The notes beneath the pieces were generated by a model. It saw only the letters and a program-made list of their open reading frames with translations, searched no databases and was not told the DNA's origin. A stretch of 64,000 nucleotides of DNA from an uncultured Chloroflexia bacterium. Lineage in GTDB: Bacteria > Chloroflexota > Anaerolineae > CG2-30-64-16. Below, piece after piece: positions 1-64,000 of the stretch. Position 1 is the stretch's first letter. Each line of letters opens with the position of its first letter. The stretch is taken from assembly GCA_963810095.1 (NCBI GenBank), contig CAWEMM010000014.1, positions 192,001 through 256,000 on the forward strand, written 5' to 3'. The position numbers and the translations under genes were made by a program.

Positions 1-111
1 CGCTTCGTCTGGCTGCAGCTTCCGCCCGGAACGTACGTAGACCTCGATGGTCCTGCGTGCCAGTTGGACGAGGGGATGTTCGTCTGCCATGGCACCCTCC
101 CATGGTCGCTT

Positions 112-146
112 GAGAAACCTGGTTTCTCGAAGAAACCAGGTTTCTT
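112..146. repeat. REP-like double palindrome (AGAAACCNGGTTTCT x2), copy 1
   Basis: gagaaacctggtttctc-g-aagaaaccaggtttctt directly after the acyl-CoA dehydrogenase stop; five related intergenic copies occur in the window. Confidence 0.85.
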
Positions 147-148
147 AC

Positions 149-1288
149 TCATACAAACCGTGATATCACCATCCGCTGCACTTCGCTGGTGCCTTCGCCG
201 ATCGTCATCAGCCGGGCGTCCCGGTAGATGCGCTCGACGGGATACTGGCGGCTATAGCCGAAGCCGCCGTGAATTTGGATCGCATTGCGAGCGATGCGCT
301 CGGCCGCCTCGGTGGCAAAGAGCTTGGCGATCGAGGCTTCCTTCGTGTAGGGCCGGCCCTTATCGCGCAGCCAGGCGGCCCGGTAGACCAGCCAGCGCGC
401 CGCCTCAATATCCGTTATCATATCGGCCAGCATGAAGCCGACCGCCTGGTGCTCCTTGATCGGCACCCCGAAAGTCTTGCGGCTCGACGCATAATCACAG
501 GCCGCTTCGTACGCACCCTGCGCCAATCCCAGGCTCAACGCTGCAATCCCGACCCGGCCGCCGTCGAGGACGGTCAGCGTCTGGGCCAGCCCGCGACCCT
601 CCGGCCCCAGCATGTTTTCGGCGGGCACCCGCACGTCTTCGATCGTCAGCGCATAGGTGTGCGATCCGTGCAGCCCCATTTTGGGCTCTGGCCGGTCGAA
701 GTGGAGTCCAGGCGTGTCGGTGGGCACGAGGATGTGGCTCAGCCGGCCGCTGCGTTCCTCGTCGAAGCCGCCCGTGCGGCACAGAAGGATGGCGGCCCCC
801 GCCTCCGCGCCATTGGTGAGCCACATCTTCGCGCCGTTGATGACCCACTGGTCGCCGTCGCGGACTGCCTTCGTGCGGGTCGCCCGCAGGTCGGACCCCG
901 AGCCCGGCTCGGTGAGCCCCAGGCACCCCAGCATCTCACCCTGCGCCATTGGGGTCAACCAGCGCTGCTTCTGCGCTTCCGTCCCAAAGAGGGCCAACGG
1001 TCCGCACGCGAGGCCGAGGTGGGCAGCGACGATGAGCCCCGTGGAGCCACATCCCCGGCCGATCTCCTCCAGCAAGATCGCGGCGCTGAGGTGGTCTGCC
1101 CCTGCGCCGCCGTATTCTTCCGGCACGTTTAGGCCCAGCAGGCCCAGTTTCGCCAATCCCTTAAGGGCCGGCCAAGGGAACTCTTCGGATTCGTCGACAT
1201 GCCGCGCGCGTGGCACGATCTCCTTGTCCACGAAGCCGCGTACGCTTTGCCGCAACAGACGGTGTTCTTCCGACAGGTCGAAATCCAT
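149..1288 (-). CDS. Acyl-CoA dehydrogenase (short/branched-chain type)
   Basis: Motifs LTEPGSGSD, INGAKMWLTNG, KMGLHGS, IQIHGGFGY, IGEGTSEVQR; 379 aa; AGGAGG RBS upstream. Confidence 0.95.
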   Translation of the reverse strand: MDFDLSEEHRLLRQSVRGFVDKEIVPRARHVDESEEFPWPALKGLAKLGLLGLNVPEEYGGAGADHLSAAILLEEIGRGCGSTGLIVAAHLGLACGPLALFGTEAQKQRWLTPMAQGEMLGCLGLTEPGSGSDLRATRTKAVRDGDQWVINGAKMWLTNGAEAGAAILLCRTGGFDEERSGRLSHILVPTDTPGLHFDRPEPKMGLHGSHTYALTIEDVRVPAENMLGPEGRGLAQTLTVLDGGRVGIAALSLGLAQGAYEAACDYASSRKTFGVPIKEHQAVGFMLADMITDIEAARWLVYRAAWLRDKGRPYTKEASIAKLFATEAAERIARNAIQIHGGFGYSRQYPVERIYRDARLMTIGEGTSEVQRMVISRFV

Positions 1289-1307
1289 CCCCAGCCTCCT
1301 TTGCCCC

Positions 1308-1910
1308 CTAGCCGCTCACTTCACCCACCAGTTCCGGTTCAGCCCAGGCCGCCCAGGCCCAGCGATGGCTGCCAAGCCCATCTGTGGCAAAGGTCAGCCT
1401 CAGGACGTCGCCTGCCTGGAACGGCAGCTCAATCTCGACCGGCTCCCACTGCCTCGGCCAAACCGCCCGGCTCCAGATCTGCCAGCCGTCGACTTTCACC
1501 CGGAACGCAACCAGTTGGTCGGCGCCTTGCGATCCGTCGCGGACGCCCATGGCAAAGCGCAGTCGGAGATTGTGGACGCCGGCGGGCACGGGAACGTGGT
1601 ACCCGACGAGCGATTCGCCGCTGATCGGAGGGTGCTGCCAAAGCGCCGGCCGGCCCTCGCCGTTCACCGCAGCGACTGCCGCCTTTACCTCCATCCCCTT
1701 CACGTCTTTCGCCGCCCGCACGTCGGCTTCGGCAATATACTCGAGCAAGTTGTAGCGCCAGGCCCGCGCTTGTTTCGCCTCGCGCTCGCATGGGTCGGCG
1801 GTGCGCCAGCGCAGAAATGCCACGAAGTCGCGCACCAGGGCCTGGTCCTCGGTCGACAAGGCGGCAATCTCCGTCGAGAGTTCGGTTTGAAGGGTTTGTG
1901 ATGTCGTCAT
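1308..1910 (-). CDS. Hypothetical protein, short helical N-terminus plus Trp-rich beta-sandwich-like C-terminus
   Basis: 200-aa ORF whose start overlaps the methyltransferase stop (ATGA); ends 20 bp before the acyl-CoA dehydrogenase gene. Confidence 0.75.
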   Translation of the reverse strand: MTTSQTLQTELSTEIAALSTEDQALVRDFVAFLRWRTADPCEREAKQARAWRYNLLEYIAEADVRAAKDVKGMEVKAAVAAVNGEGRPALWQHPPISGESLVGYHVPVPAGVHNLRLRFAMGVRDGSQGADQLVAFRVKVDGWQIWSRAVWPRQWEPVEIELPFQAGDVLRLTFATDGLGSHRWAWAAWAEPELVGEVSG

Positions 1911-2758
1911 GCTTGCCTGCTCAGAATCTGCTTCAAGGTGCTCCGGGTGCCCCCGCCCCGGGTGGCTTCGAATAAGCCCGTCGAGTTCCGGATCGTCATC
2001 GGACCGTGGGCGGCGAACTCGTCCTGGACGAAGCGGCGGAATGCCTCCAGCCGCTCGCCCTGAAACACCTGGCCGAACGTCATCATGGACGCAACATAAG
2101 CAACCAGGGGCTCGGCCTCGGTCACCCGCAGGTCATTCTCGTAGCGGTGCAGTTTGACGTCGTCGAAGAAGGACGTGAGCTGTTGGACGCCGTTTTCGAG
2201 GCCGAAGCGGCTGTTAAGGCTGAATGCTTCGTACGGGTTCTTCGGATCAAAGCGCTGCACCAGTTCAGTGATCTCGCGCATGTGGTCCCGGCCGTTCGTG
2301 GCGGCAAAGAGGCGTCCGCCCGGCTCAAGCACCCGCCGGAACTCCCCGAGGGCACGCGGGATATCGGGCACGTGATAAAGCATGTGGTTGGCAATAACGA
2401 TGTCGTAGGCTCCGTCGGCGAAGGGCAGGGTCTCCGCGTTGGCCTGGCGGATGTTGAAATGGGGATGCGTACCCCGCAAATTCGCGCGCGCCTGCTCCAC
2501 CATACCGGCCGAGAAGTCCGTCAGCGTGATGTCGCAGCCGGGCGGCACGCGCTCCAGGTTCTGCTGCCACAGCGTGCCGGGTCCTGCGCCCACCTCGAGG
2601 ATCCGCTGCCCCGGCGCAAGGTGCATCTGGTCGAAGACCCAGCGCGCCCAGCTCACCGGGTTCGTGCCGAAACGAGTGTGGAGTGCGATGCGGGCATTCA
2701 GATTGCTCGCGTCACGGTACTGGGTCTCGACGTCATACGGCGAACGGTCTGATGTCAT
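1907..2758 (-). CDS. Class I SAM-dependent methyltransferase (UbiE/Methyltransf_11-like)
   Basis: ILEVGAGPG motif I, DFSAGM, LPFADGAYDIVIANHMLYHV, LEPGG; AGGAGG RBS upstream. Confidence 0.9.
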   Translation of the reverse strand: MTSDRSPYDVETQYRDASNLNARIALHTRFGTNPVSWARWVFDQMHLAPGQRILEVGAGPGTLWQQNLERVPPGCDITLTDFSAGMVEQARANLRGTHPHFNIRQANAETLPFADGAYDIVIANHMLYHVPDIPRALGEFRRVLEPGGRLFAATNGRDHMREITELVQRFDPKNPYEAFSLNSRFGLENGVQQLTSFFDDVKLHRYENDLRVTEAEPLVAYVASMMTFGQVFQGERLEAFRRFVQDEFAAHGPMTIRNSTGLFEATRGGGTRSTLKQILSRQA

Positions 2759-2894
2759 ACCTGAGATGTTCTCCTCCTGTATGTTGCGTCGCCTCTGGCG
2801 GGAATGGCGGGCGCCCTGCGCGGCGCAGCACCGGCGTTTTTATTCTACCACAAGGGGACAGGGGTTTGGTAAGCCGGCGGGCAAACGGGGGATT

Positions 2895-5800
2895 CTAAGC
2901 AGCCAGAGCCGGCAAGAGTTGACTCAAGGCGTAGTCAGCCTCGGCCAGCGCAGGCGCGAGTGCCATGCTCTTGCCCGCCGACCACGCCAGCTTGTGAGGA
3001 TCGCCGTCAAGCGCGGCGCGTGCGGGCGCCAGGCGTTCGGCCAACGTCTGCTGCTCGCGGGGAGAAAGCGGCGCGCCAATGGCCTCGCGCAAGGTGTCGG
3101 CGGCACCTGCCAGCCGGAGTGCGGGCGCCGCCGTACCCGTCCTGGCCAGCAGCGTCGCGACGTCTTCGAGCAGGTATGCCAGTGCCCAGCGGTCGCCCAA
3201 CGCCGCGTTGAGGGCCAGGCTCTCGCGATAGAGGTCGACCGCAAACGCGGCGTCCCCCTGATCGCGCGCCACATTGCCCAGGTTGTTGAGCGAGTTGGCG
3301 ATGGACCACTTGTCGCCGATTTCGCGGTGCAGCCCGACGGCCTCCTCGAGGTAGCTGCGGGCGGCTGTCAGGTCGCCCAGTTGCAGCACAAGATTGCCCA
3401 GGTTGTTGAGCGAGTTCGCAATGCCCCATTTGTTGCGGAGCTCACGGCGGATGGCCAGGCTCTCCGCATAATAGCCCTGCGCGGCCGTCGCATCGCCCAT
3501 GTTGCGTGCAAGGATGCCGAGGTTGTTCAGCACATTCGCGATGTTCGGCCTATCGTCCAGGCTCCGGCGGATGGCTAAGCTTTGCTCGCAGAGGGCGCGC
3601 GCTTGTTCGCGCTCGCCCTTCTGCCAAGCCAGCGACCCGGCGCAGATGAACGCTTTTGCGACGCCCGGCAGGTCGCCGCAAGCCTCTGAACCCGATCGCG
3701 CTTGTTCGTACCACGGCCCGGCCTCAGCGTAGTTACCCTGCTTTCGCAGCAGTTCGCCGAGCCCGATTCGACACACGGACAGTCGCGCGCCGTCGCCCAG
3801 CCGCTCGGCCTCTGCCAGGCCCTCTTCGTAGCACGCCCGGGCCTCAGGCCAGCGGCCGACCAGTTCCAGCACCTGACCGAGCTTGACCTGGACGTCCAGA
3901 TGTTCACCGTTATCCAAAACGCTTAGGCTGCGCTGGAAGTAGTCGATGGCCGCGGTGTTTGCGTAGCGCGCCTGGGCCGCCTCGCCGGCCCTGCGCAGGT
4001 ATTCCCGGCGTTTCGGCAGGTTGTCGGTGCGATCGTAGTGATGCGCCAGCAGGTCGACGGCCTGCTCCCAGTTATCGCCCGCCGCTCGCTCCAGGTGTTC
4101 GGCGATTTGGTCGTGCAACACCGCCCGGGTGGCAAACGGCAGGCTGTCGTAGGTCACCTCTTGGGTCACGACATGTTTGAACAGGTAGGTCTGCTCGGGT
4201 TCCTCGTCGACGGCGGTCAACTCGACGTCGCTCAGCACGCTCAGCGAACCGAGCACCTGCACTTCTTCGCCGAGCGACGGGTGCACGTCCCACAGCAGGC
4301 CGGCCTGAAAGACCCGACCCACGACGCTCGCAACCCGCAGCACCGCCCGGGGGTTTTCGGCCAGGTGGTCGATGCGGCTTAGCACGAGGCTTTGCAGGGT
4401 CAGCGGCAGGTCGAGCCGGCCGAGGGCCTCGGCGTCGCCCGGGTCGATGCTGCGGTCACGAACATAGTTGAGCAGCTCTTCGATGTAGAACGGGTTGCCC
4501 TGTGCATGCGCGGCGATACGGGCGGCGAATTCCGGCGGCGCGGCCTGGCCCGCGCCGAAGAACTGCTGCAGTTTCAGCTCGATCAAGCGGTTCGCCTCTT
4601 CGGGCGAGAATTCCACCAGCGCGATTTCGGTGAAATGCGGCAGGTCTCGGACCGCCAGATCGTGCTGGTGACCCTCTTCCGGGGGCCGGTATGCCAGCAG
4701 TATTGCAACCGGCAGGTTGACAATCGCTCGCCCGATCACCAGCAGCAAATCCCGCGAGAGCGCATCCATCCAGTGACCGTCTTCGAGCACGAGCAGCAGT
4801 GGTTCCGACGTGGCGCGTGCGGCTACGGCGTCGGCCAGCAGGCTTTCGAGGCCGGCCTTCCGCAGCTTCGGGTCGAGGCCGCGAGTCACGTCGTTTTCGG
4901 CCAGCGGGACGTTGATCGCCGCGGCCAGCAGCGGCACACGGGGCAGCAGCGCCGGGTCAAGCCGCGCAAGTTCGGACGTGAGCTGCTCCGCGACGGCATC
5001 CGGGGCCGAGCAAGCGTCGATGGCGAAGAAGGCCCGCCAGATGTCCTGCCAGACGAGGTAGCTGGTGTTTGCACCATACGACCGGCATTCGCCGCCGAAG
5101 CCAATGAACCCGTGGGCGGTCGCAAGCCGAATCGCTTCGGCGGCAAGACGAGACTTGCCCATACCGGCCTCGGCGGTGACGCCGATCACCTGGCCCCGAC
5201 CCGCCCCTGCCCGCGCGAGCCGCGATTCGATCAGGGCCAACTCGTCCGTCCGCCCCACCATGGGCAGGGCATACGCCGGCTCTTGCAGGCGCAGCGCGGC
5301 CCTGACCTTCCTCCCGCTCATGCGGGACACTGCGATCGGGGCAGACTTGCCCTTGACCCTGATCGGTTCCAGCGTCTCCCAGTTGAAGCAGTCTGTCGTT
5401 GCGGTCACGACCGCGGGCGTGGCAAGCACCTCGCCCGGGCCGGCGTTCTGCATGAGGCGGGCGGACAGATTCACGGCATCGCCAAGCACCCCGTAGGTGC
5501 GCCGGGTGGTGCTGCCGTAAGCGCCGGTCCGCATGCGGCCCTGGGTGATGCCGATCTGCACCGTCTGCATATAGTCCAGGCCGGCCGCCAGACCCTGCAG
5601 ATCGGCCGCGGCCGACACGGCCCGCATGGCATCATCCTCGTGCGCGACCGGCGCACCAAACGCGGCATACAGATAGCTGCCCTTGTCGCCGAGCGTTAGC
5701 TGGATCAGCGTGCCATCGTAGGTGCTGAGGATGCGCTGGACCTCCCTGACATAGGCATCGAGCTTGACTCCGGCCCGCTCGTCGCGATCGTAGTCCAGCC

Positions 5801-6605
5801 CGCCAAACCGCATGAAGAGCGCGACCGCCGGCCGCAGCTCGGCCAGGAACTCGCCGAATCCGGACCGCAGCCGTTCGTAAACTGCGGGCAGCAGCCACTC
5901 GCGGCACTGCTGCTCCGAAAGAGCGTCGTTGCCCAGCGGCGGCCAGGGCGTAGACGGGGGCGGCGAATGGAGGGTGGTCACGACGCCGAACGCCGCGCTT
6001 GTCCCATCGCCGCCGCGCAGCTCGCTCACGGAAATCCGCTCGCCCAACGCGGCCAGCGTTGCCGGATCGACGACGACCTCCCCACGGCCCGCGTGATGTT
6101 CCGCGTCGGCCAGGTTGTCGAGCGTCGCTCCGGACAGCACGTCGATCAGCTCAACCGCGGGATCGCCAACCAGGAAGCGCCGGGCCGGACCGACCGCCAC
6201 GGCCACCTTCACCGCCAGGCTAACCTGCTTCCCCGATGCGGTCGTCACGGTGGCAAACTGCTGCATCGCTCGTTGCATGGCCTGGGCGCAGGCGACGGCG
6301 CGCGCACCGTCGTCGCCGTCGAGCCAGCACGTGATGGCGTCGCCGCTGAAGCCGATGACGCTGCCCCCGCTGTTGTCCAGCTCGGCAATGAGCGCGTCGT
6401 ACACCAGGTTAAGGTGGCGGGCCAGTTCCTCGGCCCCTCGCTGCGGGCCAAGCTCGGCGGCGAGTGCTTCGGTCAGAGGGGTGAAACCAGAGATATCGGC
6501 GAAGAGGGCCGCGCCCTGCACCCGTTCGGGAAGGACTTGTCCTCGCGCCATCGCCTGGCGCCGGTCCATGGGGATGTAGACGCTCGCAGCTTCGATGACG
6601 GTCAT
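2895..6605 (-). CDS. Soluble-adenylate-cyclase-like protein: two class III cyclase domains + STAND/AAA NTPase + TPR repeats
   Basis: FADISGFT and FSGDA (cyclase 1); LGDKG and YGVLGDAVNLSARL (cyclase 2); Walker A AEAGMGKS; Walker B LLVLED; GNPFYIEEL; ~40-aa repeats with AN(S/V)LNNLG; start placed at ATG 6605 after GGAGG. Confidence 0.92.
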   Translation of the reverse strand: MTVIEAASVYIPMDRRQAMARGQVLPERVQGAALFADISGFTPLTEALAAELGPQRGAEELARHLNLVYDALIAELDNSGGSVIGFSGDAITCWLDGDDGARAVACAQAMQRAMQQFATVTTASGKQVSLAVKVAVAVGPARRFLVGDPAVELIDVLSGATLDNLADAEHHAGRGEVVVDPATLAALGERISVSELRGGDGTSAAFGVVTTLHSPPPSTPWPPLGNDALSEQQCREWLLPAVYERLRSGFGEFLAELRPAVALFMRFGGLDYDRDERAGVKLDAYVREVQRILSTYDGTLIQLTLGDKGSYLYAAFGAPVAHEDDAMRAVSAAADLQGLAAGLDYMQTVQIGITQGRMRTGAYGSTTRRTYGVLGDAVNLSARLMQNAGPGEVLATPAVVTATTDCFNWETLEPIRVKGKSAPIAVSRMSGRKVRAALRLQEPAYALPMVGRTDELALIESRLARAGAGRGQVIGVTAEAGMGKSRLAAEAIRLATAHGFIGFGGECRSYGANTSYLVWQDIWRAFFAIDACSAPDAVAEQLTSELARLDPALLPRVPLLAAAINVPLAENDVTRGLDPKLRKAGLESLLADAVAARATSEPLLLVLEDGHWMDALSRDLLLVIGRAIVNLPVAILLAYRPPEEGHQHDLAVRDLPHFTEIALVEFSPEEANRLIELKLQQFFGAGQAAPPEFAARIAAHAQGNPFYIEELLNYVRDRSIDPGDAEALGRLDLPLTLQSLVLSRIDHLAENPRAVLRVASVVGRVFQAGLLWDVHPSLGEEVQVLGSLSVLSDVELTAVDEEPEQTYLFKHVVTQEVTYDSLPFATRAVLHDQIAEHLERAAGDNWEQAVDLLAHHYDRTDNLPKRREYLRRAGEAAQARYANTAAIDYFQRSLSVLDNGEHLDVQVKLGQVLELVGRWPEARACYEEGLAEAERLGDGARLSVCRIGLGELLRKQGNYAEAGPWYEQARSGSEACGDLPGVAKAFICAGSLAWQKGEREQARALCEQSLAIRRSLDDRPNIANVLNNLGILARNMGDATAAQGYYAESLAIRRELRNKWGIANSLNNLGNLVLQLGDLTAARSYLEEAVGLHREIGDKWSIANSLNNLGNVARDQGDAAFAVDLYRESLALNAALGDRWALAYLLEDVATLLARTGTAAPALRLAGAADTLREAIGAPLSPREQQTLAERLAPARAALDGDPHKLAWSAGKSMALAPALAEADYALSQLLPALAA

Positions 6606-6643
6606 TGCGCCTCCGAGGCGGGCCGGTCTCTGCATGTCGCGGG

Positions 6644-6684
6644 GTGGCGCCATTGCCCGGCCCCCGGCCGGGCAATGGCGCCAC
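6644..6684. terminator. Perfect 19-bp stem-loop between the giant secreted protein gene and the cyclase gene (no U-tract; terminator or RNA-processing/stability hairpin)
   Basis: gtggcgccattgcccggcc-ccc-ggccgggcaatggcgccac. Confidence 0.55.
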
Positions 6685-6693
6685 GCGCCCGGG

Positions 6694-9600
6694 TTACTTG
6701 TGGATCACGACGCTTCCGCCACCCAGCGTCGTGACCGGGTCGGCCGAGTCGCTCGCGCCAGCCTGGTTGTCGTAGACAGTGGCGCCGGTCGCCTTGTCCC
6801 AGACCTTGAGCCGCAACTTGTCGACGCCACCGCCGCCGGTCACCTGCCCATCCCAGGCTGTTAGAATGAATCCGTAGCTCCCGGCGCCGTTGACCGTGCC
6901 GGTGCCCTTGTATTGCGCTTTCGCCCCCGACACTACGAGCCACTCGTAAGCGGTGCTCTTGAATTTGAAGTTGGCTGCGTTGAAGATGAACTGCGTGTTG
7001 CCCTGGGGCACGGTCTTGCCCTTCTGGTACTTCGATTCGAAGCCGAAGGTCGCCTTCCCGGTCAAGCTCGGGTCGGCCGCGATAGGCGCCTTGAGGCGAC
7101 GTGATCCAGCCGCTGCCAGTGACGAACCCGCCGTTCGGGTCGTATATTACCACGTACTCGAAGACGCCTGTCCCCGTCTGACCGTGGTTGTCGGTTACGG
7201 TGAGTCCGACGGTGTAGACGCCCGGAGTCGTGTAGGTGTGGCTGCCCGTCGCCGAGCCCGCACCTGTCGCCGTCGGCTCCGTAACAGCGCCCGCCGACGT
7301 CGTCCCGTCGCCCCAGGTCCAGACGGCCGTGTGCGTGTCCGTCTTGCCTTCGTCCGTGAAGGCTGCGCGGAGCGCCGCGGGCCCGCCGATCGCGATGGGG
7401 TCGGCCGGCCCGGTGATCGACGTGATCGCGGGCGGGCTATCGATGGGCGGCACGCCCAGGGTGGCAGACACCGAGCGGTACAGCGGGTCCGCGCCCGATA
7501 TGTCGCCGCCAAAGGTCGCGACGACGAGGTAGGCGATGGTCTGAGGCAGCCGCGCCGCTTCGAGCACGGCCCGGCCGCGAACGTCCGTCTGTGAGGCTGC
7601 GGTGAACAGGAGCGCGCCGGTTGCCTGGTCGCTGACCTGGAAGACGACGGGCAGGCTGCCCAGCCCGTACCCGCTCGTGCCTTTCAGCGTCGCGACGACG
7701 TCGGTCGGCCGTCGCCTGGAGACTGACGGCCCGGTCGAGTGTGATGGTCGTAGGCTGCATGTCGATCGTCAAGTCCGTGACGAGCGTGGCAGGGTGCAAG
7801 CTGCCGGCGTGCCGGCAAAGCTGACGCTCACTCTGTACGGGTTTGTGCTCGGCGTCGCGGTCACGCCGAGCCAGGCGCTCGCCTGCCCATCGCTTCCGGT
7901 GATGGCTGTGGCCGTCTCGGCGCCCAGCGCAAAGGAGAGCGTTTGCCCGCCGGCTCCACTCGAGCCGGCCGTCAGCTTGGCCTTGATTTCAATCCGGTCG
8001 CCGTAGTTTGCCGAAGCGGGCAGGGAAACGATGGCCAGGGTCGGCTTGGTCTGGACCACGCCTGGCGGCGGGGGCGGAGGCGGCAGGCTCGGATCGACAT
8101 TTGGCACGTAGTACGCGCCGTCGTTCGTCGCCATCGTGACCATGCCGGCCGCGTTGGCGGCCTGGACCATGTAGCGGAGATCGTCAACTGCCGTGCCGGC
8201 CGGGATGGGGAGGATCCCAGTCCACAAGGTGGTATCGTCAGCATTCTGCGGCACGCTCAAGGGGACCGACTGCCACTTCCCCGCCAGGCTGCCCGAGCCT
8301 GTGTAGGTCACCCACACTTCCTGCACGCCCGCGTAGACGCTTGCCGTCACGTTGACCTTGAACGTCACCGTGTTACCCGATGCCGTTGCGATCACGTGGC
8401 CGATCGCGGGCGGCGCGGCCTGTGCGGCTGCAGCCGTGTTCGTGCTGTAGTACAGCCGCAAGCCGACGTTCGTATACTCCCGCAGCGTGCCGTCTGGCGC
8501 GGCCGCGCCGTTCGACTGGTACTGACTGCCCGTCAGCATCAGGTGCGTCGTGCCGCCCTCCGCGCCGTCGAGCAACTGGAAGTAGTTCACGTTCCAGGGG
8601 CGGATCGGGTAGAAGTAAGACGAGAAGAACGCCGGGCTGGCGGCCGCGTAGTCAGTCGAAGGGGCGCGAGTCAGCGGCCGCACGTCTTTGTGGTCGGTGA
8701 ACTCGGCGCTGCGGAAGCCCACCCCGCGCAGGACGCCGGGCAGCGTCGTGACGACGGTTGTATTGTTAGTATTTGTATACTCAGCCTGCCCAGCATCGTA
8801 GATCTTGAGCGGCAGGACGGGCTCGCCGGGTCGGCCGGTGGTGCCGTTCGGCCCCTGAAGGTAGGAGTAGTCGTGTAGGTTGCCGTCGGCCCGGTCGCGC
8901 AACGACTTGACCCCTGACCCTGACCCGGGCAGCAGCGTCGTGTCGACGGTAGTCAGGTCGTCGCTCGCGGTAACCGGCGTGCCGGGAACAGGCGGCGGCG
9001 CGGGCGGCGCGACCGGGTCGCCTGGCAGGCTGACGCTGAACATCGGCAGGCCGTACAGGGTGGCGATGAGAACGGTTTTCTTGTCCACCCCCCCGATGCT
9101 CACGCCGGTGTAGGCGAGATAGTCCTGCTTGGCCTGCACCAGCGCCTTGCCGACCGGCACCGCGACGCCGTTGTTCCGCAGCCGCCCGGTAAAGTCCAGA
9201 TACAGCCGTTCACCGAACTCCATGAAATCCCGGTCGCCGTACTGGTAGCCGGTGCCGGCGATCCAGGTCGCGCCCTTCTGGGCCCAGGCTTGCGGCCAGT
9301 CGGGCTCGCGGGTGATCGTCGCCCGGTCGCGTCCTTGAAGTTGTCGTCGTTGACAGTATTGTAGCCCGAGTGGCAGCCGATGCTGTAGACCAGGGCATTC
9401 CTCAGGTCGACGGTGGAGGCGGCGACGGTCGGATGCGAGCAGGCGCGTCGTGTCGTCGGCTGCCAGCGCGCTGGCGTGCGAGAAGTGGCCGGCGAGGTAG
9501 ATCAGGTCGTGGCGTTCGGCTAAGCAGCTTCGACTGAAGCGCGGTGGCAGTCCACGGAATCCTTAGCGAACTGGCTGACTGGCGCGATCAGCTCGGAATC

Positions 9601-12600
9601 GACCAGCGTGCTATCAGGAAGCCCCGCCCGCAGCGCCTCGGCCACTGCATTCGTCCCGTCATCCAGCGGGCCGTAGCCGGTGACGAGCGCAGAAGTCGGG
9701 TGCAGCACGCCGTCGTCGTCGGTCGTATCGGGGTTATTGCGTCAGACCTACGTATGCGTCGAGCAGCGCGTTGACGTCGTCGGCCGTTTCGACCAGGCGG
9801 CCGACCGGCAGATCAGGGATGGGCAGCAGCCCGTCGGACTGCATGATCTCCGTGCTCGCCCCGTAGGTGTCCTGCGTCAGCAGGTAGCCCAGGGCCATGC
9901 TGGCGCGGGACGCCGAGTCCGGGGCGGAGGGCGGCGCGTAGTCGCTCTCCTTCGACAGCGGCGAGGGGTCGGGGTAGCGGAAGAAGGGGAAGAGCGCGTC
10001 GTTGCCGACGAGGACGACGTAGTCAAAGTCGTCTCGGGCTCGTGACTGCACTCGTGCCCGGTCGATCACGTTCTTGATCACATAGGCAAGCTGGTTCTGC
10101 GCGTACGGGCACGCCTTGTTTTCGGTCGCTTCCTGGCGGGCGGCCGCAATCTGCGGGTCTGCTCCGCCACGATGTCGACGATCACGCCTGACACCTCGGG
10201 CCGCCGCTGCCAGCGCGTCGAGCTTGCCGGGCAGAGAGCATCTCTTGCGTCCGTCGATCCCTCTATCCGCGGCCAGGTCGGTCAGGATGAGCGTCTTGAA
10301 CCTGCGTTCCCTGTGCCGCGCCTACGGGCACGTCGGGCAGGCTCAGTGTCGTTTGAGGAGTCACTGGGTCGACGTTCGCGCACACGCCGGTCAGCCGGGT
10401 GACAGAGAGGTGGAACGGCCTGGTGCGGACCGCGACGCCATTCCGCCCGCGCACCCGCACGTAGAACGTTCCCGTGCTCAGCCAGGTATTCCGCGTGATG
10501 CTCTCGGCCGCTAGGCCGTCGCGTGCGGAGACGCCCATCAGCGAGCGAAGCTGCGCGCTCGAGTAGGCGTTGGCCCAGGCGTCGGGATTGCTCCAGGCAT
10601 CGGGGTTCGCCCAGGCGTCGGGATTTGCCCAGGCGTCCGGGTTGCTCCATGCATCCGGATTGGCCCACGCATCCGGGTTGGCCCATGCGTCCGGGTTGGC
10701 CCATGCGTCCGGGTTGGCCCAGGCGTCGGGGTTGCTCCATGCATCGGGATTCGAGCCCAGGCATCGGGATTCGCCCAGGCATCGGGGTTAGCCCAGGCAT
10801 CGGGATTCGCCCAGGCATCCGGGTTGGCCCACGCGTCGGGGTTGGCCCAGGCGTCCGGGTTGCTCCACGCATCGGGGTTCGCCCACGCATCGGGATTGGC
10901 CCACGCATCCGGGTTGGCCCATGCGTCCGGCTGCGTCTCGGCGGCGAGCTTAACCAGGTCGTCCGGCGCGGTGAGCGCCTTGAACAGCCCGCCGATGTCC
11001 TGGTACAGCGTCATGTCGTAATCAGCGGGGAGGTTTGCCAGGTCGACGATCAGCTGCTCGCCCGCACCGGCCTGGAATTTGTACCAGCGCGATTGACCCG
11101 GCCGGGTCAGGTAACCGTCTTTGCTCGTCGTCAGGACCGGCTCGGTTCCGGTCCAGGCAAGCGCGTCCGCCGTGGTCCAGCCGGTATTAACCCCTTGCAC
11201 CGGGCGTGCAGGCTGGAGAACTCGGACGTGCCCTCCGCGCCGGTGGCGGTTACTGCCAGGAAGGGCTGGCCGGCGGGCATCGCGGCCACGTCGACCAGGT
11301 CGAAGACGGCCTGCCCGTTAGAATCGGTGATGCCTGTCAGCGACCTAAGATGCGTCTGGGCCTCGCCAAACCCTGTCGCCCCGCACGTTGCACTGCTGAA
11401 GAAGTCCAGCATGTAGGACGTTGCCGGCTTGCTCTCGAAGAGACCCTGGACACGCGTCTGGCCGTTGAATGGGAAGGCGTTGAGCAGAATGGGCTGATTC
11501 TGCAGGCCGTTTGCGCCGCCGTCCGCGTCGGCATCCCCGACATCGTTCGCCGTCGGCCCGTCGCTGCCTAGGTCGATCGCCAGCCCACCGTTACCGTAGA
11601 TGCGGTTGTTCTGCAGCTTGTTGCCCGTGCCACTGAGGACAGCGATGCCTGCGCCGGTGAAGCTGCGCACCTCGAGATTGGAGACCTGCACTGCGCCCGT
11701 CGCGAGCGTCAGACCGTTGGTTCCGCCAGCCGCGATTGCGCTGCCATCGAGGACCGCCGTGTTGCCGCCGTCGATCGTCACCTTGGACCTGATGGTCGGG
11801 AGGGCGCTCGCGGGTCGGATGGCCCCGAGTCCGGCCCCGAAAACGATGGTGACGTTCCCCGGACGAGGCGTTCGGCCTCCTGGATCGCGGCACGTAGGGT
11901 GCAACCATCATGGGCAGAGGCGCAGGTGCCATTGCCGATGTTCTTGTCGACGCTGTCGGCCGGTGCTGTTGACGGTGAAGATTTGAGGGTGGCGCCGCGA
12001 GTACTCGTACGTGCCGATGTCGGGAACGAGCCTTGCTCACGAGGGAAGCCTGCGCCGCGCTGGTCAGTGCTCGGCGTGCCGGAGTAGCCGCTTGTAACCG
12101 CGTCGATAGCCGGGCTGCCAAGCTGCAGTGCGTACAGCTCGGTCGGACCGCCGTATGTGCCCGCGCGTACCGAACAGGGGATCAGGCGGCGAAATGCTGT
12201 GCCGGCGCTGCGGTATGTGCCAGAACTGCAGATTGTTGTTGAGCCCGCGCGGAGCGGGCGCGGTGCAGTTTCCGCCCGAGTTGTTGGCAATGATCGTGTT
12301 CGTGGCCGAGACATCCGTGTCGACGATAATACCCCGACCGCTGTTGTTCGCAATCGTGGAGAAATTGATCGAGAACTGACTGGTACCGGTTGGCACGATG
12401 GCGTCGCCCGTGTTACCTGCGATCGTGCTGTTCTCAATTACAACTGGCGAGCCTAGATTGACCGCCTCGATCCCAGCCCCGCTGCTGGAGGCGCTGTTGT
12501 CGAGGATTGCGCTACGGATGATTTGTGGTCCGGGTGAGCCGTCCGCGACGAATGCCGGCGCCAACTTTTGCGCTGTTGGACTGAACGGTGGTCTCGGTCA

Positions 12601-13392
12601 GCGTCGGCGCGGCTCCCGCCACGCGGAGACCTCCGCCTTCATCACCCCACGCAAATCCGAGTGTGTGGTTATTGACGATCCGGGTGTTGCTGATGTTGAC
12701 CGCCGGGGCATGCGCACCCGTCTCCTCTAAGTTCCGCCCGGCGCCGGAAGCCGCCTGGTTCGCTTCGAAGACAGAGTTTGTGAGGGTCAGTCGGCGGGAG
12801 CAGCGATACACGCCACCCCATACGTCTGCGTTGTTCATTTGCGACACGTACGTGGTCGAGGGTGAAGTGCTGGACTACGGCGCCCGGATGCCGCCGCCAC
12901 CGAAGCTACTCGGCATTTAGCCGTTGCAATCGTGACTCCTGAGATGCGTGACAATGGCGTGCCCCGGCGATGTTTTATGACAAGGACTTCAGTGTCAGAG
13001 CCTGTGAGGAAGTCGCACCGGGCCGGCTCCGGTAATCGTACAACGGCTGTGAATGTGGAAAGCGCCTGTCAGGTTGTCGTCTCCGTCTGGACCGGCATTT
13101 GCAAAGGTCCCGCGCCGGCACATTGATGGTGTCGGCGCCGGCAGCCGCGTTCGCCTCGCATGATCGCAGCGCGCAGGCTGCACTGACGTTCAGATTGTCG
13201 CACACTGCCGTACCAGGGTTGGGATCAGGGATATCAGACGGTCGAATTGACGACAAAATCGGCCGCGTGAACCGGCGGCGGCGCGGCGAGGGGTGGCAGG
13301 AGCAGCGCAAGCAGCACGATTAGGGTCAGCAGCGCGCGCGTGCGGGCGTTGGCGCGGTCGCGGTTGGGGAGAGTCGATTCCAGGACTTTCAT
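6694..13392 (-). CDS. Giant (~2200 aa) secreted multidomain protein, split by many frameshifts: signal peptide, CSLREA x2, beta-helix/choice-of-anchor Q, PPC-like domain with NPDAW repeats, peptidase C25-like domain, Ig-like and PKD domains
   Basis: AAGGAG RBS then MKVLES...LLTLIVLLALLLPPLAAPPPVHA|ADFVVNST; second CSLREA-type motif CTLRAAIQEA near 11890; GSPAIDA...DQRG; YVVLVGND, PDLPVGRLVET, IYLAGHF, YSIGCHSG; WTWGDG...HTYTTPGVYTVGLTVTD; about twelve collinear minus-strand ORF fragments. Confidence 0.8.
10570..10931 (-). repeat. Coding 18-bp tandem repeat, 20 units encoding NPDAW(A/S)
   Basis: 20 Trp codons counted at 18-bp spacing; heavy synonymous variation; one 2-nt insertion near 10753 shifts the frame after unit 10. 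Confidence 0.95.
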
Positions 13393-13445
13393 TGGATCCA
13401 CTCCTTCGTGACAGGTGGCGGTGTAAGTTGTTCTGGCTTGGTGGA

Positions 13446-13803
13446 CTACCGTTCTGCCTCTTCAAGGGAAATAGGCCCGTGGGGCTCAATCAGTCGCACC
13501 AGGTCATGGGTGCACAGCTCGTGCAGCCGCCGGCCCGACCAGACGGATGCGACATTCTGATCAGAGTCGATGGCAATCAGTTCCACGTTGGGGCACATGC
13601 GGAGCAGGGCCAGGGTTAAGTCGGGGCAGTCCGCTGCAGCGTCGAACAGGATCGCGGCGGGGCGCCAGCGCGGTCAGTTCCTCCGCGGTCGCGCCGGTTG
13701 GCACGTCGACGAGCTCGAAATGTGGCTGGAGACGCAGGCTGGCTTCGATCGCGCCAAGCACGATCGACCGCCCGTATATCACGACCCGGCAGCGCTCATC
13801 CAT
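13446..13803 (-). CDS. Small degenerate receiver-like protein (~118 aa, one frameshift near 13660), paralog of 44373-44723
   Basis: MDERCRVVIYGRSIVLGAIEASL...LAP then AILFDAAADCPDLTLALLRMCPNVELIAIDSDQNVASVWSGRRLHELCTHDLVRLI; GAGG RBS; aligns end to end with the 44373 ORF. Confidence 0.75.
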
Positions 13804-13850
13804 GCGAATGACCTCATGTTCTGAATATCACAAACTTTGCATGGTGGCAA

Positions 13851-13912
13851 TGTCTCTGGAGACAAAAAAGAAGGACAGTCTCGTGCGGCGAGAGACTGTC
13901 CCTTGGGCCAGT
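13851..13912. promoter_or_regulatory. Candidate response-regulator boxes (TGTCYC-N2-GRG(A/C)CA inverted repeats)
   Basis: TGTCTC-tg-GAGACA at 13851-13864 and ACTGTCCC-tt-GGGCCAGT at 13895-13912; ACTGTCCCTT also occurs at 44224-44233. Confidence 0.5.
13864..13901 (-). terminator. Possible intrinsic terminator after the response regulator
   Basis: Minus strand GGACAGTCTC-9nt-GAGACTGTCC followed by TTCTTTTTT. Confidence 0.55.
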
Positions 13913-13963
13913 GTGAGGATAAGCGAGAGGGGTACTTTCGTGCTGGCTCGGTGCGGCGCTGCT

Positions 13964-14641
13964 TTACCGGCCCAATCCCATCCGGCCGGCGTAAGCCAGC
14001 ACCTGCGCACGGTTCTCCAGGTGCAGGGCGGCCATGATCTCGCCCATGTGGTACTTGATGGTGCGGGGCGCCAGCCCCAGCCGCGCGCCCACTTCGCCGT
14101 ACGACAGCCCTTCGGCCACGAGCGCCAGCACTTCGCGCTGGCGGTCGGTGAGGCTGGGCGCGGTCAAGCCGGCGGACGATGCGGGAGCCCCGTCATGGGT
14201 TGGCGCCGCGGTGGGTGGGGTGGCTGCCATCCGCCCGAACTCATCGAGGAGCCTGGCGGCGAGGCCGGGCGAGAAGGGCGGGAGCCCCAGCCGGGCCTGC
14301 TCGAGCGCGTCCACCAGGTCTGCCGCGTCCATGCTCTTGAGCAGGTAGCCGCACGCGCCGCTCTTGATCGCCTCGAACAGGTCCTCGTCTTCGGTCGACG
14401 TCGTGAGAATGACGATGCGGGCGTCGGGCCAGGCCGCCTTGATGAGCCGGGTCGCGGCGAGGCCGTCGCAGTCGGGCATGCGAATGTCCATCAGGATCAC
14501 GTCGGGCCGCAGGCGCAGCGCGGCCGCGGCGGCCTGCCGGCCGTCCGTGGCCGCACCGGCAATTTCGATTCCGTGCGCCTCCAGCAGGTTCGCCAGCCCT
14601 TCCAGCAGGAGCCGGTGGTCGTCGGCCAGCAGCACTCTCAT
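13964..14641 (-). CDS. NarL/FixJ (LuxR-HTH) response regulator
   Basis: MRVLLADDH, PDVILMDIRMP, GYLLK, LTDRQREVLALVAEGLSYGEVG..RTIKYHM. Confidence 0.95.
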   Translation of the reverse strand: MRVLLADDHRLLLEGLANLLEAHGIEIAGAATDGRQAAAAALRLRPDVILMDIRMPDCDGLAATRLIKAAWPDARIVILTTSTEDEDLFEAIKSGACGYLLKSMDAADLVDALEQARLGLPPFSPGLAARLLDEFGRMAATPPTAAPTHDGAPASSAGLTAPSLTDRQREVLALVAEGLSYGEVGARLGLAPRTIKYHMGEIMAALHLENRAQVLAYAGRMGLGR

Positions 14642-14665
14642 GGTCGCCCCCTGTTGCCTGCGCAA

Positions 14666-16378
14666 TTACGCCCCGCGCACCGGCGCACGAAGCACAACCC
14701 GGGTTCCCGCCCCCGGCTGCGAGTCGACGGCCAGGCGCCCCCCAATCTCGGCCATGCGCTCGACCATGAACCCCAGCCCGTAGTGCCCGTCTCGGCCTGC
14801 CGTGCCCGGTGGGGGATCGAAGCCCACGCCGTCGTCGCTGATCGAGATCACGTTTTCGCCGTCGACCTGCGCCACGCTCACCGTCACGCAAGCGGCATGG
14901 CTGTGCTTGTGCGCATTGGTCAGCGCCTCTTGCACCACCCGGAACAACTGAACGCTGGACGCGGGCGAGATGGCGCCTGCGTCCAGCCCCGGTTGGATGT
15001 CGAGACGCGTCGCCATCTGCGAGTATTGCCCATAGGTGACGAGGTATTGTTGGAGCGCGGACAAGAATGACCACTGCTCAGTCGGCGTGCCTTTGAGAAT
15101 GAGGATGGACTCGCGAACATCCGCATTCGCCTGCTGCGCGGCTTGGGCGAGCCGTCGCAGCTGCGCCTCTGCCGTGCTCAGGTCGCCGTCCTGCACGTGC
15201 TTGGCAATGGCTTGGGCCTGGAGGCTGACAAAGGCCAGCGTCTGCCCCGTGCTGTCGTGCAGCTCGCGCGCCAACTGCTCCCGTTCGCGCAGCACGGCCA
15301 GCGCCCGCTCCTGCTCGAGGATGCGGGCCTGTGCCCGCTTCTGCTGCGTCGTCTCGCGCAGCGTCAACAGGTGACCGACGAGCAGCCCGCGAAAATCGCG
15401 CAGCACGGTGAGTGCGGGCTCGTAATAGCGCACGTTGGCGCCGGTCCCGAAGACCATTTCCGGGAGCTCGAACTCCGCGTCGCCCGACCCAAGGTTCGGA
15501 TGCGGCAGCGGCGGCAGGCGTTCGGGGTCGGACATTTGCTCCCATGTTTTGCCGCGGGCGAGGTCGAAGGGGATGCCAAGGATCTGCTCGGCCGCGGGGT
15601 TGAGACCGGCGATCTGCCAGCGCGGGTCGAACACGATCATCCCGGCGCGCATCTGCTCGATGACGGTGGCACGCGCCACGGGCAGCGGATCGAAGATGCG
15701 GAACCCGAAGAGCGCGATAGTATACGCAACCAAGGCAACGGCCGGCCCCACCAGGCGAAAGTCGAACCAAACCGGCAGCGGCGTGCGGAAGTAGTCGAGC
15801 ATATAAGCGCTGCGGCTCACGATTCCGGCGACCAGCATCAGCGCCGCGGGCCACCGGTGGCGGGGCGAGCGAACGAAGAGCCAGACGAGCGCCGTCACCT
15901 GGATCCCAAGCAGGATCAACATGTAGCCCACGATGAAGCGACCGGCAGGAGCGAGGTAGGGCGTCACTTGGCCGCCTGCCTCCACCTCCAACGAGTACCA
16001 GACAAATCCCCGGTTGTCTATGGCCGTGAGCAGCAGATCCAGCAGTGGCACAAGCAGCGGCGCCGCGAGGAGCGCGACGTTGCGACGGCTCAACCAACGG
16101 CCCGGGTAGGTGTACTCGAGGACGAAGCACACGGCGGCGAGCAGCGCGAAAGACGGCCAAATAGACTGGAAGCGGTACCCGGTCACCTTAGCGGCGGGTT
16201 CGACGGCGAGCGTTTCGAGGATGATGCCGGCCATCCAAAAGGCCACGAACAGGCACGCCGCCGCCAGTTGCCGCGCACCGGGCATATCCCGGCGTCGCCA
16301 GCTCTGCAGGCCGACGGCCGCGGCGAGGAGGGCGACCGCCAGGGGCGGCCAGATGGCTGGGGTGAAGGAGTAGCTCAT
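14666..16378 (-). CDS. Sensor histidine kinase: N-terminal 7TM region, PAS, HisKA_3, HATPase
   Basis: About seven hydrophobic segments; MRAGMIVFD..IAGLNPAAE; EREQLARELHDSTGQ; QEALTNAHKHS; DDGVGF; GHYGLGFM. Confidence 0.95.
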   Translation of the reverse strand: MSYSFTPAIWPPLAVALLAAAVGLQSWRRRDMPGARQLAAACLFVAFWMAGIILETLAVEPAAKVTGYRFQSIWPSFALLAAVCFVLEYTYPGRWLSRRNVALLAAPLLVPLLDLLLTAIDNRGFVWYSLEVEAGGQVTPYLAPAGRFIVGYMLILLGIQVTALVWLFVRSPRHRWPAALMLVAGIVSRSAYMLDYFRTPLPVWFDFRLVGPAVALVAYTIALFGFRIFDPLPVARATVIEQMRAGMIVFDPRWQIAGLNPAAEQILGIPFDLARGKTWEQMSDPERLPPLPHPNLGSGDAEFELPEMVFGTGANVRYYEPALTVLRDFRGLLVGHLLTLRETTQQKRAQARILEQERALAVLREREQLARELHDSTGQTLAFVSLQAQAIAKHVQDGDLSTAEAQLRRLAQAAQQANADVRESILILKGTPTEQWSFLSALQQYLVTYGQYSQMATRLDIQPGLDAGAISPASSVQLFRVVQEALTNAHKHSHAACVTVSVAQVDGENVISISDDGVGFDPPPGTAGRDGHYGLGFMVERMAEIGGRLAVDSQPGAGTRVVLRAPVRGA

Positions 16379-16420
16379 GGGGCTACCATCTCGCATGCGA
16401 AGCGGGTTGAGAACTCCAGG

Positions 16421-16429
16421 ATTATAGCA
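16421..16429 (-). promoter_or_regulatory. Extended -10 promoter element for the kinase-regulator operon
   Basis: Minus strand TGCTATAAT about 40 bp upstream of ATG 16378. Confidence 0.6.
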
Positions 16430-16496
16430 CATTGCGTTGGCAACACCGGGCGCACACATGCTCGCATGCGGGCCCGAACGACATCGTTATGATGTC

Positions 16497-16525
16497 TTGA
16501 CAGACCGCGCTCTTAGTGCCATGAT
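16497..16525 (+). promoter_or_regulatory. Sigma70-type promoter for the translocase-HEAT-cNMP operon
   Basis: TTGACA (16497-16502), 17-bp spacer, TG-c-CATGAT. Confidence 0.65.
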
Positions 16526-16580
16526 TGGGGCGTGCCAGCACGGCCCACGTTGCTGCCTTCGCTGCCAGGAGGTGCTCCTC

Positions 16581-19500
16581 ATGGGTCTCTCTCTAGTTCC
16601 ACGCCCCGCTCCTCCAACGCCCCATCCCACGCCGTCTCCGCTCGACGTGCTTCTTGGCTTGCAGCCCGGCGATGGCCGGCGCACCTGGTCGCTGACCGGG
16701 CTCCATTTCGCGCTCGGTGCGGTGATTGTCTTCATGCAGGCCCCGGCCTTTGGCCTGTTCGTGTCCGAGTTTGGCTCCCAGCGTCTCCCCTTTGCGTATA
16801 TCGCCATCGCCGTGCTGGTCAGCGCGCTCAACCTGGCCTACCTGCGCCTGAGCAACCGGTTCCCGTTCGTGCCCCTCTCGTTCGGCGTGCTCGGGTTCCT
16901 GGCGGCCGCGTGCGTCGCGCTCTGGCTGGGCCTGCTGACGCCGCTGCGGCCGGCCGTGATCTTTATCCTGCCCGTTGGTTTCCAGCTAACCATCAACGTC
17001 ACCGTCCTCGTCCTCTGGCCGCTCGCGGGCCGCGGATTCAACTTGCGGGAGGCTAAGCGGACCTTCGGCGTTATCTCCGGCGGCAACTGGACGGCCAGCC
17101 TGCTCGTGGGCCTGATCCTCGGGCCGCTGATCGCGCTCATCGGGACCCAGAACCTGCTGCTCTGTGCTGCAGCCAGCGCGTTGGCGGCCCTGCTCCTCCT
17201 TGGACCCGTCGCGCGCATCGCGGGCGTGTGGAAGCCCGGCCCAACGACCGCCGGCAGCGCTCCGAAGCAGCCCCGGGCGGCAGTCAACCCTGTCCCGGTG
17301 CGGACGCTCCTTTCCGGCCCAATGATCCGGCCGCTTCTGCTCTACGTGGTTCTGCTCTGGATCATCTACTATTTCGTCGATAACATCCTGTGGGCCACTG
17401 CGGGCCAGCGTTTCGCAGACGCGGCCCAACTCGGCGCGTTCACCGGCCGGGTCGTGACCTTCTATGGCATCCTGGCCGCCGTGATGAGCCTTTTTTTGGC
17501 CGGGCGTATCCTGGGCCGCTACGGCGTCCGGAACGCGCTGCTCCTGCTGCCGGTGCTGCTGACCCTCGACATGGCCCTCCTCGCAGTGGTTGGGACGCTG
17601 CAACCATCCTCCGCGCTCGTCTTTGCCTTTGCCACCATTGGGAAAGTGCTCATGATCGGCCTGGGATTCTCCCTTTCATCGACGGCGTTTACATTCTTGT
17701 ACCAGCCCCTCCCACCTGCCATCCGGGGCAGGACGCAAGCCCTCGCCGAGGGGGTCCTGCAGTCCCTGGCCATTGGCCTCGGCGGCGTGCTCCTGCTGCT
17801 CTTCACGTCGGTGCTGCACTTCGGCGCGGTGGGCTTAGCTTGGTTGGTCATCCCTATCAGCCTCGTCTGGATCGCCTCCATCCTGGTGATCGGCCGGCAG
17901 TATCCGCGGGCCGTCGTCGCGGCTCTCGACCGGCGCCGGTTGGGCGAGGGGCCCGGCCTCACGCTGGATCGCGATACGCTCGCGCTCCTCCGCCCGCGGC
18001 TCGCCGACCCTGCGCCGGCCGTGGTGCTCTATGTTTTGCACACGCTCGAGCGCGAGGATGGGAACTGGAGCTTGACCCTCGAGAGCGGCCTGCCCCAGAT
18101 GCTCGCCCACCCCCTGCCAGAGGTGCGCGAGGCCGCGCTGCACGCGGTGTCTCGCTTGGCCGTGTCGAAGTCTGCCGGGGGGAATACCGGCGTGGAGGCG
18201 GGCGCGTCAGGCAACGACGGCGCGCACGCGCAGGTCGTCGGAATCGTCACCGAGCACTTGAAGCGCGAGTCGAGCCCGATGGTCTGCTCGGCGGGGGTCG
18301 AGGCGATCGCGGCGCTGCGCGGCGCAGAAGCCGGCCCCTTCCTCGAGAGGATGCTCGGCGGCGACCCGCCGACCGAACGGGCCGTCCTGGTCGCATTACT
18401 GCGCTTACCGGGCGGGTCGGCTGCGGCCGAAGCGCGATTGGCAGAACTTGCCGGCTCGGCGCTTCCCGACGACCGCGCGCGCGCTGCAGCCACCTGCGAA
18501 GCCACACGACGTGCGGCGGACCGGGCGCTCCTGGCGGGGCTGCTGGCCGACGAAGTAGTTTCCGTGCGCCGGGCAGCGCTGGCCGCGGCCGCACAGCACC
18601 CCGGTGCCGACCTGTGGGAAGGGGTGATTGCGGCCTGTTGCGAGCCGGAAACCGCGGCTGCCGCGCAGGCCGCGCTGGTGGCGGCCGGCGAGAGGGCCGT
18701 GCCGGCCATCGGCGCCGCCCTGACGGCCGGAGAAGAGAGCGAGGGAGACGCCGAGCGCCGCCAGCGGATTGCCTTGACCGAGGCTTGCGCGCGTATCCGC
18801 GGTGCATCTGTCGTCCCGATGTTGGAGAGCCAGGCTGACGCGCTCGACGTCGACGTGCGCGGCGCCGCATTGCGGGGTCTTGCCGGGTGCGGCGTGCGCG
18901 CCGAGCGGGGCGGGCAACTGCGCCTCGACCGGGAGGTCAGCCTTGCGGGTCTGCTCGCCGCGGCCTTAGCCGGCATAGCGGCCGGCTCCTCTGCCGGCGG
19001 CGGCGCCGCAAGTCTCTGCACGTCCGCCCTCGGCCGTGAGCTTTCGAATGTGCGCGAGCGTCTGCTGCTGCTCCTCTCCCTTCAGTTCGACGCCGCGTCG
19101 CTGCTGTCGGCTCGCGACACGCTGGCCGACGCCGACGATGCCCGTCGAGCATACGCGCTGGAGGCGGTCGAGCTGCAGCTTCCCGCAGCCATGCGGGCGC
19201 GCATCATGCCCCTGGTGGAGCTGCCGCCGCCGGCCGAGCTGGCCGCACGGCTCCGTTCTGCCGGCATGGAAGTTCCGGACTGGACCGAGGCCTCGGCGCT
19301 TGCGGCGGTCGTCGGCAAACCTTTGGAGCTGGAAACGCCCGCCGCGCCGGGTTTCGCCGGCCTGCCGCCTTTGACACAGGCGGCAGCCATCCACCACGCC
19401 GCGGTATACTGCCCACAGGCGCTTACCCGGCTTATCCAGCTCGGAGCCCTTTCCCCCTACAGCCTCGTCAGAGAGACTGCGGCTTGGGCCGCGTGCCTCG

Positions 19501-19988
19501 ACGCGCAACATCCCCATGGAGCAGCAGTCATGTTGTCCACGATCGAGAAGGTTCTGGCCCTTAAGCGCGCCGGTATATTCGGGCAGACGCCCGATCCGGT
19601 GCTGGTCGACGTCGCCCGGCTCTGCGACGAGGTGGACCTGCCGGCGGGCGCGCCTGTATTCGCCAAAGGCGACCCTGGCGACAGCCTCTACGTCATCGTC
19701 CAGGGGCGGGTGCGCGTGCAAGATGGGGCGCGCACGCTGAACGATCTCGGGGAGGGCGACGTCTTCGGCGAGCTTGCCCTTCTCGATCCCGAGCCCCGGA
19801 TGGCCTCGGTCAGTACGCTCGAAGACGCCCGCCTGCTGCGGCTCGAGGAGGCCCCGTTCCAGGAACTGATCCGGCAGCAGCCAGAGGTCGCCTTGGGCGT
19901 CATCCGCGTCATCACCCGCTACCTGCGCGAGCGCGCGCAGGACGTCGTGAAGCTCGACGCACAGTTGAGCGCATTGGCGAGCCGGTAG
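16581..19988 (+). CDS. Npt1/Npt2-like (TLC/MFS) nucleotide translocase fused to HEAT repeats and a C-terminal cNMP-binding domain
   Basis: About 12 TM segments with FNLREAKRTFGVISGG and FLYQPLP..RGR; Ala/Leu-rich HEAT-like repeats; FAKGDPGDSLYVIVQGRVRV...FGELALLDPEPRMASV; AGGAGGT RBS before ATG 16581. Confidence 0.88.
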   Translation: MGLSLVPRPAPPTPHPTPSPLDVLLGLQPGDGRRTWSLTGLHFALGAVIVFMQAPAFGLFVSEFGSQRLPFAYIAIAVLVSALNLAYLRLSNRFPFVPLSFGVLGFLAAACVALWLGLLTPLRPAVIFILPVGFQLTINVTVLVLWPLAGRGFNLREAKRTFGVISGGNWTASLLVGLILGPLIALIGTQNLLLCAAASALAALLLLGPVARIAGVWKPGPTTAGSAPKQPRAAVNPVPVRTLLSGPMIRPLLLYVVLLWIIYYFVDNILWATAGQRFADAAQLGAFTGRVVTFYGILAAVMSLFLAGRILGRYGVRNALLLLPVLLTLDMALLAVVGTLQPSSALVFAFATIGKVLMIGLGFSLSSTAFTFLYQPLPPAIRGRTQALAEGVLQSLAIGLGGVLLLLFTSVLHFGAVGLAWLVIPISLVWIASILVIGRQYPRAVVAALDRRRLGEGPGLTLDRDTLALLRPRLADPAPAVVLYVLHTLEREDGNWSLTLESGLPQMLAHPLPEVREAALHAVSRLAVSKSAGGNTGVEAGASGNDGAHAQVVGIVTEHLKRESSPMVCSAGVEAIAALRGAEAGPFLERMLGGDPPTERAVLVALLRLPGGSAAAEARLAELAGSALPDDRARAAATCEATRRAADRALLAGLLADEVVSVRRAALAAAAQHPGADLWEGVIAACCEPETAAAAQAALVAAGERAVPAIGAALTAGEESEGDAERRQRIALTEACARIRGASVVPMLESQADALDVDVRGAALRGLAGCGVRAERGGQLRLDREVSLAGLLAAALAGIAAGSSAGGGAASLCTSALGRELSNVRERLLLLLSLQFDAASLLSARDTLADADDARRAYALEAVELQLPAAMRARIMPLVELPPPAELAARLRSAGMEVPDWTEASALAAVVGKPLELETPAAPGFAGLPPLTQAAAIHHAAVYCPQALTRLIQLGALSPYSLVRETAAWAACLDAQHPHGAAVMLSTIEKVLALKRAGIFGQTPDPVLVDVARLCDEVDLPAGAPVFAKGDPGDSLYVIVQGRVRVQDGARTLNDLGEGDVFGELALLDPEPRMASVSTLEDARLLRLEEAPFQELIRQQPEVALGVIRVITRYLRERAQDVVKLDAQLSALASR

Positions 19989-20034
19989 TCATCGCAGACG
20001 CCCATTCCGCGCTGTGCAGCCCCGGGAGGCCGCC

Positions 20035-21718
20035 ATGAACACGGAAGCCTTGGATCGCTACCTGCCGGCCAACATGCGCGCCGAGCTGGAGACGCGCTTC
20101 TATGCGCGGGTGAATGATGCCGCACGCATAGAGAACACGCTGCACGACCCGGACCTGTGGAGCGAGAAGACGCACCTGACCTGGTTCTCCGATCACGGCG
20201 TGATTCACGTGCGAGACGTGGCCACCCAGATCCTCAACGTGCTGGACGTGACCCACGGCGTGCTGATCCCAGCCCGACCGCCTCAGCGCTTCGATCCGTT
20301 CATGAAAACCTACGGTGTGCTGTTGTCCTATCTGCATGACATCGGCATGTCCGACTTCTCGCCTTACGGCCGCAAGATGCATCCCCAATATGCCGCGCAG
20401 GCCGTCTTCTCGGGCGAGCTGGACACGTGGGTCCGGCAGGCATGGGACGAAAACCTGGGCAATATTGCGTGGCGGCTGGTGAACCTCGAACGCCGCGGCC
20501 TGCTGCCGCAAGCGCCTGAGGACATTTTCCGGGAGATGTTGGCGCTCAGCATGGGACACAGCAAGAGCAAGGTTCCCATGGATGTCCTGAACGAACCGAG
20601 TCGCCTGCGCGCGGTGCTTCTGCGCACCTTGACGACGGACCTGCAAGTGCTCCATCTTGATGGGCCAAGCGCAGAGGCCGGCAGATCAGGGCCGTATCAA
20701 GCAGACAGCGAGCGTGCCTTCGCGTGGCTGGTTTGCGACGAGCCGGATTGCCGCGAACTGGTCGACGACGTGGTCGACACCGTTCGGGCGCTCCGTTGTG
20801 CAGACGCGCTTGCGCCAACGCGGGACCCTCCAAAAGACATCCGCCGGCTACGAGGTGTTTGTCAGCCTGGAGAGCGGCAACGCGACGTTCTCTGTGCGGC
20901 AGGGCGAGGACAAGCTGTATTTGCTCGAGCACTCGGAACCGCTCAGTGCCGGCGAGGCAAACATCGCCAGCAGTGAGATCACCCGTGAAGGACATCTCCG
21001 CATAGCCTTTCACCGCGGCGCGTTTGCGAGCGAATCAGCGGTCCGGCGTGCGGTTCAGGCAGCGGCCGTCACCGTCGACGACATCCAGGCGGACGTAATC
21101 ACCAGCTTCGCCCGTACACGCGCAGATCGCATGTCGGACCCTTCAGCGGGCATGACAATACTGCTTGAGGCCGTCGAAGACAACCCATACTTTGTGGACC
21201 AGGTGATTGTTTCGCTGATCAGCCTCAATCCCAGCCTCGCCGGTCGCGTCGCGCGCGTTCCGTCGCTGGGCGGGGCCGCGGTGAGCGAGAGCAAGCGCTA
21301 TCTGGCAGGGGTGATACTTGACTGGGATCGCGAACGCAAGTGCGCGCTGCTCGAGAGGTTGGCCCTGTCAGGCCAGCGCATCGACGGCATGGATCTGGAA
21401 GCGGCCTTCGAGCACGTCAAGCTTGCGACCGTGGAGGCCGACGAGCGTTTGATCGAAGCCCGCATGCCCGCCGGATTCGTGTACATTCCGCTTGGCGAGG
21501 GGCTGATCGTCGCGCCGTTGGGCGGCTACCAGTCGTTTACCGTCAAGCCTTTCATGCCGTTGGGCTCCACGGGCGTCATCCGGGGCGCCGTGCGCAATGC
21601 CGACGTCGTCGCCGCGCAACCTGTAGAGGTCTTGATCATTCCGAAGGAGATCTACTTGCACCACTGGCACCGTCCGTATACACTCCGCGAGCTGCACAGA
21701 TTGCTCACCGAACCATAG
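20035..21718 (+). CDS. HD-superfamily metal-dependent hydrolase with C-terminal degenerate cNMP-binding domain (one frameshift near 20810)
   Basis: FSDHGVIHVRDV, YLHDIGM, MHPQY, GHSKS, LRCADAL continuing as RQRG in the next frame; C-terminal GFVYIPLGEGL...PLGSTGVIRGAVRNADV; GGGAGG RBS. Confidence 0.8.
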
Positions 21719-21759
21719 CGCGGCTCGTGGCGCCGCGACGCTGGCAGACAGGATTGTGC

Positions 21760-22434
21760 GTGAACAAGCTCAATGTGGAAGGTGCGATCGCTTACGCCCT
21801 CAACCGGCTGGAGGCAGAACTCGCTCCCGACATGACCTATCACAGCCCGGGGCACACCCGGGACGACGTGATCCCTGCGGCGACTCGGCTGGCGCAGTTG
21901 GCCGGCCTGTCAGAGGTGGAGACGGGGCTGCTGCAGGTTGGCGCGGCCTACCACGACCTGGGATTCACGGAGCACCCGCAGGAGCACGAGTTGTGCAGCG
22001 TGCGCATTGCCGCCCAGGTGCTCCCCGCGTTTGGCTTCAGCGCCCGCGCCATCGAGCGCGTACTCGGCATGATCATGGCGACCCGCTTGCCCCAGTCGCC
22101 CCGCCACCTGATCGAGCGGCTGCTCACGGACGCGGACCTGGACGGGCTGGGACGAGAGGACTTTTTCACGCGCAGTGCGGAGCTGCTGGCCGAGCGCCGC
22201 GCCTACGGCCGGGTGGTGACCGAAGAGCAGTGGTGGCGCGAACAGGTCGCGTTCCTCACCGAGCACCGGTATTGGACCAGCTACGCCCAGCAGCTGCGCG
22301 GCGAGGGCAAGGCGCACAATTTAAGGCTCTTGCAGGAGCGGCTAGAAGGGACAAATGATGAGGCGGCGAAGATGCCAGATCCAGGGGGGAATTGCGCCAG
22401 AAACCGGGTTAGCTGCGCGCCAATCAGTTCGTAA
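21760..22434 (+). CDS. Stand-alone HD-domain phosphohydrolase
   Basis: YHSPGHT, AAYHDLG, HELCS, IMATRLPQSP, LTDADLDGLG; GTG start at 21760 inferred. Confidence 0.88.
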   Translation: MNKLNVEGAIAYALNRLEAELAPDMTYHSPGHTRDDVIPAATRLAQLAGLSEVETGLLQVGAAYHDLGFTEHPQEHELCSVRIAAQVLPAFGFSARAIERVLGMIMATRLPQSPRHLIERLLTDADLDGLGREDFFTRSAELLAERRAYGRVVTEEQWWREQVAFLTEHRYWTSYAQQLRGEGKAHNLRLLQERLEGTNDEAAKMPDPGGNCARNRVSCAPISS

Positions 22435-23041
22435 ACCGAAACGATCGCAGGACCAGGTCGTAGAGCGCTTCGGTCTGCTGGAACAACGCCGCGTCGCTTG
22501 GGTCGGCCGGCACGAAGGTGAGTCGGTACGCCCGCGGACCGTGCACAGCGATCAGCACCCGGCCGAGGTCCTGCCCCGGTACCCGGTCGAGCCGTTCGGC
22601 CTGCTCCCCGCCCAGCGTTACGACGGGCATTCGCTGGATCTGGCCCTTCAGCCCTGCCGCCTCCGCCTCGGCAATGACGGCATCGGCAATCTGTGCGGCG
22701 GTCTGCCCGTTCGCGTCCTCGACCTTGACGAAGAGCTTCGGGCGGCTGACGTCCATCATCGAGTCGAAGAAGTAATCGGTCTGCATCCCGTCCGTCTCCA
22801 AGGATTTGTACACCCGTGGGACGAGTAGGCAATAGCCGGCAGTAGGGTTGGCCTGCATCTGAGTGTCCGCGGTAGGCTCAGGGCAGCCATTCGCCGGGAC
22901 ATCGGTCGATTGCGGCATGGTCGTCGTGGCGCCAGCAGGCGCCTGGGGGGTGCCGGTGCTGGGTGGGAGCGCCACGCAACCCGCAAGGAAGACCAGCAGA
23001 GCAGTAACCGCGAGCGCAAAGCCGAAACGGTTCCAAGACAT
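22424..23041 (-). CDS. Lipoprotein (PsbP/DcrB-like fold possible)
   Basis: MSWNRFGFALAVTALLVFLAGC lipobox, Pro/Thr linker, GYCLLVP...TLGGEQA...YRLTF...LRSFRF; GGAGG RBS. Confidence 0.8.
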   Translation of the reverse strand: MSWNRFGFALAVTALLVFLAGCVALPPSTGTPQAPAGATTTMPQSTDVPANGCPEPTADTQMQANPTAGYCLLVPRVYKSLETDGMQTDYFFDSMMDVSRPKLFVKVEDANGQTAAQIADAVIAEAEAAGLKGQIQRMPVVTLGGEQAERLDRVPGQDLGRVLIAVHGPRAYRLTFVPADPSDAALFQQTEALYDLVLRSFRFTN

Positions 23042-23123
23042 CTCCATAACCTCCACAACATCGCATGGTGGGCGTCTCGCCGGTTTCATGACGGATGTAG
23101 GATCGTTATGGTTCCTACAACAA

Positions 23124-23158
23124 AAGAAACCAGGTCTCTCACAGAAACCTGGTTTCTT
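23124..23158. repeat. REP-like double palindrome, copy 2
   Basis: aagaaaccaggtctctcacagaaacctggtttctt. Confidence 0.8.
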
Positions 23159-23189
23159 CGTGGACTTTGTGCGCCCTGCAGCGAAAGGT

Positions 23190-24506
23190 CTACCCCAGCT
23201 TCTGCCGGAGGATGTCACCCAGGTCCGGCTGGCCGATGACCTGCAGCTCGTAGCGCACCCGCTGGACGGGATGATAGATTTTCGCGACCCGGGTCAGATC
23301 GATCGGCGTGGCCGAGATGACGAGGTCGCACGGCACCCGGCGGATGGTCTCTTCGAGGTCCTTCACCTGCTCGCCGCCGTACCCCATGGCGGGCAGCAGC
23401 GTGCCGATGCCGGGATACTTCTCGAACGTCTCGGTGATGGTGCCGACGGTGTAGGGCCGGGGATCGATGATCTCGGCCGCACCGAAGCGCTGGGCAGCCA
23501 CGATGCCGGCGCCATACTTCATCTCGCCATGTGTCAGGGTCGGCCCGTCCTCGATGACCAGGACGCGCTTGCCGCGGATTGCGGCGGGATCGTCGACGAA
23601 GATGGGGGAAGCCGCCTCGACGATGGTCGCCCCCGGGTTCACCGCGGCCGCATTATCGCGCACCTGGCTGATGGGCCGCAGGTCGGCGGTGTCCACCTTG
23701 TTGATGACGATTACGTCGGCCATGCGGAAATTCGCAGAGCCGGGCCAGTAGTTCATCTCGTGCCCCGCCCGGTGCGGGTCGGCCACGACGATGTGGAGGT
23801 CGGGCCTGTAGAAGGGCAGGTCGTTATTGCCGCCGTCCCACAAGATGACGTCCGCTTCCTGCTCGGCTTGGCGCAGAATGGCCTCGTAATCGACGCCCGC
23901 GTAGACGATAACGCCCCGGTCGATGTGCGGCTCGTACTCCTCGCGCTCTTCGATCGTCGTCTCGTGCAGATCCAGGTCCTCATAGGAAGCAAAACGCTGC
24001 ACCTTCTGCTTCACCAGGTCGCCGTAGGGCATGGGATGGCGGATCGCCACAACCTTCTTGCCCATGGCCTGCAACACGCTGGCGACGTAACGCGTGGTCT
24101 GCGACTTGCCGCTGCCCGTGCGCACCGCACAGACCGCGACGACCGGCTTGGTCGAGGCAACCATCGTGTCTTTGGGCCCCATCAAGCGGAAGTCGGCCCC
24201 CGCCGCGACCGCCGTCGCAGCCTTGCTCATGACATAATGGTTGTTGACGTCGGAATAGGCAAAGATGACCTGGTCGACGCCCAGCATGCGGACCAGCGCC
24301 GGCATCTCGCTCTCCGGATAAATCGGGATGCCGGACGGGTAGAGCTTACCGGCGAGTTCCGGGGGGTAGCGCCGGCCGTCGATGTTCGGGATTTGCGTCG
24401 CCGTGAAGGCTACGACTTCGTAGTCTTCGTTGTCGCGGAACACCAGGTTGAAGTTGTGGAAATCGCGCCCTGCGGCGCCCATGATCAGAACACGCTGCTT
24501 CGACAT
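23190..24506 (-). CDS. Cyclic 2,3-diphosphoglycerate synthetase-like P-loop GTPase (COG2403 type)
   Basis: IMGAAGRDFHNFN, AVRTGSGKSQT, RHPMPYGDL, TIEEREEYEPH, WDGGNNDLPF, NKVD, EDGPTLTHG. Confidence 0.85.
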   Translation of the reverse strand: MSKQRVLIMGAAGRDFHNFNLVFRDNEDYEVVAFTATQIPNIDGRRYPPELAGKLYPSGIPIYPESEMPALVRMLGVDQVIFAYSDVNNHYVMSKAATAVAAGADFRLMGPKDTMVASTKPVVAVCAVRTGSGKSQTTRYVASVLQAMGKKVVAIRHPMPYGDLVKQKVQRFASYEDLDLHETTIEEREEYEPHIDRGVIVYAGVDYEAILRQAEQEADVILWDGGNNDLPFYRPDLHIVVADPHRAGHEMNYWPGSANFRMADVIVINKVDTADLRPISQVRDNAAAVNPGATIVEAASPIFVDDPAAIRGKRVLVIEDGPTLTHGEMKYGAGIVAAQRFGAAEIIDPRPYTVGTITETFEKYPGIGTLLPAMGYGGEQVKDLEETIRRVPCDLVISATPIDLTRVAKIYHPVQRVRYELQVIGQPDLGDILRQKLG

Positions 24507-24534
24507 TGAAAGGAGCACTCCTTATGAAGATACG

Positions 24535-25479
24535 TCACGTCGTAGGTTGCGACGTGACACGCGGGCGGTAAACGACCCGCGCCATGATCACGCCCAGGAA
24601 ATAGAGCCCCAGCAGCGGCGCCATCACCAGGGCCATGTTGACCGGATCGACAGTCGGCGTGATGGCTGCTGCGACGAAGGCCACCCCGACGATGGCATAG
24701 CGCCACTGCTTTGCCATGACGTGGGGCGAGACAATGCCTAGCGCCGCCAGCGCGGCCATGATCACGGGCGTCTCGAAAGCAGCGCCAATCCACATCATCA
24801 CGGCCAGGACGAACGAAAAGTATTCGCGTACGTTCCAGGTTGCCTTGGCGATATCGCTCCCAAAGCCCGACAGGTATTGCAGCCCGAAAGGCAGCATGAT
24901 GAAATACGCGAACGCGATGCCAGCCAGAAAGAAAATCGCCACCATCGGCAGGCCGATGATTGCGACCGCACGATACAGGCTCAACTCGGCGGGCGACTCG
25001 AGCGCGGGCCGGATGAAGAACAGCGCTTCGACCAGCAGGACCGGGAGCGCAACGATGGCGGCCGCGCTCAGAATCACCTCGAAATAGGTCCAGACCATGT
25101 CTGTAGGCCGCAGGACGACGAGCGGGACCCCCTTGGCGGGCAGGGTGAGCAGGTCCAGTATCTTGTTGGCGAAAATACCGGCCGCGACTGCGCCCACGAT
25201 CAACGCGCCCAGCACCACGAAAATCCGCTTGCGCAGCTCGACCAGGTGCTCGACCGTTCCGTAGAGAATCTGCACGACGTCGTAGAGGGGATTCTGGCTG
25301 CGCACCCAGATGCGGCGCGCCTGGTCCAGCGTCAAGGGATCGAGGTCGGACTGCGAGCGGCGAAAGTTGGTCAGCATCAGCCACAACTGCTCGATGCCGG
25401 CCGGCAGCTTGGACGGCCCGAGCAGGGCGAGTGCGACGACGGCCAGGAGAACGAGGCCGAATACCCCGGTGAAGGACAT
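24535..25479 (-). CDS. tatC: Twin-arginine translocase TatC with a TatA/B-like N-terminal extension
   Basis: EHLVELRKRI, FIRPALE, FAYFIMLP, FETPV, WRYAIV, AAAITPTVDPVNM. Confidence 0.92.
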   Translation of the reverse strand: MSFTGVFGLVLLAVVALALLGPSKLPAGIEQLWLMLTNFRRSQSDLDPLTLDQARRIWVRSQNPLYDVVQILYGTVEHLVELRKRIFVVLGALIVGAVAAGIFANKILDLLTLPAKGVPLVVLRPTDMVWTYFEVILSAAAIVALPVLLVEALFFIRPALESPAELSLYRAVAIIGLPMVAIFFLAGIAFAYFIMLPFGLQYLSGFGSDIAKATWNVREYFSFVLAVMMWIGAAFETPVIMAALAALGIVSPHVMAKQWRYAIVGVAFVAAAITPTVDPVNMALVMAPLLGLYFLGVIMARVVYRPRVTSQPTT

Positions 25480-25482
25480 GGA

Positions 25483-26094
25483 CTAATGCTCCAGTGGGGT
25501 GGACGCCGGCGAGTCCGGCTCAGGGAGGGGCCGGTCCTCGTCGTCCTCGACAGACGGCTGAGGCCGAGTGGCATCCAGCGCGGTCGACTCGCCGGCCGCG
25601 GGCAGGGAGGCCATGGGCTCATCCGGCGCGGGAAGCGCAGCGGGCGCATCTTGCGGGGCAGCTAGTTCGCTCGGCGGCTCGACGGGCTCTGGTGAAACGG
25701 CGGCCGGTTCGATGGGGTGCGGCGGTGCGATCGTGTTCTCGGCGGCCGGCTCGGTCGCGGCGGCCTCCTCGGGCTTGACGGCCGTGTTAAGCTCGCGCAT
25801 GACCGAATCGCGCATGGCCTGCCCGGGATTCCGCGCCGCGGCGGCCACCGCGCCCGCCGCCTTCGCTGCGTCGGACACTTCCTTGAAGGGCTCGGCCAGT
25901 TCTTTCGCCGGGCCCTCAATCGCCTCTCGGGTGGCGTTGATCTCATCAGAGATCGCGCGGGTGGCCTTGCGCATCTCGCGCATGCCGCGGCCCAGCTTCG
26001 CGCCGATCTGGGGCAGCTTGTCCGGGCCGAACACCATCAGCGCGACGATCAGGATCAGGACCAACTCCATCGGGCCAATGCCGAGAATTTCCAC
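25483..26094 (-). CDS. tatB: Twin-arginine translocase TatB/TatA family subunit
   Basis: GIGPMELVLILIVALMVFGPDKLPQIGAKLGRGMREMRKA plus long acidic Pro-rich tail; GTG start inferred. Confidence 0.85.
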   Translation of the reverse strand: MEILGIGPMELVLILIVALMVFGPDKLPQIGAKLGRGMREMRKATRAISDEINATREAIEGPAKELAEPFKEVSDAAKAAGAVAAAARNPGQAMRDSVMRELNTAVKPEEAAATEPAAENTIAPPHPIEPAAVSPEPVEPPSELAAPQDAPAALPAPDEPMASLPAAGESTALDATRPQPSVEDDEDRPLPEPDSPASTPLEH

Positions 26095-26096
26095 GC

Positions 26097-26555
26097 TCAG
26101 TCCTTCCCCGCTGCGGGACCATCGGACACTTCCCGCAGTACAATACGTTCCCCGCCGGCTACTGCGGTGCCCAGCACACCGTTGACAAACCGCGAGCTGT
26201 TGTCGCTGCCGAACATCTTGGCCAGGTCGACGGCCTCGTTGATCGCGACCTTCGGGGGTGTGCCTGATGCGCCGCTCAGCTCGTACAGCGCAATGCGCAG
26301 GATGTTCCGGTCTACGACCGCAATCTGCGAGACCGGCCAGGCGGGGGCATACTTGTGGATCAGGAAATCGAGTTGGTCGCGATGCCGCAGGACGCCCGTC
26401 ACCAGGGTGCGGAGGAACTCCTCGCCCTCCGGGGGCAGCGGCGCATCTTCCAGGCGATGCTCCAGGACCTCCCCGGCGTGGTGGGCAGTTGTATCGACTT
26501 CGTAAAGAGCCTGTAGGGCGCTGATACGTGCCTGGCGGCGAGCTTGAACGCTCAT
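26097..26555 (-). CDS. nusB: Transcription antitermination factor NusB
   Basis: RRQARISALQALYE, VDRNILRIALYEL, PPKVAINEAVDLAKMFG, FVNGVLG. Confidence 0.95.
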   Translation of the reverse strand: MSVQARRQARISALQALYEVDTTAHHAGEVLEHRLEDAPLPPEGEEFLRTLVTGVLRHRDQLDFLIHKYAPAWPVSQIAVVDRNILRIALYELSGASGTPPKVAINEAVDLAKMFGSDNSSRFVNGVLGTAVAGGERIVLREVSDGPAAGKD

Positions 26556-26623
26556 GATTCTCCCGATCAGTTGCTGTCCGATGCCAGCGACGACACCCGC
26601 TGGAGGGCCCGCCTGCCGCGTGC

Positions 26624-26974
26624 CTACTCGGCGCTGCCGCTCGGTCGCGCAACGTCGTCGATGTGCACGTCGACCGCCAGTACGTTCATGCCGACCATCT
26701 CTTCGAGCGCCCGGGTGATGGAACACTGCAGATCGGTGCCTAGCCTGAGCACGTTGATGCCCGGCTCGGCCACGACATGCACCTCAACCTGCACGCCTTC
26801 CTCGACGACGCCTACAAGAATCCCCTCTTCCAGCGCCGCGCCGGCTCGCAGGCCGCGCACCTTGGCCGGAAGCACCGCAAGGCGGTTCACGCCGCGCTGC
26901 TCTACTGTCGTCTGCCGGACGATGGTCGTCAACACCGGCGGCGCAACCGTTACCCTGCCCTGAACCTCTTCCAT
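26624..26974 (-). CDS. Asp23/Gls24 family protein (YqhY-like, upstream of nusB)
   Basis: GRVTVAPPVL...LEEMVGMNVLAVDVHIDDV; conserved synteny with nusB. Confidence 0.85.
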   Translation of the reverse strand: MEEVQGRVTVAPPVLTTIVRQTTVEQRGVNRLAVLPAKVRGLRAGAALEEGILVGVVEEGVQVEVHVVAEPGINVLRLGTDLQCSITRALEEMVGMNVLAVDVHIDDVARPSGSAE

Positions 26975-26988
26975 TCGTCTTCCCCTTA

Positions 26989-27021
26989 ACAAACCAGGTT
27001 TCTACGAGAAACCGGGTTTGT
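26989..27021. repeat. REP-like double palindrome, copy 3
   Basis: acaaaccaggtttctacgagaaaccgggtttgt. Confidence 0.8.
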
Positions 27022-27029
27022 ATCCCTGC

Positions 27030-27773
27030 TCATTGCATTGCGAGCCCGCCGTCGACACTCAGAACCTGGCCCGTGATGAAGTCGGCCCGATCGCTCGCGA
27101 GGAACGTCACTGCGTACGCGATTTCTTCCGGCCTGGCAAACCGCCCCAGCGGCGTCATCGCAATCGCCGCGGCCTTCTGGTCTTCCGTGAGCACGTCGGT
27201 CAGTGCGGTGGGCACGAAGCCGGGCGCCACGGCGTTCACCGTGACGTTCCGCGCGCCTACTTCCTTGGCGAGGGCCTTCGTGAAACCGATCAGCCCCGCC
27301 TTCGACGCCGAGTAGTTGGATTGGCCTGCCTGGCCTGCCAGTCCCGAGACCGACGTAATGTTGATGATGCGGCCATAGCGCTGCCGGAACATGGGCCGCA
27401 GCGCCGCCTTGCTGCAATTGTACGCGCTCTTCAGGTTTGTGCGTAAAACGACGTCCCAGTCGTCTTCGCTCATCATCATGAGCAGCATGTCGCGGGTGGT
27501 GCCGGCATTGTTCACCAGGATGTCGACCCGGCCGAAGCGTTCCACCGTCTCCTTGACCAGGCGTTGCGCGTCCGCAGGAGCGCTGACGTCGGCCTGCACG
27601 GCGATCGCGCTACCGCCTGCGTCGCAGATCGTGCGGACAATCTCCTCCGCGCCAGCGGCACTGTCGCGGTGATTGACGACCACGGATGCGCCCTGCGCAG
27701 CCAGGTCAATGGCGATGGCCGCGCCGATGCCCCGCGAGGCCCCGGTTACGATTGCGATTTTCCCTTCGAGCAT
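27030..27773 (-). CDS. fabG: 3-oxoacyl-ACP reductase
   Basis: TGASRGIG, NNAGTTRD, YSASKAG, NAVAPG, ITGQVLSVDGG; follows fabD. Confidence 0.95.
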   Translation of the reverse strand: MLEGKIAIVTGASRGIGAAIAIDLAAQGASVVVNHRDSAAGAEEIVRTICDAGGSAIAVQADVSAPADAQRLVKETVERFGRVDILVNNAGTTRDMLLMMMSEDDWDVVLRTNLKSAYNCSKAALRPMFRQRYGRIINITSVSGLAGQAGQSNYSASKAGLIGFTKALAKEVGARNVTVNAVAPGFVPTALTDVLTEDQKAAAIAMTPLGRFARPEEIAYAVTFLASDRADFITGQVLSVDGGLAMQ

Positions 27774-27831
27774 GGTTTCCCCTCGACGTCATACACCGGC
27801 GGGGCTTTGAAAACCCCGTAGGGCAGGCGAC

Positions 27832-28759
27832 CTACAGCCCGGCGATGTCCTCTGGCGTGCGGACATTCGCCGTCTGCGGCTCGGTCAAGATCCGCTTCAC
27901 GAGTCCGGTCAGCACGTCGCCCGGGCCGACTTCGACGAAGCGCTCGGCGCCCAGCTCCTGCAGCTTGAAGACCGAGCCCGTCCACTGGACGCTGTTCGTT
28001 AGCTGCCCGACAAGCTCGTCGCGGATTTCGTCGGGCGTCTCCAGCGGGCACGCGGCGAGGTTCCCGACGACCGGGAACGCCGGCGGCTGGACAGGGGTGG
28101 CGTTCACATGGACCGCGAAGTCTGCGCGGCGGAGGCCATCAGCGCCGAGTGCGCCGCGATGCTGACGGCGAGCGCACGGGGCCGCCCGCCCGCCTTCTTC
28201 ACCAGCTCCATGAGCGCGGCAACGCCGGTCGAACCGCCCGAGACGACCACCTGGCCGGGCGCGTTGTAGTTTGCCACCTGCACGACGTCGCCCGTCTCGG
28301 CTTCGGCCTGTGCGCACAGGGCGGCGACCAGGCCGTCGTCGAGTTTGAGGATCGCGGCCATGCTGCCGGGCCGGCTCTCGCCCGCCCGCGCCATCAACTC
28401 GCCGCGGGTCCGCGTCAGGCGCACGGCATCTGCGAAAGCGAGGCGCCCGCGGCCACCAGGGCGCTGTATTCGCCCAGGCTGTGGCCTGCAAAGCAGCACG
28501 GTCCGGACAGGTCCGGTCGGGTTGCCAGCAGCGCGCGCCAGGCGGCAATGCTTGTGGTCAGGATGGCGGGCTGTGCGTTGCGGGTTTCGGTGAGGACTTC
28601 GGCCGGGCCGGTGAAGCATACTTCAGAGAGCGCAAAGCCCAGGATCTGGTCGGCTTCCGCAAAAGTCTCTTGTGCAACGGGGTGTGCGGCGGCCAACGCC
28701 TGGCCCATGCCAACGGACTGGGAGCCCTGGCCGGGGAAGAGGTAAGCGGTTGTGGCCAT
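27832..28759 (-). CDS. fabD: Malonyl-CoA-ACP transacylase (two apparent frameshifts near 28445 and 28125)
   Basis: LFPGQGSQ, AQPAI, GHSLGEYSAL, ANYNAPGQVVVSG, SIAAHSALM, EVGPGDVLTGLVKRI distributed over three frames. Confidence 0.9.
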
Positions 28760-28822
28760 AGGTCGCGTCATGCTTCTCGAGATGTTACTGGTACAGTGGG
28801 GCCGGCCTGTCACCCCGGTATA

Positions 28823-28855
28823 AGAAACCAGGTTTCTGCAAGAAACCTGGTTTCT
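28823..28855. repeat. REP-like double palindrome, copy 4
   Basis: agaaaccaggtttctgcaagaaacctggtttct downstream of rpmF. Confidence 0.85.
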
Positions 28856-28887
28856 ATGCCAGAGCGAAGGCAGCCGCGGTCGTCGAG

Positions 28888-29076
28888 CTACTTCTTCTCT
28901 GCGACGTCCAAGACGGTTTGGCCGTTATAGTTGCCGCAGTCGGGGCAGGCGTGGTGCGGAAGGCGCATGCTGCCGCACTGCTTGCACTTGACGAGGTGCA
29001 CCGGCTGGAGCGCATCATGGGCCCGGCGGCGATCGCGGCGGCCCTTGGACAACTTACGTTTTGGATGAGGTGGCAC
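28888..29076 (-). CDS. rpmF: 50S ribosomal protein L32 (zinc-ribbon type)
   Basis: PKRKLSKGRRDRRRAH...CKQCG...PHHACPDCGNYNG. Confidence 0.96.
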   Translation of the reverse strand: MPPHPKRKLSKGRRDRRRAHDALQPVHLVKCKQCGSMRLPHHACPDCGNYNGQTVLDVAEKK

Positions 29077-29110
29077 TGTGTAATACTCCTTCGCAACCTG
29101 TGCGGTGTGA

Positions 29111-29671
29111 TTAGTTCTTCAACAAATCGGTGAGACTGCTCCAGCGCGGATCTACGTCAGGCTTGCATTCGCAGGTCGCTTCGTTTAGGTTCGTCCCACA
29201 TTCGGGGCACAATCCCCGGCAGTCTTCTTTGCAGAGCACGTGCACCGGCAGTTCGAGCAAGACGTCTTGCCGCAGCACTTCAGTCAGGTCCAGGATGTGG
29301 TGCTCGTCGATCCAGAGCGCCTGGTCCTCTTCTTCCGGCGTAACCGCTTTGCCGGTCGCCATGTCAACGGTCGGCACGAAGACTTCTTCGATGTCGACTT
29401 CGAAATCGACGGGCACCGGCTCGAGACAGCGAGCGCAGCCGAGCGCAGTATGACCCGTCAGGTGGCCTGTCACAAACACGCCCTGGTTTGTCTGCATGAG
29501 TCGGACAGGGCCTTCGACCGCCGATGGTTCGCCGGTCTCGGCAATTTCGATCTCGGGCGTGAGGTCGTGCAGGTCGGCCGCCACGTGCACGTGGCGAGAC
29601 GAGCCGACTGCTTCCTTCATCAACTGCGCGACGTTAAATGTCAGGTTGTCAATCATTACAGGGTATCCCAT
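29111..29671 (-). CDS. DUF177/YceD family protein
   Basis: CARCLEP, LCKEDCRGLCPECGTNLN, DPRW; upstream of rpmF. Confidence 0.93.
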   Translation of the reverse strand: MGYPVMIDNLTFNVAQLMKEAVGSSRHVHVAADLHDLTPEIEIAETGEPSAVEGPVRLMQTNQGVFVTGHLTGHTALGCARCLEPVPVDFEVDIEEVFVPTVDMATGKAVTPEEEDQALWIDEHHILDLTEVLRQDVLLELPVHVLCKEDCRGLCPECGTNLNEATCECKPDVDPRWSSLTDLLKN

Positions 29672-29747
29672 CGCAGCAACCCCAGTCCCGCGTTACGTGG
29701 GTCCACTGCTCGGCGCGCAAAAGTCCACGGGTCAGCGCCAAGCGGTT

Positions 29748-29776
29748 ATTATAGGCGAGAGGGGCTCCTCTGTCAA
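29748..29776 (-). promoter_or_regulatory. Consensus sigma70 promoter of the DUF177-rpmF-fab operon
   Basis: Minus strand TTGACA, 17 bp, TATAAT (plus strand attata 29748-29753, tgtcaa 29771-29776). Confidence 0.85.
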
Positions 29777-29827
29777 AAACAACCCCGATTCGTCCGATCT
29801 CGGGCGCACCGATGTCCGGTCCGAGCC

Positions 29828-30298
29828 TTAGGGTTTTTTCTCGCCCTCCGCCGGGGCAGCCTGGCCCTTCCCGAGCGCGCGCTGACCGGCCTGCACCTCG
29901 CGGAGCACGCGAATGAGCCGTGCTTCCATCATGTTGAACTGGTTCATGATGTACTGGTCGGCCTCCGTGCGGAGTTGCAGCGCGGTCTTTTCCGCTTCCG
30001 CCGTAATGTCACGGGCGCGGTTGCGTGCGGCGACGACGACTGCCTGGTCGTCGAGCCGGACTCCGCCTTGGACTTGGGCATCCTCGACAATGCGTCGGGC
30101 CTGGCCCCGCGCCTCGGTCAGCAGCCGCTCCCTTTCCGCCGCCACCCGCTGGGCTTCGCGCTGCTGATCGGGAAGCGCGGCCCGCATCTCGTCCACGAGC
30201 CGCCGCAAGCTGGACTCGTCGATCAGCAGCTTGCCGCCGACCGGCAGCCGCGACGCAGTTTGCATCAAGCGTTCCAGTTCATCTACGAGCGATTGCAT
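29828..30298 (-). CDS. Coiled-coil protein conserved downstream of coaD (DivIVA/ATP-synthase-b-like)
   Basis: LVDELERLM..SRLPVGGKLLID..LPDQQREAQRV; typical coaD neighbour. Confidence 0.8.
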   Translation of the reverse strand: MQSLVDELERLMQTASRLPVGGKLLIDESSLRRLVDEMRAALPDQQREAQRVAAERERLLTEARGQARRIVEDAQVQGGVRLDDQAVVVAARNRARDITAEAEKTALQLRTEADQYIMNQFNMMEARLIRVLREVQAGQRALGKGQAAPAEGEKKP

Positions 30299-30330
30299 CG
30301 CCGCCTCCTGTTAGCCGCCACCATGCTACT

Positions 30331-30858
30331 TCAATCGCGAGACGTGCGGATCGGCACCATCCCGTCACCGTCAGGTCCGATGCCGGCGAAGCGGCTGCGC
30401 AGCGCAGCAATGACCGGCGCGGGCGCAAGCCCCTCGACGTCGCCGCCCAGCAGCGCAACCTCCTTGAGGATCGACGAGCTGACGTATGCGTACTTCAGGC
30501 TGGTCATCAGCGAGATGAACTCGACGTCCGGCGCCAGCTTCTTGTTGGTCAGTGCCATCTGGAACTCGAACTCAAAGTCCGAGATCGCGCGCAGCCCGCG
30601 CACCATAACCGTCGCACCGATCTCGTGTGCGTAGGTCACCGTCAGCCCGCGGTACGTCTCGACCCGCACGTTCTTGATGTGGGCCAGCGACTCGCGGGCC
30701 AGCGATACCCGTTGGGGCGTATCAAAAGTCAGCGTCTTAGGCGGGCTGTCATAGATCGCAATAATCAGCTCGTCGAACAACCTTGCCGCACGTGCCGCAA
30801 TGTCGACGTGCCCGTTATGGATGGGATCAAACGTGCCAGGGTAAAGCGCTCGTACCAT
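30331..30858 (-). CDS. coaD: Pantetheine-phosphate adenylyltransferase
   Basis: YPGTFDPIHNGHVDI, RGLRAISDFEFEFQMA, VSSSILKEVA. Confidence 0.96.
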   Translation of the reverse strand: MVRALYPGTFDPIHNGHVDIAARAARLFDELIIAIYDSPPKTLTFDTPQRVSLARESLAHIKNVRVETYRGLTVTYAHEIGATVMVRGLRAISDFEFEFQMALTNKKLAPDVEFISLMTSLKYAYVSSSILKEVALLGGDVEGLAPAPVIAALRSRFAGIGPDGDGMVPIRTSRD

Positions 30859-30884
30859 ACAGCTCCTCAAACCTCAAGCCCTCC

Positions 30885-30940
30885 GCGGCATGGGCGCGGC
30901 GGGCCGGCCGGCGCCGGCCGGCCCGCCGCGCCCATGCCGC
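30885..30940. repeat. Perfect 56-bp GC-rich palindrome without loop
   Basis: gcggcatgggcgcggcgggccggccggc|gccggccggcccgccgcgcccatgccgc, checked base by base. Confidence 0.9.
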
Positions 30941-30941
30941 A

Positions 30942-33822
30942 TTAGCTGATATCGCCGCTGCCGCGCCAGAATGCCGCCACCTGGTCCGCAAGGGCAGCGT
31001 GCTCCGGCTGGGTCAGGCCCGGATCGACCTCGAATAGGGCCTTGGCAGCCGCTCTTGCGTCCTCCAGGGTGCGCAGGTCGCTCAATTGCGCGGTCTGCAG
31101 CGGCGGCAGGCCGCTCTGCCGGGTGCCGAGAAAGTCGCCGGGGCCGCGCAGGTCCAGGTCGATCTGCGCAAGCGCAAAGCCGTCCGTGTTGTTCTCCAAC
31201 GCTTGCAAGCGTTGCACGCCGTCGCCCTCTGCGACGTCGGAAATCAGGATGCAGTAGGAGGGATGCTCGCCGCGGCCGACGCGCCCCGGAACTGGTGCAG
31301 CTGGGCCAGGCCAAACCGCTCCGCGCCCTCGATCATGATCACGGTGGCATTCGGTACGTCGATGCCCACCTCGACGACAGACGTGGCGACGAGCACCTGG
31401 ATTTCCCCGGCGCCGAACGATCGCATCACGTCGTCTTTTTCGTCGCCCTTCAGGCGGCCATGCAGCAGGCCAACCTGCAGATCTGGGAAGATCGTCGTGC
31501 TCAGCCGGGCGTGTTCCTCCACGGCTGCCCGCGCCTCGCTCGACCTGCGATTCTTCCACGAGCGGGTAGATGATAAATGCCTGCCGACCTTCGGCCACTT
31601 GCCGCCGGATGAACCCGTACGCCGCGCTCGCGCTGCGACGACAGCAGCCACTTGGTCCGGATGGGCGTGCGGCCGCCCGGCATTTCGTCGATCACGGACA
31701 CGTCCAGGTCGCCGTAGACGGTCAGCGCCAGCGACCGCGGGATGGGCGTCGCGCTCATCACCAGCATGTGGGGCTGCGTTCCCTCGGACTGAGACCCCTT
31801 CTGCCGCAGCGCCGCACGCTGCTCGACGCCGAAGCGGTGCTGCTCGTCCACGACGGTCACGGCCAAATCGTGGAACTCGACACCTTTCTGGATCAACGCG
31901 TGCGTGCCGATGACGATGTCCGCCGCGCCCCCGGCGATTGCGGCCAGCGCTGCTTCGCGCTCGGCCCCGCTCTGGCTGCCCGTCAGGAGCACGACGCGGA
32001 CCGGCTCGCCGGTGACCGGGTGGGCCAGCCCCCCGAACATCCTGCCAAACGACCTTGCGTGCTGCTCGGCCAGGATTTCCGTCGGCGCCATAATCGCGCC
32101 CTGGCATCCGTTGGTCACCGCCAACCACAGGGCCGCGGCGGCAACCGCCGTCTTGCCCGAGCCCACGTCTCCCTGCAGCAGCCGGCCCATTGGCCGTTCG
32201 CATGCCATGTCGGCCGCAATCTCGGCCAGGGCGCGCGTTTGTGCCGCCGTCATTGCGAAGGGCAGCGCGGCGAGGAACGGCGCGAGCCGCGCCGCGTCGG
32301 TCTGCAGCGGCTTCGCGGGAGTGCCCTGGAACCGCTGGCGAGCTGCCAGCACGCCCAGCTGCAGGACGAGAAACTCGTCGAAGCTCAGCCGGCGGTGTGC
32401 CGCGGCCAGCTGGTCATGGTTGTCGGGGAAGTGGATCTGCCGGATTGCACGTGGCAGGGTCAATAGCCCGAACGACTCGCGGAGGTCGGAAGGCAGGAAG
32501 TCGGGCAGTTCCTCGCCCCACTCGTCCAGCACGGGCTTGATGACCCCGCGCAGCCAGCGCTCGCTGAGCCCCTCGGTCAGCGGATACACCGGCGACAGCC
32601 GGCCCGTGCTCAGCAGGTTGCGGTCCAGCGGCTCGAACTCAGGGCTTCGCATGACCAACGAGCTGCGATACGACTCGATCTTTCCGGCGAAGGAATAGGC
32701 CTGGCCGATCCGCAGCTGCTTCTCGATCCACGGGTTGAACCAGGTCATCTCCATTTCCGCTGTCCCGTCGCCGATGCGGGCCGTGACGACCTTCCGGTCG
32801 CTGCCGACGTCGCGCGAGCGCACGCCCCAGACGGTGGCGATGACAGTGACCTCTTCGCCCACCTGCAGCCTATCGATGGTCTTCAGCTGGCTCCAGTCGT
32901 TGTAGCGGAAGGGCAGCATGTAGAGCAGGTCCCGCACGGTCTCGACGCCGAGCTTGCCCAGCTTCTCCGCGAATGCCGGTCCGACCCCGGGCAGGCGAAT
33001 CACCGGCGCGTCGAGGCCGGGGCCGGCGCGGCGCTGGAGCGCACGGGGTTCCGGCCGTGGCTCGGGGCGAGGCTCGGGACGCACGTCGAACCTGGGCCCG
33101 ATGCGGCCCTCGTCGCGGAGCGGCGCTGCTGGTTCAGACGCTGTCTCGACCGGCGGGGCGGGGGGCGGCGTCTGCGACGGTCGCGCATTGGAGGGCCGCA
33201 CCTCCGGAGGCGCCGGCGATACTGGCTTACTGTATTTTGGGATGTGGAGGTCCCCGCGCTCGGAAGCGGCGCGCTCAGCAGCAGCGCGCTCAGCAGCGGT
33301 TCGCTCGGGGGCGGCGCGCTCGGGCGCGATGCGCTCGACAGCGGCATGTTCATGAGGCGCTTGTTCGCGTGCACCTGGCTCGCCGCTGTCCCCTTCCGTG
33401 CTCTTGCCGGCCGGGGTGACTGCGTCCTGTTCGGCCCGCTCCAGCGTCGCGGGCTCGCTCTCGGCCGGGGCCGGCATATGGATGCCTGCTCCCGCAGATG
33501 GGGCCGTCACGCTCGGCCGCCCGGCCTGAGCGGGCACGCCCGGCAAGTCCCGCGGACCCTCGCCGTTCGCCAAGCTCTGAGCTCGCCGGACGATCAGGTC
33601 CAAAATTCGCTCGCGGGCCGTGCGATCTTCCACGACCGCGTAGCCCAAGAGCAGCGAGACGATCTCGCCGATGACCGGGCTGTTGCCGGTTTCCGCCCGT
33701 GCGTCCGACTCCCACCGGCTGGCGAACTTGTCCAGGCCGCCGATCACGGCCTTGTTGCGATAGCCTTGTTTGCGCTCCAGGTCGAGGACCTTGAGCAAGC
33801 GGGTTATAGCACTATCCATCAT
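30942..33822 (-). CDS. recG: ATP-dependent DNA helicase RecG with N-terminal extension (C-terminal part frameshifted near 31620, 31545 and 31290)
   Basis: [85 protein letters not shown]. Confidence 0.93.
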
Positions 33823-33834
33823 TGCCTCAGCCCG

Positions 33835-34683
33835 TCACCGGGTTCCTTCGTAGACCATCACGCCCAAGGCCCGCGGCCCGATATGGACGGCGAGCGAAGG
33901 CGTGTAGCCAACCACCGAGAACTCCTGGCGCGGGAACGCTTCTTCCAACCGCTCGAGGAGCTGTGCGGCCTCGGCCTCGAAGCCGTAGTGCACCAGGTAA
34001 AGCTGGTCGATGCGCGAGAACTCGACGACGAAATCGTACAATTCCTCGACCGCCCGGCTGTAGGTCTTGACCTTCTCCATGGGGATCAGGTCGCCGTCCT
34101 CCATCGTGGCCAGAGGCTTCAGGTCCAGCATAGTGCCGAGCAGCGTTTGCGCCGGGCCCAGCCGGCCCCAGGCTTCGAGGAAGTCGAGCGAATCGGAGAA
34201 GAACATGGCGTACATGTGCGGGATCATGCCGCGCACGATCTTGACGACCTCAGCCTGGGAAGCACCTTCCGCGGCCGCGCGCGCGGCCGCCTCGACGATG
34301 ATGCCCAAGGCGGCCGAGGTAGTCTGCGTATCAATCACGATGATGCGCTGGCGCCCCATGAACCCCGACGATGCGCGGCGAGCCACCTCGCCCACGTCGA
34401 ACAGCGCGCTGGACCCGTGAATACAGACGACGCTGTCTGTCACCTGGCCCAGCCGCGCAAACAGCTGCTGCACTTGCGCCACGCTCGGCGACTCGACGGT
34501 GACGCTTTTGCCGTCGGCGGCCAGCCGGCGCATGAACGTCTCGTCGGTCTGGTTGATCCGTTCCGGGTAGGTCTGCTGCCCGGCGCGGACGATCAATGGG
34601 ATGACCTCGATGCCCAGTTGGGCGATGGAGGCCGTTTGCGGCAGGTACGCGCTGCTGTCGGTGACGATTTTGACCTGTGCCAC
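33835..34683 (-). CDS. DegV family fatty-acid binding protein (FakB-like)
   Basis: KIVTDSSAYLP, IDTQTTS, GRLG, LGTMLDLKPL, VHIGPRALG. Confidence 0.92.
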   Translation of the reverse strand: MAQVKIVTDSSAYLPQTASIAQLGIEVIPLIVRAGQQTYPERINQTDETFMRRLAADGKSVTVESPSVAQVQQLFARLGQVTDSVVCIHGSSALFDVGEVARRASSGFMGRQRIIVIDTQTTSAALGIIVEAAARAAAEGASQAEVVKIVRGMIPHMYAMFFSDSLDFLEAWGRLGPAQTLLGTMLDLKPLATMEDGDLIPMEKVKTYSRAVEELYDFVVEFSRIDQLYLVHYGFEAEAAQLLERLEEAFPRQEFSVVGYTPSLAVHIGPRALGVMVYEGTR

Positions 34684-34796
34684 TTCGTCCTCGTGTTCCT
34701 TCTTGCCACGCAGGCCATGTAGGCAAGCAGAGTGCCTCTGCTAGCCCTGAGACCCCGCCGGCTACTATCGTTATCGGTCCGTGATCGGTTACAGCC

Positions 34797-36659
34797 TCAT
34801 TCGGCGCTGATGATGTAATGATAAAACGGTTGGCCGCCTTCGACCACCTCAATCTCTTGCTCGGGATAACGCTCGGCGAGGGCTTCACGTAACGCTTCGG
34901 CTTCGCTCAAGGTCACGGGCGCGCCGTAGTAGAGCGTGATCACCTCGCGCTGGGCCGCATCCATCTGCTCGAGCAGCATGACCACGACCTCCTCGGGCGT
35001 CGCGCCCTTCGCCGACAGCGTGTCGTTGAGCAGGCCGATCACGTCCCCCGCGACCACCTCGATCCCGTCAAAACGGGCATTTTGCACGGCTTTCGTAACT
35101 TCGCCCGTCTGCACCTGCTTTGCGGCGTGCGTCATGCTGGCCGTGTTATGCGCAAGGTCGCCGTGTGGGTTCAGGGCCAGCAGCGCACTGATGCCCTGGG
35201 GGATGCTCTTCGACGGCACGACTGCGACGTTCTTGCCCGCGCCTGCTGCCAGTGCCTGCGCCTGGTTCGCGGCCATGACGATGTTACCGTTGTTCGGCAG
35301 CACCATCACGTCGGGGACCGGCAGGTGGAGGATCGCGTCGAGCAAATCCTGGGTGCTCGGGTTCATGGTTTGCCCGCCGGATATAATGCAGTGGCTGCCC
35401 AGGCTGCGGAACACCTTCGCCAGCCCTTCGCCCGGCACCACGGCAATGATCCCAATCCCCTCGACGTGCTCGGTCTCGCACCCCATGGCCGATGCCTCGC
35501 TGGGCCGCTGGACGCCGGGCGTGCTGACCTCGAAGCGGGGCGGCACGGGATCGTAGCCGGCCGGCATATCGGGAATGGACATATCGTCCATGTTTTCCAC
35601 GACGACGTCCGTCACAAAACCGAGGCTGATCGCATAGGAAAGGGCGACGCCCGGGTTCGGCACGTGGACGTGAACCTTGACGAGACCCCGGTCGCCTTCC
35701 ACCAGCGGACAATCGCCCATCGCAGTGATGTGGTCGCGGATCGCGGCGACGTCGAGGCCGGGACCCTCGACGAGAAACTGGACGTCGAAACCGTGCACCA
35801 GGGCCGGAAGCTCGCGCTGGCCCTTATTCGGCCGCGGCGCAGCCGGCGCGGCCGCTGCTGCGCTGACCGGTGCGCCCGCCTCCGTGACGCCCAGGCCGGT
35901 CAACTCACGAAACATGCCCTCCAGGATGAAGAACAGCCCCTTGCCGCCGCTGTCGACCTTCCCCGCTTGGGCGAGCACGGGCAGCAGGTTCGGCGTGTTC
36001 GCCACGGCTCGATCTGCCGCAACGACGGCTCGACCCATCACCGTGGCAAGCTCAGGCTCGGGCGCATTGCCCTCGCCATGGGTGCCCGTCCCATCCGTCA
36101 GCGCTTCGGCCGCGGTCGCCGCCTCACGCACTACCGTAAGGATCGTGCCCTCCACCGGCCGGTTGACGCCTTTATACGCGATCCGGCTGCCTTCAGCGAG
36201 AGCGGCGGCAAAGGCGCGGCCCGTGAGCACGTGTTCTTCCGCCAGGCTCTTCGCCATGCCGCGCAGGATCTGGGAGAGAATCACGCCCGAGTTCCCGCGG
36301 GCGCCCATCAGTGCGCCGTGCGCCGCGGCCTTGGCCACCTCTCCCACCGATGCTGCCCGTTCGTCCGTGATCTCTCGGCAGGCCGACTTCATCGTCAGCA
36401 GCATGTTCGTGCCCGTGTCGCCATCGGGCACCGGAAACACGTTCAGCGCGTTTACGATCTCGTGATGGCGTTCCAGCCAGGTCTGCCCGGCCACGAGCAA
36501 CTCGCGGAACCGGGCCCCCTCGACGGGCGCAGACCTGGCCGGGTCAACCTTTGGGCCCACGGCGGGGTCACTGGCTTGGGGGTCGCCAGGACTCAAATGA
36601 GGGTTATTCACTGCCAACGAAGTAGTCCTCCGAAAAAGCCGGGATGAGCCGGGTGTCAA
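34797..36659 (-). CDS. DAK2-domain fatty acid kinase subunit (FakA/YloV-like); exact start uncertain
   Basis: NALNVFPVPDGDTGTNM, GARGNSGVILSQ, EGTILTV, VDSGGKG, VKVHVH, GGQTMNPST, GGQPFYHYIISAE. Confidence 0.93.
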   Translation of the reverse strand: MTPGSSRLFRRTTSLAVNNPHLSPGDPQASDPAVGPKVDPARSAPVEGARFRELLVAGQTWLERHHEIVNALNVFPVPDGDTGTNMLLTMKSACREITDERAASVGEVAKAAAHGALMGARGNSGVILSQILRGMAKSLAEEHVLTGRAFAAALAEGSRIAYKGVNRPVEGTILTVVREAATAAEALTDGTGTHGEGNAPEPELATVMGRAVVAADRAVANTPNLLPVLAQAGKVDSGGKGLFFILEGMFRELTGLGVTEAGAPVSAAAAAPAAPRPNKGQRELPALVHGFDVQFLVEGPGLDVAAIRDHITAMGDCPLVEGDRGLVKVHVHVPNPGVALSYAISLGFVTDVVVENMDDMSIPDMPAGYDPVPPRFEVSTPGVQRPSEASAMGCETEHVEGIGIIAVVPGEGLAKVFRSLGSHCIISGGQTMNPSTQDLLDAILHLPVPDVMVLPNNGNIVMAANQAQALAAGAGKNVAVVPSKSIPQGISALLALNPHGDLAHNTASMTHAAKQVQTGEVTKAVQNARFDGIEVVAGDVIGLLNDTLSAKGATPEEVVVMLLEQMDAAQREVITLYYGAPVTLSEAEALREALAERYPEQEIEVVEGGQPFYHYIISAE

Positions 36660-37012
36660 TCGCCGTTGGGCATGCGGAGCCCCTGGACGTGAACGTTTAC
36701 CTCGGCGACGGGCACCCCGAGCGCCTGCTCCAGCGCGTACTGGACACCGTGCATAACACCGTGCGCCACCTCAGAGATGCGCGTGCCGTACTGGACGATC
36801 ACGTACAGGTCGACGCTCACTTTCCCGTCGCGGACGCGCACCTCTACTCCGCGACCCCAGCGGTCGGGCGCGAGGAGGTCGGCAATGCCGTCGATGAGGT
36901 TCTTGTTCGCCATGCCAACCACACCGTAGCAGCGCAGCACGGCCTCGCCGGCCATCGTGGCGATCGCTTGGGGCGAGATTTCAATCCGGCCGGTCTTTCT
37001 CTCCTCAGTCAT
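36656..37012 (-). CDS. Asp23/Gls24 family protein (YloU-like)
   Basis: GRIEISPQAIATMAG..CYGVVGMA..YGTRISEVA..VNVHVQG; lies between rpmB and the DAK2 gene. Confidence 0.92.
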   Translation of the reverse strand: MTEERKTGRIEISPQAIATMAGEAVLRCYGVVGMANKNLIDGIADLLAPDRWGRGVEVRVRDGKVSVDLYVIVQYGTRISEVAHGVMHGVQYALEQALGVPVAEVNVHVQGLRMPNGD

Positions 37013-37227
37013 ACGATCCCTTTCAGTCAGCGGGAGGATAAGGCCCCCCATCACTTTTGCACAACCTACCGGTTTGTGGTACTATACTGCTTACTTGTGG
37101 CCGGGCGCCCCCTGGGTTGGCTCGGTCTGTGTTTGTATAAGCGAGTTCGTCCAACGTGACGCCGTCCCATGTGGCGCAGTCACGGATGACGCAGTTGCGA
37201 AATCGTACCACTACTCGGGGGGACATC

Positions 37228-37419
37228 ATGGCCAAGTGTGAAGTTTGCGGCAAGGGGCCACAGTTCGGAAACAACGTCAGCCACTCGATGCGCCACACGC
37301 GGCGCCGCTGGAACGTCAACGTGCAGCGGATGAGCGTCAACGTGAACGGCGTTCAGAAGAAGCAATACGTGTGCGCCCAGTGCATCAAGACGATGCGCAA
37401 GGCGACGGCGGCGAAGTAA
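37228..37419 (+). CDS. rpmB: 50S ribosomal protein L28
   Basis: [33 protein letters not shown]...VCAQCIKT. Confidence 0.96.
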
Positions 37420-37448
37420 CACAGCGCTCCCTGCCAACTCGACTGCAT

Positions 37449-37480
37449 GCGGCCGGCGCCATCGCCGGCTGTTTGCTTTT
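37449..37480 (+). terminator. Intrinsic terminator after rpmB
   Basis: gcggccggcg-ccat-cgccggctgt followed by ttgctttt. Confidence 0.55.
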
Positions 37481-37549
37481 AACGAGCCTGCGTCCACCGG
37501 CCTGTGCGGCACGGGACGCAGCCGACCTGAGATCGGACTGATCTTCCTG

Positions 37550-38224
37550 TTAGCGCGCGGGCTGACTTGCATTCACCGCGTCGCGTAATGCCCCGATCCC
37601 GCCCCCGGGGCCACCCTGGTGCTTGAAAACCGCAGTGCCGGCCACCAGCACGTTTGCGCCCGCGGCAACCACGTCGCCCGCCGTGCTCGCGTCGATGCCG
37701 CCATCCACCTCGATATCGATCTCCCGGCCGGTCACCCTGATCATTTCGGCCAGCCGCGCGATCTTGTCCGTCATGGTCGGGATGTAGCTCTGGCCGCCGA
37801 ACCCGGGATTCACCGACATAATCAGCACCTGGTCCACAAACGGCAGGATCTCGCGCACGGTCTCGAGCGAAGTCGCGGGATTGAGCGTGACGCTCGGCCG
37901 CGCGCCCAGGCCGCGTATCTGCTGGATGACCCGGTGCAGGTGGGGGCACGCTTCCACGTGGACGCTGAGGATCGACGCGCCGGCGTCGACAAAATCGGCA
38001 ACGTAGCGCTCGGGCTGCGTGATCATGAGGTGGACGTCGAGCGGCAGCCGGCTGACCCTTTTCAGCGCAGCCACGACCGGCAAACCGATGCTGATGTTGG
38101 GCACAAAATGGCCGTCCATCACGTCGACGTGTACATAGTCGGCGCCGCCGGCTTCAATCGCCCGGATGGCTTCCCCGAGGCGAGCGAAATCGGCGGATAG
38201 GATGGACGGCGCGATCTTTACCAC
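37550..38224 (-). CDS. rpe: Ribulose-phosphate 3-epimerase
   Basis: [44 protein letters not shown]. Confidence 0.96.
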
Positions 38225-38542
38225 GAATTCCCCCTGGTGGCGGCCGCACGGCATTGGGCGCCGCATGCATACTCGCTGCGGAAAAGCGCTAAAACGACAC
38301 AGCAGAGCCGAACCCACGCGGTCCGGCTCCAACACTCGACACGAAAACTGCGTGGCCATAATACAACAGAACAGGGTGAAGCGCAAAGCTCGGGCCATAA
38401 TCACCGCGGCTGTGCGGTCACTCCTGCGAGTTGGGATGAAACTTTCCTGCACCGGCTGCGTAAAGTAAATAGACTGAGATAGTTAGGTTCCGCGTGGTGC
38501 TTAACACGTGGGCCATCGCAGAGGAAGCACAGGGAGGGCATT

Positions 38543-39055
38543 ATGACCGAGGAACCGAAGGTCGACGAGACCATGGGTAGCGAAGAGATGGGCAGCGCGG
38601 GGCAGACGACGACCGAGCGCAGCATCGCGGACGAACTCGCGAAGCTGGGCCAGCAGTTGGCCGCCGCGGCCCGCACGGCGTGGGAGAGCGAAGACCGCAA
38701 GCGCCTGCAGAGCGAGATCACGACCGGCGTGCAGCGCTTCGGCCAGGAGATCTCCACCGCGGCAAGCAAGGCAGTCGAGAGCGACCAGGCCAAGGAACTG
38801 AAGACGCGCGCCACCCGGGTGGCCGAGGACGTGCAGAAGACCGACGTGATCGAGGAAGTTCGCAAGGGCTTGCTGGTCGGCCTGGAAGCCATCAACCGCG
38901 AGCTCGGCAAGATGCTCGAGCGCATGGAGCCGAAGGCCGGCACGACTGAGGTCGGGTCCCCGTTCACCGATACGACCGGCGGCGAGACCGTTGTCGTCGC
39001 CGAAACGCCCATCGTGCCCGACGTGACCCCGGACGAGGAAAACCCCGTCGCGTAG
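38543..39055 (+). CDS. Hypothetical acidic helical protein
   Basis: 170-aa ORF with GGAGG RBS and strong GC3 bias; followed by a long hairpin. Confidence 0.8.
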   Translation: MTEEPKVDETMGSEEMGSAGQTTTERSIADELAKLGQQLAAAARTAWESEDRKRLQSEITTGVQRFGQEISTAASKAVESDQAKELKTRATRVAEDVQKTDVIEEVRKGLLVGLEAINRELGKMLERMEPKAGTTEVGSPFTDTTGGETVVVAETPIVPDVTPDEENPVA

Positions 39056-39078
39056 ACGGCCTCGATACCAAGTTACAG

Positions 39079-39142
39079 CAAACCAGGTTTCGCCCCAACA
39101 CGCTGCGACGGCAGGCAGTTGGGGGCGCCGAAGCCTGGTTTG
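39079..39142. repeat. REP-derived long hairpin between convergent genes (copy 5)
   Basis: caaaccaggtttcg-ccccaac...gttgggg-gcgc-cgaagcctggtttg; likely a bidirectional terminator. Confidence 0.7.
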
Positions 39143-39157
39143 TTTATTGTCCGGATC

Positions 39158-40609
39158 TCAGCTGCCCCCACCCTCCGGCGTCACGGCCTGCTCGTCGGCC
39201 ATGAGTTGGAAGACGTTCCAGCTCGCCCGGGCCAGGTCGCCCATGGTGGGGCTCGAGTAGGCCCATTCGAGCCACGTCGGGCGGTACAGGAACACCGAAA
39301 GCACAAACGGCCCTGCCGGCCCCCAAATCGCCGCCACGTCCCCATGCGTGTCGGGCACGTACCCGTGCTTGTGCACGGCTTTGGCGCCCTGGGGCAGCCC
39401 GCCCACGATCATCTCCTTCATCTCGTTAAGCGACATGAAGTCGAGCGCTTGCTGGCACTCCTCGGGCGTGATCTTGTTGTCATACAGCGCGATGAGCGTG
39501 CCGCCGCCCTGACTGCACGAGACCAGCATCTCGAGCGCGCTCCCGATGTCGCGCGGGGTCGTCTGCATGTACGGATCGGGCTGCGTGTTCATGTCCTTGC
39601 GCTGGTTCGCCTCGGTCACGATGTGCGGCGGGACGGCCATCTTGCGGTCGTACGGCGCAGCCATAAACGTGTTCGTCATCCCCAGCGCCTTGAACTGCTT
39701 GTTCATTTCCGCGACCCCGCGGTCCCAGTCGCCGTCGCCTACGATGCCCAACATCAAGTTCGCCGTGAAGTTCCCGCTGTGCATCATCGTTTCGCTGATC
39801 ACCTTGCTCGTCTCGATCCCAGGCGGCTGATCCAGCTTCCGGTAGACCTGTTCGAGGATGCCGATCTTGAGCGTGCTCGTGCCGGCGTAGGCCACATCCG
39901 CGTTGATCGCAATCTCTTCGCCTGTGGGCAAGTAGTGCAGCCAAACACTTCCGATGCCCGGGAACTGGTCGAGGCGGGCCTGCAGGAGCGATCCCAACGC
40001 CTTCACGTCGATCGGCTGGGGCGGGGTCACCTTCGTCGGCAGCTTCACCGACCGCGTCCCGGGACTGGCCAGGCCCGCAATCAACATCTTCTTGGCCTCG
40101 ACGCGGTCCGTTTCGAGGCCCGGCTTGCCGGGGGTCAGCGTTAGCGATTCCAGCACGGGCACGGGCGCGCCGGGCGGCCGGTCGTGCGTTTTGATCGCCT
40201 CGTCCAGCCAGGCGTCGAGCGCGGCTTCGTCATACCGGTAGTGCAAGGGGATGTCTACGGTCCGGGGCGTCCGCTCGAGCGAGTGCTCGACCAGGTAGCG
40301 CACCAGGAGGCCGGGCTGGTCCTGCGCCTGAGCCTCCTTGAGCATCGCGTACACGTCGACCTGGAACCCCACCGTCTCAGGCCGCAGCACCAGGCGCTCA
40401 TCGCCATGCCATACTTCGAGCGGCTCTTTCAGGCCCTGCGTCAGCGACGTCATCGCTTCGCTCTCGCTGGCGCCGTACACTTCGAGGCCGCCGACGCGTA
40501 CCCAGGCAGGCACGACGCCCGCCGTGCGCCGGTAACGGATGTAGGGCAGCGACAGAACTGCGACTGCGACGAGCAGCAGGATCAGCACTATCCGAAAAGT
40601 CTTACGCAA
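39158..40609 (-). CDS. Membrane-anchored class A beta-lactamase-like serine hydrolase with peptidoglycan-binding (PG_binding_4-like) N-domain
   Basis: N-terminal TM; STLK (SxxK), SGN (SxN), KHG; TTPRDIG. Confidence 0.85.
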   Translation of the reverse strand: MRKTFRIVLILLLVAVAVLSLPYIRYRRTAGVVPAWVRVGGLEVYGASESEAMTSLTQGLKEPLEVWHGDERLVLRPETVGFQVDVYAMLKEAQAQDQPGLLVRYLVEHSLERTPRTVDIPLHYRYDEAALDAWLDEAIKTHDRPPGAPVPVLESLTLTPGKPGLETDRVEAKKMLIAGLASPGTRSVKLPTKVTPPQPIDVKALGSLLQARLDQFPGIGSVWLHYLPTGEEIAINADVAYAGTSTLKIGILEQVYRKLDQPPGIETSKVISETMMHSGNFTANLMLGIVGDGDWDRGVAEMNKQFKALGMTNTFMAAPYDRKMAVPPHIVTEANQRKDMNTQPDPYMQTTPRDIGSALEMLVSCSQGGGTLIALYDNKITPEECQQALDFMSLNEMKEMIVGGLPQGAKAVHKHGYVPDTHGDVAAIWGPAGPFVLSVFLYRPTWLEWAYSSPTMGDLARASWNVFQLMADEQAVTPEGGGS

Positions 40610-40610
40610 C

Positions 40611-42203
40611 TTACTCCCACTCGATCGTGGCCGGAGGTTTCGAGCTTACGTCGTACACGACGCGATTCACTCCCGGCACCTCGTTGACAATGCGGTTGCT
40701 GATGCGTGCCAGTACGTCATAGGGCAGCCGGGCCCAGTCTGCCGTCATGAAGTCGTCCGTGGTGACCGCACGTATCGCTGCGGTGTCGGCATAGGTCCGG
40801 CCGTCGCCCATGACGCCGACCGAGCGCACCGGGAGCAGCACGACAAAGGCCTGCGACACCGCACGGTAGAGGCCGGCCGCCCGCAGTTCTTCGAGAAAAA
40901 TCGCATCCGCCCGGCGCAGCGTCTCCAGTCGCTCCCAGGTCACCTCGCCGATGATGCGGATGGCGAGGCCCGGACCGGGGAAGGGATGGCGCCAGACGAT
41001 TTCTTCAGGCAGGCCGAGCGCCTCGCCCACCAGACGCACTTCGTCCTTGAACAGGTTCCGCAGCGGCTCGATGAGCTTGAACTGCATATCTTCGGGCAAG
41101 CCACCGACGTTGTGGTGCGTCTTGATGGTGCGTGCGGTGCGCTGCTCCCCCCGGCTCGCCGACTCGATCACGTCGGGGTAGAGCGTGCCCTGGGCCAGGT
41201 ACTGGGCCGGGACCGCAGCCTTCGACCCCATCGCCGGCTGCTCAGCGCGCTCGGTCAAGGCTGCGTCCGCGGCGGCAGCCTCGAAGACCCGCACGAAGCG
41301 CTTGCCGATCCGTTTGCGCTTCTGCTCCGGGTCGGTGACCCCGGCCAGGTCGGCGAGGAAGTCCTCGGTCGCATTGATTGCGGCCAGCCGCATCCCCATG
41401 TGGCGCTGGAACGTTTCAATGACCTGGCTCGCTTCGCCCTGGCGCAGCAGCCCGTGGTCGACGAACACGCAGGTGAGTTGATCGCCAATGGCCCGGTGGA
41501 TGAGCGCGGCCGCGACGGCGGAGTCGACCCCGCCGCTGAGACCGCACACCACCCGGCCGTCGCCCACCTGCTTGCGGATGCCCTCGACCGACTCGACAAT
41601 GAAGTTCGCGGCGGTCCAATCGGGCCGGCAGCCGCAGATGTCGAGCACGAAGTTGTGGAGGAGGGCCTTGCCCTGAGGCGTGTGCTGCACTTCCGGGTGG
41701 AACTGGACGCCGTAGAGGCCCTTGGCCGGGTCGCCCATGGCTGCCACGGACGACGGAGTCGTCGCGAGCGGCGTAAAGGTCGGCGGCAGGTCGATCACGT
41801 GGTCGCCGTGGCTCATCCACACGCTCAGCTCGAGCGGCAGACCATAGAACAGCGCGGCGTCTTCGGCGACGACCGTGACGCCTGCATGGCCGTATTCGCG
41901 GCGGGCGGAGGCGTCTACGCGGCCGCCGAGGTTGTGGGCCAGCAGTTGCATCCCGTAGCAGATGCCCAGCACCGGCTTGCCGCTGGCGAGCACGTAGTCG
42001 GGCAGGCGCGGCGCTCCCGGATCATAGACGCTGCTGGGCCCGCCAGACAGGATGAAGCCCCGGGGGTTGAGCTCGGTGATCCGGGCCGCAGGCGCGTCCC
42101 ACGGAACCAGCTCGCAGTAGACGTGCAGCTCACGCACTCGCCGGGTGATGAGCTGCGCCGTCTGAGAGCCGTAGTCCAGGATCGCGATGCTATCGTGCTT
42201 CAT
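40611..42203 (-). CDS. guaA: GMP synthase (glutamine-hydrolysing)
   Basis: [46 protein letters not shown]. Confidence 0.98.
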
Positions 42204-42216
42204 GGTCCAGCCCTTA

Positions 42217-42249
42217 ACAAACCGGGTTTCTGCCAGAAACCCGGTTCGT
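42217..42249. repeat. REP-like double palindrome, copy 6
   Basis: acaaaccgggtttctgccagaaacccggttcgt between xpt and guaA. Confidence 0.8.
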
Positions 42250-42821
42250 CATTCCTCCAGCGTGATCTTGCCATTATCCATCGCCGTGATCACTGCGAGC
42301 GTCTCGATGGGCACGCCAAGGTCGGCAAGTGCCTCTCGCCCGCCCTCAAAGCGCTTCTCGATCACGGCACCGATCGCGATGAGGTGTGCGCCCGAAGCCT
42401 GGACGAGCCGCACCAGGGCCCGAATCGTCTCGCCCCGCGCAAGAAAGTCGTCGATCACGAGCACGTGGTCGCGGGGTCCCAGGAACTCGGGTGAGATCAT
42501 CAACTCGGTCATAACGCCCTTGGTATGGGAGGGTGCGGAGGCCTTCATCGCGTTGGGGTGCATGGTCACCGGCTTCGTCTTCCGGGCGTAGACAACGGGG
42601 ATGCCGAGGGCCAGCCCTGTCGTCAGCGCCGGAGCGATGCCGCTGATCTCTGCAGTGACGATTTTGTCTGCGCCGAGATGTGCAAAGCGGGCGGCCAGCG
42701 CGCCGCCGACCGCCAGCATGAGTGCCGGGTCGACCTGGTGGTTGATGAAGCTGTCCACCTTTAGGATGCCGTGGCCGAGGTTAACGCCGTCGCGGCGGAT
42801 GCGGTCTTTCAAGAGCTCCAT
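42249..42821 (-). CDS. xpt: Xanthine phosphoribosyltransferase
   Basis: ILKVDSFINHQVDP, TAEISGIAPA, VIDDFLARG, IEKRFEGGR. Confidence 0.95.
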   Translation of the reverse strand: MELLKDRIRRDGVNLGHGILKVDSFINHQVDPALMLAVGGALAARFAHLGADKIVTAEISGIAPALTTGLALGIPVVYARKTKPVTMHPNAMKASAPSHTKGVMTELMISPEFLGPRDHVLVIDDFLARGETIRALVRLVQASGAHLIAIGAVIEKRFEGGREALADLGVPIETLAVITAMDNGKITLEE

Positions 42822-43020
42822 GGGCGTGACTCCTCTCGTCGCTGCTAGAGACAGATATTGTACCAAACGCAGGCCGAAATGGTGAAAGGCAGCCGCGCCA
42901 GCCGCAGTGGCCGGGTGTGGCTCGCGCGGTAGATGCCAGTGCCGGGGGCAAGTGATGTGCAATACGCGCAAATGCCAGCCGGCGTCAGCTAAATCCGCTA
43001 ATGACGTTAAAGAAAACGCG

Positions 43021-43058
43021 CTTGACACCGCAAGTTGTGAGCGGTATTATGTGTCAAG
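43021..43058 (+). promoter_or_regulatory. Sigma70 promoter bracketed by an inverted repeat, upstream of the second regulator/EPS locus
   Basis: TTGACA (43022-43027), 17 bp, TATTAT (43045-43050); CTTGACAC...GTGTCAAG arms. Confidence 0.75.
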
Positions 43059-43445
43059 TCATGAAGCGTTGACACTCATCCGAGATTTGAGCTACATGGA
43101 CCCGACTTCGTCGCAGCCACATGCCAATTCGCCCTGGGGGTTTGTTACCAGGCGGTCACTGACCGCCGACTGGATGCCTGGCGTTGAACCCGCGTTTGAT
43201 GCAGCCGGTCGTTCATCCCCTTGCGGTGGCTACTTCTGTCGCTACTGTATTCGTTCCGCGCATCCCTCGACCCGGGATGAGAGGACACCCGCCCTCAGCG
43301 CTCGCGCTCGCCGGACGTAGCATTCGCTCGAAGCACCGCACCCCGTTCACTCTCGTCCAAGCCCCTGCTTTTCCCTGCCCCCGCACGCTTCGACACGCAC
43401 CTTGTCTACTCGCCCCAGAGGCGCGGAGGACAAAGGAGGCACCAA

Positions 43446-44093
43446 GTGCGATTCCTGCTGGTTGACGACCACCCTATCTTCCTGAATGGACTGCTGCAGC
43501 TCCTGGCTGTGTCGGGCTTTGACGTTGTGGGTACGGCGCACGATGGCTTCGAAGCCCTTACCCAGACGCGTCTGCTCAAGCCCGACGTCGTGTTGATGGA
43601 TGTCCGGATGCCGCGTTGCGACGGGCTGGAAGGCACCCGCCTGGTCAAGGCCGAATTTCCCGACGTCCGCGTGGTCATGCTCACCGCCTGTGATGACGAC
43701 GATGCCCTGTTTGAAGCGATTCGGTGCGGCGCGTCGGGTTATCTGCTAAAGGGTCAGGACTCGGACGACTTTCTGCACGCACTTGCAGAACTGGCGCACG
43801 GCGACATTCCGCTGGCGCCAGGCTTAGCCCTACGCATCCTCGGTGAGTTTGCGCGTCTGGTCCCCCCGCCATCGGACGGAGGCAAGGATGGGACTGAGCT
43901 CTCGCCGCGGCAGACGGAGATTCTCGCACTTGTCGCAACCGGCATGACTTACAAGCAGATCGGGGACAAGCTGGGTCTCTCGGAGCGAACGGTCAAATAC
44001 TACATGAGCCAGACGCTAGCGCTGCTGCATCTCAAGGGCCGGGCAGAGGCCGTCTCCTACGCGCGGAGCCACAATCTCGCGGCACGATCCTGA
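43446..44093 (+). CDS. Orphan NarL/FixJ response regulator, paralog of 13964-14641
   Basis: RFLLVDDH, PDVVLMDVRMP, GYLLK, LSPRQTEILALVATGMTYKQIG..RTVKYYM; AGGAGG RBS, GTG start. Confidence 0.95.
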   Translation: MRFLLVDDHPIFLNGLLQLLAVSGFDVVGTAHDGFEALTQTRLLKPDVVLMDVRMPRCDGLEGTRLVKAEFPDVRVVMLTACDDDDALFEAIRCGASGYLLKGQDSDDFLHALAELAHGDIPLAPGLALRILGEFARLVPPPSDGGKDGTELSPRQTEILALVATGMTYKQIGDKLGLSERTVKYYMSQTLALLHLKGRAEAVSYARSHNLAARS

Positions 44094-44114
44094 TCTCCTG
44101 GTAGCCCCCGCGCA

Positions 44115-44250
44115 CTGCACTTCGTACTGCACCTTCCCGCCTGCACCTTTTGTTCTCCTGGCGCTCCTCGGTGTCCTCGCCTTGCCCTTTGCGCGGCCAG
44201 GCCTGTCCAAACTTGCCCCTGACACTGTCCCTTTCGCGCGCTCAAGGACA
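44115..44250 (+). promoter_or_regulatory. Array of TGYCCY/TGCACY motifs, candidate regulator half-sites
   Basis: TGCAC at 44116, 44128, 44142; TGYCC at 44172, 44183, 44204, 44214, 44226; inverted AAGGACA at 44244-44250. Confidence 0.45.
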
Positions 44251-44372
44251 ATGACAGCCACGACGAAAGTCTTATCCTAAGGTTGCTACTTCCGGAGCCA
44301 CTGTTGCGGCGACAGGGTTCTGTGTTCGAGCAACACCGGGACACCGGCGCAATGGGGGCGGGGGGTGATGAT

Positions 44373-44723
44373 ATGCATCGTCGGATTGCGCTCGTAGGGA
44401 AATCTGTGGGGCTCAACAGCATTGGCGCAGGCCTCGCAGGACGTCTGGACTTTGACTTGTTGCAGTACGCTGGCGAACTCGCTGACGTAGGCTTTTGGAT
44501 CGACGAGGTCGCGCCCGATGCGGTCATCTTCGACATCGCCGGGACGCAGGCCTGTCCGGTCGTCGCGCCGATGCGTCATCCCGGGCTGCTGCTGATCGGT
44601 TTGGATCTGTCGAGCCACGAGATGCTCGTGCTCTCCGGCGAGCAAGTTCAGCTCGCGACAGTCGATGACCTGTTAAGTGTTCTGTCACGCCCAGGTCACC
44701 TGACAGAGCTGTGTGGCAACTAG
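44373..44723 (+). CDS. Small degenerate receiver-like protein (116 aa)
   Basis: MHRRIALVGKSVGLNSIGAGL...APDAVIFDIA...HPGLLLIGLDLSSHEMLVLSG...VDDLLSVL; homologous to 13446-13803. Confidence 0.8.
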   Translation: MHRRIALVGKSVGLNSIGAGLAGRLDFDLLQYAGELADVGFWIDEVAPDAVIFDIAGTQACPVVAPMRHPGLLLIGLDLSSHEMLVLSGEQVQLATVDDLLSVLSRPGHLTELCGN

Positions 44724-44782
44724 GTTAGGAGTTGGGGCCGCTTGAGGCGCCGACGAGGGCGCGGCTGGTAGGAGACGGACTG

Positions 44783-47056
44783 ATGCAGACAGAAGAAACG
44801 GTCGAACTACGATGGATCCTTTCAGTGATCCGACGATGGTGGTGGCTCATCGCTGGATGCGCCGTAATCGCACTGGTCACTGGCCTCTTCACAACCTCTC
44901 GAATGGCTGCGGTCTACAAGGCCACCACGACCCTGTTGGTTGCGCCGGCGAAGCAAGCGACAACAAGCGAATATAACACCCTTATGGCTGGTGAACGCCT
45001 TGCCTTAACTTACGGTCAACTGCTGAAGGGGCGTTCGACTCTTGAGACCACGATCTCGCGCCTGGGTCTGAACGACACCCCCGAGACGCTTGAGAGGCGG
45101 GTCGAGACGACCCCCGTCAAAGACACGCAGCTCATTCGCGTCGCGGCGGTCGACACGTCGCCGAAACGGGCTGCCGCAATCGCTGATACCATCGCTGACG
45201 TCTTCACCGAGTATGCAGGAACGTTGCAGGAGGATCGCTATCGAAGCGATCTTGGGGACAAGCAGGCGAAAGCTGAAGCCCTGAGCGAGGCGATCGAGGA
45301 CACTCAAGCCAAGCTCGAAACTGCCAACGCCCAGAAGGTATCGGAGGAAGCTGAACTGGCACGACTGCAAGCGCTGTTCAGCGAATCTGGCAATGCTGCT
45401 CGGACGCTGGGACAGCAATTCGAGTCGCTTCAGCTGGCTGCCGAGCGGGCAAAGAATTCACTGACGGTGGTGGAAACCCCCCACGCATCTGCCATCGGCA
45501 CGACTCGACGCTACACTGCGACCGCCACGCTCCTGGTCGATCCTGGCGGTGCCAATCTCCAATCAGACTACTCGGGAATCCTCGCCAGCGAGCGGTTGGC
45601 CAGCACGTATGCCGAAATGTTGACCGGACCGTCAGTGATACAGGCGGCCATCGCCCAGTTGGGGAATAGTGAGACCTTGGAAGAGCGCGGAATCAGGGTG
45701 AAAGCAGAGCCGATTGCGGAAACGCAGCTTTTGCGGCTTGAGATTACCGCCCCGAGTGCGCAGCAGGCGACTCAAGTGGCCGATGCAATTATTCGAGCTT
45801 TTACGGAAGATCTGCGCGAGCTTTTGGGGAAGCCCTATGATACCCGCCTCATTCCGATGCAGACAGAGATTGCCCGTCTGCAAGGGGTGATCGCTGACAC
45901 TGGGGCCGAAATTCACCAACGCAATGCTGCCAAGCTCCAGAGCGAGAGCGAGTCGATGCGGCTTAGCAACCTTCTGACCGAGCAGCGTAACGACTACCGC
46001 GCAGTGCAGCAAGACTATGAGGAACTTCGCTTAGTGGCGAGTGAGGCCTCGGACACCGTTGTTATCACCGACCGCGCTGAAATTCCGCAGCGTCCCGCCC
46101 AAAACAGAATGCTTTACGTTCTGCTTGCCGTGGCCGTCGCAATGTTGGGAGCTTTCGGCGCTGCCTTCGTACACGACTACCTTGATGACTCTGTTAAGAC
46201 GGCGAACGACGTGACCAGCGCGCTCGGGCTGAGCACGCTAGGAGCGATTGTCTGGCTAGGCGAGGAAGGGAAGCTGCCGATTGTCGTCTCACGACCGCAG
46301 TCACCAGGTGCTGAAGGCTTTCGTATGCTCGCCACGAACATTCGCCTGGCCGGTCTCGATCGGCGCCTTCGCACGATCCTGGTGGTCAGTCCCGCGCCCG
46401 GCGAAGGCAAATCTACGGTCGGAGCTAATCTAGCAGTCGCAATGGCGAGAAGCGGCCTTCAGGTTTTGCTCGTCGATGCTGATCTTCGCAAGCCGCGGCT
46501 CCACGAGTTATTCGGGCTCGACCCGTTCGACGGACTGACCGAGTCCCTCGCAGAAGGATCTGCTGACCGATTCGTGAAATCTACAGGAGTGGAGGGAGTC
46601 AGAATCCTGACGAGCGGCAAGTTACCCGCAGACCCGGTGGGCGCACTTAGCTCAGTCCCGATGGAGCGGCTGCTCGAGGACCTTGCGCACCAGACAGACT
46701 TGCTCATTCTAGACAGTCCGCCGCTTCTTTCGGTGGCCGACGCGGCGATCCTGGGCGCGCGTGCCGATGGCGTGTTATTGGTGCTGCGCAGCGGCCGGAC
46801 GGGGAGTCGAACAGCACGAAGTGCGATGGAAGTCCTCCAGCAGGCCAGGACCCACGTACTCGGCGCGGTGCTTAACGCCATGCCTATCAGCAGCCACGGC
46901 TACTATCAGTACTACAGCAAGAGAGCCGGTCGCGACGGTCGCCTAAGTTGGCCGCCTCGGGCACCGGGCCTCTCTCGGCGGGACAGAATCAGACGGCTTA
47001 CTCCGCGCTACCTGCATGCGAGCGCAGATTCAGTGTCTGACCAGCAAGGTGAATGA
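44783..47056 (+). CDS. wzc: Wzc-like polysaccharide co-polymerase/tyrosine autokinase with duplicated extracellular module
   Basis: IRRWWWLI TM, YKATTTLLV, second TM, AEGFRMLATNI, SPAPGEGKS, LLVDADLRKP, ILDSPP, GAVLN, GYYQYY. Confidence 0.9.
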   Translation: MQTEETVELRWILSVIRRWWWLIAGCAVIALVTGLFTTSRMAAVYKATTTLLVAPAKQATTSEYNTLMAGERLALTYGQLLKGRSTLETTISRLGLNDTPETLERRVETTPVKDTQLIRVAAVDTSPKRAAAIADTIADVFTEYAGTLQEDRYRSDLGDKQAKAEALSEAIEDTQAKLETANAQKVSEEAELARLQALFSESGNAARTLGQQFESLQLAAERAKNSLTVVETPHASAIGTTRRYTATATLLVDPGGANLQSDYSGILASERLASTYAEMLTGPSVIQAAIAQLGNSETLEERGIRVKAEPIAETQLLRLEITAPSAQQATQVADAIIRAFTEDLRELLGKPYDTRLIPMQTEIARLQGVIADTGAEIHQRNAAKLQSESESMRLSNLLTEQRNDYRAVQQDYEELRLVASEASDTVVITDRAEIPQRPAQNRMLYVLLAVAVAMLGAFGAAFVHDYLDDSVKTANDVTSALGLSTLGAIVWLGEEGKLPIVVSRPQSPGAEGFRMLATNIRLAGLDRRLRTILVVSPAPGEGKSTVGANLAVAMARSGLQVLLVDADLRKPRLHELFGLDPFDGLTESLAEGSADRFVKSTGVEGVRILTSGKLPADPVGALSSVPMERLLEDLAHQTDLLILDSPPLLSVADAAILGARADGVLLVLRSGRTGSRTARSAMEVLQQARTHVLGAVLNAMPISSHGYYQYYSKRAGRDGRLSWPPRAPGLSRRDRIRRLTPRYLHASADSVSDQQGE

Positions 47057-47700
47057 TGCGCGCTAGCCGTCGGATAATCGTAGGGGCCCTGGCCGGAATT
47101 ACTGTACTCGTGCTAGTGGCTCACGAGTCAATCCTGATGGCGATCGGCGATTTCCTTGTGATTTCCGACACGCTCAAGCCTGCGGACGTGATTCATGTTG
47201 TGAGTGGCGCCGACTACCGGACGGACTACGCAGTGCGGCTTTACAACCAGCATCTGGGCCGCCAGATTTTTTTCACCGGCGGGTGGTGCGTTTATCACGG
47301 ATACTACCATGGTGAGCACGGATCAGAGCGTGCACGGGCCTACGGTGTCGAACTGCAAAGCATCGCGTTTGATGAATCGCCGGTGACGAGCACCTATGCG
47401 GAGGCCTCCAGGCTTAAAGAGTTCACTGAGCTAAGCGGCACACCTGCCGTCCGCTCGGTGATCGTGATTAGCGATCCATATCACATGCGGCGAGTTCGCT
47501 GGACGTACAGAAAGGTGCTTGGCGACCAAGTCGCGATCGAACTTGCGCCCGTGCCTTTCGTCATGACGCCGTATCAGCGGCGTTGGTGGGAGGACCCGGC
47601 TTCGAGGCAATACGTGCAGAGTGAGTACATTAAGCTCGTGTACTATTTCGCACGGTATCAGCTCGGGTGGACTTGGCTGGCTCGGTTCGACCGGGAATGA
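47053..47700 (+). CDS. YdcF/DUF218 (ElyC/SanA-like) protein
   Basis: ADVIHVVSG, FFTGG, STYAEA, VISDPYHMRR, SEYIKLVYY. Confidence 0.85.
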   Translation: MMRASRRIIVGALAGITVLVLVAHESILMAIGDFLVISDTLKPADVIHVVSGADYRTDYAVRLYNQHLGRQIFFTGGWCVYHGYYHGEHGSERARAYGVELQSIAFDESPVTSTYAEASRLKEFTELSGTPAVRSVIVISDPYHMRRVRWTYRKVLGDQVAIELAPVPFVMTPYQRRWWEDPASRQYVQSEYIKLVYYFARYQLGWTWLARFDRE

Positions 47701-47768
47701 GGCTCGGTAAGCAAGGCCATTTCGTCCTACACTCATTGAGAGCCATTCGCCGACGCGGGAGGATCTGT

Positions 47769-48899
47769 ATGGATCAGAACGTTGAGCGATGCAACCTTTG
47801 CATCCTGCCCAAAACGAGTCAGTTTTGCTTTGACGAGCGCGGCATTTGTGCTCTGTGCATTGCCGCGGCCGAGACGCCTGCGGGCGAACAAGCCGCGCGT
47901 AATCCACTGCTTGACGATTACATCGAGAAGATCCGTCTTCGCGGCCGGGGACGCCCGTTCGACTGTGTAGTGGGGGTAAGTGGAGGCAGAGACAGTTCGT
48001 ATCTGCTTTACCTGTTGACTCGGAAGCATGGGTTGCGCTGTCTGGCGACCTACTACCGGACCCCCTTCACTTCCGATACAACGGACGCAAATGTCAAGCG
48101 TCTCACGAAAATCCTCGGCGTTCCCCTGGCCGAGTTGGCGGTCTCAAGCGATTACCATAGACGCATTGCCAAGGAGTTCACCGTTTTGTGGAGCGAGAAG
48201 CCTCAGCCTGTCATCGCGAACATGGCGTGTGCGCCGTGCAAGTTGATAAACCGCGAAGTTTTCCGGCTTGCCAGGGCGCAGGGTGTGAGCGCCGTGATCT
48301 ATGGCGGAAACCGGTTTGAATCGGTCCAGATAGCGCCGGGAGCTCCGGCCAACGAGACGATGACGACCAGTACTCTCGCCGCAAAGCAGTTCGCACTGGG
48401 TGGTCAGCTCCGGAAAGGGCTGCAGCTTACCCAAAAAGGCCTGGGGGCGCTGCGGATGTCGAGCGAGCTTTGGCGATACATTCCACTCGGCGTCCAGTCC
48501 TCCATCATGTACATCTGCCCGCACACCGCTTACTTGCGCTTCCGATACCCCAGCGTTTTCGCCTTCGAGTACTTCTGCTTTGGCGAATGGGATCAAGCCG
48601 AGAGCGAAAAAGCACTGGCTGAACTCCATTGGGAGCTGCCGCTCGGTTGCAACTCCACCTGGAAAAGCGATTGCTCCTTCGCGGAACTCAAGAACTACAT
48701 GTTCCGCAAAATGACGGGCATTACCTATATGGATGCCTTCCTTAGCAATATGGTGCGTGCCGGCGTGATCACCAGGGAGGAGGCGATAAAGCGCATTGAT
48801 GTCGAAGGACGAACGTCCGCGGTCCGACTTGCTGATGCGTGTGCGGCCATGGGCTTGCCGGGCGAGTTCTCCGGACCGTTGCTACGAGACGCCGGATAG
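47769..48899 (+). CDS. N-acetyl-sugar amidotransferase-like PP-loop protein (WbpG family)
   Basis: CNLCILP, FDERGICALC, DCVVGVSGGRDSSY, CAPC, DC, VRAGVITREEA. Confidence 0.85.
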   Translation: MDQNVERCNLCILPKTSQFCFDERGICALCIAAAETPAGEQAARNPLLDDYIEKIRLRGRGRPFDCVVGVSGGRDSSYLLYLLTRKHGLRCLATYYRTPFTSDTTDANVKRLTKILGVPLAELAVSSDYHRRIAKEFTVLWSEKPQPVIANMACAPCKLINREVFRLARAQGVSAVIYGGNRFESVQIAPGAPANETMTTSTLAAKQFALGGQLRKGLQLTQKGLGALRMSSELWRYIPLGVQSSIMYICPHTAYLRFRYPSVFAFEYFCFGEWDQAESEKALAELHWELPLGCNSTWKSDCSFAELKNYMFRKMTGITYMDAFLSNMVRAGVITREEAIKRIDVEGRTSAVRLADACAAMGLPGEFSGPLLRDAG

Positions 48900-48914
48900 G
48901 ACTGGGGGTATCTG

Positions 48915-50630
48915 ATGGCTTATTCCAGGCACCTGCACGGCTTCTCTCGGTTTGCGGGAGGACTGGTTCTCGCGGTGGTCACCACGGCGTGCGGTGTCGC
49001 CTGGCCTGCTTACCCCCCTCTGGGCCTGTCTACGGCCCATCAGCCGATCGAGGTGGGCTCGCGGCCCCAGATCAGCCTGCTTGCCCAGCGCGCCCTACCG
49101 CCCCAGGGTCTCTACGAAAGCTGTTTGCCAGACGAACCGGGCTGCCTGGATGAGTTGGACAAGATGGCAGCAGGCGGCTTTCGCTTGATCTTGAATGATG
49201 GGCTGCGGTACGGGTACAGTGCCAAGGCCATCCGGGCGTATGCGGACCGTGCAAACGCTCTCGGAATGATGGTGATTCTGCCGGTGAAGTACTTCCCCGA
49301 ATGGGACACGGACGGCCAGTACCTGGTGAAGAAGTTCCCGGAGCTGGCATCGGAAGCCGGCTGCACCAGTAACAAGTGCTTTCTGGCCTACTACATCGGC
49401 ATTCTCAGGGACCATCCGGCACTCTGGGGCTACTACATGGCTGACGAGATCGGCCCTGAGTACCATGACGGCTTGAAGATCTACTCCGACTTCGTCAGTG
49501 CCCTCGACTCTGGCCACCCCCGCCTCATCGTCGAACCCGGCACCAACGATCCGATGGAGATCTTCTTTACTTTCCATTCCTATATGCGTGATACCACCGA
49601 AGTTTTGGGTGCAACCAACTTCCCGTACGGTTATATCGATCTGAACCGCAGCCTTACGAGATACACAGGAGAAAGCGCCAGGATGCTGCAGGCCTGGTCT
49701 CGCGACCTCGGCCTCAAGCACACGATCGTGCTACAGGCATTCGCGCACCCACAGGTAGCCGATGTCGACCGGCTTTGCTCTCCCTGGCCTGCGTGTGCTC
49801 CATTTCCCAACTATGAGCAAATGAGAGCCCAGCGCGATCAAGCGTTGACGTATTCGAATCCAGAAATGATCCTGTGGTTCTACTATCGTTACATCCTCAG
49901 CTCCGACAACCCGGACGCGCATTGGCGCGATCTCGTGAGTGCCGCCTTCGCCTCGCTTCCGGAACCCGTTGCCACGCCGACCCCTCGCCCCCAGCATTGC
50001 GCACCGGGCTGGACTGGCGCGGACGTGGGCCAGCCAAGTCTCCAGGGCGATCAGAGCCTGGAGGGCGACGTGTGGACCGTCGACGGATCAGGATGGGATA
50101 TCTGGTCGGATATCCGCGAGAAGGCGGATCAGTTTCGCTACGTCTGGCGCGAATCCAGAGGCAACGGTGAACTGCTCGGCCGCATCGTGGCACAGGCGGA
50201 TACAGGTGACGCGGCCAAAGCGGGTCTCATGTTCCGAAAGACCGTTGACCCCGTCTCGCCCTATTATGCTGTGATCATGACACCCCACCAGGGTCTTCAT
50301 GTGCAGTATAGATCGCGTTACGACGAGGATCCAATCAGTGTTGCCTTGGGTCCGGCAACCCTCCCCGTGAGCGTGAGGGTGGTGAGGGCTGGCACGAGCT
50401 ACAGCACCTATGTGTCCAACGGCGAAGCCCAGTGGTCCTTAATGCCCGGTACCACTGTCGATCTGCCAGCGCTCAGGGGGGTGGTCATGGCGGGGCTCGC
50501 GGTGACCTCGGGCAATCCTGCTTCGCTTTCCGAGGCGCGATTCGAGGACGTACTGCTCGTGCCTGCACACCGGCTTTGGTTGCCCGCCATGACTGCGGCT
50601 CAAGACCGTGACTGGGAGCGCGACGAATGA
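48915..50630 (+). CDS. Exported glycoside-hydrolase-like barrel plus C-terminal ConA/DUF1349-like domain
   Basis: Hydrophobic N-terminus ending TTAC; DHPALWGYYMADE; PTP linker; GSGWDIW..ADQFRYVW..AKAGLMFR..GLAVTS. Confidence 0.7.
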   Translation: MAYSRHLHGFSRFAGGLVLAVVTTACGVAWPAYPPLGLSTAHQPIEVGSRPQISLLAQRALPPQGLYESCLPDEPGCLDELDKMAAGGFRLILNDGLRYGYSAKAIRAYADRANALGMMVILPVKYFPEWDTDGQYLVKKFPELASEAGCTSNKCFLAYYIGILRDHPALWGYYMADEIGPEYHDGLKIYSDFVSALDSGHPRLIVEPGTNDPMEIFFTFHSYMRDTTEVLGATNFPYGYIDLNRSLTRYTGESARMLQAWSRDLGLKHTIVLQAFAHPQVADVDRLCSPWPACAPFPNYEQMRAQRDQALTYSNPEMILWFYYRYILSSDNPDAHWRDLVSAAFASLPEPVATPTPRPQHCAPGWTGADVGQPSLQGDQSLEGDVWTVDGSGWDIWSDIREKADQFRYVWRESRGNGELLGRIVAQADTGDAAKAGLMFRKTVDPVSPYYAVIMTPHQGLHVQYRSRYDEDPISVALGPATLPVSVRVVRAGTSYSTYVSNGEAQWSLMPGTTVDLPALRGVVMAGLAVTSGNPASLSEARFEDVLLVPAHRLWLPAMTAAQDRDWERDE

Positions 50631-51298
50631 GTGGCAGAGCGCCGGTTGTCGAACTTGTAGGACCGCCGGGCGCCGGTAAGACGACGCTCACACAACTGTT
50701 GCTCGCGAAGCGTGCGGACCTAAGAGTCGAAACCTGGCCGTATTTCAGAAGGCTTCGGGACGACGCATTCTTTGTACGCAGCGGGGTGAGCTTGTTTCCA
50801 GTGCTTCTTCGTCTCCGCAGCGACCACCGCAATGGCTGGTTACGCCCTCGTGACGCCGCGCTAATGGCCATTCTGCAGCGTTGGGATCGTGAGCTCGAGC
50901 GCATGGCGGTGAGGGGTGGCAAGGTCATCATCCTAGAAGAAGGGGCAATTTGTCTGCTAGCGAAACTGCGGGCGTTTGGTGCTGAGGGGCTCAAGGCAGC
51001 AGCCGCGGCGCAGTGGTGGGAAGAGACGTACCGGCGTTGGGCAAGCACGCTTGATTTGATCATCGTGCTTGAGGCATCCATCCCCACGTTGCTTGCGCGC
51101 ATTCGGGGCCGCGAGCAGCAATATGAAATCGGCACCATGACCGACCAGGAGGCGGTGAGATACCTAAACCAAATCGACGCGGCGGAGCGAGCGGTGCTTG
51201 CCGGGTTGTCGGCGGTGCCGCACGGTCCAGAGATCCGCCATTTTGACACTGAGGCGCGCCGCCTGGATCACGTTGACATTCCGAGAATGGTGCGTTAA
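50627..51298 (+). CDS. P-loop nucleotide-kinase-like protein
   Basis: VELVGPPGAGKTT, IILEEG, LLARIRGR. Confidence 0.75.
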   Translation: MSGRAPVVELVGPPGAGKTTLTQLLLAKRADLRVETWPYFRRLRDDAFFVRSGVSLFPVLLRLRSDHRNGWLRPRDAALMAILQRWDRELERMAVRGGKVIILEEGAICLLAKLRAFGAEGLKAAAAAQWWEETYRRWASTLDLIIVLEASIPTLLARIRGREQQYEIGTMTDQEAVRYLNQIDAAERAVLAGLSAVPHGPEIRHFDTEARRLDHVDIPRMVR

Positions 51299-52620
51299 TG
51301 GACACCTTTCTGACCGACATGCTGAATCGGCTTGGTCCGCTGGACATCGTATTGTTGCTCGTCGGGGGCATAGTGCTGCTTTACCTCGCCTTATCGAACC
51401 GGGTGCTCCCATTGATGTTCATGCTGATCCTAAGTGCATCACTGGTCACGAGCACGATCCCGATTATCGAGAATGTCGCTTCGCTTCTCCGATGGCTTTG
51501 CGTGCTTCTGTTGCTGGTGGCCGGGCTGTTGTTCAGCAAGGTCCAGTTATCGGTAGGCACCCTCCTTTTCTGGGGCTATGTCTTCTTCGGACTTGCCGCG
51601 ATGATTCAGGCCCTCTCCATCACGTGGCAGCTTCAACGCGGCCTATTGCTCTTGCTCGTGGCGACGGCCGTCCCCATCGTATACGGCGCCAGGTCGTACG
51701 CCACGCATCGTGCTACCCTAGTCGCGACCGCAGTCGCGGGAGCCATGTTCGGTATCCTGAACGCCGTCGCTCTCCCATCCCAACTCAGCAGCGTAGGCAG
51801 GTCCATTGGCTTCGCCCAAACCGCGCCCGGGCTTACTGTCGCTATGGGCAGCCTGTTGCCATTCGTGTTCTGGGGGTTTTGGAATGTGAGGACCCTAGTC
51901 GTACGAGTGTTTTTCGGGATTGGTTTTCTGGCTGGTGTCGCAACGCTGGTTCTTAGTGGGCAGCGGGCCGGCACCCTTGCCGGCATTGTCAGCGTCATCC
52001 CGATGGTGTTCATGCTCGTGCGCCGAAAGCAGAGCAGCGCACAACTGGTGCTGCTTCTTATCGTCCTAGCGGTGCTCGGCCTCGTCGTGATACAGAATAC
52101 CAACCCGGAAAAGATCAATTATGTACTCAACAGGTACCGGCCCGATACGGGCCTAACGAATAGGGACTGGCTGTGGAGCATTGCTTACTCCGAGATCTCG
52201 AAAAACCCTCTTTTCGGGCAAGGCATCGGAGCGGCTGAGTCGGTCATTCTCGCGAGCTTTCACAACGCTTATCTAGAAGTCTGGTTTAATGCGGGGTTTA
52301 TTGGTCTGGCCCTGTTCATTGCTTCCCAGCTCTATCTCTTGTTCCGGATACGATGCCTTAGCCGCATCCTGCCGGGCCCCGAGGCGCAGTCCATTCTGGC
52401 GCTTGCCCTCGGCTACCTGATGGGCTTTGTCTTGCTCTGCATTGTGGAGAGCGTTGGTGCGGGAGCCAGTAACCTGAGTCTGATACTCTTTCTGTACCTG
52501 GGTACGCTTGTGTCGGGGCACGCCCTCTTCGGCATCCCTGGTTGTGGAGCCGGGATGCCGACTGCCACGCGTACGAATTCCAGCGTTGCGTGGGACGTTC
52601 CTACTGCCATAACATCCTGA
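51298..52620 (+). CDS. wzy: O-antigen polymerase/ligase family membrane protein (Wzy)
   Basis: Multi-TM; LSGQRAG, NRDWLW, PLFGQGIG, HNAYLEVWFNAGFIGL. Confidence 0.85.
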   Translation: MDTFLTDMLNRLGPLDIVLLLVGGIVLLYLALSNRVLPLMFMLILSASLVTSTIPIIENVASLLRWLCVLLLLVAGLLFSKVQLSVGTLLFWGYVFFGLAAMIQALSITWQLQRGLLLLLVATAVPIVYGARSYATHRATLVATAVAGAMFGILNAVALPSQLSSVGRSIGFAQTAPGLTVAMGSLLPFVFWGFWNVRTLVVRVFFGIGFLAGVATLVLSGQRAGTLAGIVSVIPMVFMLVRRKQSSAQLVLLLIVLAVLGLVVIQNTNPEKINYVLNRYRPDTGLTNRDWLWSIAYSEISKNPLFGQGIGAAESVILASFHNAYLEVWFNAGFIGLALFIASQLYLLFRIRCLSRILPGPEAQSILALALGYLMGFVLLCIVESVGAGASNLSLILFLYLGTLVSGHALFGIPGCGAGMPTATRTNSSVAWDVPTAITS

Positions 52621-52650
52621 TCGTTCGCTCCGCCAGAAGGTAGGCTGAGG

Positions 52651-54150
52651 ATGGCTACGGTCCTTACAGTGTCAGGGGAGGCGGCCCAGCCCGACGCCAG
52701 GGCTTCCCTGGTCCGCCACTCCGCGCGTTCGGTAAAGTGGTCCCTCCTCTACAATCTTGTGCCGCGCCTCGTTACGCCGTTCTCCACCATGGTTCTGGCC
52801 GCCATCTTGACGCCCGACGACTTCGGACTTGTGGCAATTTCTACGTTCGTAATCGCCCTGGCGCGTATCGTCGTAGATCTGGGCTTGGGCAAGACGGTGA
52901 TTCAGCGCCAGACGAACGTAGACGAGGCCGCCTCGGTTTCGTTCTGTGTAGGCCTGCTCATCTCAGCCGTCCTCTACCTCGGCCTCTGGGTTGCCGCGCC
53001 TGCCATTTCCGCAGCCTACCATAACGCGAACGTCACCGCCGTGATCAGAACGTCTGCCTTGTCGCTGCCGCTGATGGCCGTGGCCACCATTCCGAAGGCA
53101 CTATTGAAGCGGGACATGCGCTTCCGCAGCCTGTTCTGGGTCAATTCTTCTTTCCTGATTGTGCAGTCGATTGCCTCGCTGGCACTGGCGCTGGCTGGTT
53201 TCGGCTACTGGGCACTCATTCTCGGGCAACTCATCGGTATGCTCATTAGCTCCGGACTGGCCTGCATAACGGCGCATCCGCGATTCGACTTCGTCCTCAG
53301 TTGGCCCGTTCTGCGGTCGCTGTTGGGATTCAGTGTCTGGGTGATGGTATCAGGTTTTCAGAGCTGGTTATTTCTGTACTCCGACAACGCGATCGCCGGG
53401 CTGTTCCTCGGCGTTCGCGAGTTGGGCATCTACGCACTTGGGTTCAGCGTGGCGGTCCTGCTGCCTGGGCTCGTCGAGGCCTCGCTCGGAGATGTGGCAT
53501 ATCCGGCGTTCTGCAAGCTTCAAGCGTCGCCTCGCGAGGTCGGCAAGAGCCTAGTTAAGCTTCAGACCTTGACACTCGCCGGGCTCCTCCCGGTGGCCAG
53601 CGCGGTTTCGGCCCTTGCTCCATCCGTTGCGGCCGGATTGTATGGGCCGAAATGGGCAGGTCTCGGTGCAGTCATCTCCGTCCTGGTGATTATGCCGGGG
53701 CTAATCTGCATCTGGGCGTTGAACGAGAACGCATACCAGGCCGTCGGCCGGCCAGATGTGGCGCCTAAGCTCGCCGCAATCTCGCTCTTGGTGCTCTTGC
53801 CTGCCCTATGGCTCGTGGCTCCACATGGTCTGGTGGCATTCACATTCGCTCGCTTTGCCGCCGCGTGGATTTTACCGCTGGGTAATATGCTGGTTACTGC
53901 TCGAATGTTCGGTGTTGGACTCGCAGACCAACTGAAGAGGATCGTCAGGCCCTCGCTGTATGCGATCGTCATGTACCTGTTCATTTGGCTCCTGGTTCAG
54001 CAAATCGGCCCGCTGACCAGTGCGGTGGACTGGCTGAAGCTTGGCCTCGTCACTGCCGCGGGCGGACTGCTGTATCTGTTCCTGATCTGCATAGGTAGTC
54101 GCGGTTTGTGGAATGAGCTTCGCTTCGGCGCCCGCCAGGTTCTGTCGTGA
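52651..54150 (+). CDS. wzx: Polysaccharide flippase (WzxC-like)
   Basis: AILTPDDFGLVA, DLGLGKTVIQ, GFGYWALILGQ, LGIYALG, YPAFCKLQ. Confidence 0.9.
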   Translation: MATVLTVSGEAAQPDARASLVRHSARSVKWSLLYNLVPRLVTPFSTMVLAAILTPDDFGLVAISTFVIALARIVVDLGLGKTVIQRQTNVDEAASVSFCVGLLISAVLYLGLWVAAPAISAAYHNANVTAVIRTSALSLPLMAVATIPKALLKRDMRFRSLFWVNSSFLIVQSIASLALALAGFGYWALILGQLIGMLISSGLACITAHPRFDFVLSWPVLRSLLGFSVWVMVSGFQSWLFLYSDNAIAGLFLGVRELGIYALGFSVAVLLPGLVEASLGDVAYPAFCKLQASPREVGKSLVKLQTLTLAGLLPVASAVSALAPSVAAGLYGPKWAGLGAVISVLVIMPGLICIWALNENAYQAVGRPDVAPKLAAISLLVLLPALWLVAPHGLVAFTFARFAAAWILPLGNMLVTARMFGVGLADQLKRIVRPSLYAIVMYLFIWLLVQQIGPLTSAVDWLKLGLVTAAGGLLYLFLICIGSRGLWNELRFGARQVLS

Positions 54151-55385
54151 GGGATGGGGCAATGTTACCGCAGAGGATAGTTCTGATACACCCGTTTCTC
54201 TTGCACTACCACTTCGCTCGCCTGCAGGCGTTGTCCGACGCGTGCCGCAAGACCGGCAGTTCCGTGTACAGTCTGGAACTCGCGAGTTTTTCGGATCAGT
54301 ACCGGTCGCTTGCCCAGGATCAGACGGGTCGTTTCGACAATCGAGTTTTGTTTCCCGGGAGAAGCTTCGAGGAGTTGTCAACGGGTGAGGCGTGGGAGCG
54401 AGTAAAAGAAGAGTTGATGTTGCTAAAGCCGGACGTTGTTTTCATATATGGTTACTGCCTGGGTGTGATGCGGAGGACGGCGTTCTGGGCGCTACGGAAT
54501 GGAGTGGGCATCGTCGTAATCGGCGACAGTAACGAGTTTGACCGCCCCAGGCACAGCGCGCTCCAGTGGGCAAAGCGGCAGTTCATCTCGAGGATGGACG
54601 CGGCGTTCGTGGGAGGCACGAGCTCCGCTCAGTACCTCCAGGCGCTCGGCCTGCCGTTCGAACGTGTGATTCCCGGATATGATGTGGTAGATAACGAAGT
54701 TTTCCGCCGGTGTGCAGAGGAGAACTGGCCCATGCGCTCCGTTATCCGTGCGCAACGGGCGCTTCCAAGCAAGTACTTCCTCTTCGTGGGAAGACTTATC
54801 CCCGAGAAGAACCTCAATAGGTTGCTGCAGGCATACGAGTGGTACGCCGGGCTGCTGACGACCGAAGAAGAGCCGTGGGGCCTTGTCATCTGCGGTAGCG
54901 GCCCCCTGGAGGAAGAGCTACGGCTTTCCATTGATGCTATGCCGCAGCGACTGCAGGCTCGGATCCAATTGCGCGGCATGATCAGGCAAGCGGAAACGGC
55001 TGATTTCTACTCCTGTGCCTCCTGTCTTCTGCTTCCCAGTACTTATGAAACATGGGGCCTTGTCGTCAACGAAGCGATGGCCTGCAAGTTGCCGGTGCTC
55101 GCGTCGCGGCGGGCCGGCTGCGCGGCAGACCTGGTCAAGGACGGCGTAACCGGGTGGCTGTGCGATCCCTACGACACGGCCGAGATGGCACGGTTGATGG
55201 CCAACGTGCATCAGCTAGACCCTTCGGCTCGCGACGCCGTCGGTGAGAGGGCACAACAGGTGATCGGCCAATGGGGTCTGGAAAAGTTTTCGACCGGTGC
55301 CCTGAAGTGCGCCCAGGTGGCCGCGAGTCGGCACGCGGCCCGAGGGCGGAAGGAGGCGTTCAGAAGTGAATCAGCAGGCACGTGA
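54147..55385 (+). CDS. Glycosyltransferase family 4
   Basis: FLFVGRLIPEKN, LPSTYETWGLVVNEAMACKLPV. Confidence 0.92.
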   Translation: MRDGAMLPQRIVLIHPFLLHYHFARLQALSDACRKTGSSVYSLELASFSDQYRSLAQDQTGRFDNRVLFPGRSFEELSTGEAWERVKEELMLLKPDVVFIYGYCLGVMRRTAFWALRNGVGIVVIGDSNEFDRPRHSALQWAKRQFISRMDAAFVGGTSSAQYLQALGLPFERVIPGYDVVDNEVFRRCAEENWPMRSVIRAQRALPSKYFLFVGRLIPEKNLNRLLQAYEWYAGLLTTEEEPWGLVICGSGPLEEELRLSIDAMPQRLQARIQLRGMIRQAETADFYSCASCLLLPSTYETWGLVVNEAMACKLPVLASRRAGCAADLVKDGVTGWLCDPYDTAEMARLMANVHQLDPSARDAVGERAQQVIGQWGLEKFSTGALKCAQVAASRHAARGRKEAFRSESAGT

Positions 55386-56010
55386 AGCGCCCTGGAAGGT
55401 CTGGAACGAAATCCTCCGCCTCTTGGCTTATCCGGCGGTGCGCTTGCTATTTGCCTGGAACGGAATCGCGTGGGGCCAGGGATGGCGCTTCTACGGGGTC
55501 CCCATCATTCAGAAGCACCGACGGAGCTCCATGCACTTCGGGCCCGGTCTTCAGTTGCGATCGTCGCTGCGTTCGAACCCGTTGGGTCCCAACCATCCGG
55601 TAATGCTCGTCACATGGCGCAAGGGCGCGTCAATCGACGTCGGCGCGGATTTTCACATGACCGGCGGAACCCTGTGTGCCGCCGAGCGCATCAGCATTGG
55701 CAATCGTGTGGCGGTGGGGGCCAATACCACCATTGTCGATACAGACTTTCATCCCCTGGATGTGGAGGGTCGCAGAACCGACGCGGCGGCCGGTAAGTGT
55801 GCGGCTGTCATCATCGAGGATGACGTGTTCATCGGCATGAATTGCCTGGTGTTGAAAGGGGTCCATATCGGGCGCGGAAGTGTGATTGGCGCGGGCAGCG
55901 TGGTGACGAGTGACGTGCCGCCAGGGGTCATCGTGGCAGGCAATCCGGCCCACGTAGTGCGTCCGCTGGGTGCAAGGCCAGTCCGAGAGGAATGGCTTGT
56001 CGCGGCGTGA
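55366..56010 (+). CDS. Hexapeptide-repeat O-acyltransferase
   Basis: IVDTDFH, IIEDDVFIG, LKGVHIGRGSVIGAGSVV, AGNPA. Confidence 0.92.
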   Translation: MNQQAREAPWKVWNEILRLLAYPAVRLLFAWNGIAWGQGWRFYGVPIIQKHRRSSMHFGPGLQLRSSLRSNPLGPNHPVMLVTWRKGASIDVGADFHMTGGTLCAAERISIGNRVAVGANTTIVDTDFHPLDVEGRRTDAAAGKCAAVIIEDDVFIGMNCLVLKGVHIGRGSVIGAGSVVTSDVPPGVIVAGNPAHVVRPLGARPVREEWLVAA

Positions 56011-56024
56011 GCGGAGATAAGACG

Positions 56025-57266
56025 ATGCACATCATGTTCATGGCCCAATGCTACGCACCCGAAGATGTCAGCGCGGCGGTGCTGATCGCCGAACTCGCGA
56101 CGGACCTGGTGAAGCGCGGCCATGCGGTGACGTTTGTTACCGGTGCGCCCAACTACCCGGCCGGCCGTGTCTTCGAGGGTTACCGCAACCGCCCCTACCA
56201 GGTTGAGTGGCTGGACGGGGTGCGGGTTGTGCGCACCTGGAGCTACATCTCGCCCTCAAAGGCCCTTTGGCCCCGTCTGTTTCACTATGGCAGCTACAGT
56301 GCAACTGCGTTTTATGGCGGGCTGTTTGCCGGAAGACCCGACGTGATCGTCAGCTACTCGCCGCCCCTGCCCCTTGGCCTGTCGGCCTGGCTGTTGAGCC
56401 GGCTGTGGCACGTGCCGTGGGTCCTGGAATTGGAAGACCTCTACCCGGACGCGGCCGTGGCCGCTGGCGTCCTGCGTAACCAATCCCTGATCCGGTTCTT
56501 CTCGGCCATGGAAAGGTTCGAGTACAGGGCCGCGAGCCGTATCTCGGTCATTGCAGAGAATTTCCGGCAGATCCTGCTTGCGAAAGGCGTGCAGGGCGCG
56601 AAGATCACGGTTATCCCGGTCTGGGCCGACCCCGAATTCGTGCGACCGCTGCCCAAAACCAACGGCTTCCGGCACGCCCTGGGATTATCGGACGAACTGG
56701 TGGTGATGTACGCAGGCAATCTCGGCCTGACCTCCTGCCTGGAGGATGTGCTCTCGGCGGCCGGCCTCGTGCAGGATGCACCGCACATCCGCTTTGTGAT
56801 TGTCGGGGAAGGCGTGAGAAGGGCGTATCTGGTGGCAGCGGCACAACGCGCTGGCCTGAGCAACGTTACTTTCCTGCCATACCAGCCCCGCGAGGTCTTC
56901 CCGCAAATGTTGGCGGCTGCGGACGTGGGCCTTGTGACCCTCAACCAGGGATCCGCCAATTCCTCCTTGCCCAGCAAAATCTTCAACGTCATGGCCAGCG
57001 CCCGGCCAGTTCTCGCCGTTGCGCCGCCCGCCAGCGAAATTGCTCACCTGGTGGAAGCTGCCCATTGCGGGCTCGTCGTGCCGCCCGGGCGTCCTGAGCT
57101 GCTTGCCGCGGCATTGCGCGACCTCGACGCGCAGCCGGCCCAACTCGAAGAAATGGGCCGCAATGGCCGCACTCAGCTTGAAGAACACTTCTCACGTGGG
57201 CGCTGCGTGGAGCTCTACGAGAGCATGCTGGCGGCGGTCTGCCGGCGAGAAGGTGCTCAGACATGA
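56025..57266 (+). CDS. Glycosyltransferase family 4 (WcaI/WbuB-like)
   Basis: YAPE, PNYP, SPPL, EDLYPD, MYAGNLG, SLPSKIFNVMASARPVL. Confidence 0.92.
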   Translation: MHIMFMAQCYAPEDVSAAVLIAELATDLVKRGHAVTFVTGAPNYPAGRVFEGYRNRPYQVEWLDGVRVVRTWSYISPSKALWPRLFHYGSYSATAFYGGLFAGRPDVIVSYSPPLPLGLSAWLLSRLWHVPWVLELEDLYPDAAVAAGVLRNQSLIRFFSAMERFEYRAASRISVIAENFRQILLAKGVQGAKITVIPVWADPEFVRPLPKTNGFRHALGLSDELVVMYAGNLGLTSCLEDVLSAAGLVQDAPHIRFVIVGEGVRRAYLVAAAQRAGLSNVTFLPYQPREVFPQMLAAADVGLVTLNQGSANSSLPSKIFNVMASARPVLAVAPPASEIAHLVEAAHCGLVVPPGRPELLAAALRDLDAQPAQLEEMGRNGRTQLEEHFSRGRCVELYESMLAAVCRREGAQT

Positions 57267-58260
57267 ACGCCGAGATTTTTGCCGAATGGCTGCGCCGCCA
57301 GGGCCATCGGGTGATCCGCAGCGCGAGCAGCTACTGGTACGATGCCGGCCCGCGGGTGTTCCAGGCCTTCCCGTACCACTGGCTAGATCGAGCCTTCGGC
57401 GGCCGAACTGCGCAGACTCACGCTCGGCCACGGGGTTGCGGCCCTCCGCTATTCGACGCCGTTGAGCGCGCCGCTCGGCATGGTCAGTTACCACGTCGTG
57501 CTGCACCGGCCCTACACCCTGGAGGGGCTGCGCGCACAGGCCAGGAACGGGGTGCGCCGCGGGCTGACAAGCTGTCGGGTCGAACAGATCTCGTTCGAGC
57601 GGCTTGCCGTCGAGGGCTGGAGCCTGCAGGCGGACACGCTCGAACGCCAGGGCCGCACGCAATCGATGCGCCAGGCCGAGTGGGAGCGTATCTGCCGGGC
57701 CGCAGAGGGCTTGCCCGGGTTCGAAGCCTGGGCCGCTGTCCACGGTGACGAACTGGCCGGGGCCATGCTGACTGCACAGATTGGTGATACGTGGTGTGTC
57801 CCCTACGCGCTTAGCCACTCCAAGTATCTGCGCGAGCACGTCAATAACGCGCTGTTCTTCACGGTCAGCAGTAACCTGCTCGCCCGAGAAGGGGTGGCGG
57901 GCATCTTCTTCACCCTGCAGTCGCTCGACGCGCCAGAGAGCGTCGACGAATTCAAGTTCCGGATGGGCCTGACCCCCATTCCAGTGCGCCAGCGGGTGGT
58001 CTTTAATCCCTGCCTTCAGCCGTTTGCCCGGCCTCGGACACATGCACTTGCTGGCCGAGCGGCTTGCCCGCGACCCCGGCAATCCGCTCCTTGCGAAGGC
58101 CGAAGGGATGCTCCGCTTCTACCTGCTGGGCCGTCGCCCGAGTGATGACCAGGCTTGGCCAGCCTGCCTGACCGAATACCGGAATCCGTCGACCGAGCCG
58201 GCAGTGCACAGCGTTACTCCGGCCCGCCCGAGCGAACCGGAGCCTGCCGGGGCGGCATGA
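57263..58260 (+). CDS. GNAT/FemAB-like acyltransferase (two apparent frameshifts near 57395 and 58055)
   Basis: MNAEIFAEWLRRQGH...FPYHW, then QARNGVRRGL...VNNALFF...SVDEFKFRMG, then KAEGMLRFYL in successive frames. Confidence 0.7.
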
Positions 58261-58275
58261 GAGGAGTTGCTTGCC

Positions 58276-58848
58276 ATGAGCGCACCGGAACTCGCGGCAG
58301 CATGCCAGGTGCCTTGCTTGCGGGGCATTGTCGAAGGGGAGGCAGAAGCGCCGCCTCAATCGATGCTTCGCCGGCTGAAGCTGATGGTTCGCCGGCGGAT
58401 GAGCCCGCAAACGGAACGGCGGTTCAAGGCACGCACGAACGCGGCGATGAACTGGATCTGCAGCGTCACGGGGAAGCCCCGACACCCGGCCGAATTGACC
58501 GTTGCACCCGCTGTCCACCTGCAGGCCGGTGATTGGGTCCGCGTGCGATCGAAGGCCGAGATCGACCGCACGCTCAACCACTGGCGCCAGTTGCGGGGGT
58601 GCACATTCATGCCAGAAATGGTGCAGTACTGCGAAAGCACCCAGCGGGTCTACAAGCCGCTCGGGAGGTTCGTAGACGAGCGTGATCTGCGCGTCAAGAC
58701 GGCCAGGGGCATCGTGCTTCTCGACCGGGTGATCTGCCAGGGTACCGCGGAATTCGGGCGGTGCGACCGTTCCTGCATGCTCTTCTGGCGCGAGGAGTGG
58801 CTCGAGAGGGTCGATGCGCCTGAACGGGAACCTATCGGCGAGGTATAG
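58276..58848 (+). CDS. Conserved Cys-containing hypothetical protein with SH3-like segment
   Basis: LQAGDWVRVRSKAEI..RGCTFMPEM..C..VICQG...CDRSCMLFWREEWLERV; GAGGAG RBS. Confidence 0.75.
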   Translation: MSAPELAAACQVPCLRGIVEGEAEAPPQSMLRRLKLMVRRRMSPQTERRFKARTNAAMNWICSVTGKPRHPAELTVAPAVHLQAGDWVRVRSKAEIDRTLNHWRQLRGCTFMPEMVQYCESTQRVYKPLGRFVDERDLRVKTARGIVLLDRVICQGTAEFGRCDRSCMLFWREEWLERVDAPEREPIGEV

Positions 58849-58850
58849 CG

Positions 58851-60445
58851 ATGAGCCAGTACGCTCTGGGTGGCATGGACCTGGAACGTCGGGACAGCAT
58901 AACGCTGGCTGCCCCGGTGAAGCGCGCCTTTGACATCGTCATCTCGCTGCTGGCGCTGATCTGTCTCGCCCCGTTACTCGCCCTGATCGCGGTCGCAGTC
59001 ACACACGATTCGCCTGGGCCCGCGATTTACCGCGGGCCGCGCGTGGGATTGGGCGGCCGGGTTTTCCAGATTCTGAAGTTCAGGACCATGTACGATGCGG
59101 CCTCCAGCTACTCCGGACCCAGAGTCACTGCACATGACGACCCGCGGGTGACTCCGCTTGGGCGGTGGCTGCGGAGCACCAAGTTGAACGAGTTGCCCCA
59201 ATTCTGGAATGTGCTGCGCGGCGACATGAGCCTGGTGGGCCCGCGGCCCGAGGACCCGTCTCTCGCCGCCGAGTGGCCGGCCGACGCGCGTGGGCGGATT
59301 CTTTCCGTGCGGCCCGGCATCACCAGCCCCGCCTCGGTTCTCTATCATAACGAGGAGGCGCTGCTCTGCAGCAACGACCTCTTCCGTAAGTACGCGCAGG
59401 AGGTGGGCCCTGACAAGCTGCGCCTCGACGAGCTCTACGTGCGCTACCTTTCGTTCTGCCTCGATATGGATACCTTGCTGTGGACTGCCTTGATCATGCT
59501 GCCGCGGGTGCGCTCGTTCGAGCCGCCCGAAAGCCTGCTGCTGGTCGGACCGTTCACGCGGCTTCGTCCGGCAGGTATGCCAACTGGTTCGCAATCGATT
59601 GGCTGGTGGCGTTGGTTGCAATCGGGTGCGCCGGGCTCGTCTGGCGAATCTACGGGCCACTGAACGTCGGCTGGCCCAAGGCGGTCGCGTCAGCTCTCGC
59701 CTTTGCACTGCTCTTCAGCATCACCGGCGCCGTCCTCGGCATCAATCGCGTCTCCTGGACGAAGGCCCGGGCCGAGGATGTCGGCGACTTGATCCTGGCG
59801 TGGGCGATTGCCGCAGGACTGACCTTCATCATCAGCCTCGTCGTGCGCGTGCTGCCGTTGGGCCTGCTGGTGCTTGCGTTCGTATTGGCTCTCTGCGGCT
59901 CCATTGCAATCCGCTATCGCACCCGCCTGGTGACAGCGTGCCTGAGCTACGCGATGCGCCGGAGGCGCAGGAACGCTGCCGACTGCGGGGACCGGGTCGT
60001 GATCGTGGGCGCCGGTCAGAATGCCCGGTATGCGACGTTACTGCTGAATCAGCCCGGAAACGTCCAGAAATTTCAGTTGGTGGGACTGGTGGACGACGAT
60101 CCCTTCGCGCAGGGTATGCGCCTCTACGGTGCGACGGTCGTGGGCACGCGGCACAATCTCCCTGGCCTCATCGCGCAGCAGAACATCAAAGTCGTCATCC
60201 TCGCGGACCCGGCCATTGCGCAGGGCGACATCGGCCCAATTACAGACGCATGTCGCGCGGCTAACAGCCGAGTCGTACGCATGCCCGATCTGGCCAGCGC
60301 GTTGGGCGCCTGGTGCGGGGGCGCCGACGATGCGGGCTGCCCGTCCGCCGCGCGTGCGGAAGCAACTTGCCTCGAGTGCCTTGCCCGGCGGTCCGCAGTG
60401 GGCGCGGCTGCCGCTTCAGAGAAAGAAACCGCAGGGGTGCCATGA
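58851..60445 (+). CDS. Priming phosphoglycosyl-transferase domain fused to 4TM + CoA-binding-like region (frameshift near 59570)
   Basis: KRAFDI, KFRTM, DPRVTPLGRWLR, LNELPQ, GDMSLVGPRPE, RPGIT; then 4 TM, VVIVGAG, VGLVDDD, GATVVG. Confidence 0.85.
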
Positions 60446-61437
60446 ACGACTTCTTCAGCGGCAAGCAAGTCCTGATAACGGGCGCGGGAGGCTTCATCGG
60501 GAGTCATCTCGTCGAGGCATTGGCGGCACGCGGGGCGCGGGTGCGGGCTTTCGTGCGTTACAACTCGCGCGGCGATCCGGGCCTGCTCTCCTTGCTGCCC
60601 GGCGACCTTTTTGCGTCGCTGGACGTCATTCCCGGCGACCTGCGCGACCTGCCGGCGCTGTTAGCCGCATGCGCGGCGTCGAAGTCGTCTATCACCTCGG
60701 CGCGCTCATCGCGATTCCCTACTCCTATCTGCATCCGAGTGGAGGTCGTGCAGTCCAACGTTTTGGGAACGATGAATATCCTCCTCGCAGCCAGGGAGAC
60801 TGGCGTCAGCCGCATCGTGCACACCTCCACCAGCGAAGTTTATGGGAGCGCGTTACGCACCCCCATCGACGAGACGCATCCGCTGCAAGGACAGTCGCCT
60901 TACTCAGCCAGCAAGATCGGCGCCGACAAGCTGGCCGAAAGCTTCTACTGTGCTTTCGGGCTGCCCGTGGTGACAGTGCGGCCGTTCAACACCTACGGCC
61001 CGCGCCAGTCGGCGCGGGCCGTCATCCCCTCGATCATCGCTCAGGCGCTCACCCAGGAGGTCGTCCGCCTGGGCAACCTCGACGCCCGCCGCGATTTTAC
61101 TTTTGTTTCCGATACGGTAGGCGGATTCCTGGCTGCGGGACAGGCTCGCGGTGTCGAAGGACAAGTCTTCAACTTGGGGGTGGGTCGTGACATCCGGATC
61201 GGCGACCTGGCCGCCGAAATCTTCGCGCTTTTGGGCGTCACCCGGGAGATATGGGTCGACCGCGCGCGGCTGCGGCCCGACAAGAGCGAGGTGAGTCGCC
61301 TCATCTCGGATAACCGTCGCGCAGCCGAGTGCCTCGGGTGGGTGCCCCGCGTTTCGCTACCGGATGGCCTGGCGGCGACCATCGACTGGATCTCGGCTCA
61401 TGTTAGCTCGTATCGGCCCGAAAAGGACCAGGTGTAG
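60442..61437 (+). CDS. NDP-sugar 4,6-dehydratase (LegB-like SDR); compensating frameshift pair near 60670-60740
   Basis: ITGAGGFIGSHL, RYNSRG, HLGALIAIPYSY (alternate frame), TSTSEVYG, QSPYSASKIGAD, RPFNTYGPRQSARA. Confidence 0.92.
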   Translation: MNDFFSGKQVLITGAGGFIGSHLVEALAARGARVRAFVRYNSRGDPGLLSLLPGDLFASLDVIPGDLRDLPALLAACAASKSSITSARSSRFPTPICIRVEVVQSNVLGTMNILLAARETGVSRIVHTSTSEVYGSALRTPIDETHPLQGQSPYSASKIGADKLAESFYCAFGLPVVTVRPFNTYGPRQSARAVIPSIIAQALTQEVVRLGNLDARRDFTFVSDTVGGFLAAGQARGVEGQVFNLGVGRDIRIGDLAAEIFALLGVTREIWVDRARLRPDKSEVSRLISDNRRAAECLGWVPRVSLPDGLAATIDWISAHVSSYRPEKDQV

Positions 61438-61488
61438 CGAGAAGGCGAGTGACCATCAATCCTGTGCAGGCGGTACAAGGAGGCAACG

Positions 61489-62271
61489 ATGAAGGCGGTT
61501 ATCCTGGCAGGCGGCAAGGGCACCCGGCTGGCACCCTATACGAAGGTTCTGCCCAAGCCGCTGATGCCGATCGGCGAGGACATGCCGATTCTGGAGGTTC
61601 TGCTGCGCCAGCTCAAACGGTCCGGCATCGACGACGTGACACTCGCCGTCGGGCACTCGGCAGCGCTGCTGTGCGCCTTCTTCCAGGATGGGCAGCGGCT
61701 GGGCCTGGGCATCCACTACAGCTACGAACACCAGCCCCTCGGCACGGCAGGGCCGCTGTCACTGCTCGACGGGCTGGATGAGACCTTCATGGTGGCCAAC
61801 GGCGACGTGCTGACGACGCTGCCGTTCACAGCTTTGATCGACGCCCATCACCGCCGGGGCGCCATTGCAACCATTGCATCCAGTGTTAAGAAGATCAAGA
61901 TTGACCTGGGCGTGATCGGGATTGGCGCCGGCAGCCTGATCGTAGGCTATACAGAGAAGCCCACATACGAGTTCCTTGTCAGCATGGGCATCTACGTCTT
62001 CGAGCCGCGCGTCCTTTCTTACATCGGACACCAGGAGCGTCTCGACTTTCCGGACCTGGTCCTGCGCCTGATCGCTGCGGGCGAGCGGGTGTTGAGCTAC
62101 CCCTACGACGGCTACTGGATGGACCTCGGCCGAGTTGAGGACTACGAGCAGGCCGTTCGGGATTTCGAGAGCTTGAAGTCGCAGATGCTCGGGGAGCCGG
62201 AGGCGGGGCCGGCTCCCCAGCCTGCATTCGGCGTGCCGGTTGTGCCGCTCCAACATGCCGTGCCGGCATAG
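61489..62271 (+). CDS. Sugar-1-phosphate nucleotidyltransferase (guanylyltransferase-like)
   Basis: ILAGGKGTRLAPYT..PKPL, PLGTAG, NGDVL, EKP, YWMDLGR. Confidence 0.93.
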   Translation: MKAVILAGGKGTRLAPYTKVLPKPLMPIGEDMPILEVLLRQLKRSGIDDVTLAVGHSAALLCAFFQDGQRLGLGIHYSYEHQPLGTAGPLSLLDGLDETFMVANGDVLTTLPFTALIDAHHRRGAIATIASSVKKIKIDLGVIGIGAGSLIVGYTEKPTYEFLVSMGIYVFEPRVLSYIGHQERLDFPDLVLRLIAAGERVLSYPYDGYWMDLGRVEDYEQAVRDFESLKSQMLGEPEAGPAPQPAFGVPVVPLQHAVPA

Positions 62272-62293
62272 GGAAGGAGCACGGGGAGGTAGT

Positions 62294-63457
62294 ATGCAGC
62301 TACGCATTCCACTGTCTGACTTGGACTACGGGCCAGAAGAGGAGCAGGCGGTCCTCGACGTCCTCCGGCGCCGCTGGCTGACGATGGCTGCGGTGACGGA
62401 GGAGTTCGAGAGCGCGTTTGCCGCATTTTCGGGCGTCCGCCACGCGTTTGCCGTGACGAACGGCACGACTGCGCTGCACCTGGCATGCCTGGCGCTCGGC
62501 ATCGGGCCCGGCGACGAGGTCATCGTCCCGTCGCTAACCTTCGTCGCCAGCGCAAATGCAGTCCTTTACACGGGCGCAGACGTGCGCTTCGCGGACATTA
62601 TTGGGCCAGATAACCTGAACATCTCTCCGGCCGCGATCGAGTGGCAGATTACGCCACGCACGACGGCCGTGCTGGTCGTCCACTACGGCGGTTACCCCTG
62701 CCATATGTCCGAGATCATGGAACTGGCCCGGCGGAATGGGCTGGCGGTTATCGAGGACGCAGCCCATGCCCCCGGTGCGCGGCTCGGCGGCCGGGCGCTG
62801 GGCACCTGGGGCGACGTAGGGTGTTTCAGCTTCTTCTCGAACAAGAACATGGCGACGGGAGAAGGCGGCATGATCGTGACCAACAGCGACGTTTTGGCCG
62901 AGAGGATCAAGCTGCTGCGCTCGCACGGGATGACGACGCTCACATGGGACCGGCATCGCGGCCACGCCTCCACGTACGATGTCGTGAGGCTGGGCTACAA
63001 CTACCGGATCGACGAGATTCACTCTGCCCTGGGGCTGGCCCAACTGGCCAAGCTTCCTGCCAACAACGCGCGCCGGCGGCGTCTCACCCGCCGCTACTGG
63101 GACGGTTTGCAAGACCCGATGTTCGCCGGGATCGAGGCGCCGTTTCAGCACGCGGCCGGCGAGTCCAGCCACCACATCCTGCCGGTGTTATTGCCGGTGG
63201 GCGCCGACCGCCAGACGTTCATGGACGATCTGCGCGGGCTCGGGGTGCAGAGCAGCATCCATTACCCCCCGATCCACCGCTTCAGCTACCATGCAGCGCG
63301 GTACCCGGACGTCGTGTTGCCAGTTACGGAAGCCGTTGCGGCCCGGGAGGTGACGTTACCGCTGTATCCCGCAATGACCGAAGAGGATGTCGATTACGTG
63401 CTTGTCGCCGCTGCGACAGCCCTGGCGGCCGCTCGCCGGGAGGCCGAGTTTGCCTGA
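62294..63457 (+). CDS. DegT/DnrJ/EryC1/StrS sugar aminotransferase
   Basis: NGTTALHLA, IEDAAHA, FSFFSNKNMATGEGG, GYNYR, LPLYP. Confidence 0.95.
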   Translation: MQLRIPLSDLDYGPEEEQAVLDVLRRRWLTMAAVTEEFESAFAAFSGVRHAFAVTNGTTALHLACLALGIGPGDEVIVPSLTFVASANAVLYTGADVRFADIIGPDNLNISPAAIEWQITPRTTAVLVVHYGGYPCHMSEIMELARRNGLAVIEDAAHAPGARLGGRALGTWGDVGCFSFFSNKNMATGEGGMIVTNSDVLAERIKLLRSHGMTTLTWDRHRGHASTYDVVRLGYNYRIDEIHSALGLAQLAKLPANNARRRRLTRRYWDGLQDPMFAGIEAPFQHAAGESSHHILPVLLPVGADRQTFMDDLRGLGVQSSIHYPPIHRFSYHAARYPDVVLPVTEAVAAREVTLPLYPAMTEEDVDYVLVAAATALAAARREAEFA

Positions 63458-63584
63458 TCGCCAGATCGCATAGAAGGGCATAGCAGCCACGTGACGCCGA
63501 TTACAACAAACAGACGGTGACAGAGAGCGCCGGAACGTGTAATGATAGGATGAGGTTTGTGGGTGCAGTGGATGGTGCAGCGGA

Positions 63585-64000
63585 ATGGCGAAGAACCGGC
63601 GAATCAGCGACATCGACATCGACGAGGACATGGCCTATCAGGAACGCGAGTGGAAGATTCAGCGCGTCGGCTGGGCGGTCATCTGGCTCCTGATCCTGGC
63701 GGCGCTGCTGGGCGGCTTCGGCAAGGGCGTGCTGGCGAATGCGCGGCTGGGCGACCCGTCTGGCGCCCTCACAGCCAACTATGCCCGCATCGAGCGTTAC
63801 CGGTCTCCGACGACGATCGAGGTGATCGTCGGGCCGGGCCAGGCCACGGCCGGGAATTTCGCGCTGACGCTGAACCGGGCGTTCGTGGATCGGATTTCGA
63901 TCGACCGCATCGACCCCGAGCCGGCCTCGGTCAAGAGCGAGGTGGACCGGCTGCGTTACGAGTTCGAAGTCACCGCCGACGGGCAGCCCGCGCATGTCTT
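63585..64000 (+). CDS. Hypothetical single-TM protein, truncated by the window end
   Basis: Open frame MAKNRRISDIDIDEDMAYQEREWKIQRVGWAVIWLLILAALLGGFG...IDRIDPEP; absent from the ORF track because it has no stop in the window. Confidence 0.75.
   Translation, partial: MAKNRRISDIDIDEDMAYQEREWKIQRVGWAVIWLLILAALLGGFGKGVLANARLGDPSGALTANYARIERYRSPTTIEVIVGPGQATAGNFALTLNRAFVDRISIDRIDPEPASVKSEVDRLRYEFEVTADGQPAHV

Follow-up and report, generated by a model that had tools for sequence, protein, structure and literature searches.

The window, the whole 64,000-nucleotide stretch analysed here, codes for a tandem cyclase, an NTT/TLC-type carrier, an HD-x-CNB protein and a small HD protein, and we judge it rather probable that these belong to a conserved cyclic-nucleotide signalling module, a cNMP circuit with HD-x-CNB as the likely phosphodiesterase. 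The cyclase, the carrier and the two HD-type hydrolases are recurrent neighbours in several bacterial genomes and probably form one signalling circuit. The sequence-only reading of this DNA is partly confirmed, in that the module genes in the window are genuine and the central idea stands up to comparison with other genomes. Here the module is divided, with 13.6 kb between the cyclase and the remaining three genes (Table 1). The genomic context is of the housekeeping type (tatA/tatC, nusB, fabG/fabD, recG, degV, fakA, rpe and guaA).

Table 1. Features of the module region in the window, with the basis of assignment.
Feature	Position	Strand	Basis or remark
Tandem cyclase-AAA_16-TPR	2895-6653	-	1252 aa; Pfam, PDB phmmer
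Giant secreted beta-helix/PKD remnants, many frames	6602-13420	-	apparently outside the module
Receiver-like ORF, NarL-type regulator, 7TM-PAS kinase	13460-16459	-	outside the conserved module
Intergenic, kinase start to carrier start	16460-16580		one sigma-70-like site
NTT/TLC-HEAT-CNB carrier	16581-19988	+	1135 aa; Pfam, family profile against solved NTT structures
HD-x-CNB N-terminal part, all-alpha, HD-like	20035-20811	+	alignments A1 and A2; AF2
Extra base, HD-x-CNB frame shift (approximate position)	20812	+	intact relatives P0002, P0003
HD-x-CNB C-terminal part, middle alpha/beta and degenerate CNB-fold	20813-21718	+	alignment A1, AF2, Foldseek
Small stand-alone HD hydrolase	21760-22434	+	Pfam HD, alignment A3, PDB profile

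Linkage was counted in the best 80 of 103 confirmed loci found with an HD-x-CNB profile, and partners were detected with HMMs made from the window's own domains, so that divergent partners are undercounted. In 42 of these 80 loci a directly adjacent gene on the same strand (within 600 bp) carries a further CNB domain, and in 33 an NTT domain is found no more than 5 kb from HD-x-CNB; a small HD is nearby in eight and the same tandem cyclase in only seven, the latter a point against the circuit. When only the 50 loci flanked by 5 kb or more on each side are counted, the corresponding numbers are 26 for the adjacent CNB, 22 for NTT, five for the small HD and five for the cyclase. CNB domains number 0.56 per kb in the 600 bp next to HD-x-CNB and 0.003 per kb beyond 4 kb, a difference of about 180-fold, and the adjacency recurs in several phyla and several gene orders. 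Linkage of the three rightward genes to each other and to cyclases, on which the sequence-only reading had staked its proposal beforehand, was found, and all four genes occur together in four of the 80 loci (L003, L016, L028 and L055). In L003 they share a strand and are spaced by 36, 5 and -4 bases, an operon-like arrangement of HD-x-CNB+CNB (787 aa), NTT-HEAT-CNB (1096 aa), small-HD+CNB+HAMP (443 aa) and cyclase-AAA_16-TPR-SBP_bac_5 (1521 aa), so that both the HD-x-CNB and the small HD bear an extra canonical CNB domain. In L001 (6705-19289) an NTT-HEAT-CNB gene, HD-x-CNB, a second NTT-HEAT-CNB gene and a cyclase are tightly packed. The cyanobacterial loci have an adjacent CNB gene in 7/7 cases and NTT in 0/7, the Pfam-checked partner being a SulP-STAS-CNB protein (L051:7700-9925). 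L043 has a CNB-SpoIIE phosphatase 0.9 kb downstream, farther off than the 600-bp limit. An adjacent CNB gene is missing from the remaining 38 of the 80 loci, and thus the family can work without such a neighbour; none was adjacent in the seven Mycobacterium, eight Bacteroidota/Ignavibacteria and six Proteobacteria/Myxococcota loci.

The carrier ORF spans 16437-19988, and translation probably begins with the ATG at 16581, preceded by GGAGGTG; this start gives 1135 aa and agrees with the window's database entry P0121. In line with the translocase-HEAT-cNMP gene of the sequence-only reading, the protein joins a nucleotide-carrier domain of the NTT/TLC type with 12 TM segments to a HEAT-repeat region and a C-terminal canonical CNB domain. 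Pfam detected cNMP_binding (E 4.8e-21) and MFS_1 (E 1.3e-6), and the TIGR00769 NTP/NDP exchanger model was matched at E 0.0035; relatives carry PF03219, PF13646 and PF00027 and are annotated as ATP:ADP antiporter or Npt1/Npt2. The family profile (A4) matches the solved NTT structures 9j3n (E 8.9e-21) and 9j3j (E 7.4e-19), and TLC is present in 17 of 18 family members. The phosphate-binding cassette reads FGELALLDPEPRMASV, and alignment with the CNBs of PKA and PKG shows the Glu and Arg to be retained; since the cassette is intact, the carrier is predicted to be competent for cNMP binding. Upstream, one sigma-70-like site (16497-16525, +; TTGACA-17-CATGAT with TG) was found against 0.1 expected from shuffles and is a consensus match only. 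The single divergent promoter region proposed for the gene set exists in this genome but is not a feature of the module. The claim that no such system had been described is overstated as regards the carrier, as the available part of one source already describes an NTT-HEAT-cNBD fusion family, as uncharacterised (PMC5381601).

The cyclase gene contains Guanylate_cyc, AAA_16 and TPR matches in Pfam, which bears out its earlier description as a tandem-cyclase STAND-TPR gene. Cyclase-homology domains C1 (about residues 45-198) and C2 (about 249-440) are followed by an AAA_16 STAND-type NTPase with the P-loop AEAGMGKS and by TPR repeats. They align with human soluble adenylyl cyclase (sAC, ADCY10) over both of its catalytic domains, and its structures 4cm0, 4oya and 4clf were each matched in two stretches (PDB phmmer, E 5.5e-28 to 7e-28). 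Bacterial cyclases resembling the soluble enzyme are already known. Both C1 aspartates (D53, D105) and the C2 Asn and Arg are retained; catalytic metal and transition-state residues are present. In contrast, Lys334 and Thr405 of sAC are replaced by Gln and Gly, and the two bicarbonate-binding residues of sAC are both absent; we take the roles of these residues from the sAC literature, with Lys334 as the presumed adenine-specifying lysine. The substituting residue, Gln318, is invariant in 7/7 aligned sequences, and because of this replacement the cyclase product is uncertain. Six of the seven orthologues near HD-x-CNB share 52-58% identity with the catalytic part in the window, and the one in L055 shares 39%.

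HD-x-CNB is an uncharacterised protein of about 570 aa (intact relatives 560-590 aa). The gene claimed at 20035 exists, but not as a single ORF: its N and C parts lie in different frames, and the extra base falls inside the most conserved motif of the family, ADAL|RQRGT, across which the relatives P0002 (77%) and P0003 (74%) have an uninterrupted frame. The N domain conserves H54/H58, H101-D102, H116, H175 and D257 (alignments A1 and A2), and its AF2 model is all-alpha with a pLDDT of 93.5. The N part from the window has no Pfam match, to HD or otherwise, and weak HD-CE matches appeared in 6 of 27 members; a profile search of PDB sequences with this domain found nothing, and the best Foldseek hits, the class I PDE TcrPDEC1 and a Cas3 HD domain, were not significant (E at least 0.23, TM at most 0.3). 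We infer an HD identity from the motif pattern only. The middle domain is alpha/beta and highly conserved, and its fold was not assigned to any known family. In the AF2 model of P0002 (pLDDT 88, pTM 0.86), the last domain resembles CNB-A of PKG II (5c8w; Foldseek E 1.3e-5, TM on the target 0.73-0.77), and Pfam cNMP_binding reached E 0.034 at best. Its cassette-like stretch, PLGSTGVIRGAVRNADV, keeps the Arg, and with the ribose-contacting Glu lost this domain may not bind cNMP. Pfam cNMP_binding was found in 8 of 17 longer representatives scanned, outside the core in seven (six C-terminal, one N-terminal) and in the core's own CNB-like domain in P0235. Four relatives of 1169-1355 aa carry two to three GAF domains N-terminal to the core, one has a hemerythrin in place of the CNB and another a methyltransferase in addition.

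The small HD has an H...HD...D pattern in a core of about 185 aa. Although it scores below the Pfam HD cut-off (E 5.9e-4, 20.6 bits; cut-off 22), its family profile matches PDB 2pq7, a 'predicted HD superfamily hydrolase' (E 4.9e-6), and YedJ 3gw7 (E 0.0069), in keeping with the stand-alone HD gene first proposed. Alignment A3 comprises eight orthologues of 39-50% identity; the candidate start codons are GTG at 21760 and at 21775, and the C-terminal tail exceeds that of relatives by about 35 aa.

Broken frames are found elsewhere in the window. The recG gene is broken across three frames (30945-33834), and fabD (27835-28622) probably is, its Pfam domain lying in only one of two abutting frames; for this reason the frameshifts are most likely assembly indels and not gene decay, and the one in HD-x-CNB is probably an assembly error. 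If it were real, the enzyme would be dead in the window's organism. In place of a single ORF, the supposed 'giant secreted protease' (6.6-13.4 kb) consists of minus-strand fragments of changing frame (frame plot, ORF lists), with a signal-peptide-like start near 13.4 kb and Beta_helix and PKD domains; the protease label is weak because Peptidase_C25 is sub-threshold (E 0.0022), and the region would hold one or more secreted proteins outside the conserved module. Next to it, the supposed pseudo-receiver (about 13.46-13.9 kb) has no Pfam match and is frame-broken. The NarL-type response regulator (13967-14665, -) and the 7TM-PAS-HisKA_3 histidine kinase (14666-16459, -) are present as described, but their inclusion in the module fails: by tblastn the kinase has no match across the 80 loci and the regulator only five, weak and distant.

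Juxtaposition of unrelated genes by chance is scarcely credible. About 10 kb of unrelated genes separate the cyclase from the rest in the window, and cyclase, CNB and HD domains are each common in Chloroflexota, but this reading is already contradicted by the linkage counts, with the 180-fold CNB enrichment and the adjacency in several phyla and gene orders, by the fused forms and by the L003 and L001 layouts. A less easily dismissed, if still unlikely, alternative leaves the linkage unchanged and makes HD-x-CNB a cNMP-controlled effector hydrolase of another substrate (NTPs or dNTPs, (p)ppGpp, cyclic dinucleotides or whichever nucleotides the carrier transports), with the signal removed by the small HD or an unlinked enzyme. 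A degenerate CNB-like domain with canonical CNB or GAF sensors fused or adjacent is the common layout of a regulated output enzyme, and the hemerythrin and methyltransferase relatives, the Mycobacterium, Bacteroidota and Proteobacteria members without a CNB neighbour and the strongly conserved middle domain, which has no known PDE counterpart, agree with it. However, nothing points to any specific alternative substrate, HD-x-CNB carries the H-HD-H-H-D pattern typical of binuclear HD diesterases, and its constant pairing with cNMP receptors, not with cyclases, is expected of a signal terminator.

The defence-like reading, here in the form of Pycsar- or Avs-type abortive infection against phage, appears improbable. 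The STAND-TPR part would sense infection, the cyclase would emit a cNMP alarm and the carrier and HD enzymes would deplete or leak nucleotides. Its support goes no further than PADLOC matches at the domain level: PycC models match the cyclase, at E 3.7e-12 in the best case, and the carrier CNB domain is matched by Pycsar CNB-effector models (E 4.5e-12), but all matches are to cyclase, TPR or CNB domains, and none fell on HD-x-CNB or the small HD. The STAND NTPase with TPR repeats resembles antiviral STAND proteins in layout. The nearest relative of the cyclase, soluble adenylyl cyclase, functions in signalling. Given the non-canonical Gln and Gly at the base-specifying positions, an unusual product is conceivable; HD-x-CNB is patchily distributed over phyla, and one small group of loci has an EAD7-domain gene at a distance of a few kb. 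The window flanks, however, are housekeeping, without mobile or defence genes. Cyanobacteria pair HD-x-CNB with a SulP-type transporter, usually without a nearby cyclase (one of seven loci has a single cyclase-domain match about 4 kb away), and NTT-HEAT(-cNBD) proteins are, in the available part of the source, described as widely conserved among both cyanobacteria and Chlamydiae (PMC5381601).

In the signalling circuit that we favour, triggering of the STAND/TPR part would lead the cyclase to make a 3',5'-cNMP, which on the C-terminal canonical CNB domain of the carrier would alter nucleotide transport across the membrane. HD-x-CNB would be a metal-dependent phosphohydrolase acting on the same signal, most likely a cNMP-removing phosphodiesterase, as suggested by its histidine-aspartate pattern, its constant position beside CNB proteins and its CNB/GAF fusions, and the small HD (H-HD-D pattern) could be a second hydrolase, perhaps, more speculatively, of the 5'-NMP product. 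The core of the module would be HD-x-CNB paired with a gene whose product is a canonical cNMP-binding protein, usually the NTT-HEAT-CNB carrier in Chloroflexota. The small HD and the tandem cyclase of the soluble-adenylyl-cyclase type, with its STAND-NTPase/TPR sensor part, would be optional additions. As the cyanobacterial loci show, the partner of HD-x-CNB is swappable, while the cNMP theme persists.

A profile of HD-x-CNB, the protein family with an HD-like N-terminal domain, a middle domain and a C-terminal domain of cyclic-nucleotide-binding (CNB) fold, gave 103 confirmed loci when run on species-representative genomes; the 80 best of these were taken for analysis, each with as much as 10 kb of sequence on either side. 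By their record titles, these loci belong to Chloroflexota (44, among them a few Candidatus genera that we assume to be placed there), Cyanobacteriota (7), Mycobacterium (7), other Actinomycetota (5), Bacteroidota/Ignavibacteria (8), Proteobacteria/Myxococcota (6) and others (3). Neighbours were identified with iteratively built domain HMMs, seeded with the CNB, cyclase, carrier and small-HD domains of the window; single-linkage clustering of the neighbouring ORFs was dropped in their favour because CNB domains merged HD-x-CNB proteins with carriers. A further CNB domain is present in an adjoining same-strand gene, at most 600 bp away, at 42 of the 80 loci (26 of the 50 whose flanks both reach 5 kb or more). 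At one of the 42, L012, it may be the CNB of HD-x-CNB itself, read in a shifted frame. The density of CNB domains is 0.56 per kb within 600 bp compared with 0.003 per kb beyond 4 kb. The nucleotide-carrier (NTT) domain was found within 5 kb of HD-x-CNB at 33/80 loci (22/50), the small HD at 8/80 (5/50) and the tandem cyclase at 7/80 (5/50), with a single cyclase-domain match in three additional loci. Searches by tblastn with the window proteins agree with these counts, and for the catalytic part of the cyclase the identity to the window is 39% in L055 and 52-58% in the other six of the seven loci. What is conserved is HD-x-CNB together with a canonical receptor for cNMP, usually a transporter that binds cNMP; in a subset of genomes the unit also includes a cyclase resembling soluble adenylyl cyclase (sAC, ADCY10) and the small HD. 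The same counts bear out the expectation of the sequence-only reading that the three rightward genes would be linked to each other and to cyclases elsewhere; the histidine kinase and the regulator, which it had noted leftward of the same promoters, fall outside the unit, since tblastn of the 80 loci gave no match for the kinase and five weak, distant matches for the NarL-type regulator.

In Chloroflexota the adjacent CNB was found at 29/44 loci and the NTT domain at 27/44, and other Actinomycetota gave 4/5 for each. All seven cyanobacterial loci have the adjacent CNB and none the NTT domain (0/7), and neither partner was found in Mycobacterium (0/7), Bacteroidota/Ignavibacteria (0/8) or Proteobacteria/Myxococcota (0/6). 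At the cyanobacterial loci L051, L047, L057, L063 and L073 a CNB-carrying gene lies directly upstream of HD-x-CNB and a small CNB gene directly downstream, with no NTT; the upstream partner checked with Pfam as an example (L051:7700-9925, +) is a SulP-STAS-CNB transporter. Synechocystis has a 'cAMP binding membrane protein'. At L043 a CNB-SpoIIE phosphatase is located 0.9 kb downstream. The Mycobacterium loci (L052, L054, L056, L060, L070, L072 and L076) have no CNB, NTT, cyclase or small-HD neighbour, and in a cluster of six mycobacterial loci an AidB-like acyl-CoA dehydrogenase is encoded upstream (representative L060:7370-9058). Rv0104, a conceivable counterpart of these members, is referred to as a mycobacterial 'cNMP binding protein' (PMC4477654).

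All four module genes, encoding cyclase, carrier, HD-x-CNB and small HD, occur together at L003, L016, L028 and L055. At L003 all four share a strand, separated by gaps of 36, 5 and -4 bases, in the order HD-x-CNB with an extra canonical CNB (787 aa), NTT-HEAT-CNB (1096), small HD-CNB-HAMP (443) and cyclase-AAA_16-TPR-SBP_bac_5 (1521). L028 has the cyclase and small HD divergent from NTT-HEAT-CNB and HD-x-CNB, which is the layout of the window without the inserted genes, and at L001 HD-x-CNB stands between two NTT-HEAT-CNB genes with the cyclase divergent from the second carrier. In a cluster of four loci, a protein with EAD7 (effector-associated domain 7) and FGE-sulfatase domains is encoded about 6 kb from the module (L065:17557-18660, -), and is probably unrelated to it.

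Features of the window discussed in the text, with coordinates in the window
Feature	Position	Strand	Remarks
Tandem cyclase, 1252 aa	2895-6653	-	Pfam Guanylate_cyc, AAA_16, many TPR matches
Giant secreted beta-helix/PKD protein, fragments	6.6-13.4 kb	-	Between the cyclase and the other three module genes
Small receiver-like ORF	Between giant-gene fragments and NarL-type regulator	-	
NarL-type response regulator	13967-14665	-	
7TM-PAS-HisKA_3 histidine kinase	14666-16459	-	
Sigma-70-like site, one	16497-16525		Within the 120-bp gap preceding the carrier gene
Carrier, membrane protein, 1135 aa	16581-19988	+	ORF open from 16437; length agrees with P0121, the window's entry in the database (1135 aa)
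HD-x-CNB gene, frame-split	Starts 20035	+	Read 20035-20811, then from 20813
Small HD gene	About 21760-22434	+	H...HD...D pattern
fabD, apparently split	27835-28622	-	Two abutting frames, Pfam Acyl_transf_1 in one only
recG, three frames	30945-33834	-	RecG_wedge+DEAD, Helicase_C, RecG_dom3_C

The window, whose nearest relatives are in Chloroflexota (Anaerolineae), has about 65% G+C, so that ORF lists are full of spurious frames, and coding frames were chosen by a third-position G+C frame plot. The HD-x-CNB gene is frameshifted, with ...RCADAL ending the first frame and RQRGT... opening the second, and the break falls inside the most conserved motif of the family. The gene is unbroken in the close relatives P0002 (77% identical, 573 aa) and P0003 (74%, 566 aa) and in most of the 120 matches listed. 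Since recG is also frame-broken and fabD probably is too, we read this and the other breaks of the window as assembly indel errors rather than decay, and we distrust every frameshift in it; that HD-x-CNB is a pseudogene here is judged less likely on the same grounds. A carrier relative, P0122, is 86% identical to the window carrier and lies on the same 690-kb contig as P0002; it is recorded with 719 aa compared with 1135 aa in the window, and its short length may reflect a break or a differing gene call in that genome too. The giant secreted gene consists of about ten fragments with changing frames, and its description as a giant protease is weak, as there is no single ORF and the sole protease signal is a sub-threshold Peptidase_C25 match (E 0.0022). 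An in-frame stop at 7769-7771 (-) divides the giant-gene frames 7772-9562 and 6605-7768 and could be a sequencing error or a true gene boundary. Housekeeping genes surround the module in the window (tatA/tatC, nusB, fabG, fabD, recG, degV, fakA, rpe and guaA). A polysaccharide biosynthesis cluster at 44729-57263 (+), with a G+C of about 59-60% compared with 65%, encodes a Wzz-ParA-type chain-length regulator/tyrosine-kinase-like protein, a DUF218 protein, a Wzy_C O-antigen ligase-like protein, a flippase, glycosyltransferases and a hexapeptide acyltransferase, and a second NarL-type regulator (43281-44090) precedes it.

Taken by itself, the window carrier matches TLC weakly (Pfam E 0.0067, below the cut-off; TIGR00769 E 0.0035), and the TLC-type 12-TM carrier domain was assigned from family members, 17 of 18 of which match Pfam TLC in the alignment (best E 3e-13), and from the match of the family profile to solved NTT carriers (9j3n, E 8.9e-21; 9j3j, E 7.4e-19). 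Its relatives combine PF03219, PF13646 and PF00027 and are named 'ATP:ADP antiporter, AAA family' or 'Npt1/Npt2 family nucleotide transporter'. No Pfam HEAT model matches the window carrier at E ≤0.001, and the same region aligns to relatives bearing PF13646 or PF02985. The C-terminal CNB domain is canonical (cNMP_binding, E 4.8e-21), with an intact phosphate-binding cassette, FGELALLDPEPRMASV, whose FGELAL...PRMASV aligns with the cassettes of PKA and PKG, and is predicted to be able to bind cNMP. This three-part architecture, its HEAT region being putative in the window carrier, is that of the NTT-HEAT-cNBD proteins which Major et al. (2017, Genome Biol Evol; PMC5381601) reported without any functional study, and where the sections on these proteins count only two Chloroflexi sequences, place them in Chlamydiae and oomycetes too and propose that cAMP binding could tune NTT-mediated nucleotide uptake; the same sections name no HD-x-CNB, small HD or cyclase neighbour. 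A complex prediction of the HEAT region (410 aa) with HD-x-CNB (587 aa), both from L001, scored 0.25 (mark 0.32) and is neutral on binding.

The first 450 residues of the cyclase are matched in two stretches by structures of human ADCY10 (4cm0, 4oya and 4clf; E about 6e-28), residues 45-198 and 249-409 aligning with ADCY10 39-192 and 264-425 (E 5.5e-28), and both catalytic-homology domains, C1 and C2, are found on one chain, with the Pfam Guanylate_cyc match at 326-438. The C1 Asp pair, which we take to be metal-binding, is present (D53 and D105 align with sAC D47 and D99), as are the C2 Asn and Arg, presumably the transition-state residues (N and R of ...VNLSARLM, aligned with sAC N412 and R416); in the orthologues the second Asp and the Arg are kept in 7/7 and the Asn in 6/7. 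Gln318 occupies the position of sAC Lys334, which we take to be the adenine-specifying Lys, and Gly388 that of Thr405, presumably its partner, and both Gln and Gly are found in 7/7 aligned orthologues. With these residues at the base-specifying positions the product is not predictable from sequence, and we regard it as uncertain. At the positions of sAC Lys95 and Arg176, which we assume to form the bicarbonate site, the window cyclase has Gly and Ala. Tandem C1-C2 domains in one chain, the C1 Asp pair and the C2 Asn/Arg are thus shared with sAC and its bacterial relatives, and the long C-terminal part with P-loop and TPR motifs is shared with sAC, whereas the residues replacing Lys334, Thr405, Lys95 and Arg176 set the window cyclase apart from it. 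The relevant passages of two accounts of sAC mention, respectively, a P-loop with putative TPR motifs (PMC3475452) and a bicarbonate-activated Chloroflexus enzyme among its bacterial relatives (PMC11006738). At L003 the cyclase orthologue (17022-21587, +) has a C-terminal SBP_bac_5 (peptide/solute-binding) domain beyond its AAA_16-TPR part, and four loci that form a group have an SBP_bac_5 gene close to the module (e.g. L080:181-2154); these hint at a small-molecule or peptide input.

In the small HD family H25, H58-D59 and D117/D119 are invariant across nine sequences, and the window protein scores 20.6 bits with Pfam HD, just below the 22-bit cut-off. The family profile matches 2pq7 (E 4.9e-6) and YedJ (3gw7, E 0.0069) in the PDB with the H...HD...D motifs aligned; both share this motif with the small HD, and their depositors' labels, predicted hydrolase and uncharacterized protein, give no substrate. 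The small HD of L003 (15694-17025, +) carries a canonical CNB and a HAMP domain as fusion partners, so that all three non-cyclase proteins of that locus bear a canonical CNB.

HD-x-CNB is a compact, isolated family, as a profile search of 1.84 billion representatives returned 348 proteins (clusters at 50% identity; 282 at E ≤1e-10), all of them HD-x-CNB; one search gave 742 relatives at E ≤0.001 among 7165 candidates, and in the ESM Atlas the clusters are labelled 'hypothetical protein' with no common Pfam family. The model of the whole P0002 protein (pLDDT 88, pTM 0.86) has a C-terminal domain of CNB fold, for which Foldseek found CNB-A of PKG II (5c8w, E 1.3e-5, probability 1.00, TM (target) 0.73-0.77), and a whole-protein search gave CNB matches only among the top 50 listed. 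Pfam cNMP_binding matches this domain with E 0.034 in the window and 2.5e-4 in L001; its cassette is PLGSTGVIRGAVRNADV, and in the family form, LG[S/N/V]TGVIRGAxRNA, the Arg is kept and the Glu is replaced. The N-terminal domain modelled alone (AF2) is all-helical (pLDDT 93.5), and across 27 sequences H54, H58, H101, D102, H116 and H175 are invariant and D257 is nearly so, which gives an H-HD-H-H-D pattern in an all-alpha domain. Pfam HD does not match it, HD-CE matches 6 of the 27 members weakly (best E 0.0058), a profile search of PDB sequences gave no match, and Foldseek gave no significant PDB match, the top ones being a class I phosphodiesterase (E 0.23) and the Cas3 HD domain (E 0.23 or worse). 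By hhalign the N domain and the small-HD family align with a probability of 2% in the HD motif alone, hence there is no evidence of close kinship between the two HD families.

Among 17 longer representatives scanned with Pfam, cNMP_binding was matched in eight, in seven of them outside the core (six at the C-terminus and one at the N-terminus) and in P0235 in the core's own CNB-like domain, which is followed by a methyltransferase; one other protein has a hemerythrin domain, and seven have nothing further except a DUF2786 match in P0315. Four rare forms of 1169-1355 aa (P0166-P0169) have two or three GAF domains N-terminal to the HD-x-CNB core, and P0169 carries a further canonical CNB at its C-terminus. 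These tandem GAF domains recall the GAF-regulated class I phosphodiesterases (PDE2/5/6/10/11), in which, as predicted for HD-x-CNB, a nucleotide-hydrolysing domain is joined to a cNMP sensor. In sequence, HD-x-CNB nevertheless shows no detectable similarity to PDEase_I, the fold comparison with it gave nothing significant, and the middle domain of HD-x-CNB has no counterpart there. The CNB-EAL enzyme Bd1971, in the part of its description concerned (PMC6717892), follows the same logic of a catalytic domain with a cNMP-sensing domain. The likeness to both would be one of working and not of family membership.

In light of these data, the simplest mechanism would be a circuit of synthesis, reception and removal in which HD-x-CNB acts as the phosphodiesterase; the linkage of the genes is observed, whereas we infer the catalytic roles of HD-x-CNB and the small HD, as well as the transported substrate and the messenger. 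The main rival is that HD-x-CNB is a cNMP-regulated hydrolase of another substrate, and the linkage to receptors and transporters would be unchanged by it. A defence system of the Pycsar kind (the sequence-only reading had raised a defence-like nucleotide depletion) shares with the module a class III-type cyclase and effectors in which a CNB domain is fused to a membrane or enzymatic part, and the PADLOC models for PycC and the effectors do match the module, but at the domain level only: the cyclase and CNB domains were matched and HD-x-CNB and the small HD gave 0 matches. The cyclase of the module is sAC-like with a STAND/TPR part, and its effectors are of other families. The defence explanation is weakened by the housekeeping genes around the module, with the polysaccharide cluster further on.

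Returning to the circuit with HD-x-CNB as phosphodiesterase, its full form is one that we put forward tentatively and think rather doubtful as a whole: HD-x-CNB would be an unrecognised HD-fold class of 3',5'-cNMP phosphodiesterase and the built-in 'off switch' of cNMP-gated transporters, NTT-type in Chloroflexota and some Actinomycetota and SulP-type in cyanobacteria, and the addition of the sAC-like cyclase and the small HD would make the circuit self-contained, possibly with a non-canonical cyclic nucleotide as its messenger. The earlier statement that no such system had been described needs to be narrowed, since both the architecture of the carrier and cyclases of the sAC type were known already. 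As for the combination, our searches of the main texts of the open-access literature yielded no account of HD-x-CNB as a family, nor of its being paired with transporters that bind cNMP, the small HD and the cyclase.

NTT-HEAT-cNBD proteins are widespread in free-living bacteria and have no assigned function, and their conserved partners point to a candidate cyclase for the ligand and to candidate enzymes for removal of the signal. With Gln invariant where the base is specified in the sAC-like cyclases, which messenger they produce is a question that lends itself to easy testing. HD-x-CNB has neither a Pfam family nor a name, and were it a phosphodiesterase, bacterial cAMP/cNMP turnover would gain a new catalytic class, one represented in Chloroflexota, cyanobacteria, mycobacteria and Bacteroidota. 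Should the full circuit prove true, a cyclic nucleotide would control nucleotide exchange across the membrane of filamentous bacteria.
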